From the IMG/VR virus record IMGVR_UViG_2918493637_000007: a stretch of DNA of 64,000 bases, one strand, 5' to 3'. Under the pieces are notes generated by a model. The model was given only the letters and a program-made list of their open reading frames with translations, was not told the DNA's origin and ran no database searches. This DNA comes from a virus. Shown piece after piece: positions 1 through 64,000 of this stretch. A program made the translations under genes and the position numbers. Positions within the stretch are counted from its first letter, which is position 1, and every line of letters starts with the position of its first letter.

Positions 1-812
1 AACGGCCGGGCGACCTTGTTCTTGGCGACCACACCCGAGACCTCGACGCCCAGGACCTCGGCGTCCTCGCCCTTGCCCTTCTGGATCTTGGCCGCGGCGC
101 CGAGCATCAGCTTCTGGCTGTCGTAGAAGTAGGGCGCCTCGCCGCCCGGGGTCTTCCGGGGATCACCATACATGACGCCGATCTTCATGCGGATCTGGTT
201 GGTGAAGATCGCGCAGACACCGAGCTCCTCGATGTAGAGGTTGAACGCCGGGAGGTGAGCCGACGTGGCGCGGGCGAGCGCCGTGTTGTCGTTCATGTTC
301 CGGTCGGTCATGTCCTTGTCCTTGCCGGTCTTCATGTCGATCAGCGCGGACTGGGGGACCATCGAAGCGAGGGAGTCGGCCACGAAGCAGATGGGCGCCT
401 CGGGCGCGATCAGCTTCTTGGCGCGGATCAGCTCGGCCGCCCGCACCATGATCGTGAGGCTGTCCTCGAAGGTGCGCGGCTTCTTGTAGAGGAACCGGCC
501 GGGCGTGGTGTCGAGGCCGATCCGCTGGGCGAGCACGCCCGAGAACGATCGCTCGTGGTCCATGAACCCGGCGAAGCCGCCGGCGCGCTGCGCGGCGATC
601 ATGGCGCGCGTCGCGATGGCCGTCTTGCCCGAGGTCGACGGACCGGCCACCTCGACCTGGCGCCCGACGGGGAAGCCACCGTCCCAGCGCGAGGACAGGG
701 CGTAGTTCAGCGGCGCGTAGCCGGTGTCGAGGAACTGGGTGACGGTCGCCTCGTCGTCGTTGCCGCCGACCAGGCCCTCGAGCGCCTTCGCGATGTCTGC
801 TGCCGATGCCAT
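1..812 (-). CDS. recA: RecA/UvsX-like recombinase, 3' end truncated by window edge
   Basis: Manual translation from ATG at 812: MASAADIAKALEG...GRQVEVAGPSTSGKT (Walker A)...FMDHERS...VADSLASM...IFTNQIRMKIGVMYGDPRKTPGGEA (RecA signature). Confidence 0.92.
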   Translation of the reverse strand, partial: MASAADIAKALEGLVGGNDDEATVTQFLDTGYAPLNYALSSRWDGGFPVGRQVEVAGPSTSGKTAIATRAMIAAQRAGGFAGFMDHERSFSGVLAQRIGLDTTPGRFLYKKPRTFEDSLTIMVRAAELIRAKKLIAPEAPICFVADSLASMVPQSALIDMKTGKDKDMTDRNMNDNTALARATSAHLPAFNLYIEELGVCAIFTNQIRMKIGVMYGDPRKTPGGEAPYFYDSQKLMLGAAAKIQKGKGEDAEVLGVEVSGVVAKNKVARP

Positions 813-817
813 TGTGC

Positions 818-1330
818 TCACTCCTCTTCGGTTTCCGAGGCCTCGTCGTCATCGACGAAGCCGACGTCTTCACTGCCGCCCGAGCCCGACACGATCAGGC
901 CGCGGTCGTTGCCCGGGGTGCGCTTGGCCGCGTCGCGCACGTCGCGGCAGAACCGGCCGCCGAGCTCATCCACGGACGGGCGGCCCGCGGGGCGCGCCGG
1001 CGCCGGGCTCGCGCCGATCGGGGCGCCGGGCACCACGGGCGCGGGCGCCGTGGCGAGCTGCACGCCGCCGATCGCCGGGATCGCCCGGTCGAGGGAGAAG
1101 CTCGTGAGGCTCGCCGCCTGCACCGCGGCCAGCGCCTTCGTCTGCCCGGCGGCATTGGCGACGCCGATGAAGCTGAAGGCCTTCACGACGTCCTCGGCCG
1201 TCAGCTTCTCGCCGCTGCGCTCGATCAGCTTCACCAGGGCGGTGATCGAGCGGGTGACGGCGCCAACGCCGGCCTCCAGGTTCTGCTGCGGGGTATTCGG
1301 CCGCGGCGCCTTCTTCTTCGGTATGCTCAT
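818..1330 (-). CDS. Hypothetical protein
   Basis: 170-aa ORF co-oriented and tightly packed; overlaps the exonuclease stop. Confidence 0.65.
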   Translation of the reverse strand: MSIPKKKAPRPNTPQQNLEAGVGAVTRSITALVKLIERSGEKLTAEDVVKAFSFIGVANAAGQTKALAAVQAASLTSFSLDRAIPAIGGVQLATAPAPVVPGAPIGASPAPARPAGRPSVDELGGRFCRDVRDAAKRTPGNDRGLIVSGSGGSEDVGFVDDDEASETEEE

Positions 1331-2358
1331 GCTGCGGCCCTCAAGTCAGTGCTGACTCCACTCAGCGCGCAGAACGGCTCGAGCCAGCCGTCCAGGTCCG
1401 AGAGGAGGGAGTTGAAGACAAGCGCCTCGCACTGCTCGCGCACCGCGTCCGGGTTGAACTCGGGCTTGGTGAGCTTCGGCCGCACGGGCGCGGGGATGTC
1501 GTTGTGCATCAGGTCCATGATGCGCAGGTTGCGGTAGAAGATCTCCCGCTTCTCCTTCTCGGAGCAGAAGTCGGCGAGCTTCTTGGGCACGTCGACCTTG
1601 TGGATCTCGACCGCCTCGAAGAACCCGCGCACGGTGCCGAACTTGCGCACCAGGTCGAAGGCGCCGATCTCGCCGATGCCGCCCACGCCCGGGATCTCGT
1701 CCGAGACGTCGCCCATCAGGGCCTTCGCCTCGAGATAGGCCTGCGGGCTCGGGCAGCCGCGCCACTCGATGTCCTCGACCAGGACGGAGCCGTCGGCCTG
1801 CTTGGTCCGCTTCTGCTTCATGTAGCCGACCTTCTCCGAGAAGTTGGAGTGGGTCACACGCTTCTGCTGGACGGGCGCGTGCCAGGCGACGCCGGGTTGG
1901 ACGAGCTGGAGCCAGTCCTTGTCGCCGGAGATCATCAGGATCTTGGCGCCGGCCGCGATGTCGGGCGTGTAGCGCTTCACCAGGATGCCGGCGAAGTCGT
2001 CGGCCTCGAGGTTGGCGGCCGAGAGCTGCGGCACGCCGCAGGCCTTCATGATCCGGTTGACCAGGGGCCGCTGCGAACGCCAGGAGGCGCGCACATGGGC
2101 GACCTTCTCGTCGTTCTTGGTCACGGGCTTGGCGTCGCGCGAGCCCTTGTAGCCCTCGATTTCCTTCTTCCGCCAGCTATCGCCGTCCCAGAGCAGAAGC
2201 GGGCGCAGTTGGGGATAGGTCGCGACCATCATCCTGATGGCGCGAATTGTCCCTAGAACCCCCTGCGTCTCCTGCTCCCCAACCTTGAGGACCTTGGTCG
2301 AAGTGGCAGCAAAACCGATGTTATTCACGTCGATGAGCAGATGGCCCCGGTGCTTCAT
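1327..2358 (-). CDS. 5'-3' exonuclease / flap endonuclease (PolA N-terminal, T5 D15-like)
   Basis: LLIDVNN, WRKKEIEGYKGSR, LEADDFAG, ISGDKDWLQLV, ALMGDVSDEIPGVGGIGE (H3TH motif). Confidence 0.92.
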   Translation of the reverse strand: MKHRGHLLIDVNNIGFAATSTKVLKVGEQETQGVLGTIRAIRMMVATYPQLRPLLLWDGDSWRKKEIEGYKGSRDAKPVTKNDEKVAHVRASWRSQRPLVNRIMKACGVPQLSAANLEADDFAGILVKRYTPDIAAGAKILMISGDKDWLQLVQPGVAWHAPVQQKRVTHSNFSEKVGYMKQKRTKQADGSVLVEDIEWRGCPSPQAYLEAKALMGDVSDEIPGVGGIGEIGAFDLVRKFGTVRGFFEAVEIHKVDVPKKLADFCSEKEKREIFYRNLRIMDLMHNDIPAPVRPKLTKPEFNPDAVREQCEALVFNSLLSDLDGWLEPFCALSGVSTDLRAAA

Positions 2359-2873
2359 ACGTGCCTCCAGGTGCGACCCTGCCGGATCGCGTCGACTACC
2401 GCCTTCGTCACCCCAAACTCCTTTGCGACCTTCAGAGATGTCGGATGGCCCGCGAGCCGGACCTTGATCTTGCGGGCGACCTCATCCGTGATGCTCGCGC
2501 CCGGATGCCGTTCGCCGATCGGCAGCGTGCCCATCCGCTTTCGGTCCTGGTTGTTCTCCCAGGGCGTGCCCCAGCGGAGGTTCGGAAGCTCGTTGCAGCC
2601 GCTGCCCCGGTTGCCGTGCAGCCCCTTGTGCCCTTCCGGCTTCGGTCCGACGAACGCGGTCAGCACGAGCGTGTGAACGCTGTGGTGCCGGTGCTCGCCT
2701 TCCTTCGAGAGGCAGACCCGGAGGTAGCCCTTGGGGCTCACCTGCTGGCGTAGGCAATGACCGCCTGCCTTCCGGCCGCGGCTATCGACGCGAGCGGGCT
2801 TGCGCACCCGACCCATGTCCGAGACCTCGTAGAGGTCCTCGTAGCCAACAACAGGAAGCCAATTCTCGGCCAT
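2355..2873 (-). CDS. NUMOD4-HNH homing endonuclease
   Basis: N-terminal ENWLPVVGYEDLYEVSDMGRVR (NUMOD4); HTLVLTAFVGPKP...HGN...NELPNLRWGTPWEN (HNH). Confidence 0.9.
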   Translation of the reverse strand: MAENWLPVVGYEDLYEVSDMGRVRKPARVDSRGRKAGGHCLRQQVSPKGYLRVCLSKEGEHRHHSVHTLVLTAFVGPKPEGHKGLHGNRGSGCNELPNLRWGTPWENNQDRKRMGTLPIGERHPGASITDEVARKIKVRLAGHPTSLKVAKEFGVTKAVVDAIRQGRTWRHV

Positions 2874-2895
2874 CAGAGCCTCGCTGACAGGTTAT

Positions 2896-2951
2896 GGGCG
2901 GCAGCCGGGTGAAGCTGCCGCCCAGGTGGAGGAGAGGGCGCGTGCGCCCTC
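2896..2951. other. Two GC-rich hairpins between SSB and HNH genes
   Basis: GGGCGGCAGC-8nt-GCTGCCGCCC (2896-2923) and GAGGGCG-CGTG-CGCCCTC (2934-2951). Confidence 0.55.
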
Positions 2952-2963
2952 CCGTTGCGAGGC

Positions 2964-3893
2964 TCAGACGCCGTCCAGCTCGTCGAGCAGACCGTCCAGC
3001 TCGGCGTCCGGCACGTCGGACCCGAACTCGGCGCCGGTCGAGACCGCCTTCGGGGCGGGCTTCTCCTCGACCACATCGGCCTCCTCGACCTCCTCGACGG
3101 CCGCGGCCGGGCGGGCAGCGGGCTTCGCGGCAGGGCGGGGCGCCGGGGCGGCGACCTCCTCGGGCTCCTCGGCGACGACCGCGCCGGTCAGCAGGCCGGC
3201 AGCGCGCTTCGGGGGCGCGATGGCGAGCGAGATGCCGGTGGCCTGGCCGATGGCGTTGAGCGCCTTCTGCTCGTCGCCGCGGAAGAACTCCTTCTCGATG
3301 GCCTCGAGGAGGTTGATCTCCTTGGCCTTCGTGATCTGGTCCTTCGTGAGCGGCTGGGACTTGAGCGCCGGCATCGGCTCGTAGCGGGTGTCTAGACCCT
3401 TGCCCGAGCGAGTGATGACGAAGTCCATGCCCTCGGTCGGGGACAGCGGATCCACCTCGGAGCCGTATTCCTCGATCATCGACACGATGGTGCCGAAGGT
3501 CGACGGGGTGAGCTCGAGGATCTGCGGATCGGGGCTCGCGTCGGCGCCATCGTGGATGATCGCCTTCACCAGCACCGACTTGCGGGTGGTCCACTCCTTG
3601 ACGAGCTTGACGGTGTCGTCGTCGGTCGCGGCCTTCATCGCCTTGTCGATCGCGGCGCAGATCGGGCAGGCCTCGTCCTTCACCAGATCGTGGCAGCCGA
3701 CGACAGCGACGGGCTTGCCGTTCTGCTCGGTCTTGATCCAGTGGACGCCGAGGTCCTGCCAGAATTTCTCCTCGGTCGCGATCAGGCGAACGCGGGTCTT
3801 GCCCTCTTTGAGCTTGACGAACTTGGAGGTGTTCCGCGTGTAGCGGTTCTTGGCGCCCTTAACGAGCGCCATCATTGCGGGGCTGAGTGCCAT
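2964..3893 (-). CDS. Phage single-stranded DNA-binding protein (gp32-like)
   Basis: KLKEGKTRVRLI...GVHWI...C-x9-CPIC motif, Pro/Ala-rich linker and acidic C-terminal tail (DAELDGLLDELDGV); lies in the recombination cluster. Confidence 0.75.
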   Translation of the reverse strand: MALSPAMMALVKGAKNRYTRNTSKFVKLKEGKTRVRLIATEEKFWQDLGVHWIKTEQNGKPVAVVGCHDLVKDEACPICAAIDKAMKAATDDDTVKLVKEWTTRKSVLVKAIIHDGADASPDPQILELTPSTFGTIVSMIEEYGSEVDPLSPTEGMDFVITRSGKGLDTRYEPMPALKSQPLTKDQITKAKEINLLEAIEKEFFRGDEQKALNAIGQATGISLAIAPPKRAAGLLTGAVVAEEPEEVAAPAPRPAAKPAARPAAAVEEVEEADVVEEKPAPKAVSTGAEFGSDVPDAELDGLLDELDGV

Positions 3894-3983
3894 TGTTCTG
3901 CTGCTTTCGTCTTTGGCGATTTGCGCGGAGCGCTGCTGCCGGTGCTTGGTTGCTTGCTAAGACTTTCATCTGTCGCTGCTCTG

Positions 3984-4010
3984 TTATAGCGATCACCTGT
4001 TGGGTTTTTC
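3984..4010 (-). promoter_or_regulatory. Phage-specific promoter-like motif upstream of SSB
   Basis: Minus strand GAAAAACCCAAC-AGGTGATCG-CTATAA; same 9-nt spacing as four other copies. Confidence 0.65.
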
Positions 4011-4163
4011 GCTAATTCGCGCATTCTCGAATGGGAGAATACGGGAATGGGTGCCCTCAGAAGGGCCGGTGCCGGGGCGCCGGCAGGGCCGGGCGCGGCT
4101 TCTTGATCCGGGAGCGGATCCAGAACAGGGGTCCGAGGACCAGGAGGGCGACGCCGACGACCA

Positions 4164-4754
4164 TCACTCGGACTCGGCCATCGTGCGGGCGGCCCGGGCG
4201 CCGACGCGCTCAGCGGCCGACTTGGCGTTGTCGGCCAGCTCGCGCTTGGCCGCCATCGACAGCTCGCCCTTCATCTCCTCGCGGGAGGTGGCGCCGGCCT
4301 GCACGAGCATGTCGCGCCGGTGCCGGAAGGCCTCGAGGGTCGTGTTGGCGACCTTCTCGATCTGCTTGGCCTCGTTCAGCGCCCGCTTGAAGGCGACCAC
4401 CTGCGGGTGCCGGGCGATCTTCCGCTCGACGATGCCCTCGGTGATCTTCTCGCCGAGGACGGCCATCGCCTCGCGGATCTCGCGATCCACCTTGGCTTCC
4501 TGGTTCTCGATGAGGATCTTGATGTTGTCGACCTGGCGCGAGGCCTTGGCCGCCAGCACGCCGAAGTGGGCGAACAGGGACGCCTGATCGGCCATCGCGC
4601 TCGACAGGTCGTTGAGCGAGTAGGCGAGCTTCCCCTTGAGGTCCTCCTCGGCCAGGAAGTCCTTCACCTGGACCTTGCGGACCTGGATCTGCTTCGGGGC
4701 AGGGGGCGTCGGCGGCGTTGCCGATGTCTCGTCGGTCTGGGCTTCGTCGCTCAT
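4164..4754 (-). CDS. UvsY-like recombination mediator (helical)
   Basis: DLSSAMADQASLFAHFG...ITEGIVERKIARHP...TLEAFRHRRDML pattern resembles phage UvsY-family proteins; adjacent to SSB and RecA. Confidence 0.55.
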   Translation of the reverse strand: MSDEAQTDETSATPPTPPAPKQIQVRKVQVKDFLAEEDLKGKLAYSLNDLSSAMADQASLFAHFGVLAAKASRQVDNIKILIENQEAKVDREIREAMAVLGEKITEGIVERKIARHPQVVAFKRALNEAKQIEKVANTTLEAFRHRRDMLVQAGATSREEMKGELSMAAKRELADNAKSAAERVGARAARTMAESE

Positions 4755-4757
4755 GGC

Positions 4758-5006
4758 TCAGACCCGCGGCGGGAACGACCAGGTGCCCGGCTGATCCGGG
4801 CCACCCTCGAGCACGCATTCCGGCAGCGGCTCGGGCTTCCGGCCGGGCGCGAACACCGTCAGCGAGCAGATGTCGCCGCCGTCGCCGGCCTCGAACACGC
4901 CGGTGACGATCGCCGCGTAGGGCTGATCCGAGATCGAGACGCGCTCGGCGTCCCTGGGGTGGTAGTGGACGATGCGTCCGACGCTGGGACGCTGGTGTGC
5001 GGGCAT
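4758..5006 (-). CDS. Small conserved-looking phage protein (PSVGRIVHY motif)
   Basis: ATG at 5006 gives an 82-aa MPAHQRPSVGRIVHYHP...PGTWSFPPRV downstream of an operator and promoter. Confidence 0.7.
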   Translation of the reverse strand: MPAHQRPSVGRIVHYHPRDAERVSISDQPYAAIVTGVFEAGDGGDICSLTVFAPGRKPEPLPECVLEGGPDQPGTWSFPPRV

Positions 5007-5044
5007 GGCTGCCTCCGCTGAGTGAGTAAGTGCTGACTGATCTT

Positions 5045-5070
5045 TTATAGCGAGCGCGCGTCGGGTTTTG
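5045..5070 (-). promoter_or_regulatory. Phage-specific promoter-like motif
   Basis: Minus strand CAAAACCCGAC-GCGCGCTCG-CTATAA, followed by the operator at 5024-5039. Confidence 0.7.
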
Positions 5071-5142
5071 CGTGGGTCGCGCTGGCTTCTGGTGTGGGTA
5101 GCTATGGCCATCCACAGCAAGATAAGTCAGCGCTGAATTGGT

Positions 5143-5169
5143 TTGAAAAATCGACGTTTGTGCTATCTT
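5143..5169 (+). promoter_or_regulatory. Sigma70-like promoter for the putative ncRNA
   Basis: TTGAAA (5143-5148) and extended -10 TGcTATCTT (5161-5169); operator at 5124-5139 immediately upstream. Confidence 0.5.
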
Positions 5170-5175
5170 AGGGGG

Positions 5176-5530
5176 TGAGGGACGCAGGTGGCCGCCCGCG
5201 TCCCTCGGTGTTGGTAGCTGGCAGCGCTACTCGTTACATGAGCCCGAGCGTGATGGTCACAGACCACTCACCGCTCGGGTTTCGTGTAACCGTGACCCGC
5301 AGAAGCGGGATCATCAGCACATTGCATCACCTCCTCCCCTGCCTTCTCAAGACGGCGGCGGCACTCGCCGTTAACCCTCGGTCCAAGGGGGTCGCGTAGG
5401 GAGGAGACCCAACGAGGCCAATGTAGCAGGCAACTCCGAGTCTACAAAACCGGCCGAGCGTCTCGTCCCCAACATCCACCGTTTTGCGGGGGTCGGCCGT
5501 CTCTTGTCCCCGGTATCCCCAAGAGCGCCT
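5176..5530 (+). ncRNA. Putative structured non-coding RNA with an anti-Shine-Dalgarno segment
   Basis: No credible ORF; at least six stems; G-U pairs form on the + strand (A-C mismatches on -); ATCACCTCCT at 5326-5335. Confidence 0.6.
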
Positions 5531-5584
5531 ATTGACTGACGCATTCTCGGGGCGCGTCGGCCGGTGTGGGCTTGACAGGCGCGA

Positions 5585-8500
5585 TCAGTCGCTCATGAGG
5601 GCGGCGGCCACCTCGAACACCTCGTTGAGCTTCGCCTGCTTGGAGGCGTCGTGGAAGATCTCGCCCGGGGCGAAGCCGATCACGAGATTGGCGTCGAGGC
5701 CCTTGTGGTAGACGACCTCGCCGGCGACCTCGGACGCCTTGCCCTTGAAGTCGGGGATGAACTGCCGGACCGTGGTCGAGCCGAGCAGCACGATCACCGG
5801 CGGCTTGAGGATCTCGATCTCGCGGGCGAGGTAGGGCCCGTAGGTGGCGATCTCGCTGGCCGAGACCTGCTTGCCGGCCTTGGGCCGCTTGATGAGGGCG
5901 GTCCAGTAGGCGTCGGCCCGCGACAGGTCGTTGGCGTCGAGCGCCTCCTGGACCCACTCGCTGACGCAGTAGGAGCCGCGGTTGTCGTAGCTCATGCGGC
6001 CGGAGGTGTCCTCGCCCTTCGAGGGCGCGTCGAGGATCACCATGAAGCGCATGTTCTTGCCCGTGGTCATCTTCACCGGCATGCCGTCCTCGGCGCAGCC
6101 GTCCGAGTAGTCGGCGAACACCTCCAGGATCTTGATCCGGCTGTCCCGGTCGCGGTGCATCTCGCGGCTGATCGGGACGTGGGCCGTGATGAGCCCCGGG
6201 ATCAGCTCGCGCTGGTCCTTGATCCGGTCCGGGTGGCGTCGAGGTAGCTGGCCTGGCTCGATGTCGGCGAAGGCGCCGACCAGGTCGAGGAGCCCGACGT
6301 GCTTGACGTTGCAGCGCCGCCGCTCGACGCGGGCGGTCAGGTCCTCCTTCGACTTGAACGGGCCGGCCCCGTCGCCCCGCGCCTTCAGGATGGCCTCGGT
6401 GGTCAGCGCCGAAATGCCCTTGATCCGGTTGAACGGCATGCACAGCCGCGTGTCGGTCACGATCTCGAACTGGTTGGTCGAGTGGTTGATGTCGGGCAGA
6501 TCCACCTCGATCCCCATCCGCTCGGCGTCCTTCATCAGGCCCGGCAGCTTGTCCTGGGGCATCAGGGTGAGCGCCGCCGCGAAGAACTCCACCGGGTAGT
6601 GGGTCTTGAGATACATCGCCTGGTAGGAGATCAGCGTGTATTCGACCGAGTGGCTCTTGTTGAAGCCGTAGCCGGCGAAGCCCTCGATCTTGTCGAACAG
6701 CAGACCGGCCCACTCGGGCGTGCAGTCCACGGTCGCGACACAGCCCTCGACGAACTTGCCGCGCTCCTTCTTCATCTCCTCGGGGAGCTTCTTACCCATG
6801 ATCTTGCGGAGCTTGTCGGCCTGCGCGCCTGAGTAGCCGGCGATCACCTGAGAGGCCTTCATGACCTGCTCCTGGTAGACGAACACGCCGTAGGTCGGGC
6901 TGAGCACCGGCTCGAGGAGCGGGTGGTCATAGTCCACGCTCTCGATGCCCTGCTTGCGCTTCCAGTAGCTGTCCATCATGCCCGACTCCATCGGGCCCGG
7001 GCGGTAGAGCGCGGTCGCGGCCGTGATGTCGTCGAAGGTGATGGTGCCGTCCTTGCCCAGCTCCTTGAGCAGGCGCCGCATGCCGCCGCCCTCGAACTGG
7101 AAGATGCCCGTGGAGATCGCGCGGGCGAAGTTGTCGAGCACCTTCGGCTCGTCGAGCGGGATCCGCAGTAGGTCGACCTTCTTGCCGCGCCGCTTGCGGA
7201 TGTAGTCGAGGGTGAGCGCGATCAGGTCCAGGGTGTTGAGGCCCAGGATGTCCATCTTCACCAGGCCCTGGTCCTCGACGATGCGCTTGTCCCAGCACAC
7301 CACCGGCAGATCCGGGACCGGCTCCTCGCCCTCCTTCGGCTTCGAGGGCGCCTTGCGCCGCTCGATGACGGCCCGCTCGACCAGATCGACGCCGCCGACG
7401 ACGACGCCGGCCGCGTGCTGCGAGAGGTTGCGCAGGCAGCCTTCGAGCTTCTTGGCCGTGTCCCAGATCTCGGGGTTGCCGGCCGCGAACGCGCCGATCT
7501 CCGTCACCTCTGCGGCGGCCTCGGCGAGCTTGACCGGCTGGCCGTGCTTCTTCGGCACGAACTTGGAGCAGCGATAGAGCTCCTCGTTGAGGCCGAACAC
7601 GCGGCTCACGTCCCGGATCGCCGAGCTGGCGCCCAGGCGCCCGTAGTTCGAGACGCCGGCCACGCGGGCGGTGCCATACTTGCGGATGAGATACTGGAAC
7701 ACCTCGTGCCGGCGCTCGGACATGAAGTCGAGGTCGGCGTCGGGAAGGTCGATACGCTCGGGGTTGATGAAGCGCTCGAACAGGAGCTCGAAGCGGAGCG
7801 GATCGCAGTCGGTGATCCCCATCAGGTAGGCGACGAGCGAGCCGCCCACGGAGCCGCGGCCGGGGCCGACCAGGATCCCCTGGCTCTTGGCCCACACGAC
7901 CACGTCCTGCACCAGGAGGAAGTAGCCCGAGAAGCTGAGGTTCTTGAGCACGGTCAGCTCGTAGCGCAGCCGCGGCTGGTAGACGTCCTTGAGCTCCTGG
8001 TTCGACGGGCGGTGCCCGAACACCGGGGCGGTGAAGCGCTCGTGCCAGCCCTTGGTGCAGGCCTCGACGACCGCCTTGAACTCGTCGGGCGCCATGATCG
8101 GCAGCGAGGGCGCGGACTTGGCCCAGGCGAAGGTGACCATGTCGACGAGGCGCGCGGTGTTCTTCATGCCCTCGGAGAAGCGCCCCTTGGTCGGCACGCC
8201 CCGGAACTCCTCGAGCCGCTTGGCGGCCGCCTTCACGTCGCGCACCAACTCCTGCAGGGTCTTCGGATGCAGGTCGCGCACCGGGTTGAACCACGCCCAG
8301 GGCTCGGTGAGCTTCACGTTGCGGGTGACGGCGTTCATGATGTCGGCCGCGTCGGCGCTGCCCTCCTCGTAGAGGGCGGGCGCGGCGACCAGCGTCGGCA
8401 GGCCGAGCTCCTCGGCGAGCTGGAGCGCCTTGACGTTCTGGGTGTCCCAGTAGGGCGTGTCGATCGGCACCAGCGTGCAGAACGTATTAGACGCGCTCAG

Positions 8501-8992
8501 AGCGTCGGAAATCTTCGTGAGTATCTGTGACGCTGACTTGTGCGCGACGACGCTGTGCGCGTCGCTCGTCGCGATTGCGACGTCTGCCGCAGTCACGTTC
8601 GCAAGCTCTGCATAGAGATCGTCGAAGGAGAGCTTGGCGTTGTTGTAGAAGCGCTCCTCGGAGTTGGCGAGCGACAGCAGGCGGTAGAGCGCCATCAGCC
8701 CGGCCTGGGAGAGAACATACCAGGTCACGAAGAACTCCGGCGGCGCCTTCTTGTCCTCCTTGGTCTTGCGCCAGGTGACGTCGTCCACGAGCCGGAGCCG
8801 GCAGCCGATGACGGGCTTGATCCCGGCCTTCTGCGCCTTCTGGGTCAGCTCGATCAGACTGGTCGCCGACATGGTGTCCGTCACGCCGACGGCCTTGGCG
8901 CCGGCTCCAACGGCCCGGTCCACGAGGCTCTCGATCGACAAGATGCTCTCGCCGATCGAAAAATTGGTGCGAGCCGCTAGGACCGCGTGCAT
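5585..8992 (-). CDS. dnaE: DNA polymerase III alpha (family C) with degenerate PHP and C-terminal UDG-family-4-like domain
   Basis: ATG at 8992 with GGAG RBS; [49 protein letters not shown]; C-terminal [25 protein letters not shown]. Confidence 0.95.
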
Positions 8993-9471
8993 GGAGATCT
9001 CCGGTTGTTGGCTTGAACTTTTCGGGTGGCCCAGACGCAGTTGCCTGGCTCGTAGGGGCCGTCGTTGTTCTTCCGCTCGATCGTCAGATTGCGCGGGCGC
9101 TCGCCCATGTCGGCGAGGAAATTCTCGAAGGTCTTCCAGTGCTCGCACACGGTGATCCCGCGGGCGCCGTAATCCTTGTAGGACTCGTTGTTCGGGTTCG
9201 TCGTCCGCTGGATCATGTTGGACCAGCAGACGTAGGTGGGTGAGCGCTTGCTGTGCCCGTGCCGGATGGAGCGGGCGCTCGTCGCTTCGTTCTTGGCGCA
9301 GCCGCAGGACGACGTGTGACCGGACTGGAGATCCCGTCCGGCCGCCCTTGCTGAGCCGCCGCAGGTGCAAAGGCACCTCCAAGCGGCGTTGCCACCCATG
9401 ACGCCGTCGCGCGCCTCTACCGTGAGGCGCCCGAAGGTCTGGCCCGTGAGATCGACCAGCCGGCCCATCAT
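8977..9471 (-). CDS. HNH endonuclease (DLTGQxFGRLTV family)
   Basis: [17 protein letters not shown]...WRCLCTCG...TSSCGC...[12 protein letters not shown]...[20 protein letters not shown]. Confidence 0.88.
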
Positions 9472-10004
9472 TCCGTCCTGAGTGTGAGGCGGCCGTTCTG
9501 CTCGATGGCTGCGCCGAGCGCGGTGAGCGCCTGGAAGGCCTGGGTCGCGTGGGCGGCTGCGGTGCCCTCGCTCCATTCGAGTTTGCGCATGAAGGCGGTC
9601 TTGAGCGTCGCCCGGTCGATGCCGGCCTTCATGTGCAGCAGCAGGTGGCAGGTGACGCGCAGGAAGGCTGGGCTCGTCGTGAACGGGTTCTCGCCGCGCG
9701 AGAGGGCGGCCGTCACCGAGATGCCGGCGCGCTCGATGCGCCCGATCAGCTCCTCGACCTTCTTGGGCAGGCCCTCGGTCAAGACGCCGGTCGCGTGCGC
9801 TTCCGTGGGACCCCGCGGGCGGGGAGGGCGCTGCGCGCGCGGCTCCTTGGGCTTGATGCCGAGCTCGGCGCGCCGCCGCGTGAGCTGCTCGGCGCCGACC
9901 TGCGCGCACTCAGCGGCGAACGGGCACGAGATGCACTCGGCCGCTTCCGCGCGATAGGCGAGGGCGAAGCCGAAGCAGCCCGGACGGAGCATCGAAGTCA
10001 GCAC
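9468..10004 (-). CDS. Hypothetical protein with N-terminal Cys cluster
   Basis: PGCFG...[11 protein letters not shown]; co-oriented with overlapping junctions. Confidence 0.65.
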
Positions 10005-10016
10005 TGACTTACTTCC

Positions 10017-10643
10017 TCAGCGAAGGATCTGCCGCGCGAGGCCTTTGACCTCGCCGTAGATGCGGTTGCGTTCGACCCGGTCCGCACCCATCAGGTCGAG
10101 GACGAGCGAGCCGGTGATGTGGCTGGGCACGCCGGTGCGGATCCCGCGGGCGTTGGCGAACTCGGCCCGGGCCTGGATCGCGGTCATCTCCTCGTAGAGC
10201 GCCGGAGGCGGGTTCGCGAGGAGCTCGACGAACTGGCGCGCCTCGGGGGAGAGGAGGGCGATGTTGCGCTCGAACTCCTGGGCGTCGCCGAGCACGTCGT
10301 CCTGGAGCGGGCTGCCGTCGGCGATCACCTCGTGCAGGTCGGAGCCGTCCTCGTCGCCGTGATCCTCGTCGAGGTCGAGGGCGTTGGAGTGGCCGATCTG
10401 CCGGTCGATCCAGGCGTTGATGTGGTTGCGCATGCCGAGCTGGAGGTAGGCCCCGAACGGCACGCCCTTGGTCGGGTCGAACTTGTCCCGGGCGATCACC
10501 CAGGCGAGCGACAGCTCCGAGACCAAGTCGGCCAGGAGCACGGTGCGCGCGCCGGCCGCGTGCGCCCGCTTCAGGTAGCGGTAGGCGGACCGCTCGACGA
10601 CCTTGCTCCAGTCGCCCCATTGGATCGGGTGGGTGTCGCGCAT
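10017..10643 (-). CDS. Phage-encoded sigma70-family factor (region 2 recognisable)
   Basis: DLVSELSLAWVIARDKFDPTKGVPFGAYLQLGMRNHINAWI matches the sigma70 region 2.2-2.4 pattern (DLxQE...AxxKFDPxxGxxFxTYA..WIR..I); LLSPEARQFVELL resembles the start of region 4. Confidence 0.75.
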   Translation of the reverse strand: MRDTHPIQWGDWSKVVERSAYRYLKRAHAAGARTVLLADLVSELSLAWVIARDKFDPTKGVPFGAYLQLGMRNHINAWIDRQIGHSNALDLDEDHGDEDGSDLHEVIADGSPLQDDVLGDAQEFERNIALLSPEARQFVELLANPPPALYEEMTAIQARAEFANARGIRTGVPSHITGSLVLDLMGADRVERNRIYGEVKGLARQILR

Positions 10644-10647
10644 GGCG

Positions 10648-11874
10648 TTACCCGAAGTAGCGCTGCGCGAGCTGGGAGGCGGCCTCGCGGTCGACCCGGC
10701 TCATGCGGTTCATGAAGCCCTGGCGCAGGCCGGCCGAGTAGTCGGCGCCGCGCATCACGCCGAGCCGGCCCGCGGTGATGAGCTCGCGGGGCGAGATCGT
10801 CATGCCGATCCGGCCGCCCTTGAACGCCTCGCGGATGTCGTTGGCGAACTTCACCAGCTTGGCGGCATCGTCCTTCTTCACGCGCGCCTGGCTGACGATG
10901 ACGGCCGTCTCCACGTCGGGCTCCATGTAGGGAACCTCCTCGACGATGTGCATGCGGGAGTAGTTCGCGGCGTTCTGGATCTGGGTGCCCTGGTAGAGAC
11001 CCGTTTCGTCTCCGCCACCGTTGGTGTTGCCGGTCGCCACGAAGCGGAAGTTCTTGTGCGGGCGGATCACCCGCATGTCGGGCGGCGCGTCCTTGATGAA
11101 CAGCGGCTTGCCCTCGAGGATCGGCTGGTAGACCGACAGGACCGAGGGGAGGGCGAAGTCATACTCGTCGGCGCAGTAGACGTAGCCGTTGAGCATGGCG
11201 ATCGTGAGCGGGCCGGGCTGAAACACGGTCTCGGTGGAGAGCACCGCGATGTCCTCGCCGGTCGCCTGGTTCTTCGTGACGCGCTCGACCGCCTGGACGA
11301 CATACTGCCCGACGATGTGCGCCTCTTCGGTGTTGGCGGTGTGCTGGACCCGCATGAACGGCCGCTTGGTGCGGGCGCAGACTTGCTCGAAGGCGGTGGT
11401 CTTGCCGGTGCCGTGAAAGCCCCAGAAGTAGACGTTCATGCCCATCTCGAGGCCCATGAGCGCCGTCTTCACCAGGTCGAGGTTGAACACGTAGTTCGGG
11501 TCGACGTCCGGCACGAGGGCGAGCGCCTCGGCGTCGTGGCCCTTCATCACCGAGATCAGGATCGGCTCGCCGCGCTTGTTCTTGGTCGCGGGCACGTCGC
11601 CGGTCTCGAACACGGCCGCCAGCGGCATTTTGTCCACGAGCTGTGTGACGGTGCCGTCCTCGGCGGCCTTCTTCTGCTCCACGAGGCGCTCCTTCTGACG
11701 CTTCTCGGCGGCCGGCGACAGCAGCGGCGCGTCGGGGTAGGTGGCGCGGTAGCGCTCCACCGTCCATTCGGGGTGGTGCGTCTTCAGGTGCGCCTGGATG
11801 ACATGGACGCGGGCCCCGTCGAGCAGGCACTCGATCTTGCCGTCGGACAGGGCTGCGGGGGCGGGCGTGTTCAT
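10648..11874 (-). CDS. cobS: CobS-like MoxR AAA+ ATPase with N-terminal Ros/MucR-like zinc finger
   Basis: GFHGTGKTT (Walker A), YCADEYD (Walker B), FRFVATGNTNGGGDETGLYQGT, ISPREL; N-terminal IECLLDG...HLKTHH. Confidence 0.88.
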   Translation of the reverse strand: MNTPAPAALSDGKIECLLDGARVHVIQAHLKTHHPEWTVERYRATYPDAPLLSPAAEKRQKERLVEQKKAAEDGTVTQLVDKMPLAAVFETGDVPATKNKRGEPILISVMKGHDAEALALVPDVDPNYVFNLDLVKTALMGLEMGMNVYFWGFHGTGKTTAFEQVCARTKRPFMRVQHTANTEEAHIVGQYVVQAVERVTKNQATGEDIAVLSTETVFQPGPLTIAMLNGYVYCADEYDFALPSVLSVYQPILEGKPLFIKDAPPDMRVIRPHKNFRFVATGNTNGGGDETGLYQGTQIQNAANYSRMHIVEEVPYMEPDVETAVIVSQARVKKDDAAKLVKFANDIREAFKGGRIGMTISPRELITAGRLGVMRGADYSAGLRQGFMNRMSRVDREAASQLAQRYFG

Positions 11875-12000
11875 CGGGTGGAACTCTCCTGGGTTGTGCG
11901 CTGGGTGCGCTCTCTGTGTGCGAGTCAGTTATCGCTGATCTCGTCGAGGGACACAAGTCAGTCCTGACTTACATTTCGGGGTCCCGCGACGATCCGGCTG

Positions 12001-14391
12001 TCAGCTCAGCAGGATCCGCTTGAGCTCGCCCATCACGCACTTCGGCAGGTCGGCCGCGTTGTTCAGGAGCGCGAACTTGGGGAAGTAGTGCCGCGGCGCG
12101 TCGGTCAGGATGCCGATGCCGACGGTCTCGATGCCGCGCGCCTCGACCGCCTTCACCGTCTCCTTGAGGTGCTTGCGCAGCGCGGGCACGTCGCCGTCGG
12201 CGACCGGGTTGCCGTCGGACAGCACCAGGAGGACCTTGCGGGTCTCCTTGCGCCGCAGCAGGCGGTAGGCGGCGTATTCGAGGCTCTCGCCGTCGACGTT
12301 CGAGCCCATGAAGTCCTGGTGCGGGGCGGCCGCGAACCGGCGCTTGATCTCGGAGGTCAGCCGTTCGTCGAAGCCCTTGTAGACGGGCATGTAGATCGGC
12401 TCGTAGCGGGTGTAGGGGATCCCGGCGGCGATCGCGGCCTCGTGCGCCTCCTTGATCTCCTTGCCCCAGGGGTGCCACTTCGTGGTGAAGCCGAGCACCT
12501 CGTGCTGGATCCCGACCCGCTCGAGGGTGGTCGAGAGCGCGTAGCCCGCCTCCATCGCGGTCTGGACCTTGATGCCTTCCATCGACCCGGAGTTGTCGAT
12601 CAGGAGGCCGACGGCGACGTCCTTGCTCACGTTGACGTGGAGCCGGCGGAACACGCGGTCGTCGCCCGCGGCCAGGCGGTGCAGGCCGGCCGTGTGCAGG
12701 CGGCCCGAGCGGAAGCCCGGGACCTTCACGCTCTGAGAGCGCGCGGCCATCATGCGCTGGATCTCCTTCTGCATCACGCCGACCGACTGGCGCGTGCGGT
12801 CGTCGAGCGCCGTCAGCCAGGCGTCCTGGTAGTTCTCCATGTCTGTTGGGAATGGCTCGATGACGTCGAAGTCCTTGGTGTAGATACGGTAGGCGGCGCT
12901 CGCGGTCATGTCGCGGGCCTCCTCGCCGATCTTGGCGGCGATCGCGTCGTCGTAGTCGACAGCGCCACCAACCAGCAGGACCGGGCCGCCGGCGTTCGGG
13001 TCGTCGTTGCCCTCGCCCTCGGCGTCCTCGTCGTGCTGCTCTACCGGACCCTGGTCGCCGGCCGTGTCTTCCTCGCCCGCATCAGCGCCGCCCGCTGCAT
13101 CGCCTTCACCGTCCGCAGCCTCCCCATCAGCCTCGTCCGATCCGTCGCCGCCCTCGCCGTCGGCGTCAGCGGTCTCACTAGGCTCATCGTCGCCGTGATC
13201 GTCCTCATCATCGTGCTCACCGGAAGCGCCAGAGGCTCCGACCTCGCCTTCCTCCTCGCCACGATCTCCTTCCTGATCGTCGCCATCTTCCACGGGCGAA
13301 CCGGCACCATCGTCCTCAGACGCAGGTTCCTCGCCCTTATCGGCATCATCGCCATCATCGGCGGCGCCATCGCTCGGCTCGCCGGTATCGTCCTGGCCCT
13401 CGAGCTCGCCTTCGCCAGCCGCCCCTTCGCCGGGTTCGTCGTCCTCGGTCTCGGGTGCCTCGTCTCCACCAGCCTCATCGCCCGAAGCGTCAGCATCCTC
13501 GTCCTTGTCCTCCTCGCCAGCGTCGTCGCTCTCACCGGGCTTGCCAGCGTCCGACTGCTCGTCCTTCGGCTCCTCGGCCGGACCCTTACCCTCGTCCTCG
13601 GGCGTGTCACCCTCGCCGCCGTTCCCACCCTGCGGCTCGTTCTCGGGCTGCTCCTCGGGCTGCTCCTCATCCTCGCTCGAGGGCGGGGGAGGGGGCGGCG
13701 CGGGCATCTTGGGAGCGGGCGGGGGCGGCGGCGCCTTCAGGGCCTCGCTGATGCGCTTGGCGAGCTCGAAGCACTCCCAGGTGCTCTTGAGCTTGGCGAC
13801 CTCGGCGACGAACGGCGCGAGGCGCTTGAACTTCGGCCCGAGCTCCGGGTGAGCCTCGAAGGCGCCGGCCTCCATGAACTCCTGGAACAGCCGCTGGCCG
13901 GAGTAGGCGCGGAAGGCGGGAACGAACAGCGCCGAGAACGCGGTGTCGACGTCGCCCTTGGCGAGCGCTGCCGTGTAGACCGGCGTGGTAATGTCGGAGA
14001 TGAAGAAGCGGTGGAGCTGCTGGAGGTTAAAGCCCGAGCCCGCGAAGCGCCGGGACATCTGGCGCTCGATGAAGGTGTCCTCAAGGGTGTTCCAGATCGC
14101 GCGCAGGTGGGGGAAGTCCCTCTGCGCCTTGTCAATCGCGGCATGCACCGAGAAGTCGGTCTCGAGGATGTGGGCGACCTCGTGGTCGATGAAGCCTTGG
14201 ATCGCGAGGATCAGCTCCTTGCTCGCGTTGTCCGGCAGGTAGGGGATGTTGACCACCTCGGGCTTGTGGGTGGCCCGGTTGGTGCCGACGAACGCCTTGG
14301 TGCCCCGCTGCGTTACCTTGAGACCCATCCCGGCGAGGAGCTGGGTGACTTTCACCACAACCTCTCGCAGGATCCGCACCTCGTCATTCAT
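12001..14391 (-). CDS. cobT: CobT-like vWA protein with N-terminal HExxH and long acidic linker
   Basis: ATG at 14391 with GGAGAG RBS; DHEVAH; LLIDNSGSM (MIDAS), VLSDGNP; adjacent to the CobS-like ATPase. Confidence 0.85.
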   Translation of the reverse strand: MNDEVRILREVVVKVTQLLAGMGLKVTQRGTKAFVGTNRATHKPEVVNIPYLPDNASKELILAIQGFIDHEVAHILETDFSVHAAIDKAQRDFPHLRAIWNTLEDTFIERQMSRRFAGSGFNLQQLHRFFISDITTPVYTAALAKGDVDTAFSALFVPAFRAYSGQRLFQEFMEAGAFEAHPELGPKFKRLAPFVAEVAKLKSTWECFELAKRISEALKAPPPPPAPKMPAPPPPPPSSEDEEQPEEQPENEPQGGNGGEGDTPEDEGKGPAEEPKDEQSDAGKPGESDDAGEEDKDEDADASGDEAGGDEAPETEDDEPGEGAAGEGELEGQDDTGEPSDGAADDGDDADKGEEPASEDDGAGSPVEDGDDQEGDRGEEEGEVGASGASGEHDDEDDHGDDEPSETADADGEGGDGSDEADGEAADGEGDAAGGADAGEEDTAGDQGPVEQHDEDAEGEGNDDPNAGGPVLLVGGAVDYDDAIAAKIGEEARDMTASAAYRIYTKDFDVIEPFPTDMENYQDAWLTALDDRTRQSVGVMQKEIQRMMAARSQSVKVPGFRSGRLHTAGLHRLAAGDDRVFRRLHVNVSKDVAVGLLIDNSGSMEGIKVQTAMEAGYALSTTLERVGIQHEVLGFTTKWHPWGKEIKEAHEAAIAAGIPYTRYEPIYMPVYKGFDERLTSEIKRRFAAAPHQDFMGSNVDGESLEYAAYRLLRRKETRKVLLVLSDGNPVADGDVPALRKHLKETVKAVEARGIETVGIGILTDAPRHYFPKFALLNNAADLPKCVMGELKRILLS

Positions 14392-14427
14392 AAGTTGTCT
14401 CTCCAAGTCAGTAGTGACTTACTACTG

Positions 14428-14450
14428 TATAGACGACGTAAATTGGTTAC
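14428..14450 (-). promoter_or_regulatory. Degenerate copy of the phage promoter motif upstream of cobT
   Basis: Minus strand GTAACCAAT-TTACGTCGT-CTATA (9-nt spacer), followed by the operator at 14405-14420. Confidence 0.5.
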
Positions 14451-14695
14451 GCGAATGGAATGATAGACGCAGATGCGTCCGAGATCATGATGATACAGCG
14501 GCCGTAGACTGGATGAACACCGCTGTGGAGTTCGGTCTGGCCGACGTTGGTGAAATTCTGTTCCCGCAGGAGTGCAACCTGCTCGAGGGCGTCAATCTGA
14601 TCCACTTTGTGGATCACCGGGTTGAACTCCTCGGCCAGGATCTCGATCGCCGGAGGCGTCGGGATGAGGTTCAGGATCTCGTTGGACGTCTTCAT
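14447..14695 (-). CDS. Hypothetical protein
   Basis: 82-aa ORF downstream of the operator at 14721-14736. Confidence 0.55.
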   Translation of the reverse strand: MKTSNEILNLIPTPPAIEILAEEFNPVIHKVDQIDALEQVALLREQNFTNVGQTELHSGVHPVYGRCIIMISDASASIIPFA

Positions 14696-14826
14696 CGCTT
14701 CCGCCTATTCCCAGGGACATGAGTCATTGCTGACTTGCTATACGCGTCAAAAATTGAGCCACCCTTTTGGGCGGCTGGCTGGCATTCCGATGTCGCGCCC
14801 GGACCGGGCGCGGTTGCGTATATGGT

Positions 14827-15327
14827 TTAGAGCGACTTCGGCACTGGGGAGACGCCCCGGCGGTCTTTAACTCGGAACAGGTCTCCGACGGCCTCGAGCT
14901 GCTCCTCGGTCGGATCAACGTCCGCGCCGCCGGTCGCCTGCCGGATCGCGCTCACGACCTTCATCTCCCCGGCCGAGACCAAGTTAGGGAAAATCTTGTC
15001 GATTTCAGCCGCGCTTATCGGCATATCGGGCTGCTGAGCGGCTAGACGGAAGAAGAAGCTCGGGTCGCAGCGTAGCGCCTTGGCCAGCACGAGGGTCTTA
15101 TTCAGCGGCACCTTCGTTTCGCCGCGCTTAAACATGGAAAGAATGTTCGGCTTGTCGTAGCCGGCGGCGAGTGCGATCTCCCGCTGATTTATGCCAAGAT
15201 CACCGAGGCTGTCGATCTGATTTCGCAGATACACAGCCATCGTCGTGTTTTCATACGGGCGCTGAACTGGCTTCGTCGTCAAATTTTTTGTCTCCTGAAC
15301 TGCTATGGTTGCTCGGTTGATCACCAT
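14827..15327 (-). CDS. XRE-family HTH regulator, candidate prophage repressor
   Basis: INQREIALAAGYDKPNILSMFKRGETKVPLNKTLVLAKALRCDP HTH pattern; true start may be ATG at 15240. Confidence 0.8.
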   Translation of the reverse strand: MVINRATIAVQETKNLTTKPVQRPYENTTMAVYLRNQIDSLGDLGINQREIALAAGYDKPNILSMFKRGETKVPLNKTLVLAKALRCDPSFFFRLAAQQPDMPISAAEIDKIFPNLVSAGEMKVVSAIRQATGGADVDPTEEQLEAVGDLFRVKDRRGVSPVPKSL

Positions 15328-15613
15328 TGTATGATCGCTTCGGTTTCGATTTTCTCGATGCTCTTGCGATCTCGATATAGCAGCTCGAGCTCGGGTTGCG
15401 ATGCAGGTATCGCGCCGGAGTCTACAAGCCTGAATTTCACGGATAAGTCAACACTGACTTAGGTTGTGCCTAATAAAATTTCTGTGTCATGCCATCTGTA
15501 GCCCTAGCCTGACGCTTCGGGTATGCGACTCGTAGCGCCCGGTGGTGTTAAGGTGGCCTAGCGAAGGCCCCGAATCAAATTGCCACCTGGGGTTGTTAGA
15601 ATTTTACTGAAGG

Positions 15614-16000
15614 TTGATCTGCTTGCGGCTGCAAGGTTGTCAGATCCGCATGGCGCGCGCCGCGCTGCGGTTATCGCTTACTGAATTGGCCGAGTGCTCA
15701 GGTGTCAGCGAAAAGACCATACGACGATGTGAAGCAGTAGACGGCCAGCCGCCGGTCGCGGACCATTCCCTCGGACTGATCGGCAAGGCGCTGAACGACC
15801 GCGGGGTGCGGTTCATGGAAGGCCGTGGTCGACAATGGGGACCGGGCTGCATTCTGGACTGGAACCCCGAGATGGGCGACCGCCCCGAGGTTCATGCGCT
15901 AATTGCGCGGGAAGGGGATCCCGATGCCGGTGGGGCGAAACTACCATGGCCGCCGCTGCCCAGACCGAAACCTCCGTCGAAGTTCGGACCGAAACGTTAA
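15614..16000 (+). CDS. XRE-family HTH regulator
   Basis: QIRMARAALRLSLTELAECSGVSEKTIRRCE...ALNDRGVRF, typical alphaproteobacterial XRE; divergent from 14827-15327. Confidence 0.8.
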   Translation: MICLRLQGCQIRMARAALRLSLTELAECSGVSEKTIRRCEAVDGQPPVADHSLGLIGKALNDRGVRFMEGRGRQWGPGCILDWNPEMGDRPEVHALIAREGDPDAGGAKLPWPPLPRPKPPSKFGPKR

Positions 16001-16174
16001 CGCCTTGGCACACAGTCCTAAAAATCGTTCGCTTCGCGTTATGGAACCCGTTTTCCGGGTGAGAGGTTCGATATTCCCTGGCGCTCTCTGTAATCGCAAT
16101 CTCAGTCACACAGTGCGGAAGGGGCGTTAGGTTCCATAATTTAGCTTATGCGAATGGCAGGCCCTGAAACACGA

Positions 16175-16216
16175 AAGGCCGGCTGCGAGTGAGGGGCACC
16201 CATCGCAGCCGGCCTT
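16175..16216. terminator. 14-bp perfect hairpin, probable terminator or RNA element
   Basis: AAGGCCGGCTGCGA-14nt-TCGCAGCCGGCCTT; minus strand is followed by a short T-rich tract. Confidence 0.5.
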
Positions 16217-16471
16217 CCTGAAGCGTTCTGGGCACGGTCGAAGAGCCCGAACGGCCTTAGAGAACCACGATACCGCATAGCTTGTCCAGGCCTGCGGCAT
16301 GGCGTTCACCTGCGCGAACACCCGCTCCGGCCGGGGGTTCCAAAAGGCGCCGGTAGATAAATCACCGCTGACTTCTCTTGCGTCCCCGGTCCATTTTCCG
16401 GTAGCCCTTGCGTCAGCCGAGAGAATCGGTCCACGACTCGTAACGCGCTACGAGTCGCGCCACACAGGAGG

Positions 16472-16681
16472 ATGCTGATGCCCAACATGGCGTCTCAAGC
16501 CCGGGTCAAACGCTTGCGCGAGCAGCGAAAGGCCTCCGGCGAGGTCGAGACGAACGTGTGGGTGCCGGCACACCTGCGATCGGCGATCGACCGCGCCGTC
16601 GAGGCGGGCAAGTTCCCGAACCGGCGTCTGGCGATCGTCCACGCGCTCGAAGCGACGTTCTCGGAGACCAAGCAGATGTAA
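16472..16681 (+). CDS. Ribbon-helix-helix-like small DNA-binding protein upstream of repC
   Basis: VETNVWVPAHLRSAIDRAVEAGKFPNRRLAIVHAL fits the RHH beta-alpha-alpha pattern; AGGAGG RBS. Confidence 0.65.
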   Translation: MLMPNMASQARVKRLREQRKASGEVETNVWVPAHLRSAIDRAVEAGKFPNRRLAIVHALEATFSETKQM

Positions 16682-16685
16682 CCGG

Positions 16686-16770
16686 CAAAGCAAAGGCCCC
16701 GGAGCTGGGGAGCTCCGAGGCCTTGGATCTTCATACCGGTCCGGGGAAGGGCCGCCACAAAGTGATTCGC
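16686..16770 (-). ncRNA. Counter-transcribed RNA (ctRNA) of the RepC replicon
   Basis: Minus-strand promoter TTGACG-17-TACAAA (16804-16776), terminator hairpin 16693-16724 followed by T residues, located directly upstream of repC. Confidence 0.7.
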
Positions 16771-16856
16771 ACCTCTTTGTAGCCCTCCCCCAGATCGCCG
16801 TCAATGACACCCTCTCGGGTGAACGATCCCGCTTTGCCTCCAGGAGGAGGTGGAAG

Positions 16857-17987
16857 GTGGAGACGGTTCATTCCGGTGGCCGGCCGCTCACGCGCGCCGC
16901 GCTCGCCGGTCGGAGACGTGCGCTCGAGGACGGGCGAACGATCTCCCGCAAGGAGCTCGCGGCCGCCGGCCGGGATGCGGCCAAGGCCTTGCGCCTGCGC
17001 CCTGCCCTGCGCGCGATCCTGTCGGCGCTCTGTGCCGTGTGGGGCGAGCAGGAGTGGGAGCGCCTGGTGGTGTGGCCCTCGAACGAGCACCTGTGCGGGA
17101 TGACAGGCCTGTCCGAGCGCGCGCTGCGCTACGGGCTGCGCGACCTGGTCGCCCTGGAGCTCGTCACGCCCCGCGACAGCGCGAACGGGAAGCGCTTCGC
17201 TGTGCGCGCCCCGGGTGGGGCGATCATCGACGCTTTCGGGTTCGACCTGACCCCGATCGTGGCGCGAAAGGGCGAATGGGCGAATGCTCTCATGGAAGCG
17301 ACCGTGAGAGATGACCACCGGCGGCGTTCGTTCGAGATTTTGACCGTCCGACGCCGGGCGGTGGCCGAGGCGCTCCACGGGCTTCTAATGCGATTTCCTC
17401 AGATTGAGGTCTCCGATCTGCTCGCGGCGCGCGAGTCCCTGGAGTTCGACACACCCAGGCGGCGAGCGGCCGGCACCGACCCGGACCTGGTGCTCGAGGC
17501 CTGGGGAGAGCTGCAGGTCATGGCAGAGGAACGCTTCTATCAAGCCGCCTCTGCCGGCAATTCCGGCCGGCACATAGAACAAGACCCCGATGCTCCTACC
17601 GATCCTTGTGCAAACGGCTCTCAAGAGGAGCCTGGGCCGATCCGTCTGCCCGACGCCGAGCTCGTCGCGGCCGCCTGCCCTGTCGCGGCCGAGATGGTTG
17701 CGAATCTCAAGACCGCGGCGGACGTCATCGAGGCCGGGCGCCTGATGCGGGGCGGGATCGGGGCGCACCCGTCGGCCTGGTCGGAGGCGTGCGAATCTCT
17801 CGGCGCGTTCCGCGCCGCCTGCCTGGTGCTGATCGTCGCCCAGCTCCACGACGACGAGACGCGCCGCGGTGAGATTCGCATCAAGAACCCGGGCGGCTAC
17901 TTCCGGCAGCTCGTGCGTTTAGCCGTAAACGGTCGCTACGGGCTCGAGGCCGAGCTCATGGCGATGCGTCGCAGGAAAATGACTTGA
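16857..17987 (+). CDS. repC: Plasmid replication initiator RepC (repABC family)
   Basis: GGRPLT N-terminus, VWPSNEHL, RDSANGKRF, FGFDLTPI, C-terminal IKNPGGYFRQL. Confidence 0.92.
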   Translation: METVHSGGRPLTRAALAGRRRALEDGRTISRKELAAAGRDAAKALRLRPALRAILSALCAVWGEQEWERLVVWPSNEHLCGMTGLSERALRYGLRDLVALELVTPRDSANGKRFAVRAPGGAIIDAFGFDLTPIVARKGEWANALMEATVRDDHRRRSFEILTVRRRAVAEALHGLLMRFPQIEVSDLLAARESLEFDTPRRRAAGTDPDLVLEAWGELQVMAEERFYQAASAGNSGRHIEQDPDAPTDPCANGSQEEPGPIRLPDAELVAAACPVAAEMVANLKTAADVIEAGRLMRGGIGAHPSAWSEACESLGAFRAACLVLIVAQLHDDETRRGEIRIKNPGGYFRQLVRLAVNGRYGLEAELMAMRRRKMT

Positions 17988-17996
17988 GGGCTAGGT

Positions 17997-18182
17997 ATGA
18001 AGGAGCGAAAGAAAGAAGATCTGGCGCTCCAGATCAGCGTCATGGTGCTCGCCACCCATCTGCGTGAGAAGGCGCCAGAGGACTACCACGAGATGATCGA
18101 AGAGGCGTTCAAGAAGCTCAAGCCTCTTGAGGAACACGATGATGTCGGCGCCGACATCATCGCGCGGCCAAGCACTACTTGA
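17997..18182 (+). CDS. Hypothetical protein
   Basis: 61-aa ORF immediately after repC. Confidence 0.55.
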   Translation: MKERKKEDLALQISVMVLATHLREKAPEDYHEMIEEAFKKLKPLEEHDDVGADIIARPSTT

Positions 18183-18225
18183 CCGAGGAGCCCGGCAAGG
18201 AGTCGTAGTCGCGAGCGTTCGACAG

Positions 18226-18251
18226 CAAAAAGGCGGCCCGAGGGCCGCCTT
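18226..18251 (-). terminator. Rho-independent terminator of the methyltransferase operon
   Basis: AAGGCGGCCC-GA-GGGCCGCCTT with a T-run on the minus strand. Confidence 0.75.
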
Positions 18252-18271
18252 GAGATTCGCATCAGTTCGGG

Positions 18272-19171
18272 TCAGCGACCCAGCACTCGGTTGATCCTCT
18301 GGAGGAGACCTTGGCGCCGGCCCGACCATGCCTGCTCGGACTCCGGAAGCGGCACGTCCGGCAGGATCGGCGGATCATCCCGGTGCATGGCCTCGGCGAT
18401 CTCGCCGGGCTTGCGGCCGATCAGGAAGTTGCCGCAGGCGAGCTCGGACTGGGCGGCCGGCGGCAGCGCCTTCACGATGTGAGTCCACTCGGGCCCCTGC
18501 GGATCGAGCGACACGATCTCGTGGATCTTCATCTTGGCGACGCGCTTACGCTCGGTCTCGGGCAGCCGGTAGAGGAGCATCTGGAGGATCCAGCGCACCG
18601 TGAATGCCGCCGTCTGGTGATCTCCGGTGAAGGCATCGACGACCTCGAAGCCCTTGTCCTGAAAGATCGAGGTCAGGCCCTCGCGCGTCGCATTGAAGAA
18701 GTGGCTCGGGTAGCCGTGGACCGGCTGGAGGAACGGCCAGTCGATCATGACCCAGCCGCCCGGCTTGAGCATCCGGTGCATCTCCTGAATCACCTGCCAG
18801 GGCTCGGGGACGTGCTCGAGGACCGCGAAACAACCGATGCCGTAGAGCGACTGGTCCTTGATCGGGTAGAAGCCCGTCGGGTCGACGATCAGGTCGGCCG
18901 AGTTGGACGGGTAGACCTCGAGGTAGAGGCAGTTGTCGTAGGTCTTCTCCCGCAGGCCGCAACCGAGATCCAGGAACAGCTCGTCCGGGTGCTGTTGGAT
19001 CATGTGGTCGAACTGAGCGACGTTCGCGCCAGCGCTCTCGGACTGATACTGACTCAGATCGAAGTGCCGATCGCCGGCGATGATCGGGAAGGCGCCACTC
19101 GGGTGCTCGTCGAGCGGCGCCTGGAAGATGCGCCGGAACCGCTCGTATTTCTCGTGCCCATCCATGCTCAC
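18272..19171 (-). CDS. Class I SAM-dependent methyltransferase
   Basis: FLDLGCG, AVLEHVPEP, EMHRMLKPGG, PFLQPVHGYPSHFFNAT. Confidence 0.9.
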   Translation of the reverse strand: MSMDGHEKYERFRRIFQAPLDEHPSGAFPIIAGDRHFDLSQYQSESAGANVAQFDHMIQQHPDELFLDLGCGLREKTYDNCLYLEVYPSNSADLIVDPTGFYPIKDQSLYGIGCFAVLEHVPEPWQVIQEMHRMLKPGGWVMIDWPFLQPVHGYPSHFFNATREGLTSIFQDKGFEVVDAFTGDHQTAAFTVRWILQMLLYRLPETERKRVAKMKIHEIVSLDPQGPEWTHIVKALPPAAQSELACGNFLIGRKPGEIAEAMHRDDPPILPDVPLPESEQAWSGRRQGLLQRINRVLGR

Positions 19172-20079
19172 CTCCGGCGCAGCCGACTGAGAAGGCTCTG
19201 GGGGCGCGGCGTGGGTGCTGCCGGCTCAGGATCCGCGGCGTAGTTCTGGCGCCAGGGGTCGACGAGCGAGGAGGCATCGAAGGTGCGCGCGGCCTCGGTC
19301 CCGCGCCTGATCGCGATGATCGAGGGCCGGGTCGCGGTCACGGTGCCGGAGGCGTCGTCGTGGTGGTCGGCGTGGGCCAGGGTGTAGTGGACGTCAAAGC
19401 CCAGGTTGTCGAAGATCTTGTTGTAGAGCCCGCGCGAGAGGTGCCACCAGACGTAGTTGATCTGCGGGTTGTCGAGCGGCGTGATCGGCCGCATCGTCAG
19501 GTCGTCCAGCGGTGTGACGTCCGTGAAGGGGATGAGCACCGCCTCCCTGGCGAGCCGGGCCCAGGCGCCGATCGCGTAGACCGGGTCAGACAGGTGCTCG
19601 ACGATGGCGCCGGCCATCACGACGTCGAACATCTGCTCGGGCCACTCGTAGAGCTCGGCCATCGGCGCGTAGACGCAGCGCGCCCGGCTGCCGAACTTGT
19701 GCCAGGCGTGCCACCAGGAGTTCTTGATGGGCACGAGGTTCTCGCGCTCCCACATCGCCCGGTAGCCGCGAATGTCCTTGTAGGAGAGGCTATCGGCGAA
19801 CGGGAAGTGCCGGAACTCGTGGGTCGAGGAGGCGTCGAGGCCTGTGACCGTCGCGCCTGCCAGCTCGGCGTGGAACGCGAGGTAGCCAGAGGCCGTGCCA
19901 ACATCAAGCACTGACTTACTTTTTAGGTCATAGCCGCCGATGTATGTGGCGAAATTATCGATCGTCCAGGAACCTTTGACGCGCTCGAGGCCCGGGAAGA
20001 CCATCGAGTGATACCAGTAGCACCGGGCGGTCGGGTCAAACGGGCGCGGTGTCTCATAGCGCGGCACGTCTCCACTCAT
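19168..20079 (-). CDS. Class I SAM-dependent methyltransferase
   Basis: KSVLDVGTASGYLAFHAELAGATVTGLD, FDVVMAGAIVEHLSDP. Confidence 0.9.
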   Translation of the reverse strand: MSGDVPRYETPRPFDPTARCYWYHSMVFPGLERVKGSWTIDNFATYIGGYDLKSKSVLDVGTASGYLAFHAELAGATVTGLDASSTHEFRHFPFADSLSYKDIRGYRAMWERENLVPIKNSWWHAWHKFGSRARCVYAPMAELYEWPEQMFDVVMAGAIVEHLSDPVYAIGAWARLAREAVLIPFTDVTPLDDLTMRPITPLDNPQINYVWWHLSRGLYNKIFDNLGFDVHYTLAHADHHDDASGTVTATRPSIIAIRRGTEAARTFDASSLVDPWRQNYAADPEPAAPTPRPQSLLSRLRRR

Positions 20080-20124
20080 GGTTTAATCCTCCTGCCTGCG
20101 TTTTGTCTGCAAACAAGTAGATAA

Positions 20125-20153
20125 AACGTAAAAAAATTATTGTCTCGCCTCAA
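20125..20153 (-). promoter_or_regulatory. Sigma70-like promoter of the methyltransferase moron
   Basis: TTGAGG-17nt-TACGTT in an AT-rich tract; GGAGG RBS before ATG at 20079. Confidence 0.55.
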
Positions 20154-20271
20154 CCGATAGGTGTGCTAGGGCATCGCTCGGTATAAAATGAAACACCACA
20201 ACTAAATTTGGCGTATTTCCTGGGATGTTGGAAAATCGATCAAGATTTTGGAATTTTCTCCCGGAAGTTGC

Positions 20272-20302
20272 AAAAAGGGGCGACCCCAGGAGAGGCCGCC
20301 CC
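20272..20302 (-). terminator. Rho-independent terminator after the ligase-HNH operon
   Basis: Minus strand GGGGCGGCC-8nt-GGTCGCCCC-TTTTT (one G-U pair). Confidence 0.7.
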
Positions 20303-20388
20303 GCACACACACAGAAAGGAAACCCGAACACGTCGGTCCCACCCGACGGTTCTACGGGTCTCCTAACGGTAAGTCAACGCTGACTTGC

Positions 20389-20964
20389 CTATTTCTCGAG
20401 GAGGCGGTTGCCCTTCCTCCTGTTCGCGTCGCGGGTCTTCACCTGGAGGTTCCAGGGGACGTGGAGCCCGCAGAGCAGCTCGTGCTGGAGCGGCTCGATG
20501 TGGTCGACTTCGTGCGGGATCCCCGTCACGTCGGTCATGCGCCGGGCCTCGGCGTAGACGGCCTCGATCGCCTTGCGGTCGGCCCAGGGCGGGGTGGCCT
20601 GCTTGATGGCGTCCCAGCGCCAGATGGACTTGGCGGCGTAGTAGCCCGGGTTGTTGCGGTAGGTCTGCTGAGCGTAGCGCTTGCGCCGCTCCGGGTCAGC
20701 CTTCTGCACCGCGATGGCCTGGGCGATCCGCTCCTCGCGGTTCTCCCGGTAGCGCGCCTTGCACCCGGCCTTGTGTGCCTCGGGATCAGCCTGGTGCCGA
20801 GCCTTCGCCTTCGCGATCCTGGCCGCCCTGTTCTTCTGGTAGTTGGTCCGGTTTTTCTCGCGCACACAGGATGCGCACCAGTGCCCGAAGCCGTCCTTGG
20901 TGGACTTGTCCGAGTTGAACTCGGACAATGGCTTCGAGCACTGGCACTTCGAGCAGTGTTTCAT
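20389..20964 (-). CDS. HNH endonuclease
   Basis: N-terminal CSKC...CASC, C-terminal HEVDHIEPL...GLHVPWNLQVKTRDANRRKGN. Confidence 0.88.
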   Translation of the reverse strand: MKHCSKCQCSKPLSEFNSDKSTKDGFGHWCASCVREKNRTNYQKNRAARIAKAKARHQADPEAHKAGCKARYRENREERIAQAIAVQKADPERRKRYAQQTYRNNPGYYAAKSIWRWDAIKQATPPWADRKAIEAVYAEARRMTDVTGIPHEVDHIEPLQHELLCGLHVPWNLQVKTRDANRRKGNRLLEK

Positions 20965-20995
20965 CCTGTCTTCGTAGGTCAGTGCTGACTTACCG

Positions 20996-22354
20996 TCAAG
21001 CGGCGACCTTCAGAGCCGAGTCCTTATCGTCCCGGAACCTTACGAAGCGGGGATGACGAAGCGATCCATCCGGTGTCACCTCGTGATACTCCACCTCGAT
21101 CAGCCGCCCGATGTAGCTGTCCGGGTCCTTGTCGATCGTCTCCAGCAGCTCGTGCGAGAAACCGCCGCCCACGCTGACGCTGACCCCGGCCCGGTCGACC
21201 ACGAAGCCCGCGAACTTCCCTTCCAGGCGGGTGCCGGCCTTCCCGGTGTAGTGGCCGGTGATCCGGAGATCCTCCGTTTCCTGCCCCTTGATCTTCATCC
21301 AGAGGTGGCCCTTCTTCTTCACGTAGTGGCCGTCCCAGGGCTTCACCATCGCACCCTCAAGGCCGTTGGCCCGGTGCTCGGCGTAGATGGCCTGGATCTC
21401 CTCGTGGGAGTTCGCCTCGCGTAGGTCTGTCACCTGGATCGGGGCGCCCTCGGGCGCGCAGCGCACCACGAACTCCAGCACCTTGCGCCGGATCTTGAGC
21501 GGGACCTTCCACTCGATCTGGCCGGTGTCGCGCATGATGGCGTAGGGCACGATGTCGAACACGTTCAGGATCGTATCGGTCGCCTCCTCGTCCTTGCGGC
21601 GCAGATCGCCCGAGGTCGTCTTGTAGGAGCCGGACACCGCCTCGCCGTCGATCGCCGCCGACGGACCAGCGTCGCCGCCCAGGACGTCCCAGATGAAGCG
21701 GCGCACCTTGTCGGTCATCCCCGGGCAGCTCTCGGCGTTCTGGACCTTGGCCCGGGCGTTCTCGACCATCTGGACCAGGTAGGGGCCGGCCCAGTCGAGC
21801 TGCGGGAAGTGGTTGCCCACGCGCGAGAACGCCTTCGAGACCCCGGCCGAGACCAGGCTCATGCCCCGGAAGCCGTCGAGCTTGGGCTCGATCGGGACCG
21901 GGAACGTCTTGATGCGCTTCTCCTCGTAGGCCTTGGACAGCATCAGGTCGAAGGTCGGCACCGTATTCGGCAAGACCAGGTTGATGGTCTTCTCGGAGAT
22001 GCCGCAGCGCAGGTCCTTGGCCAGGATCCGGCGCAGGACCTCGCAGGAGGCCGGCTCCAGGTCGACGAGCATGCGCTCGACCGCGACCTTGGCGGCGTTG
22101 CCGGTCAGCTCGCGCTTGGAAAGCTGGTGCAGCATCACCCAGGGCTGCGGGCTGGTGTGGTCGAAGCTGAGCCGGCCGGCGCCCTTCACCTGGGGCGGCG
22201 TGATGCCGAAGGTGATGAACGGGTCGTAGGCGAGCTGCACGACGCGCTGGACGGTCGGGTCCTCGATCTTGGACCGGAGCAGGTCCTCCTTCGCGTTGCG
22301 CGAGGTGGTGGCGCCGATCTCCTGGAGGAGGCGGTAGACGTCGATCGAGTTCAC
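20996..22354 (-). CDS. ATP-dependent DNA ligase (T4 gp30-like)
   Basis: EPKLDGFR (motif I), IDGEAV, FDIVP, EGAMVK, WMKIK, OB-fold GSGF-like GGGFS, SLRHPRF. Confidence 0.93.
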   Translation of the reverse strand: MNSIDVYRLLQEIGATTSRNAKEDLLRSKIEDPTVQRVVQLAYDPFITFGITPPQVKGAGRLSFDHTSPQPWVMLHQLSKRELTGNAAKVAVERMLVDLEPASCEVLRRILAKDLRCGISEKTINLVLPNTVPTFDLMLSKAYEEKRIKTFPVPIEPKLDGFRGMSLVSAGVSKAFSRVGNHFPQLDWAGPYLVQMVENARAKVQNAESCPGMTDKVRRFIWDVLGGDAGPSAAIDGEAVSGSYKTTSGDLRRKDEEATDTILNVFDIVPYAIMRDTGQIEWKVPLKIRRKVLEFVVRCAPEGAPIQVTDLREANSHEEIQAIYAEHRANGLEGAMVKPWDGHYVKKKGHLWMKIKGQETEDLRITGHYTGKAGTRLEGKFAGFVVDRAGVSVSVGGGFSHELLETIDKDPDSYIGRLIEVEYHEVTPDGSLRHPRFVRFRDDKDSALKVAA

Positions 22355-23055
22355 GCGGCCTGGTCCTTCTGTGCTGCGGCCCGGGCGCGGGCCATCTCGA
22401 GGAGCGACATGCCCTTGCCGGCCGGAGCCGGTGCGGGCTTCGGGGTGGGCTTGGGCTGCGCAGGGGCGGCCGCAGGCGGCTTCGGTGCCGGTGCGACAGC
22501 CTTGGGCGCGGGCGCGGGAGCTGGCGCCTCGCTGGCCCTGGCGACGGCGCGGGTCACGGCAGCCGACAGGTCGCCCGACAGCGCGGCCGCCTTCAGCCCG
22601 TCGTCAGCGGCCGGCGCCGACTCCTCGCGCTTCACCGCGGCGAGCTTCACGCCCGCGGTCTTCTTGGCCGCCCGGGGCTTGCCGGCACTGGCCGCCTCGT
22701 TCGCCGCCCGGATCGCATCGGCTTCGGCGCCCTCGACCGCGTAGCGGTTGACCGCGTCGTCGCGCACCAGGATCGGGCGCACCGCCTCGAGGATCTCACC
22801 CTTGAGCGGGAGCACCTTCGGCTCGGCCGAGAAGTAGGGATCCTCGCCCGTGCGGATGATCGCCCGGTTGATCCAGTAGACCGGGCACTTCGAGGACATC
22901 AGGCAGGCCTGGCAGCCGCGCCGCTCGTCGGGCTTGCGGCCGCGAGCCACCTGCTGCTCGAGCTCCAGGCAGTCGGCGAGCCGCGTCTCGGCCCCGAAGA
23001 TCGGGCAGACGATCAGGGCCTCGTTCTTCGGCGAGTAGGTCTTGATGAGCGTCAT
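22351..23055 (-). CDS. Hypothetical protein (Cys-rich N-terminus, Ala/Pro-rich tail)
   Basis: CPIFG...C...CQAC...KCP; operonic overlap with the ligase. Confidence 0.65.
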   Translation of the reverse strand: MTLIKTYSPKNEALIVCPIFGAETRLADCLELEQQVARGRKPDERRGCQACLMSSKCPVYWINRAIIRTGEDPYFSAEPKVLPLKGEILEAVRPILVRDDAVNRYAVEGAEADAIRAANEAASAGKPRAAKKTAGVKLAAVKREESAPAADDGLKAAALSGDLSAAVTRAVARASEAPAPAPAPKAVAPAPKPPAAAPAQPKPTPKPAPAPAGKGMSLLEMARARAAAQKDQAA

Positions 23056-23577
23056 CTACCAGGTCCCCCAGTTCTCGTTGTGGGCGACCTCGTCGGCGAC
23101 GGACGGCCCGGCCGGCTCCACGAAGTCGGTGAACTTGTGCCGGGGCTGGTAGCCCTTGCGGACGATCTTCCCGTCGCGGTCGAACTCGGGTTGCGGATCG
23201 GGAGTGCGCACGCCGGTCGTGTCGGCGCCGGGCGCGATGTGCTCGAGGTTGTCCGGGCCGAGCTTGGACAGGTAGAGGATGCCGAGCTTCTTGCGGAAAT
23301 CGGCCTCGTCATCGCACTGCACGATGGTGTCCCGGGCCGGGTCGTGCTCGTAGCCGTTCCGCTTCTTGTCGCGGTCCTTGCTCTCAAACTCAGCGACGGC
23401 CGCGTCAGAGTGGTGGAACGCATCCACCCGCATCTGGCCTTCGGCGTTCTTCTTGCCCCAGCGCTGGATGACGATCGCGCGGCCCTCGCCGTTCACGATC
23501 AGCACTTGGTGATATTCCTTGGTGCCCTGTCGATGCAGCATCGACTTCTTGCGCAGGGCGATCGGGTAGACCGGCAT
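23056..23577 (-). CDS. WGR-domain protein
   Basis: KEYHQVLI...IQRWGKKNAEGQ...F...AAVAEFESKDRDKKRNGYE fits the WGR pattern. Confidence 0.7.
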   Translation of the reverse strand: MPVYPIALRKKSMLHRQGTKEYHQVLIVNGEGRAIVIQRWGKKNAEGQMRVDAFHHSDAAVAEFESKDRDKKRNGYEHDPARDTIVQCDDEADFRKKLGILYLSKLGPDNLEHIAPGADTTGVRTPDPQPEFDRDGKIVRKGYQPRHKFTDFVEPAGPSVADEVAHNENWGTW

Positions 23578-23619
23578 GGCTCCTCTCTGCTGTGCGTGTG
23601 TCTGTGTCTCGCTCGCTGA

Positions 23620-23645
23620 CTATAGCGAGCGTGCGTCGGTGTTTC
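23620..23645 (-). promoter_or_regulatory. Phage-specific promoter-like motif upstream of the WGR-ligase operon
   Basis: Minus strand GAAACACCGAC-GCACGCTCG-CTATAG, adjacent to the operator at 23646-23661. Confidence 0.7.
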
Positions 23646-23667
23646 GTGTCACCACTGACTTATTGCG

Positions 23668-24801
23668 TCAGGCAGTGAGCGGCGCCTTCGCCCGGCGCAG
23701 CGCCGTGTAGGGGTTGCGCAGGCGCCATTCGACGGCCAGCCGCGGGCTGTATTCCTGGGCCTGCCAGAGCGCCTTGCGCACGACCTCGGGCTTGGCCTCG
23801 TTCGGGTCCTGGTCGAGCGGCAGCAGGGCGATGCGGGCCTTCAGCCCGATCTTGCGGATCGACTCGGCCGCCTTCACCGCGGCGGCGAGCGCGTCGGGCG
23901 TCCCGTCCCAGCAGATGATGACCTCCTGGAGCCCGTAGCCCTTGAGCACGAGGAGCTGACCGAGCTGGTCGCGGCCCTCGAGATCGCCGGTCGACAGGTG
24001 CTTGCCGAAGGAGCCGACCGGGACGATGTCGCGCAGCTCGCTCTCACCGTCGATCGCCGCCTTGAGCGAGAACACGTCGAAGGCGCCCTCCCCCATCGCG
24101 ATCCGGCGCGCCCGCACGGCGTTGTGGCCGTTGTAGAGGAAGCGACCGGTGCCGGGCAGCGCGGGCGGGAACAGGTATTTCGCGTCCTGGTCGCCGATGA
24201 TGTCCCGGCCCTGGAAGGTCACGAGCTTGCCGTCGAGGTCGTAGACCGGGATCAGCAGCCGCTGCTCCCACTTCTGGCCGCCCCGGCTGCCGTCGTCCTT
24301 CGTCCAGTTCCACCAGCCGCTGTCGCAGTAGCGCAGCCGGAAGTAGGCCGCGAGCTCCACGCCGATCCCGCGGCTCTCGAGGTATTTCAGGTTCTGGCCG
24401 TCAGCCGTCGGCAGCGCGAAGCTGTCGGGGAGCTTGATCTCGTCGGGCACCTCGACGGCGGCCGTGATCGTGCGCTTCGGGCGCCAGCCCTGCTCCACGC
24501 AGGCCGCCTTGACGTGCTTGAGGGTCTCGCCCCACTTCTTCGCGTCCTTGTCGCCGTGCAGGAAGGCGTTGACGAAGGACAGCTTGTTGAAGCGGGTCTC
24601 GCACACGAAGCAGTTGCCGATCCCGGACTCGGCGTTGAGGTAGACCCGGTAGCGCCCGTCCCGGCAGTGGTCCTGCGGGCAGTCCTTCACGTTGATCTGC
24701 ATGCCCGACGAGCCGCGCGTGGGCCCCTTGTAGGCCAGGCCCTCGCGGTCGAACCACTGCTCCAGGTCGAGCTCCTCGGACAGCTCCTGAAAATCGCTCA
24801 C
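23668..24801 (-). CDS. dnaG: DNA primase (Zn-binding + TOPRIM)
   Basis: GTG at 24801 overlapping the upstream TGA; CPQDHC...GNCFVC; LLIPVYDLDGKLVTFQGR; MGEGAFD; CWDGTPDA. Confidence 0.85.
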   Translation of the reverse strand: MSDFQELSEELDLEQWFDREGLAYKGPTRGSSGMQINVKDCPQDHCRDGRYRVYLNAESGIGNCFVCETRFNKLSFVNAFLHGDKDAKKWGETLKHVKAACVEQGWRPKRTITAAVEVPDEIKLPDSFALPTADGQNLKYLESRGIGVELAAYFRLRYCDSGWWNWTKDDGSRGGQKWEQRLLIPVYDLDGKLVTFQGRDIIGDQDAKYLFPPALPGTGRFLYNGHNAVRARRIAMGEGAFDVFSLKAAIDGESELRDIVPVGSFGKHLSTGDLEGRDQLGQLLVLKGYGLQEVIICWDGTPDALAAAVKAAESIRKIGLKARIALLPLDQDPNEAKPEVVRKALWQAQEYSPRLAVEWRLRNPYTALRRAKAPLTA

Positions 24802-25019
24802 GGGCGCCTCCAGCCGAGGGACTCGAGGGTCTCGCGCACGGTCCGGGCCTGCTCGAGGAAGCGCCGGCCCGTGACCTTCGGATCCTCGAGCACGCAGTCC
24901 CACTGGAAGTTGGCGTTGCGCGCCAGCACGCGCGCCGCGCCGATGTCCTCGTCGGTGAACCCGTCGAGCTGCTGCTCCAGCGGGTAGCCCATGCAGTCCT
25001 TGCCCGAGCGGTCGATCAT
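24798..25019 (-). CDS. Hypothetical protein
   Basis: 73-aa ORF with overlapping start/stop junctions. Confidence 0.6.
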   Translation of the reverse strand: MIDRSGKDCMGYPLEQQLDGFTDEDIGAARVLARNANFQWDCVLEDPKVTGRRFLEQARTVRETLESLGWRRP

Positions 25020-25210
25020 GCGGTGCCTCGGATCTCGCCGCGCGTGGCCGCCTGGATCGCGTGCGCGTCGCTGCCGGAGGCCAGGATCCAGGCCCGGATG
25101 AAGGAGCTGGCCCAGATGTCGGCCGGGTAGCGGACCTCGACCTCGAGCACCTGGATCGGCGGCAGCCAGAACCGGCGCCGCTCGACGAACCTGAAACGAC
25201 CCGTCCTCAT
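25016..25210 (-). CDS. Hypothetical protein
   Basis: ATG at 25210 (MRTGRFRFVERRRFW...), GGAGG RBS, ATGA-type overlaps on both sides. Confidence 0.55.
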   Translation of the reverse strand: MRTGRFRFVERRRFWLPPIQVLEVEVRYPADIWASSFIRAWILASGSDAHAIQAATRGEIRGTA

Positions 25211-25521
25211 GCCGCCCTCCTCTCGTCCTCGTCGTTGAGCTCGATCGCCACGCAGCGCGGCTCCATCACCACCTCGACGGCGTAGCGGCCGGCGATCCGG
25301 GCCGGCGCCAGGATCTCGACCACGTAGTCGAAGGCGTCCCAGCTCTCGGGATCGTTCTCGACGTTGGCCTCGATCAGCATCTCGGCGACGTCGGACCCGC
25401 GCACGAACTCGGGCAGATCCACCTCGGCCTGGCTCTCGTAGGGCTCGGGCGGCTGGTAGCGCCGGTCCATCTTGATCTTCTGGCGCGGGCATTCGCGCCA
25501 GAGCACGGTGATCTTGGCCAT
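25207..25521 (-). CDS. Hypothetical protein
   Basis: 104-aa ORF overlapping the dnaB stop. Confidence 0.6.
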   Translation of the reverse strand: MAKITVLWRECPRQKIKMDRRYQPPEPYESQAEVDLPEFVRGSDVAEMLIEANVENDPESWDAFDYVVEILAPARIAGRYAVEVVMEPRCVAIELNDEDERRAA

Positions 25522-26879
25522 CAGCGGCTCACCCCCAGGACCTTCGAGAGGAACTTCATGCGGGCCCGGTCCTGCTGGATGCGGATCACGACGCCCTCTT
25601 CGCCGTTGCGGTGCGCGACGAACTCGATGCGGGCTTCCGAGACCTGCTTCTCCTCGGACGTCGCCGAGATCGCGATCACCACGTCGGCGATGCGGATCTT
25701 GTTGAAGTCCTCGGCCACGTCGGTCGCCTTGACGCTGGTCGCCTTGGCGCCGTCGCGGTTCGTCTGCGTGGCCGTGAGCACCGCGGCGTTCTGCTCGAAG
25801 GCGATCGCGCGCAGATCGACCCAGATCGACTTGCTCTCCTGGATCGGATTGTCGTTGCGGTGCTCCGCGGCCATGATGTCCGCGTAGTCGACGATGATGA
25901 GGTCGAAGATGACCCCGCGCGCCCGGTAGCGCTCGATCAGCCGCCGGAGCTGGCTGCCCTTCATCGTCCCCGTCGGGAACTCGTGGATGTAGAACTGGCC
26001 CGACTTCTTGGCCGCGAGCTCGACGGCCTCCTGCACCTTGAACGGGTTGTCGTTAAGGCCCTTCATCAGGGTGTCCGACACGTTCGCGTCGAGACGATCC
26101 GCGATGATGCGCGAGGCGACCTCGAGGGAGACGTAGAGGACGTTGAAGCCGGCGAAGGCCGCATACTTGCCGAAGTCGGCCAAGCCCATCGACTTGCCGC
26201 CCTTGGCCGGCGCCATCAGCGCCGAGAGCTCCTTGCGGCCCCAGCCCTTGTGGTAGAGGAGGTCGTCGATCTCCTTGATGCCGGTGGTGATGCCGTCGGG
26301 CTTGTAGAGCCCGGCCGCGATCATCTTGCGCCGCTCGGTGCGCTCCTGGATGTGGTCGAAGTAGTTGATGCCGCTGGCGTCGTCGGCCACGCCCACGAGC
26401 TGCGCCGCCGAGATGCGCTGGGCGATCTTGGCGAAGTCGCCCCGGTCGAGGTCCCCGACCGAGGCCAGGATCGCCTCCTCCAGCGCCCGGTGCTTGGCGA
26501 AGCTCGCGACCTCGTCGACCACGAAATCGCGGTCCGAGATGTCGGCGGTGAGGAGTTCCTTCACCTTCTCCTTGACATCGGCGACCATGTCCTTGCGGAT
26601 GGTCTTGTTCGCGATGCCATTGGCGATGAGCCTGACAAGTGTGACCTTGTCGGGCAGCATCTTATACTTGGCGAAGTATTCCCCGGTCAGCTTGACCAGG
26701 ACGGCTTCGGACTCGTTGACGAAGTAGAAGGGCTGGATCAGCCCGTCCGTGCGCTGCGCGAAGACCGGGTCGCGCACCTGGAGCGCGGCGACCTTGCTCT
26801 GAAACTCGGCGTCGAACTGGAAGGCGCCCGGGTTCGCGGGGACCGCGTCGTCTTCCTCGACCGTGACGTACGCGGTCAT
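25521..26879 (-). CDS. dnaB: Replicative DNA helicase (DnaB-like)
   Basis: ITTGIKEIDDL, APAKGGKS (Walker A), LYVSLEV, LIIVDYADI, LTATQTNR, AEDFNKIRIAD. Confidence 0.92.
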   Translation of the reverse strand: MTAYVTVEEDDAVPANPGAFQFDAEFQSKVAALQVRDPVFAQRTDGLIQPFYFVNESEAVLVKLTGEYFAKYKMLPDKVTLVRLIANGIANKTIRKDMVADVKEKVKELLTADISDRDFVVDEVASFAKHRALEEAILASVGDLDRGDFAKIAQRISAAQLVGVADDASGINYFDHIQERTERRKMIAAGLYKPDGITTGIKEIDDLLYHKGWGRKELSALMAPAKGGKSMGLADFGKYAAFAGFNVLYVSLEVASRIIADRLDANVSDTLMKGLNDNPFKVQEAVELAAKKSGQFYIHEFPTGTMKGSQLRRLIERYRARGVIFDLIIVDYADIMAAEHRNDNPIQESKSIWVDLRAIAFEQNAAVLTATQTNRDGAKATSVKATDVAEDFNKIRIADVVIAISATSEEKQVSEARIEFVAHRNGEEGVVIRIQQDRARMKFLSKVLGVSR

Positions 26880-26882
26880 GGA

Positions 26883-27143
26883 TCAGGCCTCGAGGATTTC
26901 GTAGCCCGTCAGGTTGCCCTTAAAGTAAGTCATCGCTGACTGATCTCCGCGGGCGACCTTGATGGTGAACTGGTCGGCGGCGACGAGCCGCCCGGTCCGG
27001 GTGGTCGCGCCGAAATGCACGGTGATCTGCCGGCCGATCGCCGCCTTCAGGTCGTCCTGGTGGTTCCAGGTGCGCGGCTTCATCGGCTGCCGAGGCGCGC
27101 TCGGACCACGACGCTCGATCACGGGGCGGGTCTGGGGCTTCAT
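26883..27143 (-). CDS. Hfq/Sm-fold-like small protein
   Basis: QDDLKAAIGRQITVHF...TGRLVAADQFTIKV...SAMTYFKGNL aligns by eye with the Hfq Sm1 (G.I..FDQF.I) and Sm2 (MVYKHAI) motifs. Confidence 0.6.
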   Translation of the reverse strand: MKPQTRPVIERRGPSAPRQPMKPRTWNHQDDLKAAIGRQITVHFGATTRTGRLVAADQFTIKVARGDQSAMTYFKGNLTGYEILEA

Positions 27144-27182
27144 CTCGCGTTCTCTCGCTCGTGTTGTGTTGCGTCGCGTCGT

Positions 27183-27208
27183 CTATAGCGAGCGCAGGTC
27201 GGGGTTTC
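27183..27208 (-). promoter_or_regulatory. Phage-specific promoter-like motif upstream of the Hfq-like/dnaB/primase operon
   Basis: Minus strand GAAACCCCGAC-CTGCGCTCG-CTATAG. Confidence 0.7.
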
Positions 27209-27931
27209 TCAGCGGACGTCGTCGATCCGCGACATCACCACATCGCCCCAGCGCGCCCGGGCCTTCTCCTCCGGGAGCACCTGCTCGTCGTAGATCAGGC
27301 CCTTGAGGGCGTGGACGATGTTGGAGCGCTTCGACACCTGGGCGAGCAGCCACTCGTGGTGCGCGTCCTGGATCGGCGAGGCCTGGTAGCGCTCGTTCTT
27401 GAAGCGCTCGTCCTTGGCCACGTAGAGGATGCCGCTCTGCCGGTCGGTCCAGGTGTCGGACACGGCCGTGAGCAGGTCGAAGTTGTAGAGGTGCGTCGGC
27501 CGCGGCAGGTATTCCTTGCGGCACTTGCGCAGGGACCAGTGCATGGCGATGCCGATGTAGAGGTCGTAGGGCATGCACAGCCCGTCGGCCATCTGGCGCG
27601 CCTTCCACAGTCCGGCCCGGTCGGTGTTGCGCTTGGCCAGGTCGAACGGATCCTCGGCCTTGATCCCCTTCACGTAGTCGGCCTTGGCCCGGTCGAAGGT
27701 CGAGGCATACATCTGCCGGTAGACCCGGCGGTAGGCGTCCGTGAACAGGTAGGTCGCGTGGACCGGGTGCATGAAGCGGTAGTCGAACCACTTCGAGGCC
27801 ATGAGCCAGCGCTCGGGCTCGACCCACTCGTCGGGCAGCGCGTGCATGATGTCGTGGCAGGCCTCGAGGGGGAGGTCCGTCCCGAAGACGTGTCTCTCCC
27901 CCTCCCCTGCCGTGTCCTGTCCCGGTGTCAT
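27209..27931 (-). CDS. Hypothetical phage replication-region protein
   Basis: 240-aa ORF with GC3-rich coding bias, between phoH and dnaB. Confidence 0.75.
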   Translation of the reverse strand: MTPGQDTAGEGERHVFGTDLPLEACHDIMHALPDEWVEPERWLMASKWFDYRFMHPVHATYLFTDAYRRVYRQMYASTFDRAKADYVKGIKAEDPFDLAKRNTDRAGLWKARQMADGLCMPYDLYIGIAMHWSLRKCRKEYLPRPTHLYNFDLLTAVSDTWTDRQSGILYVAKDERFKNERYQASPIQDAHHEWLLAQVSKRSNIVHALKGLIYDEQVLPEEKARARWGDVVMSRIDDVR

Positions 27932-27985
27932 CGTCGACCTTCGCGTGAGCTGCCCGAGGCCGGGCGCGTTGCTGTGCTGCTCACG

Positions 27986-28011
27986 CTATAGTCGCGCAGC
28001 GTCGGGTCTTC
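27986..28011 (-). promoter_or_regulatory. Phage-specific promoter-like motif
   Basis: Minus strand GAAGACCCGAC-GCTGCGCGA-CTATAG. Confidence 0.65.
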
Positions 28012-28015
28012 TGAC

Positions 28016-28858
28016 CTAGACCTCGGCGCCGATGAAGCGCCGCAGGCCGGCGTGGTCGGGCTCGTCGTCGTTGACCGGCTCGACGGCCACGGGCGTCTCG
28101 TAGGCCTCCAGCACGTCCTGGCAGAAGCCCGAGCGCACGACGTCCTCGCGGCCGAACCGGATGATCCCGACGCTGCGCACGCGCTCCAGGCGCGAGACGG
28201 CGTCCATGAGCCCCGACGGGCCCGGGATGTCCTTCTGGGCCGGGTCGCCGTTGACCACCACGCGGGTGTTCTCGCCGATGCGGGTGAGGAACATCTTCAT
28301 CTGGCCGGGCGTGGTGTTCTGCGCCTCGTCGAGCAGCACGTCGGCGTCCTTGAGCGTGGAGCCGCGCAGCAGCGCCAGCGGGCGCGCCTCGATCCGCCCT
28401 TCCTTGATGAGGTATTCGGTGAAGCCCTTGCCCAGGACGTCCTCGAACGCCTCGCGCACCGGCCGGAAGTAGGGCTCGAACTTCTCGTCCAGCTCGCCGG
28501 GCAGGAAGCCGAGGCTCTCGCCGGCCTCGACCGCGGGCCGGGTGATGACCACCCGCTCGATCTCGCCGTCGCGCAGGCGCTCGGCCATGCGGGCGGCGGC
28601 GAACCAGGTCTTGCCGGTGCCGGCCGAGCCCAGGGCGATCGTGAGCGTGTTGGAGCTCATCGAGACGTCGAAGCGCGCCTGGGCGGCGTTGAGCGGCTTT
28701 ACGGGCGCCTGCCGGGGCTTGGCCGGCGCCTGCGGGCGCCGGTTCTCGGCGACGAGTTGAAGGAGCGGACCGTGCTGAGTGCCCTTCCCCTGACGCTTGG
28801 CGTCGCGGCGCTGCTTACGGCGGATCGCCTTCTCGGCGGTGTTGGTCGCGGTGCTCAT
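28016..28858 (-). CDS. phoH: PhoH-family ATPase
   Basis: ATG at 28858; LGSAGTGKT, ITRPAVEAGESLGFLPG, LRGSTL, DEAQN, GDPAQKD, EDVVRS. Confidence 0.93.
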   Translation of the reverse strand: MSTATNTAEKAIRRKQRRDAKRQGKGTQHGPLLQLVAENRRPQAPAKPRQAPVKPLNAAQARFDVSMSSNTLTIALGSAGTGKTWFAAARMAERLRDGEIERVVITRPAVEAGESLGFLPGELDEKFEPYFRPVREAFEDVLGKGFTEYLIKEGRIEARPLALLRGSTLKDADVLLDEAQNTTPGQMKMFLTRIGENTRVVVNGDPAQKDIPGPSGLMDAVSRLERVRSVGIIRFGREDVVRSGFCQDVLEAYETPVAVEPVNDDEPDHAGLRRFIGAEV

Positions 28859-28933
28859 GTCGACTCCAGGGTCGGTGGGGAAAGAGAGCGAGCGCACATA
28901 AGTAAGCACTGACTTACTTCAGGACGCAAGCGG

Positions 28934-29134
28934 TCATTCGGCCAGGAGCGCGATCTCCTGGGTGGCCGTCAGTGCGAGCGTCTGCCCGGGCAGGACCCGC
29001 AGCTCGGAGTCGAAGCCGTGGATGATGAGCAGGCCGCCGTCGGTGCTCCGGGCGTAGTTGCGGAACACGAGCCAGGCCGGCCACGCCGACGGGGGCTGCC
29101 CCGTGTAGCGGAAGCTGTCGATGATCCGGCGCAT
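28934..29134 (-). CDS. Hypothetical protein
   Basis: 66-aa ORF overlapping the upstream stop. Confidence 0.5.
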   Translation of the reverse strand: MRRIIDSFRYTGQPPSAWPAWLVFRNYARSTDGGLLIIHGFDSELRVLPGQTLALTATQEIALLAE

Positions 29135-29730
29135 CAGACGATCTTCGCCGCGTCGTCGAACAGGACCTGGAGCTGGGTGGCGTCCATCCCGAGCTCCTGG
29201 CCGATCGCCTGCACGTAGGGGTTGGCGATCTCCCAGTCGTTGGCCCGCTGGAAGAAGATCTTCACCGGCGGGTAGGGGTGGTTGAGCGCGATGCTCTCGA
29301 CCAGGGGCAGCAGCCCGCGGTTGAACAGCGCCGTCACCGCCTGGGCGGCCGAGACCTTCGTGACGGGCGGCTTGGGCGGATCGACGAACTCGCCGGTCGC
29401 CAGGTTGCAGACCTTGTTGGCGAACAGGCCGTCCACGTCGACGATGTCGAGGTCGACGCCGCTGATCTCGACCACGCGCCCGTTGCCCGGGAACATCGCG
29501 TGCTCGTCGCGCACCGCGGACAGCACCATGTCGCCGGCCGGCGTCGGCACCAGGATCGCCCGGACCGTGCCCTCGGTCCAGTTCTCGGCCTTCCGCGAGA
29601 AGCTATACCAGTCGAGGCCATCGCTGATGCGGCGGCTGAACAGGGTGCCGGGCGGCACGAACATGCCATCCGGCGGCTCGGTCGGCTGGTAGATCTCGAA
29701 CGCGCCGTGGTCGATGACTGAGTAGGACAT
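29134..29730 (-). CDS. Tail fibre assembly/chaperone-like protein
   Basis: Directly downstream of the tail fibre; DGLDWY and C-terminal LDxLFxxAAxI-type pattern. Confidence 0.65.
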   Translation of the reverse strand: MSYSVIDHGAFEIYQPTEPPDGMFVPPGTLFSRRISDGLDWYSFSRKAENWTEGTVRAILVPTPAGDMVLSAVRDEHAMFPGNGRVVEISGVDLDIVDVDGLFANKVCNLATGEFVDPPKPPVTKVSAAQAVTALFNRGLLPLVESIALNHPYPPVKIFFQRANDWEIANPYVQAIGQELGMDATQLQVLFDDAAKIV

Positions 29731-29744
29731 GCTTCTTCTCGGGA

Positions 29745-32063
29745 TCAGTTGATGTAGGCGACCGTGACCCAGTTCTGGTCCGGGTCCGTGACCTGGACGT
29801 AGCGCCAGCGGGCGTTGCTCAGCAGCTTCCAGGAGTTGTCGGCGGCGAGACCCGTGACCACGGCGCCGGCGAAGGGCTCGTAGATCGTGCCGTTGGCGTT
29901 GCCGGTGGCGTTAAGCAGGTCGACCGCGGTCTTGTCGCCGGCCTTCACGAGACGGACGTTCTTGATCGAGTTGTAGTAGCGGGCCCAGGCGGTCGCCCGG
30001 TCCTCGATGCGGGAGTTCAGGCCACCCGACGCCGGGCCTGTGCCGAACTGCTTCGAGCCGAAGTCGCCGCCCTGCCCGATCCAGAAGATGACCGAGTCGT
30101 CGGCCGCGCTGCGCCAGTAGAGGTAGCCGTCGGCCTCGAGGCGCCAGTAACCCTGGAAGCCGGCCGTGTAGCCGAAGGTGATCCGCGGGTTCACCTTGGC
30201 CAGCGTGATGTCGCCGGTGAGCTGGCCGCCGACCTTGTCGAACTTGCCCGAGATGTCCGGGCCGGCGTTGCGCAGCGCGCTCGCGAAGTCGCCGATCGCC
30301 GACGACCACACCGAGCCGTCCTTGCCCACGCGGAACACGTCGGCACCCATGAAGAGACCGAACACGTTGGCGTTCTGGTAGAGCGTCGCGGCCGTGCCGC
30401 CGGCCCGGTCGTCGAGCTGGAGCGCCGCCGCGGCGCCCGTGGCGCGCAGGAGCGGGCTCAGGACTGTGCCCGGAGCCGTGAACGAGCCGTCGGCGCCGAA
30501 CACCGAGTAGCGGTAGGCGTTGGCCGCGCCCGTGCGCACGACCAGGTTTTCGGTGCCCGCGTCCGTGTAGAGGTAGGTCTGCCGGCCCGAGAACTGGAGC
30601 GAGGCGAAGTTGACGCCCGCGCCGAGGCTCGCCTTGGCGTTCGGGTCGAAGTTCCCGTTGTCCCACGGCGTCAGGTTCGCCCAGCTCGGGCGCGCGGAGA
30701 CGGCGAGCGAGGCGAAGCTCGCCGCGCCACCCAGGGTCGCCTTGGTGCCCGGGTCGAAGTTCCCGGCGTGCCACACAGCCTTCCCGCCCACAGCCACGGA
30801 CGCGAAGCTCGCGTCGCCGCCGAGCGTCGCCTTGCTCGAGGGGTCGAAGTTGCCGCTGTCCCACGGGGTCAGACCGCCCCAGCTCGGGCGGTTCTGGACC
30901 GAGAGCGAGCCGAAAGAGCCGGCGCCGGCCACCGTGACCTTGGGCGCCGTCACCTCGCCGGTGAAGGCCGGGCTCGCCAGGTTCGCCTTGGTCGAGGGGT
31001 CGAAGTTCCCCGCGTGCCAGACCGCGCTGGTGCCGACCTTCAGGGCCGCGAACGTGCCGGTCCCCGAGGCCGACAGGTCGGCGACCGAGGTCGCGCCCGA
31101 GACCGTGAGCGCCGAGAAGCTGACGTTGGAGTTCAGGCTCGCCTTGGTGGACGGATCGAAGTTGCCCGCGTGCCAGACAGCCTTGTTGCCGACCGTGAGC
31201 GCGTCGAAGGCGCCGGACGCCGAGGAGACCGACGGCGCGCTGATCGCGCCTGTGAAGGCGGCCCCGCCCAGCCCGGCCTTCGCGGTCGGGTCGAAGTTGC
31301 CGGCGTCCCAGACGGCCTTTCCGTTGACGGTAGGCCGGGTGCCGAAGTCGGTCGCGCCCGTGACGTTGCCGCCGGCCTTGTCGAACTTGCCGGCCAGCGC
31401 GGTCGCCATGTCCGAGCGGATCGCCGTGTCGGCCGCGGCGAAGTCGGTGCGCACGCTGTCGAGCGCGGCCTGGAGCCCGGACACATCGGCGACCGCGATG
31501 GCGAGCGCCGTCTTCAGGGCCGCGGCCGTGATCGCCCCCTTGAGCCCAGCCACCGAGAGCACGGCGTCGGTCGGCGTCAGCAGCTCCTTCCAGTTGGCGA
31601 GCGTCGTCGCCGGCTCGACCTTCAGGATGAAGCACTTGTTGAGGTCGGAGCGGATCGCGATGTCGCCGCGCTCGGCCGTGAGCGCGAGCATCTCGGCCTC
31701 GGACGCCACCGGGAACGTGTCGGTGATCGCGACAGCCGGGATGATCGAGGCGTCGAGCTTCGAGTTGGCGTCGAGCACCGGCACCTGGCCGGCACCCGTG
31801 CCGGCGGCGAGACGCGCGGCCGTGCCCAGCTCGGCCTCGATGGCAGCCTTGGCCGCAGCCGTGTCGCCGGCAGCGGTGTCGCTGATCGCCTGGAGCTTGC
31901 CGGCCAGGTCGGTGATGTCGGCCGTGACCAGGACCGTGCGCAGGTAGGCCAGGATCTGGCCCACGCTGATCTGCACGTCCCGGCCGCTCTGGACCGCGGC
32001 CCAGAAGTCCGCCGAGCCCAGGGCGGTTGCCTGCGGCTCCTCACTCGCCTTGCGGTTTGCCAC
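29745..32063 (-). CDS. Tail fibre / receptor-binding protein
   Basis: 772 aa, Gly/Ala/Ser-rich; six VW(H/D)xGNFDP repeats; TVASEAEMLAL...GDIAIRSD fibre motif. Confidence 0.85.
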   Translation of the reverse strand: MANRKASEEPQATALGSADFWAAVQSGRDVQISVGQILAYLRTVLVTADITDLAGKLQAISDTAAGDTAAAKAAIEAELGTAARLAAGTGAGQVPVLDANSKLDASIIPAVAITDTFPVASEAEMLALTAERGDIAIRSDLNKCFILKVEPATTLANWKELLTPTDAVLSVAGLKGAITAAALKTALAIAVADVSGLQAALDSVRTDFAAADTAIRSDMATALAGKFDKAGGNVTGATDFGTRPTVNGKAVWDAGNFDPTAKAGLGGAAFTGAISAPSVSSASGAFDALTVGNKAVWHAGNFDPSTKASLNSNVSFSALTVSGATSVADLSASGTGTFAALKVGTSAVWHAGNFDPSTKANLASPAFTGEVTAPKVTVAGAGSFGSLSVQNRPSWGGLTPWDSGNFDPSSKATLGGDASFASVAVGGKAVWHAGNFDPGTKATLGGAASFASLAVSARPSWANLTPWDNGNFDPNAKASLGAGVNFASLQFSGRQTYLYTDAGTENLVVRTGAANAYRYSVFGADGSFTAPGTVLSPLLRATGAAAALQLDDRAGGTAATLYQNANVFGLFMGADVFRVGKDGSVWSSAIGDFASALRNAGPDISGKFDKVGGQLTGDITLAKVNPRITFGYTAGFQGYWRLEADGYLYWRSAADDSVIFWIGQGGDFGSKQFGTGPASGGLNSRIEDRATAWARYYNSIKNVRLVKAGDKTAVDLLNATGNANGTIYEPFAGAVVTGLAADNSWKLLSNARWRYVQVTDPDQNWVTVAYIN
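30630..31330 (-). repeat. Six (V/P)W(H/D)xGNFDPxxKA peptide repeats in the tail fibre
   Basis: Recurrent + strand gggtcgaagtt(g/c)cc units. Confidence 0.85.
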
Positions 32064-32085
32064 CGTTCGATCCTCTGCCTGGAGC

Positions 32086-32967
32086 CTAGTTGCTGTCGTC
32101 GTTCTCGACCTGCTGAAGGTCGCCAGCCTCGGTCAGGCGGATGTCGCCGTCCTCGGTGAGCCTGTAGGTCGCCAGTGCGCCGAGCTGACCGGTGACGGTC
32201 GCCTTGCCGGCGGCCTTGCCCTTCAGCGCCTTCGCGATGATCTCGTGGCCCGTCAGGCGGCCCGCGCCCGCGGGGTGGCCGCCCAGAACCTTCGCCACCC
32301 GCAGCGCGCCAGCGGGGCTCGTAGAGCCGTGCGTCGCGCCCGCGAGGGGCTTGCCCACTGCCAGGGCGCCGGCGGCCGTGCTGGAGCCGCGCAGCGTGCC
32401 CTTGAGCGCCGTATCGGTGCGCAGCTCGCCCGAGGCCGCACCCGTGCCGACGATCGTGCCGGCGAGGAGCTGCTCGACCAGAAGCCGGCCCGTCGCGGAG
32501 CCGGTGCCCTGGGCGGTCTCGCCCGCGAGCAGCCGCCCGATGCTGGGCGCGCCGGCCGCCTGGCTCTTGCCGGCGCTCGTGGCGCTGAGCGGCTTGCCGA
32601 TGTGGAGCGTCCCCTCCCCGCTCGACCGGCTCGAAGCCCAGCCGACCAGGCGCTTGCCGACGACGAGGGAGCCGGCGACGCTCGTGCGCCCCGCGGCCTG
32701 CCCGTGCATGTCGTCGCTGAGCGAGGAGCGCAGCCGGCCGGTGATCGTGCTGCGGCCCGAGGCGGTCCCGTGCAGCGGCGCGATGGTCAAGAGGTTCGCC
32801 CGGATGCTCGTGCGGCCGGCGGCGACGCCCGCGAGGTTGTCGGCCCGGCTGGTGATCGAGAGGCGGCCGGTGAGGCTCGCCCGGCCCAGCGCGGACCCGG
32901 ACAGCGCAAAGCGGTCGCCACCGTAGTAGCGACGGCTTGCGGCAGCCGTGTAGGCGCTGGGGAGCAC
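32086..32967 (-). CDS. Virion-associated Gly/Ala/Ser/Thr repeat protein
   Basis: Repeated L.G...G.....G.L units; C-terminal YRLTEDGDIRLTEAGD. Confidence 0.65.
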   Translation of the reverse strand: MLPSAYTAAASRRYYGGDRFALSGSALGRASLTGRLSITSRADNLAGVAAGRTSIRANLLTIAPLHGTASGRSTITGRLRSSLSDDMHGQAAGRTSVAGSLVVGKRLVGWASSRSSGEGTLHIGKPLSATSAGKSQAAGAPSIGRLLAGETAQGTGSATGRLLVEQLLAGTIVGTGAASGELRTDTALKGTLRGSSTAAGALAVGKPLAGATHGSTSPAGALRVAKVLGGHPAGAGRLTGHEIIAKALKGKAAGKATVTGQLGALATYRLTEDGDIRLTEAGDLQQVENDDSN

Positions 32968-32979
32968 GAGCCGGAGACC

Positions 32980-33375
32980 TTAGTCTTCGGTGATGGCGAG
33001 GGCGCCGACCGGGAAGCTCACCGGGTTGCCGGGGTTGATCGTCTGCTTGCCGCCGGTCAGCGGGGCCGACTCCAGCATGGTGCCGCCGGCCGCGGCCGAG
33101 AACACGGCGAAGTGGGTCACATCGGTGCCGCCCGCGGCGTTGCCGAAGTCCACGATGGCCGAGTTGGAGATGGTCTTGTTGGCCGGCTCGCCGAACGGCG
33201 CGGCGACGCGCCCGTCGGGACGAACCGCGGTCGTGACCTCCTGGCCGCCGGTGCCGGCGTCGGTCGGGTCGCCGTTGAACAGGGCGATGAACAGGCCAGC
33301 GGGCGGGGCCGGGAAGGCGGTGCCGCGCAGCCAGTTGAGGAGGGCGTTCTCGAGGTAGGTGCTCTTGCCGGCCAT
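32980..33375 (-). CDS. Phage tail-fibre-associated structural protein
   Basis: STYLENALLNWL...LFIALFNGDPTDAGTGGQEV, a conserved tail protein pattern. Confidence 0.75.
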   Translation of the reverse strand: MAGKSTYLENALLNWLRGTAFPAPPAGLFIALFNGDPTDAGTGGQEVTTAVRPDGRVAAPFGEPANKTISNSAIVDFGNAAGGTDVTHFAVFSAAAGGTMLESAPLTGGKQTINPGNPVSFPVGALAITED

Positions 33376-33492
33376 TCGGGGCTCCTGTGGCCGGGCAGAG
33401 CCGGCATCGGTAAGTCAGTGGTGACTTATCATAGCCGAGGAGGAGCCGGCGATCCAGAGGCTCGGGAGCGCTTCCTACCCCGGATGCCCAAC

Positions 33493-33558
33493 GCCATCGC
33501 CCTGTATGTAGATAATCAGTAGTAGTCTAATACTAATATCTAAATACAGGCCGATGGC
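33493..33558. repeat. Inverted-repeat element with AT-rich core, copy 1
   Basis: GCCATCGCCCTGTATGTAGATA...TATCTAAATACAGGCCGATGGC (22-bp arms, 2 mismatches). Confidence 0.85.
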
Positions 33559-33573
33559 ACCGGGAAGTCTTGG

Positions 33574-33882
33574 CTACCGGGCATAATCCCGGCGCACGGC
33601 GTTGATCCAGTCCACGGCGCGCTGACCGCAAGCGGTCTTGGCCCGGTCGAGGACCTTCGCCTCCCCGATGATCCGCACCACGTCGGCCTTGGAGAGGGCC
33701 CGGTCCGGGATGTCGGGGAAGGCCCGCGCGAGGCAGCCCTGGACGCCGTCGGGCGCCGCGGGCAGCGTCACGCGGATGCTGGTCCCGGTGAGCGGGGCCG
33801 GCGCGTTAGAGGTTACGCAGGCGCCGAGCGACGTCGCCATCAACGCACTCGCGATCACGGTCCTTGTCCTTGGCCAGAACAT
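33574..33882 (-). CDS. Outer-membrane spanin (Rz1-like lipoprotein)
   Basis: Signal peptide with lipobox SLGAC; Pro-rich; overlaps the i-spanin 3' end. Confidence 0.75.
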   Translation of the reverse strand: MFWPRTRTVIASALMATSLGACVTSNAPAPLTGTSIRVTLPAAPDGVQGCLARAFPDIPDRALSKADVVRIIGEAKVLDRAKTACGQRAVDWINAVRRDYAR

Positions 33883-34246
33883 CGTTCAGCTCCTTCAGCT
33901 TGGCGTTGTCCGCCTTCTCGGCGGCGAGGTCCTTCGCGGCCTGCGCCGCCTGCTGCTTGTTCTGGGCCTCCGCGAGGTCGGCCCGCTTGGTCTCGGCGTC
34001 GAGCGCGCGGCTGGCCTCCTGCTCGAAGGCGAGGTGCGCACCCTTCGCCTGCCCGGCCTGGTAGAGGGCGCCGCCCACGATCAGGCAGATGCCGGCGATG
34101 ATGAGCGGCTGCTTGATGAAGCTCGGCAGGAAGGTCGTGCCGAACACCGCGAGCGCGATGAGCGCGATCCCCGCGATGCCCGAGAGCGTCGCGAGGATCG
34201 AGAAGGCGGTCCAGCCGTTGGCGAGGGTGAGGAGCAGACTGCTCAT
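33806..34246 (-). CDS. Inner-membrane spanin (Rz-like)
   Basis: ATG at 34246; N-terminal TM segments then coiled coil; follows the endolysin. Confidence 0.75.
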   Translation of the reverse strand: MSSLLLTLANGWTAFSILATLSGIAGIALIALAVFGTTFLPSFIKQPLIIAGICLIVGGALYQAGQAKGAHLAFEQEASRALDAETKRADLAEAQNKQQAAQAAKDLAAEKADNAKLKELNDVLAKDKDRDRECVDGDVARRLRNL

Positions 34247-34707
34247 TTCACCCCCTCGAGGCAGAGGTTCTTCTCGCGCGTGCGCCGCCCGATCAGCTCC
34301 TTCTGCTTCGTCCACGCCATCATGGCGTTGCAGGCTTCGACCTTGCGGCCCTGGTTGTAGAGCCGGACGGTGGTCGACTTGCAGAAGCCGGCCTGCCCGA
34401 TGTTGTAGGCGAACGAGACGAAGGCGATCTCCGTCTTGTCCGTCATCGGCTGCTTGACGCAGCTCTCGACCTTGTTGGCGAACTCGTCGATCCGCTTGAG
34501 CAGCAGCGCGTCGCACTGCGCCTTGGTGTAGGTCGCGCCCCACACGGCACCCTTGGTCTCACCGTAGCAGTAGGTGTTGACCCCGACCGTGTCCTTGTAG
34601 GTCCGCAGCCGCAGACCCTCCTCGGTGCCCACCTGGCTGATCGCCGCGACCCCGAGGGCCGTGGCGACCAGACCACCGAGCACGGTGCGCTTCGTCAGGC
34701 GGCTCAC
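34243..34707 (-). CDS. Endolysin, GH24 lysozyme, probable SAR type
   Basis: N-terminal weakly hydrophobic segment, then EEGLRLRTYKDTVGVNT (E-x8-D-x5-T triad), FVSFAYNIG, RRTREKNLC. Confidence 0.92.
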   Translation of the reverse strand: MSRLTKRTVLGGLVATALGVAAISQVGTEEGLRLRTYKDTVGVNTYCYGETKGAVWGATYTKAQCDALLLKRIDEFANKVESCVKQPMTDKTEIAFVSFAYNIGQAGFCKSTTVRLYNQGRKVEACNAMMAWTKQKELIGRRTREKNLCLEGVK

Positions 34708-35009
34708 TGCTCGCCGCCCGAGACCGAGGACGGGGTGATCCCGTCCTGCGTCACGAGGCGCGAGTAGCCGGCGGCCGCGCTGACCAGGATGTAGAGGGCG
34801 ACGAAGACCTTGTTGTCGATCGGCGGGTTCTCGAGGAGCGCCTGCATGCCGAGCTGGACGGCCGCGAGCAGCGACGCGAGCAGCGAGAACCGGACGCTCC
34901 AGGTCTTCTTGATGAGGTTCACCCAGTCGTCGCGGAGCTGGACGGCGAGCGGGACCTTGGCGAACTGGGCCTTGAGCCAGGACCAGACGGCGGACGGGGA
35001 CAGGGACAT
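34704..35009 (-). CDS. Holin (two TM segments)
   Basis: ATG at 35009 with GAGGA RBS; KKTWSVRFSLLASLLAAV...VFVALYILVSAAAGYSRLV; adjacent to the endolysin. Confidence 0.7.
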   Translation of the reverse strand: MSLSPSAVWSWLKAQFAKVPLAVQLRDDWVNLIKKTWSVRFSLLASLLAAVQLGMQALLENPPIDNKVFVALYILVSAAAGYSRLVTQDGITPSSVSGGEQ

Positions 35010-35055
35010 AGCTTCCTCTCTCATGTGATAAGTCAGTGCTGACTGACTATCCGGG

Positions 35056-35403
35056 TCAATGGACCCAGGTCTTGACCATGCCGGTGACGCCCGTGACGGT
35101 GGCGAGCAGCCAGCCGATGAGCCCACCCAGGCCCAGGATCGCGGCAGCGCCGGCGCGGTAATTCGAGATCATCTTCTTGAGAGCCTCGATCTCGACCTTC
35201 GCCGTGGTCAGCTCGGTCTTGGTCGAGGCCAGCTCGTTCTTGGTCTGCTGGAGCTCGAAGGAGGTGGCCTGGAGCTGCTCCTTGACCTTGGTCAGCTCCC
35301 GGCTCGTCTCCTTCAGCTCGTCGCGTGCCTCCGTCACCTTCTCGGTGAGGACTTCTATCTTGGCGATCAGCACGGCTAGCCCGCTGTCAGGGATTTCAGG
35401 CAT
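35056..35403 (-). CDS. Coiled-coil protein with C-terminal TM segment (lysis-associated)
   Basis: Heptad repeats then AGAAAILGLGGLIGWLL. Confidence 0.65.
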   Translation of the reverse strand: MPEIPDSGLAVLIAKIEVLTEKVTEARDELKETSRELTKVKEQLQATSFELQQTKNELASTKTELTTAKVEIEALKKMISNYRAGAAAILGLGGLIGWLLATVTGVTGMVKTWVH

Positions 35404-35482
35404 TGCGAGATCTCCCGAACGGGGTGAGTAAGCAGTGACTTATTATGCCCGAAGCGCCCCGTTCTGAACACCCCTCCCCCGG

Positions 35483-35842
35483 TTATGAGGCGAAGGCCAT
35501 TCCGTGTCGGGCGAGCAGCCGAACGATGGCAGCGTGGCTTTCGCACTGCTCGATCTCGACGTTGAGGGCGATCCGCTGGAGCTCCAGGGCGTCACCGGCA
35601 CCGTTCGCGCGGTCGAGGATGGACTGGGCGAGGGTCGCCGAGTCGATGCGCCGCAGTCGAGCCTCCTGTTCGATCAGTGGCGAGGACCCGCCCTCAACGA
35701 CCAAGCGCGCCTGCTCGGCCTTGCGGACATACATGGCGCGCCGGCCAGCCGGCACGTCCTGATGCGCGAGCCCCTCGTAGTGGGCGGCGACGATGGCCTT
35801 GGCGCGCTCGCGCGCGTCCGGGAGGGCGGGTCCGTGGATCAT
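35483..35842 (-). CDS. Hypothetical tail-associated protein
   Basis: 119-aa ORF in the tail module. Confidence 0.65.
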   Translation of the reverse strand: MIHGPALPDARERAKAIVAAHYEGLAHQDVPAGRRAMYVRKAEQARLVVEGGSSPLIEQEARLRRIDSATLAQSILDRANGAGDALELQRIALNVEIEQCESHAAIVRLLARHGMAFAS

Positions 35843-35845
35843 GGC

Positions 35846-36328
35846 TTACTCCGTGACGTCGACGAAGCGGACGAATGGCAGGATCGGGAAGGTGTCGCTG
35901 ACGATCACCGCATAGCGACCCACGACCCGCGCGGTGAGGACGTAATCGCCGCCTGCGAAGGTGCTGCCGTAGTCGAAATCGGAGTAGTCGGCCGTCCGAT
36001 AGGTGGCGAACCCTGGCGGCACATCACGAAGGGTCGCCGTCTCCCCGCGCTTCAGCGTCTCGGGCTCGAACTGACCGTCGTAGGTCGGGCGATCGACGAG
36101 AACGGGCTCAGGGCCCGACAGGTCGACCATCTGCGAAACCTCGTTGTTGGGGAAGTAGCCCGAAACAGGGATGTGCTTGGGCACTCCGATCCCAACGAGC
36201 ATGCCGCTCGCAACCATCTCATCGTATTGAGAGCGTAGCGTGCTGCCGGTCGCGTGGATCTTGCCGGTGAGATCGTAGGTGTAATAGCTCACATAATCAT
36301 TCGGACTGGTCATTTCAGGATCATCCAC
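35846..36328 (-). CDS. Tail-associated protein, paralogue of 36377-36823
   Basis: VDLSGPEPVLVDRP...GETATLRDVP. Confidence 0.7.
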   Translation of the reverse strand: MDDPEMTSPNDYVSYYTYDLTGKIHATGSTLRSQYDEMVASGMLVGIGVPKHIPVSGYFPNNEVSQMVDLSGPEPVLVDRPTYDGQFEPETLKRGETATLRDVPPGFATYRTADYSDFDYGSTFAGGDYVLTARVVGRYAVIVSDTFPILPFVRFVDVTE

Positions 36329-36376
36329 TTCTCGAATACGGCGCCCACAGCGGGCGACGCCTGGTTGCCGCCGGCT

Positions 36377-36823
36377 CTAGTCCGTGACGGTGAGGGTGAG
36401 GGCGGCCGGCAGCACCGGGAACGCCTCGAACAGGATCGCGTAGGTGCCGGGCACGGTGAACCCGATCTTCAGGTCGCCGCCTTCGTGCTCGTGCGTGCCC
36501 GAGACCGGGCCGGCGAATGTGATGGTGCAGGCCGGAACATCCGGGAGCGTCGCCTCCTCGCCGGCCGGCAGGATCGGGCGGTCGAAGCGGCCCTCGAACT
36601 CCGGGCGGTCCTGGATCACTGGCTTGGCGCCCGAGAGATCCACGTAGCGTCGGGAGGTGAACGTCTGCATGCACCAGCCGCCGTCCCCGAACAGGATGCG
36701 GATGCCACGCTCCTGCTCGTCCTCGGTGAAGCCGACCCCCTGAAAGCGGTAGCCGACGATGCGCCCGGTCTCGTCGTAGGGCACGGCCTCGGCCGGCGTG
36801 ATGTAGTCGCGCTTCTCGGTCAT
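36377..36823 (-). CDS. Tail-associated protein
   Basis: VDLSGAKPVIQDRP...GEEATLPDVP. Confidence 0.7.
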   Translation of the reverse strand: MTEKRDYITPAEAVPYDETGRIVGYRFQGVGFTEDEQERGIRILFGDGGWCMQTFTSRRYVDLSGAKPVIQDRPEFEGRFDRPILPAGEEATLPDVPACTITFAGPVSGTHEHEGGDLKIGFTVPGTYAILFEAFPVLPAALTLTVTD

Positions 36824-39800
36824 CGTGCAAGCTCCGTGACTGAAAGATAGACGTCGCCAACATTCGGCTCGCCGTTACTGTCGGTGACGCGCAGAATGAG
36901 GTTGCCGATCTGCTTGGGCTCCCAGGAAAACACCAGCACAGTCGGCGTCATGAACTGGAAGCTTCCGCCCGCTGAGACGGAGTAGAGGTAGGAAAAGCTG
37001 TTCACGACGCCCCGCAGGACCGTCCAGGTCTGGCCGCCGTCGGCCGAGTAATCGACCGTCAGCGCTCCGGTCGACGCGTTCTGCGGGTGCGGGGTGCCGC
37101 CATCGCCCTTCCGGTAGGCGAGGATCTGGAAGATGCTGGTCAGCTCGCGGGCGGCGATGGGCACCGACGTGACCTTGCCCGGGTCTGCGTTCGCGACGGT
37201 CTGGGAGACCGCCTTGCCGGCGATCTTGACCGTATCGACCTGAAGATCGCCGATCTTGGCGTTGGTGATCGCCGCGTTCCCGATCTGAGCCGACTGGATC
37301 GAGGCGTCCTTGATCGAGGCACCGTCGATGGTCGCCTTACGGATGTAGCTGCCGTCCAGCGAGGTCTCGTCGTCGGTGATCTTCAGGACGGCCTGGCCGT
37401 TCTTGTCCCGGACCTCCATGCCGAAGATCTCGGTCTTGCCGTCGCCCTCGAAGACGCCGACGTTGCCGATGGAGACCTGCTCGACCCCGTTGTTGGCGAC
37501 GATCCGCATGAGCTTGTTGCGGGCGTCGAGCTGGAAGTTGGCCGAGCCGAGGAAGATCAGGTCCGCGGTGATGGTGCCGGCGCCGAGCTTGTCGGCCGTC
37601 ACCTCGCCCGCGGCGATCTTCTCGGCCGTGATCGCCCCAGCCGCGATGTGCGACGCCTGGATGGCACCCGCCTTGATCTGGTCGGCCGTGATCGAGCCCG
37701 TGTTGATGCGCGAGCCGTCGATGATCGTGCCGCCGTAGATCGGGTTGAGGCCGGCGAAGCCGTCATAGGAGCACAGGAGCACAGCATCTGGGTCTGCCAG
37801 GATGGCCGCATAGTTCTCCAGCCCGGCCTGGACCACGCCCTGCTGGGCCCGGCTCCACCAGGCGAAGGCGTGCTTGCCGCCCGTGGCGATGCTGCCCGAG
37901 GCCACGGCCGCGGCGACCGCATGGCCGTCGTCGCCCGTGAACAGGATCGTGCCGGCGCTCCAGGAGAGCGTGGCGTCCTCCTTGTCGGCCGAGAAGTCGA
38001 GCCCGACCGTCTGGAGCCCGCGCGCGCCGATCTTCAGGGTGTTGGCGGCGATCGAGTTGGCCGCGATGTGGCCGCCGTCGATCTGCGTCGCGTCCGGGCC
38101 GCCGAGCCACGAGGCGAGCGAGACCTCGCCGCCGATGCGGATCCGGTCGGCCTGGATCGAGCCGGCCTTGATGTTGTCGCCCGTGATGGTCCCGGCGGCG
38201 ATGCGGTCGCCGGTGATCGTCCCGCCCTTGATCTGGTCCGCGGTGATCGTGCCGGCGACGATGCGGTCGGCCGACAGCGAGTTGGTGGCGATCGAGCCGC
38301 CGTCGATCACGGTCGAGGCGTTGGCGACCCACGGGGCGAACGCGGTCTGGTTCGCCAGCGCCTTGCCCAGGTAGAGGCCCGTCCAAGCGACCTGCGGAGC
38401 GGCCTGTCCGATCCAGATCGCGCGCTGCACCGGCACCACGAAGGCGGCGCCGGCCGGCGCGGTCCCGAACACGCCCACGCGCGCCATCGTCTCCAGCGGA
38501 CCGACACCAGGGGCGGCCGCATGCACGTCGCCCGAGGCGGCGGCGAGCGGCTGGCGCGAGGCGTCGAGGAACAGGAGGATGACCTGCGCCTGCGCGCGGG
38601 TGATCGAGGCGTAGACCGACAGCTCGTAGCGCTGGCCGGGCGCGACCGGGTAGGCTTCGTCCCAGCCGGCCGGGAGCCGGCGCTCCAGCACCAGGTCCGC
38701 GTAGGCGCCGGCAGCCGGCGTGTCGGCGCGCGCGACCAGCGCGGCACCCATCCCGGGCGGGGCGAAGGTGGTCGAGGCGGTGATCGCCGGGGCCACGCCG
38801 TCGGAGGCGCCGTGCAGCGCGAAGCCCGAGACGCCGCCCAGGAAGTCGGCGTTGAACAGCAGGTTGCCCGAGGACAGCCCGACGGCGATCTTGTCGGCCG
38901 TGATCGCGCCCGCGGCCAGGGCCTCGGCCTTGATGGCGCCGGCGGCGATCAGCCCGGCCGTGATCGAGTTCGCGACCAGGCGGTCGGCGTCGATCGAGTT
39001 GGCGGCCATCTTCTCGGTCGAGATGGCGCCGTCCTCGATCTGCGTGCCCTTGATCTGCCCGACGATGCCGCCTGCCGTGGTGTTGCCCACGACCGGCTCC
39101 CATTTGCCGTCCTCGATCTGGTAGAGCTTGCCGTCGGTCTTGAGCAGCAGCACGAGCGGGCCGTCGTAGTCGGCGAGCGCCGGCAGCGTGTCGACCACGC
39201 CGATCGCCGTCAGCCCGTCGGCGAACGAGGTCTGGTCCAGGATCTGGCCGGCGATCTGCTCCTTGGTGATGACCGGCGAGACCGCCTGCACCGGGCCAGC
39301 GAACACCTCGCTCTGGGTGCCGGACGTGTTGACCGTGCGCGCCCAGTAGAAGCGCGTCTGGCCGGCCGGCAGCGTCTTGTCGATGAAGGTCTGCGCGCCC
39401 GCGACGGCGCGCCCCAGCGACGCGCGCTGCGCATTCTGGGCAGCAGCCGCGAACAGCTCGACATACGCAAGATCGGCCTGGGCCGGGTCGACCCAGCTCA
39501 GCACGGCCGTCTCGAAGGCGGCGACGACCGCGAGGCCCGTGACCGGGTCCGGGGCGGTCTCGTTCACCGCGGCGACGATCGCGACCGGGTCCGACCAGGT
39601 GCCGACCGTGTCCGAGCCGTTGTAGGCCCGCACCCGCACCGCGTAGGTCTGCCCGGGCGCCAGGCCGTGCCGCTCCCAGGCCGGGTCGGTGACGCGCTCG
39701 CGCACCCAGGTGCCGCCCTCGACCGCGACCTCGACCTCGTAGCCCGCGAGGTTCTCGGACCCGCTCTTGTCCCAGCTCGCGCGCACCACGGCCGTCAGGG

Positions 39801-42714
39801 TGCCGTCGATCGCGGTCTCGGCCGCGGTCTCGAGCTTCAGCCCCGTCGGCGCGCCCGGCACGTCGGTGTCGATGATCCGGTTCGACACCCACACCTTCTG
39901 CTCGGGGCCGACGTTCAGGCCCTGCTTGCCGAACTGGTCGTAGGCGGCGACCCGGACGAAGTAGAAGGTCTCGGGCGTCACCTTGAACGAGACGAGGGTG
40001 GAGTTGCCGTCGTAGGCCGGCTTGGTCGCCGCGGGGTCGAAGCCCGAGGCCTGCTCGAGCCACACGAGCACGCCCGCGAAGTCCGGGTCGGCCGGCCGGT
40101 CGAAGGACACGAATAGGCTCTCGGTCGTCGTGGTGATCGAGGGCGAGATCACGTCCGGGGCGGCGTTCTCGCACACGAGCGTGGCCGGCGCGCTCTCGCG
40201 GCCGAGCACGTCCCGGGCCCGGACCTGGACCCAGAACTTGCGGCGCGGGCCGCCGTCGGCCGCGTTGGCGTCGAGGCCGTAGGTGAAGGTGGCGCCGGGC
40301 GCGACCCAGTCGGACACGAGCTCCTGCGTGTCGACGTCGAGGATGCGCACCACGAAGTCGATCGCGTAGGGGATCACGGCGTCCGGCCAGGTGACGTCCC
40401 AGTCGAGCACCAGGTCCTTGCCGGCGAAGGCGCCGTCGCCGGCGTCCTGCCCGCGCACGCGCAGGTTCGCGACGGCCGGCCCGGGCTGGCCTTCCCAGCC
40501 CGCGACCGTGAAGGCGAGCGAGGCCGGCGCCGAGCGCTTCCCCTGGCCCTGGCCGGTCACGGAGGCCGTCCAGTCGCCAGCCTTGAGGTCGGGCAGCGTG
40601 ATCGAGGGGTTCGAGGTGACGCCCATGTCGACGTCGCCGTCCGGGCCGGACAGGAGCACGCTGTAGGCGTTGCTCATCCAGTCGGAGGCCGGCGTCCAGG
40701 ACAGGAGCACCTCGATGTGCGGCAGGCCGTCCCGGAACGTCTGGGTCTCGGTCGCCTTCAGGTTCACCGGCGGCAGGATCTTGGTCGACGGCCGCACGTA
40801 GCTCGGCGGCGCGAGGAAGACGTTCTGCTCGATGCGGGCATACTTCGTCGGGTCGTGGAACAGGGCCGCGACCTTGAAGGTGTTCTTCTTCGGCTCCGTG
40901 ACCGAGAGCACGCGATACTGGCGCGGGGCCACATCCGTGCTCGAGATCGCCCACATGGCGCCGGGCGCGATCTCGCCCTCGAGCTCGGCGTCGAGGACGG
41001 CCGTGACGTTGCCCTGCTCCCAGCCGATCACACCCCGGGTCTCGATGACGCCGGCCTTGTTCACCACCGAGATCTTGTAGGTGGCCGTGGCCGTCGGCTC
41101 GAAGGCCTTGTCGAGGTTCAGCCGCGAGGGCGAGTGCGAGATCACTCGGCCGCCGATGCGGGTCTGAGCCTTGCGCGGATCGGCGATGGCCACGATGTGC
41201 CCGGGCCGCAGCGGGTCGGCCGCGAGCGCGTCGAGACCCATCTCGAACTCGACGCTCTCGGTGGCCGTGTAGTCGGTGTCGAGCGTCCAGGCGCCGATCC
41301 GGTGCGCGAGCCCGCGCGAGGTGCAGCCGACCGCCTGGATGTCGGTCTGGCGCCAGCCGAACTTGTCCAGGCCCTCGTCGTGCTGCACGACCTCGATGGC
41401 GTTCCGGTAGAAGTCCTCCGGGTCGTTCCACGAGACCATCGCGACCGTGTTGCGGGTCTTCTTGGCCGTGCGGGAATACTTGAACTGGCCGCCGATCACG
41501 TTGGCCGGGGCGAGCAGCTTCACCGGGTCGGCCGGCTTGTCGGCGACCGCGAACACCTGGCCGACCGACCAGAAGGCCATGCCGCGGAAGGCCGCGGTGA
41601 TCTGCTGGAGGACCTTGTAGGCCTCGTCGCGCGAGTTGATGACGCCGTTGAAGGTGTAGCGCGGCTCCTGCCCACCCTTGCCGTCGGCGACCAGCTCGTC
41701 GCAGTAGCCGGCGATCTCGTAGAGGCCGAACTTGTCGATCTTGGTCTCGTCGATGAACTCGCCGAGGCCGTAGCGGTCGTTGGTCAGCAGGTCGTAGAAG
41801 ATCCACGCCGGGTTGTTGGTCCAGGCGCGCTTGAAGGTGCCGTCCCAGAAGCCCGTGTAGGTCCGGGCCTCGGGGTCGTAGTTCGAGGGCACCTGGATGA
41901 TGAGGCCCTTCACGTCGTAGTAGCGCGAGGGGATCGAGCCGCCGAACTGCTGGGCGTCGAGCTCGAGGGCCACGAGTGCCGTGTGGGGATAGGTGAACTG
42001 CCCCTCGACGATCGTCGTGTAGCTCTCCCAGATCAGGCCGGCCTGCATGTAGTCGACGGTCGGATCCGGGCTCTCCCGGCGCACGCGCAGGCTGTAGGGG
42101 TGGCCGCCCGGCGGCAGGCTGACGACGCTCGCGCGCTCGTAGGGCGAGGTGGTCTTCTGCTGGAGCAGCAGCTCGCGGTGGACCTCGGTCCACTGGCCGC
42201 CGTTCGGGCGGATCTCGATCATGTAGTCGAGGTCGTTCGGCAGCAGGGAGCCGTTCTTCGGGTTCTGCACCACGAGGGTCGGGATCTGGCAGACGACGCG
42301 CACCGAGGTCGCGTTCTCGTCGGCGATCGTCCGGACCGGCGGCTCCTGGGACTTCTTGATCTCGACGCCGACCGAGTAGGTGGTCTCGGACGAGGCCATG
42401 CCGATCAGCGGCGGCTGCTCGGGCTCGCCGTGCCGCTCCTGCCAGGTCACGCCCACGAAGTTGAAGGTGCCGTCGGCGTTCTGGAGCGAGGTCTGGTCGA
42501 AGAAGATCGACTGCGCGCCGTTGACCAGGCCGACGATCTCGCCCTCGCCCAGCACCTCGACGAGGCGCGCCTTGGCGTCCGAGCGCAGCGTGTTCGAGGC
42601 GTCCGACTTGCCCGCGCTCGAGCCGCCGAGCTTCGCCGAGCTGCCGCCGCCCGAGCCGCTCACGTCAGCGCTGACTGACTCCAGCGCGCGCAGGTCCTCG
42701 ATCATCGCGTCCAT
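36820..42714 (-). CDS. Tail tip / host-specificity protein J (with Fn3-like domains and ITADKI repeats)
   Basis: GEGEIVGL, WTNNPAWIFYDLL, RYTFNG, GCTSRGLAHR, lambda J-like; 1964 aa. Confidence 0.93.
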   Translation of the reverse strand: MDAMIEDLRALESVSADVSGSGGGSSAKLGGSSAGKSDASNTLRSDAKARLVEVLGEGEIVGLVNGAQSIFFDQTSLQNADGTFNFVGVTWQERHGEPEQPPLIGMASSETTYSVGVEIKKSQEPPVRTIADENATSVRVVCQIPTLVVQNPKNGSLLPNDLDYMIEIRPNGGQWTEVHRELLLQQKTTSPYERASVVSLPPGGHPYSLRVRRESPDPTVDYMQAGLIWESYTTIVEGQFTYPHTALVALELDAQQFGGSIPSRYYDVKGLIIQVPSNYDPEARTYTGFWDGTFKRAWTNNPAWIFYDLLTNDRYGLGEFIDETKIDKFGLYEIAGYCDELVADGKGGQEPRYTFNGVINSRDEAYKVLQQITAAFRGMAFWSVGQVFAVADKPADPVKLLAPANVIGGQFKYSRTAKKTRNTVAMVSWNDPEDFYRNAIEVVQHDEGLDKFGWRQTDIQAVGCTSRGLAHRIGAWTLDTDYTATESVEFEMGLDALAADPLRPGHIVAIADPRKAQTRIGGRVISHSPSRLNLDKAFEPTATATYKISVVNKAGVIETRGVIGWEQGNVTAVLDAELEGEIAPGAMWAISSTDVAPRQYRVLSVTEPKKNTFKVAALFHDPTKYARIEQNVFLAPPSYVRPSTKILPPVNLKATETQTFRDGLPHIEVLLSWTPASDWMSNAYSVLLSGPDGDVDMGVTSNPSITLPDLKAGDWTASVTGQGQGKRSAPASLAFTVAGWEGQPGPAVANLRVRGQDAGDGAFAGKDLVLDWDVTWPDAVIPYAIDFVVRILDVDTQELVSDWVAPGATFTYGLDANAADGGPRRKFWVQVRARDVLGRESAPATLVCENAAPDVISPSITTTTESLFVSFDRPADPDFAGVLVWLEQASGFDPAATKPAYDGNSTLVSFKVTPETFYFVRVAAYDQFGKQGLNVGPEQKVWVSNRIIDTDVPGAPTGLKLETAAETAIDGTLTAVVRASWDKSGSENLAGYEVEVAVEGGTWVRERVTDPAWERHGLAPGQTYAVRVRAYNGSDTVGTWSDPVAIVAAVNETAPDPVTGLAVVAAFETAVLSWVDPAQADLAYVELFAAAAQNAQRASLGRAVAGAQTFIDKTLPAGQTRFYWARTVNTSGTQSEVFAGPVQAVSPVITKEQIAGQILDQTSFADGLTAIGVVDTLPALADYDGPLVLLLKTDGKLYQIEDGKWEPVVGNTTAGGIVGQIKGTQIEDGAISTEKMAANSIDADRLVANSITAGLIAAGAIKAEALAAGAITADKIAVGLSSGNLLFNADFLGGVSGFALHGASDGVAPAITASTTFAPPGMGAALVARADTPAAGAYADLVLERRLPAGWDEAYPVAPGQRYELSVYASITRAQAQVILLFLDASRQPLAAASGDVHAAAPGVGPLETMARVGVFGTAPAGAAFVVPVQRAIWIGQAAPQVAWTGLYLGKALANQTAFAPWVANASTVIDGGSIATNSLSADRIVAGTITADQIKGGTITGDRIAAGTITGDNIKAGSIQADRIRIGGEVSLASWLGGPDATQIDGGHIAANSIAANTLKIGARGLQTVGLDFSADKEDATLSWSAGTILFTGDDGHAVAAAVASGSIATGGKHAFAWWSRAQQGVVQAGLENYAAILADPDAVLLCSYDGFAGLNPIYGGTIIDGSRINTGSITADQIKAGAIQASHIAAGAITAEKIAAGEVTADKLGAGTITADLIFLGSANFQLDARNKLMRIVANNGVEQVSIGNVGVFEGDGKTEIFGMEVRDKNGQAVLKITDDETSLDGSYIRKATIDGASIKDASIQSAQIGNAAITNAKIGDLQVDTVKIAGKAVSQTVANADPGKVTSVPIAARELTSIFQILAYRKGDGGTPHPQNASTGALTVDYSADGGQTWTVLRGVVNSFSYLYSVSAGGSFQFMTPTVLVFSWEPKQIGNLILRVTDSNGEPNVGDVYLSVTELAR

Positions 42715-43413
42715 TTAGAAGCCGCCCTTCGTGTCGCCCGTCGTCTGCCCGGTCTTGATCGAGGTCGTGACCGAGCCGTCCTCGTTGATCTTGGTCACGG
42801 TGCCGTCCGGGCTCGCGCCCATCGCGATGTCCTCGACGTCCAGCCCGGTCGAGGCCGCGATCGAGCCGCACATCACGCGGCCGTAGATGAGGGGCACGGC
42901 CGTGCCCTGCTCGGTGCCGTTCGTCGGCCCGGAGAAGGCGAAGCTGTCCTCCTTCTTGCCGGTGTCGGAGGACTCCTTCTTCGTCATCATCTGGGCCGCG
43001 CCCGAGACCGCGAGGCCGAGGCCCAGCACCGCGACCGAGCCCCACATGCCGCCCGAGGTCAGGCCGGCGAGCGGGGCGGCCAGCGTGCCGCCTGAGGCGA
43101 AGATCGCCACGCCGACCAGCGCGACGCCCAGGATGGCCTTGAGCGCGCCGCCCTTGGCGCGGCCGGCCGCGACCGGCACCAGGTGCAGGTCCGCCTGGCC
43201 GAGGCGCAGCGTGTTGATGTCCTCCTCGCCGAGCCGCAGCCCGGTCCGGCGCTCGCCGCGGATCACCTCGTAGGAGCCCTGCTTCAGGGCCTCGAGGAAG
43301 CCCTTCACCTGGACGCCGATCCCGCGGATGCACTCGCCGACCGTCGCGGCGTCGAGCCGGAACTCCGGGCCGAACTCGCGCTTCAGGCGGCCGTGCAGGA
43401 TGACCCTACGCAT
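42715..43413 (-). CDS. Tail assembly protein I
   Basis: MRRVILHGRLKREFG, HLVPVAAG, FAFSGPTNGTEQGTAVPLIYG. Confidence 0.88.
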   Translation of the reverse strand: MRRVILHGRLKREFGPEFRLDAATVGECIRGIGVQVKGFLEALKQGSYEVIRGERRTGLRLGEEDINTLRLGQADLHLVPVAAGRAKGGALKAILGVALVGVAIFASGGTLAAPLAGLTSGGMWGSVAVLGLGLAVSGAAQMMTKKESSDTGKKEDSFAFSGPTNGTEQGTAVPLIYGRVMCGSIAASTGLDVEDIAMGASPDGTVTKINEDGSVTTSIKTGQTTGDTKGGF

Positions 43414-44212
43414 GGGCGTTCTCCTTCAGGAGCGCGTCGAGGCGCTCGTGGCGCAGCCACTTCTCGACGGCGCGCAGCCAGATCCCGATGGGCTCGCGAC
43501 GCGACACCCGGGTCGGCAGGTGGTGGAGGATGAGGTTCGAGCCGAGGTAGACGCCGCCGTGGTTGAGCTGGGTCACGCCGGGCCCGAGCTTCACCAGGAA
43601 GCAGTCGCCCGGCATCACCTCGGAGACCGGGATCTCCCGGAAGCCGACGTCCGCGAACGCCGCGTAGAGGTCGCGGTGGTCCGCCTCGTAGGCCGGATCC
43701 CACCAGCCGTCGGCGCGGGCCTGGGCGCGCAAGCTGACCGGCGGCAGCGGCCACTCCTTGGTGACGTCCTGGGCAGCGAGCCCCTCGCGGCCGAGCGCGT
43801 AGGCGTGGCGCACGAGCTCGTAGCAGTCGGTGACGCCGTGCCGGAACGGCCGGCCGATCAGCGGGCCCTGGTCGACGCCCTCGCCCCAGATGATCGGGTC
43901 GGCGCAGTCCTTCCCGTCGGTGGCGAGGATCACCCACGGCAGGTCCGTGTCGATCTGGCCCTGCATGTCCGCCTCGCTGGGGAACAGCGGGCCGTTCGGG
44001 TGGCTATGGATAACGGCCTGGACGTCCTTGCCCTGCTCGCGCAGCCGCGCGAACACCTCGCCCGGGATGACGAAGTCGCGCTCCGGGTCGGCGGCGTAGT
44101 TCGGCACCGGCTTGTAGCGGCCGTTGACCAGGAGACCGCAGGCCTCCTTGGGGAAGTCGCGCAGCGCGTGGGCGCGCGCGGCCTTCAGCGCGGCGTTGGG
44201 CAGCTTGAACAT
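43406..44212 (-). CDS. Tail assembly protein K (JAB/MPN + NlpC/P60)
   Basis: ATG at 44212; FPKEACGL, VIHSHP...PSEAD, RPFRHGVTDCYELVR, NHGGVYLG..ILHH. Confidence 0.9.
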   Translation of the reverse strand: MFKLPNAALKAARAHALRDFPKEACGLLVNGRYKPVPNYAADPERDFVIPGEVFARLREQGKDVQAVIHSHPNGPLFPSEADMQGQIDTDLPWVILATDGKDCADPIIWGEGVDQGPLIGRPFRHGVTDCYELVRHAYALGREGLAAQDVTKEWPLPPVSLRAQARADGWWDPAYEADHRDLYAAFADVGFREIPVSEVMPGDCFLVKLGPGVTQLNHGGVYLGSNLILHHLPTRVSRREPIGIWLRAVEKWLRHERLDALLKENAHA

Positions 44213-44925
44213 CACTGGGTCCGCACGCGGGCCATGCCGGGGAACGACCAGGTCGGCAGCGCCGCGTTGGTGCCGAACCGGGCCTGGCAGTCGACCAGCC
44301 GGCGCCCGCACACGTCCTGGGCCGGGTCGGAGACCGGGTTGGCGTTGCGGTCGAAGCACGCGGAGCCCGTGTAGGGGCAGCTCGCCTTCTCGTAGGAGAA
44401 CGCCCCGTTCTTGAAGCGCCGGTAGCGGGCGGTGCAGGTGTCGCGCAGCATCTGCCGGCCGGGCAGCTTGCGGCCCTGCTGGTCGAACGAGGCCGACAGC
44501 TCGAACTCGATGTAGACGGGGTTCTCGTCGGTGAGCTGCTCGACCTCGAAGGTGTCCGGGCCGTAGAAGGCCGTCGGATCGGCCTGCGCGCCGCCGTCGA
44601 GGAACTGGGCGAAGGTGCGCACGCGCTGCACGGTGCAGCCGATCAGCTCGTCGCCCCAGGTGTTCACAAGGTGCTGGATCACCTCGTTGGAGTTGGCGAA
44701 GCGGATCTTGGGCTGGGGCAGCGAGCCCTGGCCGTTGGTCTCGTAGTCCGAGAAGTCGATGTCCACGGCCGTGTAGACGACGCCGCCGAACGAGACCTGC
44801 CCGTCCGGGTGCGCCGACTGCGTGAAGTAGTAGACCGGGCCGCCGATCGACGTCGTGTCCAGGCGGAACAGGTAGACCTGTTCGCCGGGGCTCAAGCTCT
44901 GAACGGTGGCGTGGATCGACGACAT
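44212..44925 (-). CDS. Minor tail protein L
   Basis: LFRLD, LPGRQMLRDTC...CPYTG...D.CGRRLVDC..RFG; Cys cluster typical of gpL. Confidence 0.88.
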   Translation of the reverse strand: MSSIHATVQSLSPGEQVYLFRLDTTSIGGPVYYFTQSAHPDGQVSFGGVVYTAVDIDFSDYETNGQGSLPQPKIRFANSNEVIQHLVNTWGDELIGCTVQRVRTFAQFLDGGAQADPTAFYGPDTFEVEQLTDENPVYIEFELSASFDQQGRKLPGRQMLRDTCTARYRRFKNGAFSYEKASCPYTGSACFDRNANPVSDPAQDVCGRRLVDCQARFGTNAALPTWSFPGMARVRTQ

Positions 44926-44947
44926 GGCTGCCCTTGGGTGAGCGGCC

Positions 44948-44976
44948 ATCATAAGTCAGCGCTGACTTATCGTCCA
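44948..44976 (-). promoter_or_regulatory. Sigma70-like promoter with the operator in its spacer (gene L)
   Basis: TGGACG-17nt-TATGAT enclosing the operator at 44953-44968. Confidence 0.6.
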
Positions 44977-44980
44977 GGGG

Positions 44981-45325
44981 TCAGACGAGGGTGAAGCACT
45001 GCCGGAAGGTGGCTTCCATCGTGTTGGGCGTGCCGCGCTTCCGGCTCCAGTCCTTGCAGGTCCACAGGATCGGGGCGTCGTCGTCGGACAGCGTGTAGTA
45101 GAACGGCTCGAAGCCGCCGCGCGCGACGAGGAACGCCTCGATCTCCTTGGCCTGGGCCGGGGTGAGGACCTCCCAGGAGAGGTCCACCACCTTGCGGATG
45201 TGGTTCATGCCGTCGCCGGCGACCTGCGTGTAGCCGTCGCCGAACTCGGCCTCGAGCAGCTTCAGCTCCGGCTTGTCGGTGCTCTCGGTCGGCGGATACG
45301 CCGGGGTGAAGGTCGGGACGGCCAT
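44981..45325 (-). CDS. Minor tail protein M (distal tail)
   Basis: ATG at 45325; AEFGDGYTQ...DGMN, FLVARGG.EPF, ATFRQ. Confidence 0.85.
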   Translation of the reverse strand: MAVPTFTPAYPPTESTDKPELKLLEAEFGDGYTQVAGDGMNHIRKVVDLSWEVLTPAQAKEIEAFLVARGGFEPFYYTLSDDDAPILWTCKDWSRKRGTPNTMEATFRQCFTLV

Positions 45326-45333
45326 GACGATCC

Positions 45334-48300
45334 TCAGTTGTTGAGCATGTTGCCCGGGCGCTGCTGCACGGCGAGCTCCTTCTGGATCATCGCGCGCATC
45401 ATCGTCTGGACCTGCGTTGCGGTCTGCTGGGCGAGGTCGGCGTTCTGCTCCTTGGTGCCGCCGGTCGCGTTCATCTGGATCGTGGGCGCGAGCGTCACGA
45501 TGTTGCCGGCCTGGGCGCCGCCCATCGCCGCCATCTGCTCCTTGGTGAACACGCCCTCGCCCTTCTGGGCGATGATCGGCACCTCGTCGGCGCCGATGAT
45601 GCCGCCCGTGTGGAAGCGGGGCGCGCCCGAGAAGATCGACGGCGAGACGTTCCGGGTCATGGAGAAGCCCGCGCCGACGATGCCGCCGGTGTGCATCGCG
45701 CCGAACAGCTTGGCGCCGCCGCCGGCCGAGCCCGCGGCCTTGGCGCTGCCGCCGCCCAGCAGCGACTTCAGGCCACCACCGACCCCGGAGCCGCCGAGCG
45801 CCGAGGACAGGAGATACCGGATCCCCATCTTGGTGATGTCCTTGGCGATCGACTGGAACAGGTCCGCGAAGTTCGCCTTGCCGGTGGTCACGAAGGTGGC
45901 GAGCTGATCGGTGGCGCTGTCGAGCCAGCCGGTCGCGGCCTTCTGCATGTTGTTGCCGAGGTCCGACCACTCCTTCTGCTGCTTGCCGAGCGGCGAGGAG
46001 GCCTCGATCCGCTTGCGCTCCGCGATGATCCGGTCGGCGAGCACCTTCTCGACGGCCGCGCGCTGGTCGGCGTTGCCCGAGACCTGGTTGAGCAGGTCCT
46101 GGAGCCGCTTCACCTCCTCCTGGTAGCTCGCCTCGCGCGCCTCGTCGGCCGTCATCAGCCCGCGGTTGATCTCGCGGGTCTTCTTCTGCTCGGCCTGGAT
46201 CGTCGAGGAGACCTCGTAGTCCTTCATGCGCTGGAACAGGGCGTCGTTCGACGCGGCGAGCGCGTCGTAGCCGGCCTGCGTGAACGACGGGTCGACCTTC
46301 ATCAGCTCCTGGTAGCGCTGCTGGTCGCGGAGCTGCTCGGCCCGGGCGCGCTGGACGCTGGCCGGCAGCTTGTAGGTGCCCTCCTCGTCGAGGCGCGCCT
46401 TGAGCTCGGCCTCCTTCACGTCCAGCTCGTCGCTCTGCTTGGCGCGCCGGTCCTCGGCCTGCTTCAGCCGGTTGCGCTCCTGCTGGGCGCGCGCGGCCGC
46501 GGCCTCGACCTCGTCGAGCTTCTGCGCGGAGGCGATCAGCTCCTTGTAGCGCTCGTTGTCCGGGTCCTTCTGGCCGTCGGCCGAGCCGAACTTGCCGTCG
46601 CGGATCAGGCGCCGGGTCTCGGACACGCGCTTGCCGTAGCCCTCCTCCTTCTCCGAGGCCTTCTCGGTGAGGTTGATGATGTTCTTGAGCGCGTCCTGCA
46701 CCTCGTTGTCGTTCTGCTCGATGGTCGCGAGCTGCTGGGCGGCGCGGGCCATCGACAGCTTCTCGGCGTCGGCCTGCGGGATCGTGGTCGGGATCCGGGC
46801 GCGGCTGTCCGTCGGGTTCACCGGGTAGTAGCCGGAGTCCTGCTCGACCGTGTTCCCGCCCTGCCGGCGCAGCGTGTCGCCATACCAGTCGCGCGCCTTG
46901 CCGGCGCCCGCGCCGGACTGGAGCCCCTCCCAGGTGCTCTTGAGCGCGGCGACCACCTTGTCGGTGAAGCCGTTGTCCTGGAGCTCCTTCAGCAGGTCGC
47001 CGCCGCCGGTGTTGCGGCTGTAGTCCTGCTGCGCGAGCTTCCAGGCGGCCGCGTCCTGGTTCTCAGGCGTGAAGGGCATGCCGCCCATGCCCAGGCTGTC
47101 CCAGGTCGAGGCGACGATCTGGTAGCGGCCGGCCGCCGACGACTGGCGCCCATCCCGGGTCGGCTCGTAGATGCGCGGGTGCTGGTCGTAGCTGTCGAAC
47201 GTGGCGCCGCCGCTCGGCGTGTAGCGCACGTTGTAGCGGCCGGCGCTCTCCGGGCCCGAGATCGCGTTCAGGAAGGCGATGGCCGCGGCCGGCAGGTTCG
47301 TCGAGACCGGGTCGGTCGAGGAGCCGCCCGTGACCTGGCCGTTGCGCGACACGGGCGAGTTGGGCACGCGGATGTTGGCGCCGATGTTGAGCTCGGTGAT
47401 CGCCGAGGCGTCGCCCCGGACCACGCCCATCCAGCGGGCGAGCTCCTTCATCTTCTCCAGCGCCTGGTCCGAGCCGCCGACGCCCTGGCCGCCGAGCAGC
47501 TTGCCCCACACGGTGCTCGCGGCGTCGGTCGCCTCCTTCTGGGCGGCCTGGAGCTGGGTGCGGGCGGCCGCGATGGCGCGCTCCATCGGGGTCTGGTTCG
47601 AGCCCATCCCCTTGTAGAGGTCGTTGTTCAGCCCGACGACGATCTTGTCGACCGCGGAGATGTTGCGGTTGCGCGCCTCGAACAGGTCCTGCTCGGCCTT
47701 CTGCTGGGCGTTGGTGGCGTCGCGGTCGAACTTGTTGCGGCCTTCCATCAGCTCGTCGAGCTTGGACTTCTCGGCCTGGGCCTGGAGGAGCTGGCCGATC
47801 AGCTCCTGCACGCGGCCGGAGTCGATCGGGCCATACTTGCCGGCCGCGAGCTTCGCCTGGAGCTCGGCCACCTCACCGGAAGCGCCGGTCAGGTTCGCGC
47901 GCACGCCCTGGATCGCCGCCGACAGATTGTCGAGCGCCGTCTTGCCCTTCTGGTAGAGCTTGTCCTCGTCGATCGGCTTGGCGAGGAGCGTCACGCCCAT
48001 CGGCTGCTTGGCCAGCGTGTCGCGCGCCTTCTGAGCGGCCTGCTGGCGCTTGACGTAGCCGTCCATCTCCCGCTCGAGGGCCTCCTTGGAGAGCCCGTCG
48101 GCCTTCTGCGCCTTGTCCTTGGCGTCCTCGTAGGCGGCCTGGGAGTTGGCGATCTGGAGATCGTAGATGCCGAGCTCGCGCTCCCGCTCGGCCTTGGCGT
48201 ATTCCGCCTTCAGCGCGTCGGTCGACTTGCCGGCCTTGGCCGCGGCGGCGAGCGCCGCCTCCTGCTTGTCGGCGAGCTCCTTGCCGTAGAGGTCGAACAG

Positions 48301-49947
48301 CCGGAGCTGATCGCGGCCGTTCTGGTCGAACACGCGCAGCTTCTCGTTGGCCACGCGTTCGGCCTGGTTGACCTGGTAGTCGGCGCTCACCTGGGAGGCG
48401 CGCTGCTCGTCGGCCTGGATCTTGGCGCGCTGGTCGGCGATCTGCTTGGTCAGCTCGGCCAGCCGGTCATCGCGCGAGCCGGAGCCCACGTAGATGCCCA
48501 CGTTCTGCACGCGCTTCTTCTCGGCCTCGAGCGCCGTGAGCTGCTCCTTCTCATCCTGGATCTGCTTGACGAACGATTTCAGGCTCTCCTTCGAGGCGCT
48601 GGCGCCGAACTTCTCGACCTCCTCGCGCGCCTCCTTGGCCTTCTTGCCGAACAGGTCGAAGTAGCTCACCGCGAACGTGATGCCGGCGCCGATCGCCACG
48701 AGCACGGGCGCGAGCTCGAGGAGCGCCACCGAGGTGGCGACGATGGCCGTGCGGACGGTGGCGAGCCCGGCCCGGAAGGTCGCGAACGAGGCGCCCGCGG
48801 CCGAGAGCGAGGTCTGCACCTGGTCGAACCGGGTCGGCAGCTCGCGGATCGCGACGCCCAGCGCCGTGATCTGGGCACTCGCCTGGCCGAAGGCGCTGCC
48901 GATGGCCATGAGCGCCTCGAGCACCTTGGTCGCGCCGATGCCGGTCGCGAGCGCGATGCCGACCTGGACGATCTCGGTGCGGAAGTAGGCGATGCGGCCG
49001 ACCGCGGTGTCGACGTAGCGGATCAGCGTCGTGAGCGCCGAGCCGATCGAGTTCGCGAGGTCGACGGCGCCCCGGCTCTGGAGGATCTCGTTGAGCTGGG
49101 CGGCCTTGGCCTTCACCGTGTCGAAGAACGCGCCGCTCTCGCCCACCTTCACGGCGAGGTCCTGGAAGCTCGAGCGGAGCTTCGTGACCATGCCGTTGTA
49201 GGTGTCCATCTGCGCGGCCGCGGCGCCTCCGAAGGTGCGCTCGAACTCGCCCGACATCGCCTGGATGGCGTTCTTGGCCTCGACGGTGCCGGTGGCCAGG
49301 AGCTTCGTCAGCTCGGAGTAGGTGACGCCCATCGACCGGGCCATCAGCTCGGCCGCGCGCGGGACCGCCTCACCGAGCTGCTGGCGCAGCTCCTCCATCT
49401 GCACGACGCCCTTGCCGGCCATCTGCTGGATCGCGAGCGAGGCGCGCTTGAGCTGCTCCTCGGAGCCGCCGAACGACGCGACGGCGTCCACGAGGCCGGT
49501 CATCGAGCCCTTGGTCGGGTCGATGCCGGCGCTCTTGAGCTTGACGAACACGTCCGTCAGCCCGGCCATCGTGTAGGGGGTGTTCTGGACCTGGTTGCGC
49601 AGGTAGGCGAAGTTGTCGCCGACCTCCTTGACCTTGTCGGCCGAGGTGGCGAGGCCCTCGAGGGTCTTGCGGGTGGTCTCGAACCCGGCGTTGACCTGGA
49701 TGATGGACTGCACCCAGTCGGTCGTGACCGACTGCAAGGTGCCGATCGCGCCCCGGACCTGGGAGAGGATGACCGTGACGTCGCGCAGCGAGCCGATCAG
49801 GCCCTGCGAGGCGCCCTGCATCGCGTTGACCTGGCGGATGCCCTGGCCGACGGAGGCGCGAAACTCGTCGACGGACTGGCCGGCGCGCAGCATCCGGGTC
49901 GTGAAGGAGCCGTCGTCCAGCTCAAGCTCTACCCGGATTGCAGTCAT
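45334..49947 (-). CDS. Tape measure protein with embedded lambda-type lysozyme domain
   Basis: 1537 aa helical; SLAIQQMAGKGVVQMEELRQQLGE tape-measure motif; SAAGRYQI...FTPENQD; C-terminal PRFHTGG. Confidence 0.93.
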   Translation of the reverse strand: MTAIRVELELDDGSFTTRMLRAGQSVDEFRASVGQGIRQVNAMQGASQGLIGSLRDVTVILSQVRGAIGTLQSVTTDWVQSIIQVNAGFETTRKTLEGLATSADKVKEVGDNFAYLRNQVQNTPYTMAGLTDVFVKLKSAGIDPTKGSMTGLVDAVASFGGSEEQLKRASLAIQQMAGKGVVQMEELRQQLGEAVPRAAELMARSMGVTYSELTKLLATGTVEAKNAIQAMSGEFERTFGGAAAAQMDTYNGMVTKLRSSFQDLAVKVGESGAFFDTVKAKAAQLNEILQSRGAVDLANSIGSALTTLIRYVDTAVGRIAYFRTEIVQVGIALATGIGATKVLEALMAIGSAFGQASAQITALGVAIRELPTRFDQVQTSLSAAGASFATFRAGLATVRTAIVATSVALLELAPVLVAIGAGITFAVSYFDLFGKKAKEAREEVEKFGASASKESLKSFVKQIQDEKEQLTALEAEKKRVQNVGIYVGSGSRDDRLAELTKQIADQRAKIQADEQRASQVSADYQVNQAERVANEKLRVFDQNGRDQLRLFDLYGKELADKQEAALAAAAKAGKSTDALKAEYAKAERERELGIYDLQIANSQAAYEDAKDKAQKADGLSKEALEREMDGYVKRQQAAQKARDTLAKQPMGVTLLAKPIDEDKLYQKGKTALDNLSAAIQGVRANLTGASGEVAELQAKLAAGKYGPIDSGRVQELIGQLLQAQAEKSKLDELMEGRNKFDRDATNAQQKAEQDLFEARNRNISAVDKIVVGLNNDLYKGMGSNQTPMERAIAAARTQLQAAQKEATDAASTVWGKLLGGQGVGGSDQALEKMKELARWMGVVRGDASAITELNIGANIRVPNSPVSRNGQVTGGSSTDPVSTNLPAAAIAFLNAISGPESAGRYNVRYTPSGGATFDSYDQHPRIYEPTRDGRQSSAAGRYQIVASTWDSLGMGGMPFTPENQDAAAWKLAQQDYSRNTGGGDLLKELQDNGFTDKVVAALKSTWEGLQSGAGAGKARDWYGDTLRRQGGNTVEQDSGYYPVNPTDSRARIPTTIPQADAEKLSMARAAQQLATIEQNDNEVQDALKNIINLTEKASEKEEGYGKRVSETRRLIRDGKFGSADGQKDPDNERYKELIASAQKLDEVEAAAARAQQERNRLKQAEDRRAKQSDELDVKEAELKARLDEEGTYKLPASVQRARAEQLRDQQRYQELMKVDPSFTQAGYDALAASNDALFQRMKDYEVSSTIQAEQKKTREINRGLMTADEAREASYQEEVKRLQDLLNQVSGNADQRAAVEKVLADRIIAERKRIEASSPLGKQQKEWSDLGNNMQKAATGWLDSATDQLATFVTTGKANFADLFQSIAKDITKMGIRYLLSSALGGSGVGGGLKSLLGGGSAKAAGSAGGGAKLFGAMHTGGIVGAGFSMTRNVSPSIFSGAPRFHTGGIIGADEVPIIAQKGEGVFTKEQMAAMGGAQAGNIVTLAPTIQMNATGGTKEQNADLAQQTATQVQTMMRAMIQKELAVQQRPGNMLNN

Positions 49948-49951
49948 CGCC

Positions 49952-50287
49952 TCAGAAACCCCGTGCCATCGCTTTCAGGTCTGCGAGCCCCGCGCGGTCC
50001 AGCTCCTCCTGTGTGGCCTTGCCCTCGTCCTTGACCTTGATGACCACGCCCATCTGCTTGCGAAGGCGCTCCTGCATCTGGCCGTAGGCCTCCGAGGAGG
50101 TCGCGGACGCCACCAACTGCAACTGCCGGAGATCGACTTCCGAGAGGATGCGGTCGATGTTCTTGGAGTAGAGCCAGAACGTCTTGAGCGGCATGCGCAT
50201 GACGTCCTGGAACTTCATCCCGTAGTGATACGAGACGCGGGAGACGAAGAAGCCGAAGTCGATCGCCTCTACGCCGCCGCCGCCGGG
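49952..50287 (-). CDS. Tail assembly chaperone, T portion (read by -1 frameshift from G)
   Basis: Open -1 frame from the slippery site: PGGGGVEAIDFGFFVSRVSYHYGMKFQDVMRMPLKTFW... Confidence 0.75.
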   Translation of the reverse strand, partial: PGGGGVEAIDFGFFVSRVSYHYGMKFQDVMRMPLKTFWLYSKNIDRILSEVDLRQLQLVASATSSEAYGQMQERLRKQMGVVIKVKDEGKATQEELDRAGLADLKAMARGF

Positions 50288-50607
50288 TTTCCCTCGGAGG
50301 CCTCACCCGACACCTTCTTGGTGCCGTCGTTCTCCTGGGCGATGCCCATGAGCTTGTTCAGGTTCACGAGCGGGAGCTTGCGCAGCATCTCGTCGGTCAT
50401 CGACGGGAAGGCCCGCAGGATGATCTGGATCAGGCCCGAGACCTCGGCGTCGATGTCGCCGTCCTTGCCCAGGGTCTGGAGCAGCTTGGTGTTGGCGATG
50501 AAGTCCTCGACCGACACGGGCACCAGCTTGTGGCGCTTGCCGCCGAGCTTGGCGACGATGTCGGGGAACTGGTCCACCGCGTCGAGGTCGATGATCTTCG
50601 TGGACAT
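50269..50607 (-). CDS. Tail assembly chaperone G
   Basis: ATG at 50607, lying between tail tube and tape measure genes; GGGAAAC near the 3' end. Confidence 0.8.
   Translation of the reverse strand: MSTKIIDLDAVDQFPDIVAKLGGKRHKLVPVSVEDFIANTKLLQTLGKDGDIDAEVSGLIQIILRAFPSMTDEMLRKLPLVNLNKLMGIAQENDGTKKVSGEASEGNPAAAA
50287..50293 (-). other. -1 ribosomal frameshift slippery heptamer G GGA AAC
   Basis: XXXYYYZ in the correct phase (GAG GGA AAC); the -1 frame joins the downstream ORF. Confidence 0.8.
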
Positions 50608-50694
50608 GCTGCCCTTCTGCGCTCGTGAAAATGACTTGCCGAGCGGATGCACGGAAAGTCAGTGGTGACTTATCTTGCCCCGAAAGGCAAGGGC

Positions 50695-51225
50695 TTACGC
50701 GCCGGCGACGGCGTCGTCGCCCACGTAGAACAGCGTGCCGTCCTTCGGGTCCGGGTAGCCCTTGAACGTGCAGTTGTAGATCCGCTCGTTCTCCAGCTCG
50801 TAGGCGAACTGGAGGCCACCGGCGGTCGCCGCCAGCGGGATCACGAAGTCGTCCGAGTTGTCGGTGGCCGCGTTGGACTTCGGGTGGAACCGCAGCTCCT
50901 TGGCGATCTTCAGCAGCGAGGTGCCGACGCCGTTGGGGATCACGACCTTCTTCTTGGTCGGGTCGTCCTTGTCGGTCACGATGACCGCGCCGGGCATGAT
51001 CTTGACCATGTTCTCGATGGTCGTCTCGGCCAGCGGGACCTTCGCGGTCACGGTCCGGCCCATGATGACCTCGTCGATCGGCGACTTGCCGAACTGGTCG
51101 ATCTCGACCTCGTGGGTGTCGGTCGTCACCTCGACGGACACGCCGCCCTTGGTGTAGCCGAGGTCTTCCTCTCCGAAGAAGACGGCGCACACGCCCATCT
51201 TCACGTTCTTGGTATCGGACGCCAT
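50695..51225 (-). CDS. Major tail tube protein
   Basis: DLGYTKGGVSVEV..D..EVEIDQFG, FAYELENERIYNCTF. Confidence 0.85.
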   Translation of the reverse strand: MASDTKNVKMGVCAVFFGEEDLGYTKGGVSVEVTTDTHEVEIDQFGKSPIDEVIMGRTVTAKVPLAETTIENMVKIMPGAVIVTDKDDPTKKKVVIPNGVGTSLLKIAKELRFHPKSNAATDNSDDFVIPLAATAGGLQFAYELENERIYNCTFKGYPDPKDGTLFYVGDDAVAGA

Positions 51226-51300
51226 CTCAAATCTCCTTCGCCGAGCCGTCGTCTGCCTTCGCGGATCGTCTCTCGCGAAGATGAATCAGTGGTGACTTAC

Positions 51301-51329
51301 ATTCTATCGCAGCACGTAGCAGGCGTCCA
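51301..51329 (-). promoter_or_regulatory. Sigma70-like promoter for tail tube, operator at the start site
   Basis: TGGACG-17nt-TAGAAT followed by the operator at 51283-51298. Confidence 0.6.
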
Positions 51330-51702
51330 GGTTGATGGACCACTCCTTCCCGTTTCCGTCGGAGCGGGGGTAGATGATCGGCAGCGTGCGCGGGCGCAGG
51401 TAGTTCACGAACATGACCTCGACGCCCTTGTCGTCGGTGAAGCTCCGGTCCGTGAAGGTGAGCGCCTCGGAGACCTTCCGGGCCAGCGCGTCGCCGGTGG
51501 CGACCTTCTGGGCGCGCACGATCGCCTGCACCTGGCCCTTCAGGTAGCCCGGGATCTCCCAGTCGATCGGCACGCCGAGGATCGGCAGCCTCAGCAGCAC
51601 GCCGGCCCGGGCGTCGGCCGGCATCTCGTCCTCGAAGATGGACGTGCCGGGCGTGCCGATCTTGGCGGCCTCGAGCAGGTCGGCGAGCAGGTCGATGCGC
51701 AT
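51304..51702 (-). CDS. Tail terminator / minor tail protein
   Basis: Position between neck and tube; QAIVRA, IIYPRSDGNG.EWSIN. Confidence 0.7.
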   Translation of the reverse strand: MRIDLLADLLEAAKIGTPGTSIFEDEMPADARAGVLLRLPILGVPIDWEIPGYLKGQVQAIVRAQKVATGDALARKVSEALTFTDRSFTDDKGVEVMFVNYLRPRTLPIIYPRSDGNGKEWSINLDACYVLR

Positions 51703-52157
51703 CAGAGGGACTTCCCGCGAATGGCCGCGAGGACGGCCTGGATGAGCGAGGGCTGGACCTTGGGCGCCTCGGCCTGGGCCGCGCGCTCGAGGAACTTGGA
51801 GCCGATGTGCCGACCGGGGTTGGCCTCCATCTTGGCGAGCGTGCCCGGGCCGGCGCGCTTGGCGTCGTAGTTCTCGTGGACCTCGACGGCGTAGAGGTCG
51901 ACGTTCACGCCGTCGACGAAGCCGCCGACGTCGATGTCGATCTGAAGCCGGCCCCGGAAGGTCGAGTAGCTCTTGGTCTGCCGGATCGAGTCCTCCAGCG
52001 CGTGGGTGTCCACGGGCGCGTTGAGCTTGGCCTCCTTGGTGATCCGGTCGGCGGCCGCCTGCATCACCTTGCGGGCGTTGGCCGGCACCAGGAGCCCGGT
52101 CGAGCGGAGCTGCGCCTGGAGCTCGACGTCCCCGGTCATGCGCATGCCGACGTTCAC
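51702..52157 (-). CDS. HK97 gp10-like tail completion/neck protein
   Basis: AKLNAPVDTHALEDSI, YAVEVHE, KFLERA. Confidence 0.78.
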   Translation of the reverse strand: MNVGMRMTGDVELQAQLRSTGLLVPANARKVMQAAADRITKEAKLNAPVDTHALEDSIRQTKSYSTFRGRLQIDIDVGGFVDGVNVDLYAVEVHENYDAKRAGPGTLAKMEANPGRHIGSKFLERAAQAEAPKVQPSLIQAVLAAIRGKSL

Positions 52158-52531
52158 GACACGATCTCCTCGCTGTCTTCGTCGTCGTCCCAGAGCACCA
52201 GGGTCGTGTCCCAGTGGTCGAGCTTGCCGAACACGTCGCGCCGGGGCTCGACGCCCTCGATGCGCAGGACCACGCCGTCGATCTTGAAGCGGTCGCCGCG
52301 CTGCGGGCGCGTCTCGACCCGGAACAGGATCCGCGCGTCGGCCACCTGCTCCTCGGCGTTGCCGTGGGTCGCCGACTGGTCGGTGCGCACGCTGGTCGGC
52401 GCCACCTGGGCGCGGAGCTGGATCAGGTCGCAGCGCACGATCTCGGAGGCGGCCGCGTAGAGAGGCTCGCCGCGGCGCGAGTTGCCGATCTTGCGGGTGA
52501 GCGTGCCCGTCGTGTTGCCGATCAGGTTCAT
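52154..52531 (-). CDS. Head closure / head-tail joining protein
   Basis: ATG at 52531; RGEPLY...PQRGDRF.IDG..LRI; position in the neck cluster. Confidence 0.65.
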   Translation of the reverse strand: MNLIGNTTGTLTRKIGNSRRGEPLYAAASEIVRCDLIQLRAQVAPTSVRTDQSATHGNAEEQVADARILFRVETRPQRGDRFKIDGVVLRIEGVEPRRDVFGKLDHWDTTLVLWDDDEDSEEIVS

Positions 52532-53304
52532 CGCGTGCCTCGCAGCGCCGCCGGCACGCGCAGGCGCGCCTCCGCGTTCGGGTGGAAGATGTCGTTGCGG
52601 ATCTCGCCGTAGGCCGGCAGCGCCGTGCTCGGGCCCAGGGCGACCTGCAGGCCGTGAACGCCGGCCTTGCCGTGGGTGTGCTCGACCTCGGCGACCGCGA
52701 TGCCGGCCTCGGAGAGCACGGCGAGCACCACCTCGTTGTAGGCGGACAGCAGCGCCTGGCGCCACGTCGTGCGCACGAACAGCCGGGACGGCCACTTCGA
52801 GGAGCGCCGGTCCCGGAAGTAGAAGGCCGGCGCCTCGGCGGACGCGAACTGGTGCTCCATCAACGCGCGCCGGACCGTCGAGCCCTTGGCCCGGGCGGTG
52901 AGCTGCGCCTGGAGGAAGGCGTGCCGGATCGCCTGCTGAAGCTGCGCGACGTCGCGCTCGATCTGGATCGTGATCTCGCGCAGCAGATAGTGCTCGGTCG
53001 CGCTCAGCAGCTCGCTGGCAGCTTCCGTGAGCGCGCGCTCAGTCGTGCTGCCCAGATCGTCGGCCGCGTCTGAGAGCGCGTCTGCTGAGACCTGGCGGAT
53101 CGCGCTCGTGATGTGACCCTCCTCGGCCGCGAGGTAGGTCCGGGCGAGCTCGTAGGCGCGGCTCCCCGCGCGCTCGACGGCCGGCACGTAGCCGGCGTCG
53201 CGCTGCCCCAGCGCCTCGGTGTAGAGGGCGCCCCAGGCGTCCACGAGCGCCTGGTAGCGGGCGCCCGCGGCGTCGGCCGCCTGGGTCATGAGGTTGAGCG
53301 TCAT
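52528..53304 (-). CDS. Putative head morphogenesis protein
   Basis: ATG at 53304 overlapping the upstream stop; C-terminal FHPN motif. Confidence 0.6.
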   Translation of the reverse strand: MTLNLMTQAADAAGARYQALVDAWGALYTEALGQRDAGYVPAVERAGSRAYELARTYLAAEEGHITSAIRQVSADALSDAADDLGSTTERALTEAASELLSATEHYLLREITIQIERDVAQLQQAIRHAFLQAQLTARAKGSTVRRALMEHQFASAEAPAFYFRDRRSSKWPSRLFVRTTWRQALLSAYNEVVLAVLSEAGIAVAEVEHTHGKAGVHGLQVALGPSTALPAYGEIRNDIFHPNAEARLRVPAALRGTR

Positions 53305-54119
53305 CACGCGCGGGCGAGCCTCGAGCGGATCTCGATGAAGCCGGTGAGGTGGGCGAGCGTCTCCTTCGAGATCCCGAGCTCCAGCGGCTTGCCCGAGCGG
53401 AACATCGCCGAGCTCTCGCCGGTGGTCTTCGACAGCAGGCCCTGCGAGCGCGCTTCGTCGGCCGTGCCCGAGGTCAGGATGGCGTTGGCCTCCTGGACCT
53501 GGGCGCGCAGCAGCGCGGAGCGGAAGTCGGGGTTCAGCGTCTCGAACCACTCCGGGGTCATCGCCTGCCACTCGCGCGGCACGATGCGGTCGATGACGCC
53601 GCCGATCGTGTTGAAGCTCCGATCGCAGCCGTCGTCGTAGCCCGGCGGCAGCACGCGGTAGCCGAAGCGGGTGAGACGCCGGAACGCCTCGATCAGCGCC
53701 GGCTCCTGGTCAGTCTGCTCGAGGGCGTTGAAGCTCTCGATCCGCGGCATGTCGGCCGCGGCCATGACCAGGCGCTCGTAGGTGCCGAACGAGTTCACGA
53801 GGTAGCGCAGGCGCAGGCCCGCGCGCAGGAGCACGCTCTCGCGCAGCTCGATCACGCCGTCGGCCGTGGTGAGCTCGACCTCGACGACGCGCACGGCCAG
53901 CGGCACGTCCACGGGGAGCGCGTTGACCGAGGCCGGGACCTTGTAGGTGATCGCGTCCTGCTCGAGCACGGACGCATCGGGGATTTCGGGCCCGTGCAGG
54001 ACCCGGCCGTCCTCGTTGAGGACGGTGACGATGATCCCGGTCGGCTGGACCGCGACGCCCTGGGCGTTCTGGAACGGGACCGTGACGGAGAAGGCGCAGC
54101 CGGCCGGGAGGTTCTTCAT
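53304..54119 (-). CDS. Putative head-tail adaptor
   Basis: C-terminal AQVQEA..IL...R.QGL.S.T.GESS motif typical of adaptors. Confidence 0.6.
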   Translation of the reverse strand: MKNLPAGCAFSVTVPFQNAQGVAVQPTGIIVTVLNEDGRVLHGPEIPDASVLEQDAITYKVPASVNALPVDVPLAVRVVEVELTTADGVIELRESVLLRAGLRLRYLVNSFGTYERLVMAAADMPRIESFNALEQTDQEPALIEAFRRLTRFGYRVLPPGYDDGCDRSFNTIGGVIDRIVPREWQAMTPEWFETLNPDFRSALLRAQVQEANAILTSGTADEARSQGLLSKTTGESSAMFRSGKPLELGISKETLAHLTGFIEIRSRLARA

Positions 54120-54124
54120 CGGGA

Positions 54125-54850
54125 TCAGGCCTGCTCGCTGCCGTCGGCGCCCGGGCCGGCGTCGGTGTTCTTGGCGCTGGGCGGGGTCGTGGCCTTCGGC
54201 TTGCCGTCCTCGTCGGTCTCGGCCTCCTCGGAGCTCTCACCGTCCTGCTGGCCGTCCTGCTGGCCGTTCTGCTCGCCGCCCTGCTCGCCGGCCTTATCGT
54301 CCTCGCCCTCGACGACCTCGTTCGGGGTCGAGGCGCCGGCGTTGGCCTGGTCCTCGCGCACCAGGTGCCCGGCGTGCTCCAGCTCGGCCTTGAGCCGCAG
54401 CTCGGCCTTCAGGATCACCTGGATCGCCTTGTTGATCGAGACCGCCTTGATGTTGAGCGGGTCCATGATCGCCCGGAGCCCGGCGAGGCCCTTGGTCTCG
54501 GCGAGCTTCTCCAGCTCGTCCTTGGTGTGGAAGGTGATCGTGGTCGGGTCGACGGCCTTGGCGGCGCGGGGCGCGGCCGGGACGCTCGGCTCGTCGCTGG
54601 CGCGCGCGAGCGGCGTCAGGACCTCGGCCGGGATCGACATCGAGCCGTCGGTGAGCATCCGGTGCTGGAGCGCGGGGTTCTCGCCCTCGTCCCCCTCGTC
54701 GTCCACCTCGATCAGGGAGAGCGACGCGCCGATCTTGACGATCTCGCGCCGGCCGACGTGGTCGACCGAGATGCCGTCCTTGAACAGCGTGATGCCGATC
54801 TCGCCGGTGAAGCCGGCCCAGCCGGGCTGGGTGATCTTGATGCGCGCCAT
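54125..54850 (-). CDS. Hypothetical head-region protein
   Basis: 241 aa with acidic tail. Confidence 0.65.
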   Translation of the reverse strand: MARIKITQPGWAGFTGEIGITLFKDGISVDHVGRREIVKIGASLSLIEVDDEGDEGENPALQHRMLTDGSMSIPAEVLTPLARASDEPSVPAAPRAAKAVDPTTITFHTKDELEKLAETKGLAGLRAIMDPLNIKAVSINKAIQVILKAELRLKAELEHAGHLVREDQANAGASTPNEVVEGEDDKAGEQGGEQNGQQDGQQDGESSEEAETDEDGKPKATTPPSAKNTDAGPGADGSEQA

Positions 54851-54851
54851 C

Positions 54852-55115
54852 TCAGGCCCCCGCGATCATCTGCTGGAGCGAGCCGTCATTGTCGGCCAGC
54901 GCGAGCTGGGTGAAGCCGCCGATCAGCCGCTCGCCGACGAAGATCTGCGGGGCCGTGAAGGTCTCGGAGCCGACGCGGCCGGCGACGTAGGCGCGGGCGC
55001 CCGGGTCGGCCTTCATGTCGGCGTAGCTGTGGTCGTAGGCGCGGTTCTCGCAGAGCGCCTTGGCGCGGGCACACCAGATGCAGTCCGGCTGCCCGTAGAT
55101 GCGGATCGCTGGCAT
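54852..55115 (-). CDS. Glutaredoxin
   Basis: YGQPDCIWCARAK (CxxC), TAPQIFVGERLIGGF. Confidence 0.9.
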   Translation of the reverse strand: MPAIRIYGQPDCIWCARAKALCENRAYDHSYADMKADPGARAYVAGRVGSETFTAPQIFVGERLIGGFTQLALADNDGSLQQMIAGA

Positions 55116-55143
55116 CTGGGTCCTTGCAGGGTTCGAGACGACG

Positions 55144-55171
55144 AAAGGGCGGGGATCGCTCCCCGCCCTTT
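55144..55171 (-). terminator. Terminator hairpin downstream of the major capsid gene
   Basis: AAAGGGCGGGGA-TCGC-TCCCCGCCCTTT. Confidence 0.75.
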
Positions 55172-55205
55172 GATGGTAAGTCAGTGGTGACTTATTGTCG
55201 AGACC

Positions 55206-56108
55206 TTAGATGTTGGTCACGCCCTTGAGACGGGCCACCGAGGTCGTGCGCTTCAGGGCCGTGCCGCAATACCACTTGAGGCGCCAGCGCTGGGCGTCCT
55301 TGCCCTCGAGCTTGCCGATCTCCTCGACCCGCAGACCGGCGGTGGCGCCGCCGTAGAGGCCGTGGATGCCGTCGACCTCGTTGAGGCGCAGGGCGTAGAT
55401 CGAGGTGGAGGCGGTCGACGCGCCCTGGACCTCGTCGGCGGTGATGTAGTCGTTGATGATGACCGGGGTTCCATCGAACGCCGGCAGCGCCTTGCCGAAG
55501 TCCTTGACGATGATCGTGCCGGCGTCGTTGCCGCCCATGGCGCGCAGGAGCGCCTTGATCGAGCGCCAGGTGCCCTTGCGCATCATGAGCACGTCGGCGC
55601 CGCCGATGACCGCGTCACGCAGCTCGTCGAGCATGGTGAAGGAGACGGCCGCGCCGTCGGCGCCGGCGATCAGGGTCTGCTTGGCCGGAACCAGCGCCTT
55701 GACGCCGTCGAACTCCTTGCGGTTCTTCGTGGTGTCGCCGTTCACCAGCGTCCGACGGAACTGCATGCCGAGGGCCTTCGCCTTGGCGGCGAGCTGCACG
55801 GCGAGCTGGTCCTGGGTGTCGGACTGGGTCTCGACCAGGAAGTTGTCCAGGTCGACGTGGCCAGCCAGGATGCGCAGCTTGGCCTGCACTTCCTCGAAGG
55901 TCGCGGCGCCCTCGGTGATGTCCTCGTAGGGGTCGAGGAACGCGCCCTCGGACAGCGTGGCCTCACGAATGTAGTCGTAGGCCTTGCCGTTGACGTGGAC
56001 GAACGGGAACAGGGCGAACAGGTCGTCCTGGACGATGATCTCTTCGATGATGCCGCGCTCGAGCTGATCGACGCTCAGCTTCGCGGCCTCTTCCACAAGC
56101 AGGGGCAT
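55206..56108 (-). CDS. Major capsid protein (HK97 fold)
   Basis: ATG at 56108; 300 aa; FDGVKAL, FDGTPVIIND, RWRLKWYCG; follows the scaffold. Confidence 0.88.
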   Translation of the reverse strand: MPLLVEEAAKLSVDQLERGIIEEIIVQDDLFALFPFVHVNGKAYDYIREATLSEGAFLDPYEDITEGAATFEEVQAKLRILAGHVDLDNFLVETQSDTQDQLAVQLAAKAKALGMQFRRTLVNGDTTKNRKEFDGVKALVPAKQTLIAGADGAAVSFTMLDELRDAVIGGADVLMMRKGTWRSIKALLRAMGGNDAGTIIVKDFGKALPAFDGTPVIINDYITADEVQGASTASTSIYALRLNEVDGIHGLYGGATAGLRVEEIGKLEGKDAQRWRLKWYCGTALKRTTSVARLKGVTNI

Positions 56109-56241
56109 TCCCAATTCTCCTTGGCGACTGCCCGTGCCGGGCATAAGTCATCGGTGACTTACAATAGGATATCCGGCACGGGACTCGTCGCCAAGCAAAA
56201 TCAGTCAGCACTGACTGATTTTTTGCACCACGCAAGGGGTT

Positions 56242-57183
56242 TCAGGCCCCGAGCGCGGCCTTCTTCGCTGCGAGAGCCGCGCGGATGCGGGCGGCGCCCG
56301 TCAGCTCGGTCGTCTCAGCTCCGGCCGTCTTCGCCTGCTTGGTGTTGTCCGTGGTCTTCGACCCGGCACCCGTCGGCATGGTGGAGCGCAGCATGTGGTC
56401 CTTGTCGGGATCCAGCTCGACCAGCTTGGCGATGGCCGCCTCGAAGCCGAGCTTGTTGCCCTGGGCGTCGACGAGGGGCGTGCGATCGGCGGCGCCGCGC
56501 GGCTTGTCGTAGGCCACGACCTTCGTGCCCTCGGTCTCGAAGTGCGAGCCGTAGACGGTCCGGGCCTTAGCCGGGGTCAGCACCAGCTTCTCGCGGATGA
56601 ACGACGAGTTGCCGAAGGCCGAGCCGACGGTGAGCTCGGAGATCGTCGCCTGCGCGGCCGCGAGCTCGGTGTCCTTGGCGGCCACCTGGCTGCGGATCGC
56701 CTCGAGCGCCGTGTTGTGCTGCTCGGTCATCGACTGCTTCACGCGGTCGAACTCGCCCCGGGCCTCGGCCGCGGCCAGCTCGTCGGCCGCCTTCTTCTCG
56801 GCAGCAGTGCGCTTCTCGGCGAGCAGCGAGGCGACCTCCTCGGGCGTCACCTGCCCGAACGCGGCGAGCTTCTCCTGGGCGGTCTGGGCCGCCTTCTTGT
56901 GCTTCATCGTGTCCTTGAGGAGCTTGGCCACCTCGTCGGTGATCTGGTCGCCGGCCTTGGGCAGCGTCGGCTCGGTGCCGGGCTCCGGCGTCGCGGGCGG
57001 GGTCGCGGGCGGCGTGGCCGGGAGAGTGGCCGGGGGCGTCGCGGGCGGGGTCGCCGGGGGCTCTCCACCACCTGCACCGCCCTCGCCCGGGGCGTCGTAG
57101 ACCGGCCGGGAGTGGCCGAAGGGGTGCGTGAAGATCGAGTGCAGCGGGAAGCTGCGGGCCTGGTAGAACTTGGTCACTGTCAT
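56242..57183 (-). CDS. Capsid scaffolding protein
   Basis: PPAT repeats, coiled coil, C-terminal GAARIRAAL; between portal and capsid. Confidence 0.75.
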   Translation of the reverse strand: MTVTKFYQARSFPLHSIFTHPFGHSRPVYDAPGEGGAGGGEPPATPPATPPATLPATPPATPPATPEPGTEPTLPKAGDQITDEVAKLLKDTMKHKKAAQTAQEKLAAFGQVTPEEVASLLAEKRTAAEKKAADELAAAEARGEFDRVKQSMTEQHNTALEAIRSQVAAKDTELAAAQATISELTVGSAFGNSSFIREKLVLTPAKARTVYGSHFETEGTKVVAYDKPRGAADRTPLVDAQGNKLGFEAAIAKLVELDPDKDHMLRSTMPTGAGSKTTDNTKQAKTAGAETTELTGAARIRAALAAKKAALGA

Positions 57184-57235
57184 GCTCCTTGCGCCACAGT
57201 CTCTCGGGCGCGCGGGGTGGTGCCGGGCCTGGGGA

Positions 57236-58867
57236 TCAGGCCGCGGTCTTCTTCTGGGTCTTGTCCGTCACCTGACCCTGCCGACCCTTCGTCGAGGTCT
57301 TCTTGGTGTCGGACTGCCCGGAAGTCTTGGAGGCCGTGGGCGGCGCGTTGCTGCGGCTCGCGGTCAAACTCTCGCCGTCGGCGCCGGCTGCCGGCGTCGT
57401 GGCGTTGAACATCAGCCGGGCCTGCTCGATCGGGTCCTTCGGCCAATCCTTCAGCTCGTCGAGCATCTTGTCCTTGATCGCCTTGGCGATGCCCGGGAAC
57501 AGCTTCTCGATGACCTGCTTCATCTGCTCGGCGCGCACCGTCTGCGGCGCGTCCATGAGCGCGAGGTTCTGGGCGACCGTGAACTCGTCGAACAGCGAGC
57601 GGACGTCGAAGGTCTCGGGGTAGGAGACGAGGTTCTCCTCCGGAGGCGTCTCGCCGGTCCAGAGCGCGACCAGCTCCACGATCTTGTTCTCGACCTGCTG
57701 GAGCGACTGCGCCTTCGAGGTGAGCAGCGAGTTCAGCTTGTCGAAGTCGTAGGCCTTGGCCACGCCCGAGGAGTTGTCGATCCCGACCGCGTTGTCCTGC
57801 TTGGTCCGCTCTCCGCTCGCGCCGGCCGTCTGGTAGATCTCGGCGATGATCTTGTTGATGACGGTGATGATGAGCTGCGCCTGCTTCGGATCCGGCGACA
57901 GGAACTTCGGCTCACCGCCCTCGCTGTCGTATAGGAAGGTCCGCTTGGTGCCGGCCTCGATCAGCGCGTCGTAGCCCTTCTCGCCCGGGAGCACGGACTG
58001 GGCCGGCATCGCGAGCTGGGAGAAGGTCTGGTCCTGGATGATGGCGTCCAAGTTCGACAGGTAGTTCGCGGTGGCGCGATCCAGGTAGGCGATCTCGTCG
58101 ATCAGGCCCGGCGCCCAGTAGAGGTTCTCGCCTATCAGATGGTCGGCGAAGAAGCACGGCACCCGGCCGATCGACACCGCGCCGGTGCCGGTCTGGTCGA
58201 CGCGCGCGTTGCCGCCCCGGGTCGTGTTGACCTCGAAGAGATACCAGTCGGTGCGCGTCCAGAGCCGGTAGCGGACCTTGACCTTGCCGGTGGCCGTGAT
58301 CGGGTCCTTGTCGTCCCGGTAGGTCTCGGCGACCAGGATCCAGAGCAGCTCGCCGTCGTCGTCGTCGAAGCCGTAGTCCAGAATGTTCTGGGGCTTGACG
58401 ATGTAGGCGTAGACGCGCGCGCCGGCCTTCTTCTCGTCGGCCTTGGTCAGCGTCTGGTCGGTCTTGGTGCTGTCGACGAACACCGCGCAGCGCCCGAGCT
58501 GCGACGTGGTCGAGGAAACGAGGCGCACGAACTGGTCGATGTTGAGGTTGGAGCGGGTCGAGGCCTTCCAGAAGGTCTTGATGTAGTCGGGCGCGTCGTC
58601 CTTGCGGATGACGTCGCCCTTGAAGAGATACTTCTGGACGAGCTCCACGATCTCGCGCGTGTGGTTGAAGCGGTAGGCCCGCGCCACACGGTCGTTGAAC
58701 TCCTTGCGCCCCTCCTTGAGATACTTGTGGATGTTCGCCTTGAACCAGTCGCGCGACCCTTCGTAGGTCGCCTCGAGGAAGGTCCAGTGCTTGATCCGGT
58801 TCTCGTATTCGGGGTGGCGCCGCTTCAGGAACTCCTGGAGCTGCTTCTGACTGGCTCCAGAGAGCAT
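57236..58867 (-). CDS. Portal protein
   Basis: 543 aa directly after TerL; RHPEY...YEG...RAYRFN, SGVAKAYDF. Confidence 0.88.
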   Translation of the reverse strand: MLSGASQKQLQEFLKRRHPEYENRIKHWTFLEATYEGSRDWFKANIHKYLKEGRKEFNDRVARAYRFNHTREIVELVQKYLFKGDVIRKDDAPDYIKTFWKASTRSNLNIDQFVRLVSSTTSQLGRCAVFVDSTKTDQTLTKADEKKAGARVYAYIVKPQNILDYGFDDDDGELLWILVAETYRDDKDPITATGKVKVRYRLWTRTDWYLFEVNTTRGGNARVDQTGTGAVSIGRVPCFFADHLIGENLYWAPGLIDEIAYLDRATANYLSNLDAIIQDQTFSQLAMPAQSVLPGEKGYDALIEAGTKRTFLYDSEGGEPKFLSPDPKQAQLIITVINKIIAEIYQTAGASGERTKQDNAVGIDNSSGVAKAYDFDKLNSLLTSKAQSLQQVENKIVELVALWTGETPPEENLVSYPETFDVRSLFDEFTVAQNLALMDAPQTVRAEQMKQVIEKLFPGIAKAIKDKMLDELKDWPKDPIEQARLMFNATTPAAGADGESLTASRSNAPPTASKTSGQSDTKKTSTKGRQGQVTDKTQKKTAA

Positions 58868-58907
58868 GTTCCGCGCGCCTCACCGATTGCAGGGGTCTGA
58901 GGCCACA

Positions 58908-58936
58908 ATAATAAGTCAGCGCTGACTTGTACGCAA
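58908..58936 (-). promoter_or_regulatory. Sigma70-like promoter with the operator filling its spacer (portal)
   Basis: TTGCGT-17nt-TATTAT; the spacer contains the perfect operator at 58913-58928. Confidence 0.65.
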
Positions 58937-58938
58937 CC

Positions 58939-60243
58939 TCAGACCGACACCCCAAGGACGCTGATGCGCCGGACTGGGAACTTGAAGTCGATGCAGTAGC
59001 CGATCGCGTCCATCGGGTGCTCGACGCCCTGCGACTTGTCCACCTCGCGGGTGCCCGGCTTGTAGATGGTCTGCTCGAAGCCCGCGATGACGTGCTTGCA
59101 CCTCCGGTCGACCCGCAGCTTCACCATGCCGTCGGCCGCCTTGAGCATCCGGTTCACCGCGTTGACGCGGTCGGCCACGGGCGGGTGCTTGCGCTTATAC
59201 TGGAGCTTGCGGAAGCCGCCCTGGCGCAGGATGTCGAGATCGCTCTCGCCGCGCCCGTGCCCGCGCTGCGCGCCGGCCGGATCCGGGAAGATGATGACCG
59301 ACTTCTGCTGCTTGAAGTAGCGCCGGTCGAGTTCGAGGCAGACCTCGGCGGTGGACGAGTTGAACAGGATCGCCTCGCCGACCACCCACACCTCGCCGTT
59401 GTCTTGCGGCTGCATGATGACCGAGGACATCGGGTCGATGTTGAAGTCCTGGCCCACCCAGATCGGCAGGTGTGGGTTGAAGGCGAAGTCGCCGACGTGG
59501 ATGTTGCGGTCGAAGGCGTAGTAGACGCGCCCCGACATGGTCTCGAAGCTCGCCTCGAACTCCTGGCGGAACGACTTCTCGTCCATGTTCTGGCGCGCGG
59601 ACGCGATCTCCTCGAGCGGGATGAACGGCGAGGTGATCGTCGGAAACTGCCAGGACTTGTGGTCGTTCTTGCGCAGCCGGCCCTTGCTGTCGCGGTAGGT
59701 CTCGCCGCGCTGGCCCTTCATGTAGACGTCGTAGAGCCAGTTGTAGGCCTTGGGCGTCCCGATGATGATCGCCTCACCCCGCGTCGAGGTGAGCGTCGGG
59801 TAGAGGACCTTGAACCAGGTGTCGGGCTCGATGTCCTGGGCCTCGTCGACGATCACCAGGTTGAGCGCGACGCCGCGCAGGCTGTCCGGCTTGTCCGCGC
59901 CCTTCAGCTCGATGCGCGAGCCGTTGCGCAGCCGCACCGTCATCCGGGTCTCGTTGATCGAGCGGATCCACTTCTTCGGGATGGAGTCCTTCAGCTCGTC
60001 CCAGAGGATCGAGCGGGCCATCCCGTAGGTCGGGGCCACATACCAGATGAGCTGCTTGGTCTTGGCCGCGGCCGCCCGGACCGCGAGGATGCGCGCGAGC
60101 TGCGTCTTGCCCCAGCGCCGGCCGGCCACGACCACGCGCACGCGGCGCGGGTCCTTGAACACCTTCGACTGGCCGCGGTGGAGCGTGAACTCGTGCGCAG
60201 GCGCGCCGCCGAGCCCGGGCAGCAGGGCGGCGGCGCTAGTCAT
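58939..60243 (-). CDS. terL: Terminase large subunit
   Basis: VVAGRRWGKT, YVAPTYGMAR, VIVDEAQD, IGTPKAYN, GQDFNIDP, HPMDAIGY. Confidence 0.95.
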   Translation of the reverse strand: MTSAAALLPGLGGAPAHEFTLHRGQSKVFKDPRRVRVVVAGRRWGKTQLARILAVRAAAAKTKQLIWYVAPTYGMARSILWDELKDSIPKKWIRSINETRMTVRLRNGSRIELKGADKPDSLRGVALNLVIVDEAQDIEPDTWFKVLYPTLTSTRGEAIIIGTPKAYNWLYDVYMKGQRGETYRDSKGRLRKNDHKSWQFPTITSPFIPLEEIASARQNMDEKSFRQEFEASFETMSGRVYYAFDRNIHVGDFAFNPHLPIWVGQDFNIDPMSSVIMQPQDNGEVWVVGEAILFNSSTAEVCLELDRRYFKQQKSVIIFPDPAGAQRGHGRGESDLDILRQGGFRKLQYKRKHPPVADRVNAVNRMLKAADGMVKLRVDRRCKHVIAGFEQTIYKPGTREVDKSQGVEHPMDAIGYCIDFKFPVRRISVLGVSV

Positions 60244-60919
60244 CGTCGCCGTCCTCGATCACCTCTTCCTCGCCGAGGGCGGCGATGGCCGCCTCGTCGG
60301 TCTCGTCGAGGATCTCGGCGTCGTCGGCCTCCTGGGCGTCGCGGCGCGCCTTGATCTCGGCGTCGGTGAGGTCGCGGATCACGAGCTGCGGCAGCTCGCG
60401 GTCATCCACCTCGTCGTGGGCGTCGAGCAGGGTGAAGCGCTCGTCGCGCGCGGCCACGACGATCTTCATGGCGCGCTCCAGCGCCTTCAGGTTCTTGTCC
60501 TCGGTGGAGAACGGCCGGTCCTCCTGCTTGGCCTTGGCGACGAGCGCCATGGCCTGCTGGGCGAGGATCGTCGTCCAGTTGAGGTGCTCGGACCGGGCCT
60601 TCTCGATCTTCTGCTTGCGCTCGGCCGTCAGCTCCTCGGCCGTCTTCTCGGCGGCCTTCACGGTGGCCGCGGTGTTGGCCTTGGCGACCTCGTGGGCGCG
60701 CGAGCCCCGGCGGATCCCGGCGCGCTTGATGCGCTTGGCCAGGGTGTCGGGCTTGATCTTGAACCGGGCGCAGATCTCCGAGGCGTCCGCGGTGCCGAGC
60801 TCCCACAGGTCCTTGATCTGCGCCCACTCAGCGGGCGTCAGGCGGCGGCCGGCGTCGCTCGCATCCTCGTTTTCGAGGGCGGCGTCGTCTCCCGGAACCT
60901 GATCCTCACCAGTCAGCAC
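60236..60919 (-). CDS. terS: Terminase small subunit (N-terminal HTH)
   Basis: Immediately upstream of terL; LTPAEWAQIKDLWELG...SEICARFKIKPDTLAKRI. Confidence 0.75.
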   Translation of the reverse strand: MLTGEDQVPGDDAALENEDASDAGRRLTPAEWAQIKDLWELGTADASEICARFKIKPDTLAKRIKRAGIRRGSRAHEVAKANTAATVKAAEKTAEELTAERKQKIEKARSEHLNWTTILAQQAMALVAKAKQEDRPFSTEDKNLKALERAMKIVVAARDERFTLLDAHDEVDDRELPQLVIRDLTDAEIKARRDAQEADDAEILDETDEAAIAALGEEEVIEDGDDD

Positions 60920-60950
60920 TTACTTACTCCATCGGGCGTGGCTCGGGTAT

Positions 60951-61026
60951 TCCGGCGCCATCGGCCTGTATGTATTATATAGTTGTTTCTTTAGTAGTTA
61001 TATACATTCAGGCCGATGGCGCCGGA
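60951..61026. repeat. Inverted-repeat element with AT-rich core, copy 2
   Basis: TCCGGCGCCATCGGCCTG...CAGGCCGATGGCGCCGGA (18-bp perfect arms) plus TATGTA/TACATT extension. Confidence 0.88.
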
Positions 61027-61307
61027 TCCAAGTCCATCGCGGCACCGGAATTGGACCGCAGCATCTGGTAGGCGAGCAGCGTCGGCGCGATCGTCAGCTT
61101 CCGGCGCTCCCCGTATTTCCGGGCGATCAGGCCGTGCCGGTCGAGATACCGCAGCGAATACTGGAGCGCCTGGTCGGTGATCCCGGCCCCGTAGGACAGG
61201 CACGCCTTCAGCTCGTGAAACCCGATGTCCCGGCTGCCGTCGGCTGCCGCGAACACCAGATTCATGATCTCGTGCTGCTTCTCGGTGCCGGCGAAGGTCT
61301 CAGCCAT
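61008..61307 (-). CDS. Small winged-helix-like protein
   Basis: KQHEIMNLV...ELKACL...QYSLRYLDRHGLIARK wHTH pattern. Confidence 0.6.
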   Translation of the reverse strand: MAETFAGTEKQHEIMNLVFAAADGSRDIGFHELKACLSYGAGITDQALQYSLRYLDRHGLIARKYGERRKLTIAPTLLAYQMLRSNSGAAMDLDPAPSA

Positions 61308-62247
61308 CGACCGGCTCCTTGAGCGGCTCGTTCACGCCCTGCCAGTCGAATGCGGACAGGGGAAGGCGCTCGGGTAGGGCCCGGCCGCGATCGGGGTTGC
61401 GCCACACGCCATACATCGGCGAGGCCAGCGTGATCTGCTGGAGGCTCTTGAAGACCTGGCGCGCCTCCATGGCGTCGACCCGGCCCTGCCCCTTGTCCCG
61501 GTTGTTGCCGGTCTTCTCCAGCGCCGAGTGCCGGTAGTAGAAGTCTCGGGCCGCCCGGAGCAGCCGCTCGCGCTCGGCCGGGGCCTTGGCGTCGAGCTCG
61601 GCCAGGATCGCCTCGTAGTCGGACGGCGACGCCTCGAAGTGGCCCCGGAAGAACTTGAGCCCGGCCTCGAACTTGTTGGCGTTCATCGGCTTCACGAACC
61701 GGAAGCCGGCCTTCTGGCCGAAGTGGTTGAACTTGGACATGGAGCTCTGGATCTCCATGATCGGCGCGCCCTCGAGGCGCGAGGCCAGGTTCATCATCCG
61801 GTAGCCGGCGCCGATGCCGCGATACATCGTGTCCACGACGAAGCGGGAGATCACCCGCATGTTGCGGTTCACCCAGACGTAGCGGTCGGTGTTCGTGAGC
61901 TTGGTCTCGGACCCGCCCGGCTTCAGCTTCGGGAAGGCGATGTGCCGTTCCTTCAGTAGGCCCTTCGGGTTGGCCGTGACCAGGACGCCGATCGTCTCGC
62001 CGGCGAGCGTCAGCTTCCAGAAGCGCGGGCCGATCGGCAGGTTCTCGGCCTTGTAGTGCAGGTCGTGCAGGAGCTCCCAGTCCGCCTTGGTGCCGCGCTC
62101 CACGATCATCTCGTCGATGAGCGAGAAACGGGGCGCAGGAGCGCTCTCGCGCTCGATCAGTGTCTCGGGCGCTTGATACGCGCGGACGCTGTGAGCGAGC
62201 TCCCCAGCGCGACCGGGCGCGTGTTCCTGCACGACGTCGAGCATCAC
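61300..62247 (-). CDS. GNAT-fold acetyltransferase-like protein paired with the ABC ATPase
   Basis: WELLHDLHY, RVISRFVVDTMYRGIGAG (GNAT motif A), SSMSKFN.F...AGF. Confidence 0.75.
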   Translation of the reverse strand: MMLDVVQEHAPGRAGELAHSVRAYQAPETLIERESAPAPRFSLIDEMIVERGTKADWELLHDLHYKAENLPIGPRFWKLTLAGETIGVLVTANPKGLLKERHIAFPKLKPGGSETKLTNTDRYVWVNRNMRVISRFVVDTMYRGIGAGYRMMNLASRLEGAPIMEIQSSMSKFNHFGQKAGFRFVKPMNANKFEAGLKFFRGHFEASPSDYEAILAELDAKAPAERERLLRAARDFYYRHSALEKTGNNRDKGQGRVDAMEARQVFKSLQQITLASPMYGVWRNPDRGRALPERLPLSAFDWQGVNEPLKEPVDG

Positions 62248-62342
62248 TGGTAGCCCAGCGACTGCGCGAGCAGCATCGCGGCGATAATCGAGGCGCCGAG
62301 CGCCAGGCCGAGCACGGCCTCGAGGCGGTCGCGCGGTCTCAC
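62244..62342 (-). CDS. 32-aa single-TM peptide
   Basis: GTG at 62342: MRPRDRLEAVLGLALGASIIAAMLLAQSLGYQ; fills the gap with overlaps at both ends. Confidence 0.45.
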   Translation of the reverse strand: MRPRDRLEAVLGLALGASIIAAMLLAQSLGYQ

Positions 62343-62614
62343 CTGGCGTCCCCGGTCCGTGGGCTCGTCCAGCGGGTGACGATCGGGCAGCTCTGGCCGA
62401 GCGTGGCGCCGACGACGGCCTTGCGGACGTGCTCCGGCATGTCCTCGAGGCGCAGGTCCTCCAGGATCAGGGCGCCGACGGAGAGGGTCAGCAGCACGGA
62501 CCGGGCCGAGGCCTTCACCACGAGCTGCTCGAGGCTGGTCTCGACGAAGTGGGTCCCCTGCGCCTGGACGTTGGTGGCCGGGCCCGTGGGGCGGATCAGG
62601 ACGACGGTGGTCAT
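62339..62614 (-). CDS. Hypothetical protein
   Basis: 91-aa ORF with overlapping junctions. Confidence 0.55.
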   Translation of the reverse strand: MTTVVLIRPTGPATNVQAQGTHFVETSLEQLVVKASARSVLLTLSVGALILEDLRLEDMPEHVRKAVVGATLGQSCPIVTRWTSPRTGDAR

Positions 62615-63252
62615 GGTGCGGCCTTCTCGATGTCGACCCGCTCGCGGAAGCGCTTGGTCAGGGTGAGGGAGGGGGCGAGCTCGGCCGTCAGATCGGTGTG
62701 GGTCGTGGCGACCATCAGCGTCCGGCCCTGCCGGCGCGCGACCTTCTGGATATTGAAGGCGACGACCTTGGCCGTGACCCGGTCGAGCACGGCGCCGAAC
62801 TCGTCGGCGATCCAGACGTCGGCGCCGGACTCCAGCACCTTCGCGAGCTTCAGCCGGTAGCGCTGGCCGTCGGAGAGCTCCGAGGGCTTGCGGATGTAGA
62901 TCCAGGCGTCCGAGATGCCGGCGAGCGCCAGCAGGTGGGTCGCCTCGGTCATCGACGCGCCGACCTGCTCGATCACCGGGCGGTCATCGAGCACGATCTC
63001 GTTCAGGTCGGCGACCTTAAGGCCGCCCGCGCGCATCTGCGCGGCGAGCTCCTTCAGGAGCAGCGACTTGCCCGAGCCCGACTGCCCGGTGATGTAGACG
63101 ACGTCGGCCGGCCGGACCTCGACCTCGAGGCCGTCGTAGATCACGAACTCCTTGTCGGAGAGGCCTAGGCCGAAGCCCTCGGCGACCTCGAGCACGCGCG
63201 GGGTCCGCCCCACCGAGGAGGTGAAGGCCTTCGAGATCCGGTAGACGCTCAC
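62611..63252 (-). CDS. Stand-alone ABC-type ATPase
   Basis: GQSGSGKS, ELSDGQRYR, WIADEF, VATTH; no permease nearby. Confidence 0.9.
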   Translation of the reverse strand: MSVYRISKAFTSSVGRTPRVLEVAEGFGLGLSDKEFVIYDGLEVEVRPADVVYITGQSGSGKSLLLKELAAQMRAGGLKVADLNEIVLDDRPVIEQVGASMTEATHLLALAGISDAWIYIRKPSELSDGQRYRLKLAKVLESGADVWIADEFGAVLDRVTAKVVAFNIQKVARRQGRTLMVATTHTDLTAELAPSLTLTKRFRERVDIEKAAP

Positions 63253-63695
63253 AGCGCGTCCTCCGGGCCGTCCATCAGGACGACCTCGTTGCCGTCGCGC
63301 ATGTTCTCCAGGCCGAACTCGGCGATGTCCTGGAGCGCCTGGTTGAGCATCACGGCGCCGCCCGAGAACAGCAGCGCGGCCTCGTGGTCGCTCTTGCCGG
63401 GCGGGAGGATGACGTGCTGCTCGATGCGACTCTCGTCGATGTTCCAGCCGATCAGGCAGAGCCCGTGCAGCCGGCCAGCGCGGTAGTCCTCGAGCAGCTC
63501 GGTGAGCGCCTCGATCGCCTGCTTGTCGCGCTTCGGCGGTCGGACGCGCTTCGGGGCGGCCCCGGTCTCGGGCGCGGGCTCGTAGGGCTTGCGCGAGAAG
63601 ATGTGGAACACCTTCGGCGTCGTCGGGGCGGCCGCAGCCGCCTCGTCGGCCACCGCCTTCAGGCGCTTGCGGAGTTCGTCGAGGGCATCGCTCAT
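63249..63695 (-). CDS. Hypothetical protein
   Basis: 148-aa co-oriented ORF. Confidence 0.65.
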   Translation of the reverse strand: MSDALDELRKRLKAVADEAAAAAPTTPKVFHIFSRKPYEPAPETGAAPKRVRPPKRDKQAIEALTELLEDYRAGRLHGLCLIGWNIDESRIEQHVILPPGKSDHEAALLFSGGAVMLNQALQDIAEFGLENMRDGNEVVLMDGPEDAL

Positions 63696-63718
63696 GGGCG
63701 TGTCAGTCCTGACTTAAC

Positions 63719-64000
63719 TCAGATGCCAAACTCGGTAAGGAAGCCCATGAAGGCCTCAGCACCCTTCTTGCCGGTCTCGGCCTCGATCCGGGCCATGAAC
63801 GCCTTCACGCGCCGGCCGTCGGCCACCGAGACCTTGGTGAAGCCGAACACCTCGGCGAGCCGGGCCGGCGCCTCGTCGACGGCGGCCGCCTTGGCGTCGT
63901 TCTCGGTCTTCTGCTCCTCGACGGCCTCGCCGATGTCCTCGACGAAGGCGTCCTCGAGCATCTCGCCCGGGTCCTCGACCAGGAAGTCGAGCTCCTTCTC
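63719..64000 (-). CDS. C-terminal part of a gene entering from the right edge (possibly ParB-like)
   Basis: Frame is open to the window end (EKELDFLVEDPGEMLEDAF...); the ParB assignment is inferred only from context. Confidence 0.45.
   Translation of the reverse strand, partial: EKELDFLVEDPGEMLEDAFVEDIGEAVEEQKTENDAKAAAVDEAPARLAEVFGFTKVSVADGRRVKAFMARIEAETGKKGAEAFMGFLTEFGI

Follow-up and report, generated by a model that had tools for sequence, protein, structure and literature searches.

Why does one palindrome, AAGTCAG-NN-CTGACTT (AAGTCAGNNCTGACTT), recur throughout a stretch of phage DNA, among replication genes and virion genes alike, and which protein might read it? The stretch considered here, which we call the window, is 64,000 nt long and comes from a Methylobacterium virus, a RepC phage-plasmid of ~117 kb that belongs to the RHEph10/pLM21S1 family. 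Phage-plasmids like RHEph10 occur commonly in rhizobia, Methylobacterium and their relatives, and their regulation is so far unstudied; in the published work on the family we found no mention of this palindrome. The first-pass annotation of the window had proposed that a single dimeric protein acts through about 28 such sites to silence essentially every transcription unit directly, rather than through a regulatory cascade.

Number, placement and spread of the palindrome

A scan of the whole window returned 27 matches with three or fewer mismatches (Table 1), where 0.98 were expected and shuffled sequences gave at most 3, in good agreement with the earlier count. Four copies are exact (9995, 11955, 44953 and 58913), a form that appeared in none of 100 shuffles, and the half-site AAGTCAG occurs 25 times in the window against 4.1 expected. 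Each position singled out beforehand (1343, 15445, 26927, 42662, 44953, 51283 and 58913) does hold a site. As had been described, the sites run through both the replication and the morphogenesis modules and lie mostly in gaps: at least 19 of the 27 fall mostly outside genes (binomial P ~1e-17), a count made with over-long gene calls (94% coding). The copies at 1343, 26927 and 42662, previously reported as coding, are indeed inside genes.

The conserved unit spans 18 bp, T-M-AGTCA-N4-TGACT-K-A. Its central 4 bp are variable, which places the half-sites one helical turn apart, with their centres separated by 9-10 bp. The core itself is palindromic, and in three genomes it is preceded by an A/R-rich flank that is orientation-specific. 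The centre reads GYRC in Methylobacterium and ATAT in RHEph10, which rules out the motif itself as a -10 box. A start-associated sequence at a fixed distance is likewise ruled out, because sites lie anywhere from 0 to ~117 nt from start codons. A CcrM (GANTC) methylation site was also set aside: AGTCA and TGACT are without GANTC, and just a few variants contain it.

Table 1. Palindrome sites and associated features of the window (positions count from its first letter)
Coordinates	Strand	Feature	Mismatches	Context
1343..1358		site	1	in 3' end of 5'-3' exonuclease gene 1327-2358; 12 nt before ATG of 818-1330
5024..5039		site	3	5 nt past CTATAA of CCGAC-N9-CTATA promoter; ATG 5006 17 nt on
5124..5139		site	1	divergent gap beside plus-strand structured region 5175-5530
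9995..10010		site	perfect	fills gap after sigma factor gene
10017..10643	-	phage sigma factor		Sigma70_r2; behind palindrome-controlled junctions
11955..11970		site	perfect	upstream of CobS/MoxR ATPase gene
14405..14420		site	1	6 nt past CTATAC box; 13 nt before CobT-like gene ATG
14721..14736		site	2	between XRE terminator and small gene 14447-14695
14757..14776	-	intrinsic terminator		directly after XRE gene
14827..15327	-	XRE/Cro-CI-type HTH protein		likely start M30 (15240); best candidate repressor
15445..15460		site	1	divergent gap, XRE gene / second HTH gene
15650..16000	+	second HTH (HTH_31) gene		divergent from XRE gene; Methylobacterium relatives only
16359..16374		weak site	2	~100 nt upstream of RHH-repC operon
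16857..17987	+	RepC plasmid replication initiator		strand opposite lytic genes
20371..20386		site	1	left border of extra gene 20389-20964
20976..20991		site	1	right border of extra gene 20389-20964; after ligase gene
23646..23661		site	3	ends 6 nt upstream of CCGAC in WGR gene's CCGAC-N9-CTATAG promoter
26927..26942		site	2	within small gene 26883-27143; 47 nt before DnaB-like helicase ATG
28900..28915		site	1	upstream of PhoH gene; same position occupied in RHEph10
33412..33427		site	1	36 nt before ATG of 32980-33375
35030..35045		site	1	upstream of lysis-region gene, start near 35009
35426..35441		site	3	directly past CATAAT box; 22 nt before ATG of 35056-35403
42662..42677		site	2	within 5' end of 1964-aa tail protein gene
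44953..44968		site	perfect	spacer of TGGACG-17-TATGAT (44976-44948), before minor tail protein L
50656..50671		site	1	after tail tube gene and its hairpin
51283..51298		site	3	2 nt past -10 of TGGACG-17-TAGAAT (51329-51301)
55178..55193		site	1	spacer of TCGACA-17-TACCAT (55201-55173); after capsid gene, then G+C hairpin
56145..56160		site	2	capsid leader, tip of long flanking stem
56202..56217		site	2	capsid leader, extended to ~30-bp palindrome
58913..58928		site	perfect	spacer of TTGCGT-17-TATTAT (58936-58908), before portal gene
60910..60925		site	2	start of terS-like gene 60236-60919
63700..63715		site	2	fills 23-nt gap after ParB/Srx-like gene

We then asked of the host chromosome, as had been suggested, whether the motif is host-wide. 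It is not: of the 41 sites in the nearest genome (6.7 Mb), the ~115-kb phage-plasmid contig carries 39 and the remaining 6.6 Mb just 2, which excludes a host-factor site. The complete relatives carry 47 sites (M. oryzae plasmid) and 54 sites (pAMS5a), and drifted versions of the motif occur in RHEph10, in Pararhizobium, in Shinella and in a Cupriavidus relative with a TrfA replicon. Across Methylobacterium, Rhizobium, Pararhizobium, Shinella and Cupriavidus there are ~45-55 such copies per relative at matching positions, including the portal, gene L, PhoH, DnaB, CobT and CobS junctions. Together, these comparisons mark the palindromes as sites specific to the element.

Dispersed repeats might instead serve mainly as recombination joints that move gene cassettes between related phages. 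The gene at 20389-20964 sits between two sites and is missing in the M. oryzae plasmid as well as in another relative, and a two-gene indel seen against the M. oryzae plasmid borders on the site at 11955. Against this, just 2 of ~6 indels touch a site, two others being homing endonuclease insertions; any dispersed repeat would permit such exchange as a side effect, and this role leaves the overlap with promoters unexplained. We regard the chance that this is the main role as very slim.

A metatranscriptome containing a ~94% relative has even depth over the lytic genes, which could be DNA, and mitomycin C gave no induction of pLM21S1 (PMC4447125).

Sites at promoters and in transcripts

All three gene-strand sigma70-like promoter matches in the window overlap or abut a palindrome, and the gene L promoter was also recovered independently by a consensus scan. 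The sequences bear out the earlier statement that the palindrome fills the -35/-10 spacer at both the portal and gene L. The placement at the start of the tail tube gene holds up as well, since the site at 51283 begins 2 nt past the -10 and so covers the start site. A second promoter class, CCRAC-N9-CTATA, heads early and replication units. In each genome, 7-8 sites have a CTATA box on the upstream side of the core, at a distance of 2-7 nt; no box was in the mirror orientation. At recognisable promoters, then, the palindrome is in the spacer or over the start point, and judged by sequence these are repressor positions. Around half of the sites have no recognisable promoter, and these may act as roadblocks or be weak.

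The same promoters bear on the idea that the palindrome is a positive promoter element, a dock for an activator or sigma-factor partner during lytic growth, comparable to Lpa boxes in P1 and MotA boxes in T4. In favour of this, the element has a sigma factor gene of its own, a site is present at nearly every transcription unit, and the orientation-specific flank upstream of the core would suit such a role; P1 late promoters, moreover, carry an inverted repeat near -22. However, the sites lie in the spacer or over the start point, and the variable distance from CTATA box to core fits steric occlusion better than a stereospecific activator. Several late sites lie between good host-type -35/-10 hexamers, which should need no activator, and some sites are within genes, or in gaps that could not accommodate a promoter. 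We consider a positive element unlikely.

Many sites lie 0-60 nt before start codons, and the palindrome could accordingly act as an RNA hairpin that controls processing, stability or translation at cistron starts. Both capsid-leader sites top longer stems (z = -6.95), and pAMS5a has matching capsid-leader stems although the flanking sequence is different. If pairing in RNA were conserved, half-sites should change together. Instead, one-sided half-site changes number 46-154 against 2-15 compensatory ones in four genomes, and the two-sided counts match independence; since the changes are not compensatory, the palindrome behaves as a DNA site for a symmetric protein and not an RNA hairpin. In RHEph10 the stem is disrupted by the most frequent variant: just 29 of 70 sites keep a Watson-Crick pair at 6-13. 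The stem is also short and AT-rich with a tiny loop, its distance to the start codon is not fixed, and sites located in promoter spacers would not be transcribed from those promoters. We rejected the hairpin as a general role because compensatory covariation is absent in the four genomes, and we hold this explanation to be very unlikely.

One part of the original proposal did not survive. Direct silencing "rather than" a cascade fails because there is a phage sigma factor, encoded at 10017-10643 behind palindromes, together with the second promoter class. As in P1, the element probably combines direct control with a cascade.

Candidate binders and a repressor model

The XRE gene had been named as the best candidate for the binder, and comparison of relatives favours it, as a putative binder, over the other HTH protein, the RHH and the wHTH. 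XRE homologues are present in 7 of 7 relatives, and this is the sole regulator conserved in all seven. RHEph10 lacks a homologue of the HTH_31 protein, and Cupriavidus has another module in place of RHH-RepC. Sites are most closely packed around the XRE gene (14405, 14721, 15445), not around the par genes. The terminator right after the XRE gene makes it a separate transcription unit. Its promoter has a CTATAT box, and the site at 15445, ~65 nt upstream of that box, leaves the promoter uncovered. Among the alphaproteobacterial relatives the gene is read on the lytic strand, from the CTATA type of promoter that also serves the early genes; the Cupriavidus copy points away from the lytic operon and is co-oriented with the plasmid-maintenance genes (MipZ/ParA-like and trfA).

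The window XRE protein itself matches Pfam HTH_3 with an E value of 0.16, below threshold, while its homologues reach 1.9e-5 (HTH_31, Cupriavidus) and 0.0055 (HTH_3, RHEph10). Against PHROG it matches transcriptional regulator and repressor families (1.6e-4), and its best structural matches, which are weak, are to the DNA-binding domain of the P22 C2 repressor (E 0.14). There is no Pfam peptidase match in the protein, and hence no sign of an S24 domain of the kind associated with LexA-like, RecA-driven induction; we found no match for the C-terminal ~60 aa. XRE homologues on non-phage plasmids have 6-N4-6 palindromes, of the same geometry, just upstream of their own genes. The first recognition-helix residue of the XRE protein differs between motif variants (P, S, A). 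We dropped the attempt to read site specificity off this helix because P-N-x-x-x-M is near-identical among homologues whose upstream palindromes differ in sequence. The small gene at 14447-14695 adjoins the XRE gene. Alphaproteobacterial relatives share it, a counterpart in Cupriavidus is doubtful, and a domain search gave no HTH match that would mark it as a Cro-like binder.

A different element protein might bind instead. One of the two ParB-domain proteins, for instance, could act in the manner of RK2 KorB, and the sites would then be for plasmid-type global control, partition or DNA compaction, not for phage immunity of the classical kind. The family does have two ParB-domain genes and one parA gene, and on the M. 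oryzae plasmid a strong site falls within the promoter of a ParB-like gene (TTGACA-18-TACCAC); KorB, for its part, has 12 palindromic operators dispersed over RK2. But the ParB-like genes open the packaging module on the lytic strand, the 7-N4-7 geometry suits Cro/CI-type dimers, and the par genes are not where the sites are densest. The parA operon of the M. oryzae relative is palindrome-free. A ParB-type binder strikes us as distinctly unlikely.

We consider that the palindromes are the operators of one element-encoded dimeric HTH repressor, most probably the XRE protein, and from sequence comparison we give this a probability of roughly 55%. While RepC maintains the element as a plasmid, the repressor would occupy ~50 sites of the ~117-kb genome, 27 of them in the window. 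At early and replication promoters, a site over the start point just past the CTATA box would block RNA polymerase, and at host-type late promoters a site in the -35/-10 spacer would do the same; at junctions that lack a promoter, bound repressor may serve as a roadblock. The XRE gene is read from a promoter of its own, free of an overlapping site, and ends in its own terminator. The sequence comparisons establish the sites, their enrichment, their restriction to the element, their conservation in the family, their symmetry as DNA and their overlap with recognisable promoters; that they repress, which protein binds them and that some work as roadblocks we infer.

Several observations run against this model: many sites lack a recognisable promoter, the Pfam match of the XRE protein is below threshold, the XRE gene of the alphaproteobacterial relatives shares strand and promoter type with the early genes, a weak site precedes the repC operon, and RHEph10-type phages carry the XRE gene and were isolated as infective phages.

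A more sweeping version is tentative, and we doubt that all of it holds at once. It would have one small XRE repressor controlling nearly every unit, virion genes included, through ~50 operators. The arrangement would extend across a lineage of ~117-kb phage-plasmids in Alpha- and Betaproteobacteria with two replicon types, AGTCA being kept throughout. Distant members would possibly be cross-immune, and the repeats would double as cassette joints and, in the capsid leader, as the tips of hairpins for RNA processing.

If the repressor model is right, the palindromes would provide a concrete map of the transcription units and immunity system of the element, with one candidate repressor named, and would predict which relatives should be homo-immune.

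Comparison with known dispersed-operator systems

The logic of dispersed operators is already known from P1 C1, the L5 stoperators and phiC31; what is new is this sequence and this phage family. P1 C1 acts at 22 operators dispersed over the genome, including those for control of replication and of the late activator Lpa (PMC8546580). Like the present element, P1 is a plasmid-prophage with one repressor at many dispersed operators, and its small gene coi, next to c1, encodes an antirepressor; a small conserved gene adjoins the XRE gene here. The P1 operators, however, are 17-bp and asymmetric rather than palindromic, and C1 has no relation to XRE proteins. Control of the P1 late genes is indirect, via Lpa, whereas here the late junctions themselves carry the site, and this element has about twice the number of sites of P1 and a RepC replicon.

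L5 (Cluster A) has more than 20 sites throughout its genome, at promoters and in short intergenic spaces, early and late, and the proposal is that they halt initiation as well as elongation (PMC9283540). L5 stoperators are 13-bp, asymmetric, monomer-bound and functional in one orientation only, and the hosts are unrelated; here, in contrast, the 18-bp palindromic core suits a dimer, the half-sites decay independently, and the flanks alone are orientation-biased.

In phiC31, a G+C-rich temperate phage, the repressor binds an AT-richer palindrome of ~17 bp at many intergenic sites, but that phage integrates into the chromosome, its repeats are mainly in the early region, and its repressor belongs to a different family. 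The geometry here is that of the P22 operators, palindromes of 18 bp whose central 4 bp are not contacted, and among the P22 C2/434-type Cro-CI repressors P22 C2 supplies the weak best structural relatives of the XRE protein. Lambdoid repressors, though, have just two operator clusters and a cleavable C-terminal domain, for which the XRE protein gives no peptidase match. KorA and KorB of RK2 (IncP) also use dispersed palindromic operators at varying positions relative to many promoters, as here, but the binders are ParB-family and KorA proteins and RK2 is a conjugative plasmid, not a phage. The present element would be an alphaproteobacterial case of a recurring rule, by which plasmid-prophages place one repressor at many dispersed operators, with a putative repressor that is a palindrome-binding dimer, unlike P1 and L5, whose systems are monomeric or asymmetric.

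A palindrome family carried by the phage-plasmid

The first-pass annotation had reported about 28 copies of the palindrome AAGTCAG-NN-CTGACTT. The sites are real and their coordinates all correct; by our count the window holds 27 copies of the 16-mer with at most three mismatches, four of them exact, where about 1 would be expected. A position matrix of the sites describes an 18-bp palindrome, T-M-AGTCA-N4-TGACT-K-A, whose centre is variable (G-YR-C or G-YR-G) and whose half-site is better conserved on the side lying upstream in gene orientation. Despite over-long gene calls, 19 of the 27 sites fall outside genes (P about 1e-17), and the three copies that had been placed inside genes (1343, 26927 and 42662) are truly within coding sequence.

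Nearly all window genes lie on the minus strand, and a RepC plasmid initiator is encoded on the plus strand. The products include virion proteins (terminase, portal, capsid, tape measure and lambda-like tail proteins) as well as the element's own DnaE, a DnaB-like helicase, a ligase, a CobT/CobS-like pair and a sigma factor. With 94% identity, a circular Methylobacterium oryzae plasmid of 116.8 kb is closer to the window than pAMS5a is, and both plasmids are members of the family that includes Rhizobium phage RHEph10 and the plasmid-like prophage pLM21S1 (PMC4447125). From that plasmid and this family membership, we infer that the window is about half of a ~117-kb phage-plasmid.

If the palindrome were the site of a host factor, it should be equally frequent on the host chromosome. 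This was not seen: in the nearest genome (6.7 Mb, sharing 40% of words), one ~115-kb contig carries 39 of the 41 sites with at most two mismatches, leaving only 2 elsewhere, which rules out a host-factor site. A blind search for gapped palindromes gives this motif as the top hit for the window, for the M. oryzae plasmid (47 sites) and for pAMS5a (54 sites). RHEph10 (60% G+C) carries a drifted version, tc-ARTMAA-TA-TTKAYT-ka, whose degenerate pattern has 47 matches vs 5.7 in shuffles. The Pararhizobium plasmid has the RHEph10 version, the Shinella plasmid has TAAGTAAG..CTTACTTA, and a Cupriavidus relative (Betaproteobacteria, TrfA replicon) has AGTCAG-YR-CTGACT-GACT. Sites precede the portal, gene L, PhoH, DnaB, CobT and CobS genes in both RHEph10 and the window. 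Judged by these motifs and junctions, the palindrome set is a trait of the whole phage family.

The relatives also differ in content. A NUMOD4 and HNH homing endonuclease gene (2355-2873, minus strand) is inserted in the window relative to the M. oryzae plasmid, and the GIY-YIG nuclease near the PhoH gene of that plasmid is missing from the window. In the Cupriavidus plasmid (NZ_CP090528.1) the order of the lytic genes, the XRE gene and the palindromes are all retained, with TrfA and a MipZ/ParA-like gene in place of RepC; the gene there that corresponds to window gene 26883-27143 carries the annotation RNA chaperone Hfq. In a freshwater metatranscriptome run (X20), multi-kb contigs of a ~94% relative reach a depth of about 100 over replication genes (window 4001-12000 and 20272-24000). 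Nothing in the run matches window 13.3-20 kb, where immunity and replicon functions lie, suggesting that this relative carries another immunity/replicon module.

Promoter context and the form of the site

The positions claimed for the palindrome, in the promoter spacers of the portal gene and gene L and near the start of the tail tube gene, were borne out (see table). A consensus scan of the full window gave just three sigma70-like matches on the gene strand, each of them overlapping or adjoining a palindrome. At two junctions shared with the window, RHEph10 has the -35 boxes TTGACG and TTGGCA. A second promoter class, represented at window sites 5024, 14405 and 23646, reads CCRAC-N9-CTATA. 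The palindrome of such a promoter begins 2-7 nt downstream of the CTATA box, i.e. over the start point; this arrangement recurs at 7-8 sites per genome and never in mirror orientation. Unlike the others of its class, site 23646 lies just upstream of the promoter. The class also seems to head the XRE gene in both the window and RHEph10. In pAMS5a it takes the form GAAACGCCG-N9/10-GCTATAA, similar to a -35/-10 pair whose spacing is close to normal.

Placement within the polymerase footprint in variable register is typical of repressors, not activators. No promoter was recognised at the remaining sites, roughly half, some of which fill gaps of about 20 nt (63700, 9995). Such sites could act as roadblocks in the manner of L5 stoperators (PMC9283540).

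The palindromes could also be read as RNA hairpins, but they behave as DNA sites. Across four genomes, one-sided departures from the consensus pair (46 to 154) are far more numerous than compensatory ones (2 to 15), and two-sided half-site changes are as frequent as independence predicts. The commonest RHEph10 variant, AGTAAA..TTGATT, would break the stem. This is the mark that a symmetric DNA-binding dimer leaves: half-sites spaced by one helical turn, each decaying independently of the other.

The leader of the capsid gene (56100-56235, minus strand) has a very strong fold (-63.6 kcal/mol, z = -6.95) with both of its palindromes at hairpin tips, one of them enclosed by a flanking stem of ~20 bp that ends just before the ribosome-binding site. 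The pAMS5a leader has the same arrangement built from other flanking sequence. Here an RNA element for processing or stability may be superimposed on the DNA site.

Candidate DNA-binding proteins, palindromes of XRE homologues and palindrome-associated promoters
Feature	Position	Strand	Detail
XRE protein	14827-15327	minus	DNA-binding candidate
Second HTH	15650-16000	plus	DNA-binding candidate
RHH-like protein	before repC		DNA-binding candidate
Sigma factor	in window		DNA-binding candidate
Weak wHTH	near terS		DNA-binding candidate
Palindrome of non-phage XRE homologue	L013:19935-19950		upstream of gene
Palindromes of non-phage XRE homologues	L014 and L015, about 19960-19985		upstream of gene
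Portal promoter, 58936-58908			TTGCGT-17-TATTAT, host-type; palindrome in spacer
Gene L promoter, 44976-44948			TGGACG-17-TATGAT, host-type; palindrome in spacer
Promoter after capsid gene			TCGACA-17-TACCAT, host-type; palindrome in spacer
Tail tube promoter			TGGACG-17-TAGAAT; ends 2 nt before its palindrome

The candidate repressor and its control

Homologues of the XRE protein, which probably starts at M30 (15240), occur in every relative (alignment A1). The densest group of palindromes flanks the XRE gene, with sites on both sides in RHEph10 as in the window, and immediately downstream is the gene's own intrinsic terminator (14776-14757). The upstream site previously noted at 15445 is present, about 65 nt upstream of the promoter's CTATAT box and not overlapping it. 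In Cupriavidus, the XRE gene is transcribed divergently from the early lytic operon and co-directionally with the partition-like and trfA genes, a layout that would be expected of a maintenance repressor. The best structural relatives of the protein are P22 C2 DNA-binding domains, as weak matches. On non-phage plasmids (Lichenihabitans, Cereibacter, Ruegeria), each homologue's gene is closely preceded by a 6-N4-6 palindrome, reading AGCGAA-TGCA-TTCGCT or TGYAGC-N4-GCTGCR. These homologues have one recognition helix in common though the sequences of their palindromes differ, so binding specificity is not derivable from the protein. The XRE protein is thus put forward as an unproven candidate binder.

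Two other candidates are not kept in every relative. pAMS5a retains the second HTH, but RHEph10 lacks a homologue; at the corresponding place in RHEph10, Pararhizobium and Shinella the gap measures only about 400 bp. In Cupriavidus, TrfA takes the place of the RHH-RepC module. A weak palindrome lies upstream of the repC operon, and none lies at the parA operon in the M. oryzae plasmid. The second HTH (HTH_31), divergent from the XRE gene, has 52% identity in pAMS5a and is absent from the gene tables of both Methylobacterium relatives. The XRE promoter is overlapped by direct repeats of TTGCGAT at 15364 and 15396, which may serve as the HTH_31 protein's own operators.

Direct silencing had been proposed in place of a lambda-like cascade. 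This exclusion is contradicted by the element's own sigma factor (Sigma70_r2), which lies behind palindrome-bearing junctions, and by its use of two or more promoter classes; late units are probably under direct control alongside a cascade. The XRE protein has no peptidase domain and pLM21S1 was not induced by mitomycin C (PMC4447125, PMC5537653), so induction probably needs an antirepressor or other signal. A candidate antirepressor is the small gene 14447-14695 (minus strand), likened by its position beside the XRE gene to P1 coi, which lies beside c1. It is conserved in the alphaproteobacterial relatives with the motif SG-HP-x-G and matched no family.

Possible cassette joints and comparison with known regulons

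A 191-aa gene to which no function was assigned (20389-20964) sits between palindromes 20371 and 20976 and is absent from both the M. oryzae plasmid and the ~94% relative in X20. Site 11955 borders an indel of two genes in the M. oryzae plasmid. The palindromes may, from these boundaries, also act as cassette joints.

The palindrome set is a real feature whose logic is known and whose instance is new; the literature found on the RHEph10/pLM21S1 family does not mention these repeats. The inverted repeats of phiC31 and the KorA/KorB system of RK2 follow the same logic. So do the operators and stoperators of L5 (PMC9283540) and those of P1 C1, 22 in number, which are likewise dispersed over a plasmid-prophage (PMC8546580). 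What sets the phage-plasmid described here apart is a palindromic 18-bp site that suits a Cro/CI-type dimer, present in about 50 copies, placed directly at virion-gene junctions, and shared by two types of replicon and two classes of Proteobacteria.

Follow-up and report, generated by a model that had tools for sequence, protein, structure and literature searches.

A conserved CCC–GCTATA element heads non-structural lytic operons in an alphaproteobacterial phage-plasmid family and is a predicted promoter

Middle promoters of phage T4 combine a MotA box at -30 with a sigma70 -10 element and work through sigma appropriation by MotA/AsiA, a logic that resembles that of the Lpa-dependent late promoters of P1. 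Minimal phage sigmas such as T4 gp55 and phiEco32 gp36 use -10-only promoters, and phage sigmas encoded among replication genes are classically late-gene factors, as gp55 is. Repression can likewise act through many sites spread over the genome, as with the C1 operators of P1 and the stoperators of mycobacteriophage L5. To our knowledge, no transcription programme has been described for the phage-plasmid family of RHEph10, V1VFA-S and B1VFA, and no promoter or sigma analysis was found in the literature checked that mentions these phages. Among alphaproteobacteria, the RpoD -10 consensus is GCtANAWC in Caulobacter (PMC8144410) and CTATAT in S. meliloti (PMC2873474).

The DNA analysed here, a stretch of 64 kb (the window), is part of a phage-plasmid of ~117 kb from a Methylobacterium/Methylorubrum-type host, distantly related to the Rhizobium phages RHEph10 and V1VFA-S. 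Besides these and B1VFA, the family comprises uncultured or plasmid-borne relatives in Methylobacterium, Methylorubrum and Rhizobium, including C3, a 117-kb replicon of genome G001 that is 90–96% identical to the window. Searches with the large ORFs of the window covered DnaE, a CobT-like protein and a 772-aa protein without a significant match. The two largest ORFs (1964 and 1537 aa) correspond by position to tail genes of V1VFA-S.

An exact search of the window for CCRAC-N9-CTATA returned five matches, all on the minus strand, whereas shuffled sequence had 0.02 on average and never more than one; this bears out the five copies with 9-nt spacing described in the first-pass annotation (Table 1). 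A weight matrix trained on these five sites scored them at 28–44 bits, with copy 2 at the top (40–44 bits) and the runner-up in the 64 kb at 14.8 bits. All five copies lie within short gaps upstream of start codons. The A-rich run on the 5' side of CCRAC is real, with A in 7–10 of 12 sites at each of four consecutive positions.

Table 1. Features of the window; distances to start codons are counted from the final A of CTATA.
Feature	Sequence	Position	Core	Strand	Context
Copy 1	AAAAACCCAAC-N9-CTATAA	3984..4008	3985-4003	-	91 nt upstream of gp32-like SSB gene 2964-3893
Copy 2	CAAAACCCGAC-N9-CTATAA	5045..5069	5046-5064	-	39 nt upstream of ATG at 5006; small ORF, then 196-aa gene 4164-4754
Copy 3		23620..23644	23621-23639	-	43 nt upstream of operon: WGR-domain protein (23056-23577), 234-aa protein, ATP-dependent DNA ligase (20996-22354), endonuclease VII-like (20389-20964)
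Copy 4		27183..27207	27184-27202	-	40 nt upstream of operon: 86-aa protein (26883-27143), DnaB-like helicase (25521-26879), then primase (23668-24903)
Copy 5, weakest	GACTATAG	27986..28010	27987-28005	-	55 nt upstream of 240-aa gene 27209-27931 (phrog_2500, unknown function); just downstream of PhoH gene
Variant	AACCCGAG-N9-CTATAT, also given as GCAACCCGAG-N9-CTATAT	15375..15399	15376-15394	-	48 nt upstream of 166-aa Cro/CI-type HTH gene 14827-15327
Doubtful degenerate copy	AACCAAT-N9-CTATAC	14427..14451	14428-14446	-	36 nt upstream of CobT-like ATG (14391)
Operator core, example	AAGTCA-N4-TGACTT	14405..14420		.	palindrome
Phage sigma-like protein, 208 aa		10017..10643		-	candidate reader of the motif
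178-aa protein		9468..10004		-	directly after sigma gene in all relatives

In addition to these copies, a CTATAT variant absent from the first-pass annotation scores 6.5 bits, yet at least eight relatives have it at the orthologous site, including L019 (at 5231), L021 (4687), L026 (1138), L030 (4929), L031 (5063), L032 (4932) and V1VFA-S (75278). The HTH gene behind it leads a long operon that runs through an 82-aa protein, CobT-like and CobS-like proteins, the sigma-like protein, the 178-aa protein and DnaE. Two degenerate copies had also been proposed. The one before the CobT-like gene, directly followed by a perfect operator palindrome, is doubtful because it scores -6.3 bits in a matrix built from strong sites only, despite having a single mismatch; the other, at about 14737-14760, is not supported (-8.5 bits, CC box absent at the right distance).

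A search of related phage-plasmids, which the first-pass annotation had suggested, found the element kept at orthologous gaps. The copy at the SSB gene recurs in its orthologous place in C3, M. extorquens L019, L020, L022, V1VFA-S, L026 and L029–L033, and copy 2 recurs in C3 (at 113642) and L019 (14927). The ortholog of copy 3 in L020 (at 431) lies between primase on its upstream side and the WGR gene downstream, that of copy 4 in C3 differs by a single change, to CTGAC, and retains a score of 28.6 bits, and copy 5 is identical in C3 at 90111. About ten further relatives, with sigma-like proteins 34–71% identical, carry the element in orthologous gaps; this conservation spans L019–L022 and L026–L034 and reaches from 50% to 67% GC. 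On C3, matrix matches numbered 17 on the coding (forward) strand and 2 on the reverse, while ten shuffles gave 0–4 matches of at least 10 bits with a maximum of 16.3 bits. Furthermore, all 18 coding-strand GCTATAA copies of V1VFA-S (59% GC) are intergenic, although intergenic DNA makes up 9.7% of that genome (P about 1e-14 for at least 16 of 18), and 17 of them have CC/CCC at a fixed distance.

The genes behind the element are non-structural lytic ones: it heads SSB, ligase, helicase-primase, DnaE/sigma, SbcCD-like and other operons. No match of at least 10 bits was found at 28–64 kb of the window, and the reported absence before structural genes extends to the structural block of C3, with 0 matches, and to 5–66 kb of V1VFA-S. 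The motif does precede replication operons, as first proposed, but its restriction to them did not hold: in relatives it also heads SbcCD-like recombination, nucleotide-metabolism, NAD-salvage and RNA-ligase genes and many unknown small genes.

Across the family, the core consists of CCC followed ~12 bases downstream by (C)GCTATA(A/G/T). In the window type, the upstream box is an A-rich run plus CCCGAC, 8–9 nt before (C)GCTATA(A/G/T), and the consensus can be written AAAnCCCGAC-N8/9-GCTATA. The element always has the orientation of the coding strand and occupies short gaps between genes, 29–91 nt upstream of start codons, with one V1VFA-S start codon 153 nt downstream. CTATA is preceded by G in 10 of 12 Methylobacterium-type sites and in 17 of 17 V1VFA-S sites, CTATA itself being present in 12/12 and 17/17 partly by selection, as the sites were picked by it. 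The distances to the start codons (39–91 nt in the window, 29–76 nt in V1VFA-S) leave room only for a -10 role. Judged from these sequence features, the elements are very probably promoters. It is highly improbable that they are instead oriented sites bound by a protein of replication or packaging, signals for RNA processing or promoters of a T7-type single-subunit RNA polymerase: CTATAG does resemble the ends of T7/SP6 promoters, but many copies read CTATAA or CTATAT, and the sites keep strictly to the coding strand, where they occupy gaps that precede ribosome-binding sites and have an operator after them. A T7-like RNA polymerase (PF00940) had no match in G001, in a search whose control gave no match anywhere.

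In its downstream half, GCTATA(A/T/G)N, the element conforms to the -10 consensus of alphaproteobacterial RpoD, and copy 1 (GCTATAAC) agrees with GCtANAWC at 8 of 8 positions. The upstream half is another matter. A consensus scan found no sigma70 -35 TTGAC(A/G) 16–18 bp upstream of the -10 at any site, in agreement with the earlier remark that the spacing is not sigma70-like, and column counts gave no TTG at -35..-33 in the Methylobacterium group; TTGAC-N17-CTATA occurs five times on the host replicons and not on C3. If TATA(A/G)N is the -10 hexamer, transcription would start 6–8 nt after it. With TATAAN set at -12..-7, the upstream box would occupy about -32..-23 and its CCC about -28..-26, nearer to the -10 by ~8 bp than sigma70 region 4 would allow. 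Such an architecture departs from the spacings known in the sigma70 family. Position, orientation, conservation, the -10-like half and the missing -35 all support the proposed non-canonical promoter class for non-structural lytic genes.

In principle, the sites could be ordinary RpoD promoters of the host, with a near-consensus extended -10 (CGCTATAA) but no -35, and CCC could be the site of another regulator or a neutral inheritance. The agreement of the -10 half with the host consensus and the CGC just upstream of TATAA in 16–17 of 17 V1VFA-S sites, like an extended -10, are in keeping with this reading. We consider it improbable, however, as the CC/CCC distance is fixed even where the sigma-like protein is only 34% identical and the flanks are otherwise unalignable, and the full pattern is nearly absent from the host chromosome: seven of eight exact copies in G001 (6.7 Mb) lie on C3, leaving one in the remaining 6.6 Mb. 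The lack of TTGAC at -35, together with a box ~8 bp too close, would call for a phage-encoded specificity factor.

The leading candidate for this factor, put forward tentatively, is the phage sigma-like protein. Its sigma70 region 2 is followed by a disordered linker and, at the C-terminus, by a conserved helical domain; the AF2 model has two helical domains with the disordered linker between them. Pfam recognised Sigma70_r2 (E=7e-7), and in a profile search of solved structures region 2 of SigA and RpoS led (6e-6 to 2e-5), with ECF sigmas at only 0.39; a SigA/RpoS-like region 2 fits a TATAAT-like -10. Other features speak against the assignment. Residue mapping from alignments placed (L/R)G at the sigma70 W433/W434 pair and N at Q437 and T440. 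Pfam found no region 4 in the C-terminal domain, which reached E values of 0.13 or worse, to unrelated proteins, in the profile search of solved structures and an hhalign probability of 1.8% against 17 host region-4 segments. The protein is present in every relative and confined to the family lineage. Its region 2 would read the -10 half and its conserved C-terminal domain the CCC box; the box flanks vary between lineages, and the putative recognition helix of the C-terminal domain varies too. The operon headed by the 15376-15394 variant includes the sigma gene, an arrangement that would give positive autoregulation, as in ECF sigmas. The neighbouring 178-aa protein, with an N-terminal Cys cluster, a basic linker and a helical C-terminal domain, is a candidate anti-sigma or co-factor. 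In its most specific and rather doubtful form, our proposal is that a lineage-specific sigma lacking region 4 reads the bipartite promoter through a new C-terminal DNA-binding domain, possibly with this neighbour. Such a sigma, reading a CCC box ~8 bp nearer than any sigma70-family -35, would represent a new promoter-recognition geometry for bacterial RNA polymerase.

Alternatively, host RpoD could read GCTATAW, as its host-type consensus would allow, while a phage activator, possibly with a remodeller of sigma region 4, binds the CCC box at ~-28 in place of the -35 contact; in that case the phage sigma would act on other genes, for instance late ones. This possibility, which we rate as less likely than the phage sigma, draws on the RpoD-type -10 half, on a box centre at ~-28 and a gap of ~10–11 bp to the -10 that resemble T4 MotA-box geometry, on the lack of a recognisable region 4 in the phage sigma and on the place of its gene in an operon driven by the motif, which recalls T4 gene 55 and its pre-late neighbours. 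Candidate DNA-binding proteins are also conserved nearby, namely the 178-aa Cys-cluster protein, the 166-aa HTH protein and the CobS-like ATPase with its weak Ros/MucR-like N-terminus. Against it, no activator was identified; MotA and AsiA (PF09114, PF09010) had no match in G001 including C3, although the control genomes gave none either; and no second orphan promoter motif turned up that the phage sigma could read. A few late-region operators have host-type -35/-10 hexamers. The two readers named by the first-pass annotation, a phage sigma and a phage activator, stay the best two mechanisms.

A palindromic operator accompanies the element; its strict copies number 19 for the window and 31 for C3. 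Next to the motif, its usual starting point is 1–12 nt past CTATA: this applies to 9 of 17 V1VFA-S sites, with a tenth at 33 nt, and to most C3 sites, and copy 2 has a degenerate half-palindrome ~10–24 nt past CTATA. Many operators overlap the predicted start points, so a repressor bound there could silence the operons in the plasmid-prophage state. Good host-type -35/-10 hexamers flank a few operators, most of which belong to the structural block, and do so solely in the direction of the genes: C3 has 4 such cases, 3 within its structural block, versus 0 in the opposite direction, and V1VFA-S has 3 versus 0. This indicates that the phage-plasmid does use ordinary promoters elsewhere. The motif maps about 15–18 operon heads per genome, and together with the operator it suggests a circuit in which a repressor covers the start point and a phage factor is autoregulated.

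Compared with the alphaproteobacterial RpoD promoters (CTTGAC-N17-CTATAT in S. meliloti; TTGaCgS/GCtANAWC in Caulobacter), the phage-plasmid element shares the -10 half but has, instead of TTGAC at 16–18 bp, a CCC ~8 bp closer to the -10. With T4 middle promoters it shares a host-like -10 and, at the start point assumed here, a phage box near -28/-30 that replaces the -35, and both stand before DNA-metabolism genes; the box sequence is unrelated, however, and the phage-plasmid encodes its own sigma-like protein. If an activator reads the motif, MotA-like systems would extend beyond the T4 group. The locus recalls ECF (group 4) regulons in having a small two-domain sigma in an operon with its putative target promoter and a conserved small protein next to it, but the phage protein resembles group 1/2 sigmas more than ECF sigmas in region 2, no region 4 could be detected in it, and the element lacks the -35 AAC and -10 CGT motifs; its AAAC run lies ~12 bp from CGCTATA, 3–5 bp short of the 16–17 bp ECF spacer. 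The operators, ~30 copies spread over the phage-plasmid, resemble P1 C1 operators and L5 stoperators, differing in being a perfect palindrome of another sequence. Like the minimal sigmas (T4 gp55/TATAAATA; phiEco32 gp36), the phage sigma is small, recognisable only in region 2 and associated with a strong extended -10-like element, whereas a second, position-fixed upstream box and replication rather than late-gene targets set the phage-plasmid apart. If the phage sigma reads the motif, the two would form a compact orthogonal sigma/promoter pair for high-GC alphaproteobacteria.

An exact search recovered five minus-strand copies of CCRAC-N9-CTATA in the window at the places reported by the first-pass annotation, against an expectation of 0.02 from dinucleotide shuffles. 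In a weight matrix built from these copies they score 28-44 bits, and the next best site in the 64 kb reaches 14.8 bits. Each of the five occupies a short intergenic gap, with a start codon preceded by a ribosome-binding site 39-91 nt downstream of the last A of CTATA. Allowing one mismatch added two minus-strand intergenic sites, at 14428 and 15376, and these were rescored, together with a proposed degenerate copy at about 14737-14760, using a matrix made from strong sites only. The site at 14428, previously listed as a degenerate copy, is a one-mismatch match but scores -6.3 bits and is doubtful; the one at about 14737-14760 (-8.5 bits) is not a copy of the motif. The variant at 15376 scores 6.5 bits, and its position is conserved in relatives. 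We regard it as very probable that the motif sites are promoters, as predicted here, and the opposite reading, that they are not, as highly improbable.

The window has a GC content of 67.6%, with almost all genes on the minus strand. Between 1 and 28 kb it encodes a gp32-like SSB, a 5′-3′ exonuclease, a DnaE fused to a UDG-like domain, a small sigma-like protein, a CobS-like AAA ATPase, a CobT-like VWA protein, an ATP-dependent DNA ligase, a DnaB-like helicase, a primase and PhoH; the remaining large minus-strand ORFs, at 28-64 kb, are taken as a putative structural block because of their synteny with tail-fibre and tail-assembly genes of Rhizobium phage V1VFA-S. The only phage records with nucleotide similarity to the window were Rhizobium phages RHEph10, V1VFA-S, B1VFA and their relatives, genomes of 115-122 kb that are 76-79% similar over DnaE and little else. 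V1VFA-S and B1VFA were announced as phage-plasmid-like, carrying repC and parAB (PMC12509600). Far closer is C3, a 116,758-bp replicon of genome G001, which is 90-96% identical to the window over its whole length, and the closest named homologues of the sigma-like protein belong to Methylorubrum extorquens and Methylobacterium. Separately, the freshwater metatranscriptome run X2 contained an 11.3 kb contig, from RNA or carried-over DNA, that is about 90% identical to window 22000-29000, so related elements are present in freshwater samples; apart from it, the four RNA runs examined contributed scattered 151-nt contigs in small shares, with no starts or ends among them.

Extending the search to related phage-plasmids, as had been proposed, revealed the element in C3, in V1VFA-S and in every further relative compared. 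Across G001 (6.7 Mb) the exact motif occurs eight times in the forward and never in the reverse orientation, seven copies being on C3 and one on the chromosome. A matrix scan of C3 at 10 bits or more returned 17 forward and 2 reverse matches, compared with 0-4 matches in each of ten shuffles (maximum 16.3 bits). The forward matches are confined to 3.6-32 kb and 90-115 kb, and two strong copies beyond the limits of the window stand ahead of an SbcD/SbcC-like pair and of a group of small genes of unknown function. In V1VFA-S (59% GC), the coding strand carries 18 copies of GCTATAA and the opposite strand 6. All 18 coding-strand copies, located at 2-5 kb and 66-115 kb, are intergenic, in a genome whose intergenic share is 9.7% (P ~1e-14 for at least 16 of 18), and start codons follow at 29-76 nt with one exception at 153 nt. 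Moreover, TCC(C) stands at one fixed distance in 17 of the 18; since these sites were picked solely by the word GCTATA, this constitutes independent evidence for the upstream box. The claim that no copies precede structural genes also held, as the C3 block at 53-89 kb has no forward matches and the V1VFA-S module at 35-65 kb has no coding-strand GCTATAA. We further observed, at 6-23 kb of V1VFA-S, variants with GCTAAAAC replacing GCTATAA in an unchanged upstream context, in gaps that also hold runs of tAGCTA-type short repeats.

Comparison of 20-kb loci around the sigma gene from M. extorquens (L019), three other assemblies (L020-L022) and IMG/VR contigs L026-L034, in which sigma identity falls from 71% to 34% and GC ranges from 50% to 67%, placed the element at orthologous gaps in all of them, namely those preceding the SSB gene, the gene that follows dnaE and the opening gene of the CobT/sigma/DnaE operon. 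At site 2, the window and L019 are conserved from the box through the operator, and the sequence upstream of the A-rich run cannot be aligned.

Numbering positions with the C of CTATA as 0, the Methylobacterium-type consensus (12 sites) is aAAAcCCGAc + 8 nt + GCTATA, and that of V1VFA-S (17 sites) is tGC-nn-TCC(c) + ~10 nt + CGCTATAA. What the two share is a C at -14 in every site (29/29), mostly with C at -15 and -13 as well, and then (C)GCTATA(A/T/G). If TATA(A/G)N serves as the -10 hexamer (-12 to -7), the CCC core would fall at -28 to -26 and the whole box at about -32 to -23; because start codons can be only 29 nt away, a ribosome-binding site fits in only if this half acts as a -10. The downstream half is identical to the RpoD -10 consensus of alphaproteobacteria, given as GCtANAWC for Caulobacter (PMC8144410) and as CTATAT for S. 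meliloti (PMC2873474). In agreement with the earlier remark that the spacing is not sigma70-like, a canonical sigma70 promoter was rejected at the motif sites, none of which has TTGAC 16-18 bp upstream of the -10 half. The host-type arrangement TTGAC-N17-CTATA occurs five times in G001, against none in the control, and is absent from C3. Recognition by host RpoD alone is considered improbable. The resemblance of CCGACGC to the Caulobacter -35 (TTGaCgS) was likewise rejected as the explanation: its distance from GCTATAAN is a mere 6 nt, and V1VFA-S retains no more than (T)CCC.

The predicted promoters are accompanied by a palindrome, RTAAGTCA-N4-TGACTTAY, with the form AAGTAAGCACTTACTT in V1VFA-S, of which strict copies number 19 in the window and 31 in C3. 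Of the 17 V1VFA-S sites, 9 have it starting 1-12 nt past CTATA and one more has it at 33 nt; at most C3 sites it also follows closely, so that it spans the expected start point. Such a layout, a promoter whose predicted start point is overlapped by an operator, is a classical one. That the palindromes are generally hidden sigma70 promoters was rejected as a rule, as good flanking host-type -35/-10 hexamers accompany no more than 4 of the 31 palindromes in C3 and 3 of the 38 in V1VFA-S. These few are found in the gene direction only (4 versus 0 in C3, three of them in the structural block; 3 versus 0 in V1VFA-S), with the operator exactly in the 17-bp spacer, as in TGGACG-17-TATAAT and TTGCAA-17-TACAAT. 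This pattern suggests ordinary sigma70 promoters of structural operons with an operator in the spacer, possibly a few late promoters, and hence that late genes may not need a special sigma factor.

Coordinates of the predicted promoter element and operators and of neighbouring features
Feature	Sequence	Position	Strand	Context
CCRAC-N9-CTATA	window	3985-4003, 5046-5064, 23621-23639, 27184-27202, 27987-28005	minus	
Variant motif copy, AACCCGAG-N9-CTATAT	window	15376	minus	heads operon: HTH protein, 82-aa protein, CobT-like, CobS-like, sigma, 178-aa protein, DnaE
Sigma-like protein	window	10017-10643		
178-aa protein	window	9468-10004	minus	
CobS-like AAA ATPase	window	10648-11874	minus	
166-aa HTH protein	window	14827-15327	minus	
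Operator	window	15445-15460		upstream of the predicted HTH gene promoter
SSB gene leader (~90 nt)	window	3894-3984	minus	short inverted repeats conserved in kind among relatives, e.g. aatagcgaaatcgctaa
SSB-leader inverted repeats	L020; L029; L032; L033	15772; 17496; 15775; 6411		
SSB-leader inverted repeat, gatagctaattagcta	V1VFA-S	86043		
CobS/CobT regions	L021	8589-10001, 5706-6791		
Sister variant, GCTAAAACT replacing GCTATAA, behind CACCTGCCGCA..CC	V1VFA-S	6570-6679, 11092-11608, 13391-13623, 20438-21679, 22604-22897		ahead of small unknown genes
Hexamer-flanked operators	C3	58700, 62439, 72679, 113567		first three = window ~58.9, 55.2 and 44.95 kb
Hexamer-flanked operators	V1VFA-S	35171, 37208, 40999		

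The first-pass annotation had proposed promoters read by the phage sigma factor or a phage activator; promoter identity is very probable, and we tentatively prefer the sigma over the activator. The 208-aa sigma-like protein matches Pfam Sigma70_r2 (E=7e-7), and a 13-sequence profile matched region 2 of SigA and RpoS among solved structures at 6e-6 to 2e-5, and ECF sigmas at only 0.39. Alignments indicate that the core-binding pattern of region 2.2 and the equivalents of F427 and Y430 are kept, W433/W434 being replaced by (L/R)G, and Q437 and T440 by N. An AF2 model (mean pLDDT 79.5), computed from an alignment with one GenBank phage row left out, comprises a three-helix N-terminal domain (9-83), a disordered linker (85-109) and a five-helix C-terminal domain (114-207) that is well conserved inside the family. 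Judged from sequence only, region 4 was not detected in the C-terminal domain by Pfam, solved-structure profile matches were at chance level, and hhalign against 17 host region-4 segments gave a probability of 1.8%. The family is confined to this phage lineage, and motif copies precede the sigma gene within its operon.

Recognition by this protein, possible though short of probable, would pair the single orphan sigma with the single orphan conserved promoter class. It is favoured by a region 2 of the type that reads TATAAT-like elements, by box flanks that differ from lineage to lineage, as does the C-terminal helix, by the host-type hexamers at a few operators that lie mostly in the structural block, and by the precedent that ECF sigmas provide for autoregulation. 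Alternatively, host RpoD might read the sites with a phage activator, which we consider somewhat less likely. In favour of this reading, the -10 half matches the host type exactly, T4 MotA-dependent promoters have a similar geometry, the phage sigma yielded no region 4, and a phage sigma encoded among replication genes is usually a late-gene factor; MotA/AsiA homologues were not found by a search that was silent in control genomes too. A T7-like promoter is considered highly improbable: a search in which control genomes were again silent found no polymerase gene, and many copies end in CTATAA or CTATAT.

Returning to the preferred sigma, its gene is followed in every relative by that of a 178-aa protein in which an N-terminal Cys cluster (C-x16-C-x2-C-x5-C) is joined through a basic linker to a C-terminal domain that is helical. 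This protein has no Pfam match and hits phrog_3616 (unknown function) and, in the Atlas, only viral hypothetical clusters; it may act as an anti-sigma factor or a co-factor. The sigma gene is always preceded by the CobS/CobT pair. At its N terminus the CobS-like ATPase weakly matches a Ros/MucR zinc finger (E=5e-4, short of the Pfam cut-off), and a CobT-like N-terminal piece in L021 has a faint Sigma70_r4 match; both may be DNA-binding add-ons on the pair. The first gene of the operon encodes a 166-aa protein with, by eye, a clear Cro/CI-type helix-turn-helix (Pfam only E=0.16; PHROG transcriptional-regulator families up to 7e-5), a candidate Cro-like protein or repressor. In the SSB gene leader, inverted repeats conserved in kind among relatives may be an SSB autoregulatory operator, by analogy with that on T4 gene 32 mRNA.

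No promoter or sigma analysis appears in the papers found to mention these Rhizobium phages. As far as sequence comparison goes, the motif is a solid, well-conserved regulatory element of unusual architecture in an unstudied phage-plasmid family. It has the -10 of the RpoD promoter family but lacks its -35, differs from ECF sigma regulons in region 4 and in the AAC/CGT motifs with their spacer, and shares only geometry with T4 MotA-dependent promoters. By analogy, it appears to work like a phage-specific promoter class, as do the T4 middle/late, SPO1, phiEco32 and P1 late promoters.

Follow-up and report, generated by a model that had tools for sequence, protein, structure and literature searches.

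A conserved small open reading frame and a predicted antisense RNA, arranged like a type I toxin-antitoxin module, in Methylobacterium and on a phage-plasmid

Among toxin-antitoxin (TA) systems of type I, bsrG/SR4 and txpA/RatA of Bacillus subtilis have 3'-overlapping antitoxins. In tisB/istR-1, zorO/orzO and dinQ/agrB of Escherichia coli and aapA1/IsoA1 of Helicobacter pylori the primary toxin transcript is translationally inert, and hok/sok of plasmid R1 and par fst/RNAII of pAD1 are post-segregational killing modules. A hydrophobic alpha-helical membrane peptide is typical of most type I families, although it is not universal. To our knowledge, type I systems are known almost solely from Gammaproteobacteria, Epsilonproteobacteria and Firmicutes, and our literature search found no report of one for Rhizobiales or Methylobacterium. 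The term is used here in the general sense defined in passages of PMC3919570 and PMC2887945. A different class of regulators, the cuckoo sRNAs (alpha-r14, r15, r35; CcsR), carries CCUCCUCCC loops (PMC3927594).

Here we describe a locus in a window of phage-plasmid DNA (the window being the whole stretch analysed, 64,000 nucleotides of the IMG/VR virus record IMGVR_UViG_2918493637_000007) which, judged from the comparison of its copies, very probably combines a small open reading frame (ORF) with an antisense RNA. We lean, with moderate confidence, towards reading this combination as a type I TA-like gene pair with toxin-antitoxin function. The comparative evidence supports the ORF, both promoters, a fold that occludes the Shine-Dalgarno (SD) sequence and the working strand of each hairpin. 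For the transcript ends, the interaction of the two RNAs and the toxicity of the peptide, we infer the following. The pair would be autonomous, convergently transcribed and built like a type I TA module. A minus-strand mRNA of ~250 nt would start near 5413, encode a 28-aa peptide and end in the hairpin 5206-5177, and a plus-strand promoter would give rise to an antisense RNA of ~115 nt that ends at a stem-loop (R2) and U-run inside the ORF. This RNA would show full complementarity to the 3'UTR and the 3' half of the ORF, and its pairing with the mRNA would lead to mRNA decay or leave the mRNA untranslated. Should antisense synthesis be halted, e.g. by loss of the phage-plasmid, the mRNA would be translated and the peptide would harm or arrest the cell; an mRNA processed at its 5' end, with a free SD, is a possible translated species.

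Positions 5142-5447 of the window hold a single copy of a conserved Methylobacterium two-gene unit of ~270 bp. Of 146 Methylobacterium species genomes, 50 have this module, each with 1-5 copies that lie for the most part on chromosomes, and the whole unit is common to ~76 copies (51 unique). Tandem copies occur in some genomes (e.g. at locus L033), and many chromosomal copies occupy stable syntenic positions. No neighbouring gene is conserved across loci, and the flanking genes converge on the module; in two syntenic groups the gene past the 3' hairpin is oriented toward it. A role as leader-peptide attenuator was rejected because no co-directional downstream gene is conserved across loci. The window copy is carried by a phage-plasmid with terminase, capsid and tail genes and RepC. 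BLAST against plasmids gave a near-identical M. oryzae plasmid as the sole match to the module, and BLAST against phages gave no match. The original prediction had considered the locus a phage ncRNA; the family is instead chromosomal in Methylobacterium and was acquired by the phage-plasmid, not invented by a phage, and it has so far not been described. A distant homolog (L097) lies in the low-GC genome of another genus; the peptide motif is retained there, as are the antisense -10 and the U-run, and both stems are preserved by compensatory changes. Matches outside the Methylobacteriaceae from an exact-core pattern scan were due to chance according to nhmmer. Among the weak profile matches, L098 is a truncated relic of the module, and L101-L103, which lie antisense within a binding-protein gene, are spurious. 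Coordinates of the features are given in Table 1.

Table 1. Features of the module copy in the window, in plus-strand order; assignments to transcripts are predictions.
Feature	Position	Strand	Description
Antisense promoter	5142-5169	+	sigma70-type; -35 TTTGAA (5142-5147), extended -10 TGcTATCTT (5161-5169)
Predicted cis-antisense sRNA, ~115 nt	~5176-5290	+	5' hairpin, variable linker, terminator stem-loop, U-run
Hairpin R1	5177-5206	-	GAGGGACGC/GCGTCCCTC; predicted mRNA 3' hairpin or terminator
Small ORF	5320-5234	-	GTG start 5320-5318, 28 codons (MLMIPLLRVTVTRNPSGEWSVTITLGLM), TAA stop 5236-5234
Long stem-loop R2	5238-5286	+	predicted intrinsic terminator inside ORF; invariant apex AUGGUC-ANN-GACCA
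SD region	5327-5339	-	GGGGAGGAGGUGA; 9 nt 5' of GTG start, read from sequence
5'UTR hairpin R6	5351-5372	-	ACGGCG/CGCCGT; conserved loop
5'UTR hairpin R7	5375-5389	-	3/4 pairs with two-sided changes
Anti-SD box	5399-5407	-	UCUCCUCCC (CCUCC); near mRNA 5' end, RNAalifold helix with SD region
mRNA promoter	5413-5447	-	-35 TTGTAG (5447-5442), -10 TACATT (5425-5420)

The gap between the annotated genes had been described as holding no credible ORF, yet a GTG-started ORF of 28 codons with a coding pattern is conserved there on the minus strand. It is present in every full-length copy of the module and is free of internal stops in 71 of 72 genus-wide matches, with a length of 27-31 codons. The synonymous fraction in the ORF frame is 0.47, compared with 0.13-0.32 in the five other frames, and variability increases from codon position 2 to position 1 to position 3. 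An in-frame 3-nt indel (a Glu codon) is seen in 20 of 51 ORF copies, and the start codon, at an unchanging position 7-9 nt past GGAGG, is GTG in some copies and ATG in others. By its coding substitution pattern, then, the small ORF is conserved as a protein. The SD is kept as GGAGGTGA or GGGGGTGA, 7-9 nt ahead of the start codon, in all copies. A caveat to the original prediction, according to which the minus strand would carry an SD before a 2-codon or 19-codon frame, was correct as to the SD, which precedes the ORF, and mistaken as to the frames, having missed the one of 28 codons.

On the promoter side of the ORF, 51 copies share TTGCA/GAGACA, N16-17 and cTAnnnT, followed by GTTGG and the anti-SD box; the predicted mRNA start, G5413, is the first base of the conserved GTTGG, and conservation of this minus-strand promoter ends upstream of the -35. 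Structures were derived with RNAalifold on the two halves of the alignment, each on its proper strand; the whole plus-strand RNAalifold structure was poor because MAFFT had misregistered the helices. A covarying helix between the SD and the anti-SD box closes the 5'UTR, spanning two hairpins. In the 5'UTR structure the paired cells make up 96%, two-sided changes are seen in 10 of 24 pairs, and 0 of 500 shuffles attained the observed values, although such shuffle statistics overstate independence because the copies are related. Over the whole 5'UTR, pairing amounts to 96% on the minus strand versus 80% on the plus strand, with 111 versus 9 G-U pairs. Many pairs of the SD/anti-SD helix are U-G on the minus strand and would be mismatches if read on the plus strand, and the duplex is better on the minus strand in 32 of 34 copies. 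Of the enclosed hairpins, R6 has two-sided changes in 6 of 7 pairs, with 98% of cells paired, and R7 is stabler on the minus strand in 25 of 34 copies (G-U pairs: 54 minus versus 21 plus). The sole conserved partner of the SD is the CCUCC box of the mRNA's own 5'UTR. Given that the SD is paired with this 5'-proximal box, translation of the primary transcript should be poor, and we predict that the small-ORF mRNA is kept translationally silent by its own 5'UTR fold.

The predicted 3' hairpin of the mRNA, R1, has two-sided changes in 11 of 13 pairs and is stabler on the minus strand in 29 of 34 copies; G-U pairs number 49 there versus 17 on the plus strand, and 90% versus 84% of cells are paired. 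In L097 R1 is retained, and two of its pairs are U-G when read on the mRNA strand. The complement of R1 forms the 5' hairpin of the predicted antisense RNA. No U-tract adjoins R1, and neither terminator of the module is canonical.

Several structural claims of the original prediction can be judged from these data. The stems that it listed are present, the interval 5170-5535 folds better than shuffles (z -4.1 on the plus strand and -2.5 on the minus strand), and R1, R2 and R6 are conserved across copies with compensatory changes. G-U pairs had been assigned to the plus strand throughout, which holds for the long stem R2 only; R1 and the 5'UTR helices, including SD/anti-SD, favour the minus strand. 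The stems at 5451-5526, counted as part of the RNA, lie outside the conserved module; on the minus strand they resemble the dnaE terminator. The structure of the GTGACCCGC/GCGGGATCAT stem is not conserved between clades.

The 28-aa peptide is predicted to be an amphipathic, Thr-rich beta-hairpin. The AlphaFold2 model has two strands (pLDDT 90), GRAVY is 0.75-1.25, uncharged runs reach 10-14 residues at most and there is no hydrophobic run of at least 18 residues. In the model the strands of this Ser/Thr-rich hairpin are 9 residues long, with hydrophobic residues alternating with Thr (VTVT / SVTITL), an alternation that may be compared with that of the hairpins which beta-barrel pore-forming toxins insert into membranes. 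The peptide had no match in Pfam, NCBIfam, PHROGs, PADLOC, PDB sequences or the ESM Atlas. By exact look-up a single 35-aa variant was found ever to have been annotated as a gene, unnamed, and a profile search of 1.8 billion proteins gave 11 unnamed gene calls with the peptide as their C-terminal part; two repetitive large proteins from the same search are unrelated. With regard to the marks of type I TA systems, the locus has a conserved small ORF of less than ~60 aa and, as a prediction from sequence comparison, an mRNA for this ORF that is silenced by its own structure; in place of a hydrophobic alpha-helical membrane peptide there is a modelled beta-hairpin.

The same architecture could also serve a peptide that is not toxic, i.e. 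a small protein under tight regulation, such as a stress-induced beta-hairpin regulator or a modulator of the membrane, whose level would merely be tuned by the antisense RNA. We regard this as possible, if rather unlikely. It agrees with a peptide that is without the usual transmembrane-helix character and matches no toxin or defence family, and with the stable syntenic positions noted above. It is at odds with traits that are typical of addiction or selfish modules: the patchy multi-copy spread, the tandem duplicates, the carriage by a phage-plasmid, the isolated copy in an unrelated low-GC genus, the two predicted layers of translational silencing and an asymmetry in how copies decay. This decay pattern is based on about five copies: the ORF is broken and the antisense promoter still present in L021 and L057, and the antisense -10 is lost and the ORF disrupted as well in L038, L034 and L082. 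An intact ORF with a dead antisense promoter was not seen among the copies examined. This asymmetry is the one indirect hint that the peptide may be toxic and the antisense RNA may neutralise it.

The antisense promoter faces the ORF, with a predicted start at ~5175-5177. In 51 unique copies TTG (-35), N17 and a -10 of the form C-T/C-A-N-N-T are conserved, conservation drops sharply upstream of the -35, and the layout is retained in L097. The extended -10 named by the original prediction is present, and its -35 and -10 are conserved in ~50 homologous copies. The predicted sRNA segment (5175-5292) folds at z -7.1 relative to shuffles and is complementary to the mRNA 3'UTR and ORF codons ~11-28. 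The linker between its hairpins varies in sequence and length, and it therefore offers no conserved trans-acting seed. Pairing in R2 reaches 98% of cells with 49 G-U pairs on the plus strand, versus 88% with 1 G-U pair on the minus strand; four pairs have two-sided changes, the stem is stabler on the plus strand in 32 of 34 copies, and the third positions of the ACC ATC codons within it are invariant. A U-rich tract (5284-5291) directly follows R2, and the 3' end of the antisense RNA is accordingly placed near 5290 by inference. The codon just 3' of R2 is AAA in 31 of 32 cases of Lys and AGA or AGG in 15 of 18 cases of Arg; among the genes of the window, AAA makes up 1.6% of Lys codons, and AGA 0% and AGG 2.6% of Arg codons. 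Rare codons near-fixed at this position result in a U-run on the plus strand, and that of the window copy is short (UUUCGUGU).

On this comparative evidence it is likely that the plus strand gives a non-coding RNA outside the Rfam families, to which the comparison assigns a promoter of its own, plus-specific G-U pairs in a long stem and a U-run made of rare codons. In this the original prediction stands, with the correction that the RNA would be ~115 nt long, not ~350-400 nt, and that it is predicted to be the cis-antisense partner of the conserved small ORF, not a free-standing regulator. Two independent metatranscriptomes contain exact contigs covering 5160-5364 and 5187-5369 with the flanking genes uncovered; since these contigs are strand-blind, the RNA over 5160-5369 is assignable to either strand. 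They reach beyond the predicted antisense terminator and end just inside R6, downstream of the anti-SD box.

It could be argued that only the minus-strand small-ORF mRNA is real, that the plus-strand 'promoter' is the AU-rich tail behind the mRNA terminator hairpin, and that there are other causes, e.g. translational pausing or mRNA folding, for the A-rich codons and for the long stem's G-U bias. A simple promoter/terminator scanner found nothing over 4900-5700, and so no consensus promoter, and the contig start at 5160 lies upstream of the predicted plus-strand start, so that at least part of the RNA comes off the minus strand or belongs to a longer transcript; both points are in line with such a reading. 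We nevertheless hold it to be quite improbable, because a terminator tail has no need of a -35 TTG conserved at a fixed 17-nt spacing, because the long stem has C-A mismatches on the minus strand in one third of copies, and because codons used at 0-2.6% elsewhere are near-fixed just where a U-run follows the plus-strand hairpin. The model of the original prediction, a plus-strand phage ncRNA of ~350-400 nt with an exposed anti-SD at 5326-5335 that would titrate ribosome-binding sites or function in trans as a cuckoo sRNA does, is very improbable: ATCACCTCCT is indeed found at that position, the whole-gap fold has the lower z on the plus strand and the contigs show RNA over the motif on one strand or the other, but the motif is complementary to the conserved SD of the ORF itself, 9 nt ahead of a conserved start codon, it occurs just once and probably beyond the predicted antisense terminator, the helices of that half favour the minus strand, window and homologs match no Rfam family, and the module family is chromosomal rather than phage-borne.

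The Rfam scan gave nothing at the gathering score in the window, and its homologs matched no Rfam family. At E<=10 there were only sub-threshold matches to CC2171 and anti-hemB on the minus strand, which are due to the SD, the GTG context and the terminal hairpin. For CC2171 (RF01867) the window scored 20.2 bits and its plasmid twin 24.9, against a gathering cut-off of 75; genuine CC2171 loci, at other places in the same genomes, reach 86-100 bits, and the small ORF that they encode is unrelated. The cuckoo sRNAs (alpha-r14/r15/r35, CcsR) had no match in the window at the gathering score or at E<=10, and none at E<=0.1 in seven homologous module loci. The Methylobacterium-1 motif (RF01712) was not found in five module-carrying genomes, and the invariant core of the module is absent from the sequence tables for the M. 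extorquens sRNAs Met2624 and Met1153 (bioRxiv 10.1101/2022.01.24.477521).

With both promoters, the ORF and both terminators placed, and ~75 natural variants available, the module is open to bench work. It would enlarge, by one regulated small protein, the near-empty catalogue of sRNAs and small proteins of a methylotroph genus in industrial use, and it offers a possible maintenance or defence function for a Methylobacterium phage-plasmid. A beta-hairpin peptide, as the predicted fold has it, would be unusual among type I toxins. One stretch of DNA appears to be under triple constraint, for protein, for mRNA fold on one strand and for a terminator on the other, and the terminator constraint would explain why codons avoided in the rest of the genome are near-fixed here. 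A bolder, model-based conjecture, which we think unlikely to hold in full, is that this is the first alphaproteobacterial type I TA family, that its toxin acts by a new mechanism, oligomerising as a minimal inner-membrane beta-barrel pore, and that on the phage-plasmid the module is a post-segregational killing or abortive-infection device.

Compared with the described systems, the module as predicted is closest in layout to bsrG/SR4 and txpA/RatA, with which it would share convergent transcription, an antisense RNA of roughly 100 nt complementary to the 3' part of the mRNA, an ORF of less than 60 aa, and an autonomous module on prophage-like or mobile DNA. It differs in having no sequence similarity to them, an alphaproteobacterial host, a peptide predicted to be a beta-hairpin where theirs is a transmembrane helix, and an SD occluded by long-range pairing with the mRNA 5' end. 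Like tisB/istR-1, zorO/orzO, dinQ/agrB and aapA1/IsoA1, it has a structured 5'UTR that conceals the ribosome-binding site, whereas the antitoxins of those systems pair in the 5'UTR or standby site and the antisense RNA predicted here pairs with the 3' half of the ORF. A shorter, 5'-processed translatable mRNA, as in tisB-type systems, is conceivable given where the contigs stop: at 5364-5369, where a 5' hairpin begins, downstream of the anti-SD box. Module copies are multiple and in tandem, as at tisB-type loci, and a passage of PMC8594479, citing Fozo 2010, gives multiple or tandem copies as a criterion for finding such type I loci. The cuckoo sRNAs have in common with the module a C/U-rich anti-SD-like string, several copies per genome and alphaproteobacterial hosts; here, unlike there, the motif is single, is the complement of a functional SD and lacks a conserved single-stranded seed, and the conserved product is a protein encoded on the opposite strand. 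With hok/sok and par the module would share a small-ORF mRNA inhibited by fold-back and an antisense RNA, a low-copy extrachromosomal replicon and chromosomal paralogs; the peptides are unrelated, and the module is without a leader or mok-type reading frame.

Judging from conservation across Methylobacterium, the intergenic region downstream of dnaE very probably holds a convergent pair, a small open reading frame (ORF) on the minus strand and an antisense RNA on the plus strand, in a module of about 270 bp (5142-5447). The gap spans 577 bp, from the dnaE stop codon (5585, minus) to the start of an 83-codon gene (5007, minus), and carries no annotation in the record of NZ_CP090351.1, a 116.8-kb circular Methylobacterium oryzae plasmid with 99% identity to the window. 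Since this plasmid encodes terminase, major capsid, tape measure and tail proteins, and lysozyme together with RepC, it is a phage-plasmid. The 83-aa protein encoded directly downstream of the module matched nothing in Pfam or NCBIfam. A 10-bp perfect palindrome just upstream of the antisense -35, previously proposed as an operator, is not kept in chromosomal copies, which makes it a window-specific element, perhaps part of the 83-codon gene's promoter region.

BLASTN against related genomes revealed that the core of the gap (approximately 5160-5420), and not its flanks, recurs in other Methylobacterium genomes at 70-83% identity, often in more than one copy per genome, and an nhmmer profile recovered the full unit of about 250-270 bp in every fetched locus. 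When one genome per species (185,579 species) was scanned for the invariant core and matches were then checked with the nhmmer profile, true full-length copies were found in Methylobacterium, Methylorubrum, and one unclassified proteobacterial MAG only; core matches in other taxa all failed the profile. Copies total about 76 (51 unique), and a peptide-profile search located 1-5 in each of 50 of the 146 Methylobacterium species genomes. At L033:980-1724 (genome G120) and G156:C74:66352-66882 the entire module is duplicated in tandem at a distance of about 440-450 bp, an arrangement often seen for type I toxin-antitoxin loci. Given that the M. oryzae plasmid is the only carrier among plasmid records and that the module is absent from phage records, the phage-plasmid borrowed a chromosomal module. 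A leader of the downstream gene was ruled out, as neighbouring genes differ across loci and, in two syntenic groups, the gene beyond the hairpin faces the module; the module is autonomous.

Every full-length copy contains a minus-strand ORF of 27-31 codons, which was overlooked in the original prediction, where only 2-codon and 19-codon frames were considered on this strand. The start codon, mostly GTG and in a few copies ATG, aligns at a single site, with GGAGG 7-9 nt upstream of it. An extra Glu codon, carried by 20 of 51 copies, is a 3-nt indel that preserves the reading frame, and 71 of 72 genus-wide matches lack an internal stop. Synonymous changes account for 47% of single-nucleotide codon differences in the ORF frame versus 13-32% in the other five frames, and variability increases from codon position 2 through position 1 to position 3. 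Invariant residues of the peptide are P, W, S, and T-I-T. AlphaFold2, given a 30-residue query and the family alignment, models a two-stranded beta-hairpin (strands at residues 7-15 and 21-29; mean pLDDT 90.4); the hydrophobicity of the peptide is moderate (GRAVY 0.75-1.25), with no helix-length hydrophobic run. Searches of Pfam, NCBIfam, PHROGs, PADLOC, PDB, and ESM Atlas returned no match, within a library representing 15 billion proteins the peptide forms the C-terminus of just 11 gene calls, all unnamed, and a single exact variant had previously been called as a gene.

Features of the module and adjoining sequence (window coordinates)
Feature	Coordinates	Strand	Remarks
Small ORF	GTG 5320 to TAA 5236-5234	minus	encodes MLMIPLLRVTVTRNPSGEWSVTITLGLM
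mRNA promoter	-35 5447-5442; -10 5425-5420	minus	predicted start G5413
Anti-SD box UCUCCUCCC	5407-5399	minus	family-conserved box
3' hairpin	5206-5177	minus favoured	downstream of stop codon
Antisense promoter	TTTGAA 5142-5147; TGcTATCTT 5161-5169	plus	family conservation; extended -10
Long stem	5238-5286	plus favoured	inside ORF
Palindrome TCAGCGCTGA	5126-5135
83-codon gene	4758-5007	minus

Upstream of the ORF the family keeps a -35 (TTGCA/GAGACA), N16-17, and a -10 (cTAnnnT), with conservation ending upstream of the -35; GTTGG and a CCUUCC-type box follow. In the minus-strand 5'UTR, RNAalifold pairs this box with the Shine-Dalgarno (SD) region; two hairpins and a short closing helix lie between them. 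In this structure 96.3% of cells are paired and 10 of 24 pairs show compensatory substitutions on both arms (two-sided changes); none of 500 shuffles reached any measure, and sliding the partners left at most 54% paired. The same pairs are 80% paired on the plus strand, with 9 G-U pairs versus 111 on the minus strand, duplex energies of the SD/anti-SD helix favour minus in 32 of 34 copies, and the loops of a small hairpin that one clade has gained by insertion are of the GNRA type (GCAA, GAAA, GCGA) on the minus strand only. The string ATCACCTCCT (5326-5335), proposed earlier as a plus-strand anti-SD, is present but is therefore the complement of the real SD, whose conserved partner sits in the mRNA's own 5'UTR. 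The 3' hairpin, with two-sided changes in 11 of 13 pairs, also favours minus (29 of 34 copies; G-U 49 versus 17; 90% versus 84% paired).

Conserved on the plus strand across the family are TTG (-35), N17, and a -10 of the form C(T/C)A(T/C)nT, with a sharp fall in conservation upstream and a hairpin starting about 7 nt later; this promoter had been recognized in the original prediction. The long stem has the opposite strand preference to the other helices, being 98% paired with 49 G-U on plus and 88% paired with 1 G-U on minus, with the plus-strand form the more stable one in 32 of 34 copies. Compensatory changes in this stem also replace residues encoded by both arms (P..G to A..A; S..L to T..I), the latter giving U-G on plus and C-A on minus, and the third positions of the ACC and ATC codons at its apex are invariant. 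Directly 3' of the stem (plus) lies a U-run made by the codon before a conserved Asn/Ser, where 31 of 32 Lys are specified by AAA and 15 of 18 Arg by AGA or AGG; among the 10,856 codons of window genes, AAA accounts for 1.6% of Lys, and AGA and AGG for 0.0% and 2.6% of Arg. With near-fixed rare codons creating a U-run behind a GC-rich hairpin, the element is best read as the intrinsic terminator of the predicted plus-strand transcript. With a folding z of -7.1, the predicted RNA (about 5176-5290) comprises a 5' hairpin, a linker, and the terminator stem. Because the linker varies in length and sequence, a purely cis-antisense role is favoured over one that relies on a trans-acting seed.

Among 301 genomes of the same GTDB family, a peptide-profile search detected one copy outside the genus (locus L097, 2.3-Mb low-GC genome, E 3.6e-6); a search for further relatives around that genome found none. 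This copy encodes MIWIPRFRIHFNKKAEGWSLTITLSFINI. Compensatory changes preserve its internal stem, and two pairs of its retained 3' hairpin are U-G on the mRNA strand. It also retains a hairpin that occludes the SD locally, TAATAT as antisense -10 with GGGTGAAGG behind it, and UUUU following the antisense stem. The family includes a few degenerate copies. In two of these the ORF is damaged, by loss of the stop codon (L021) or by a frameshift (L057), and the antisense promoter is still good. In L038, L034, and L082 no antisense -10 is recognisable and the ORF is disrupted as well. Among the copies examined, none paired an intact ORF with a dead antisense promoter. This asymmetry, seen in about five copies, is what a toxin-antitoxin pairing would predict.

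Parts of the stretch are present in six RNA libraries. Two metatranscriptomes from different studies contain error-free, strandless contigs (5160-5364 and 5187-5369) and leave the flanking genes uncovered; therefore, a discrete RNA species exists over approximately 5160-5370, on one strand or the other. The predicted plus start lies 15 nt downstream of 5160, where two contigs begin. The ends at 5364 and 5369 coincide with the foot of a 5'UTR hairpin (5351-5372), downstream of the anti-SD box, and would be consistent with a minus-strand mRNA whose 5' end has been processed, leaving the SD free. A contig of a third metatranscriptome (5434-5636) covers the dnaE 3' end.

The original prediction of a large plus-strand phage RNA (5176-5530) that could sequester ribosome-binding sites is partly borne out. 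Its stems are present, and folding of 5170-5535 beats dinucleotide shuffles on both strands (z -4.1 plus, z -2.5 minus). The CGGCCGA/TCGGCCG and CTCTTG/CAAGAG stems (5451-5526) fall outside the conserved unit; on the minus strand (5440-5530) these hairpins precede GUUUUGU, which adjoins the CGGCCGA/TCGGCCG stem, and they are probably the terminator of the dnaE operon. This putative terminator overlaps the -35 of the small-ORF promoter, and the 5434-5636 contig ends at it. A plus-strand RNA matching no Rfam family is likely, but a short one that is antisense in cis to a conserved small-protein gene, not a large sequestering RNA.

No Rfam family attains its gathering score anywhere in the window, and at E<=10 only two weak minus-strand matches appear, CC2171 (20 bits; cut-off 75) and anti-hemB. 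Elsewhere in the same genomes, true CC2171 loci reach 86-100 bits, and the small ORF that they encode is a different one. The module is neither the Methylobacterium-1 motif nor Met2624 or Met1153, the only sRNAs specific to Methylobacteriaceae that have been studied experimentally (bioRxiv 10.1101/2022.01.24.477521), and Rfam searches ruled out a cuckoo sRNA.

The CC2171 loci of Methylobacterium chromosomes (L106:1501-1670, minus; L107, L108, L109) themselves conserve GGAGGTGATCCA with GTG and an ORF of about 22-25 codons (MSHCHQP...RTW(I/T)VASG...) before a terminator hairpin. CC2171 was reportedly validated as an sRNA by Northern blot in M. extorquens; in these loci it may be a small-protein mRNA or dual-function RNA. 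Another weak match to the model (L111, G001 chromosome, about 1501-1646) marks a small ORF with an SD and GTG start, encoding a hydrophobic 26-aa peptide MSYEAVTATLAVAGAVVAVLRAAGKL before a terminator hairpin, possibly another small membrane protein or a toxin-like gene.

We lean somewhat towards a toxin-antitoxin function for the module. In our literature search, no report of a type I system in Methylobacterium or Rhizobiales came up. General definitions of type I systems are provided in PMC3919570, PMC2887945, and PMC8594479. Like such systems, the module combines a small ORF, an mRNA predicted to be silenced by its own fold, a predicted convergent antisense RNA over the 3' part, and multiple, tandem, mobile copies. 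The closest 3'-overlapping systems are bsrG/SR4 and txpA/RatA of Bacillus, and the closest for an inert primary transcript are tisB, zorO, dinQ, hok, and aapA1. The main difference lies in the peptide, predicted to form an amphipathic, Thr-rich beta-hairpin instead of a transmembrane helix.
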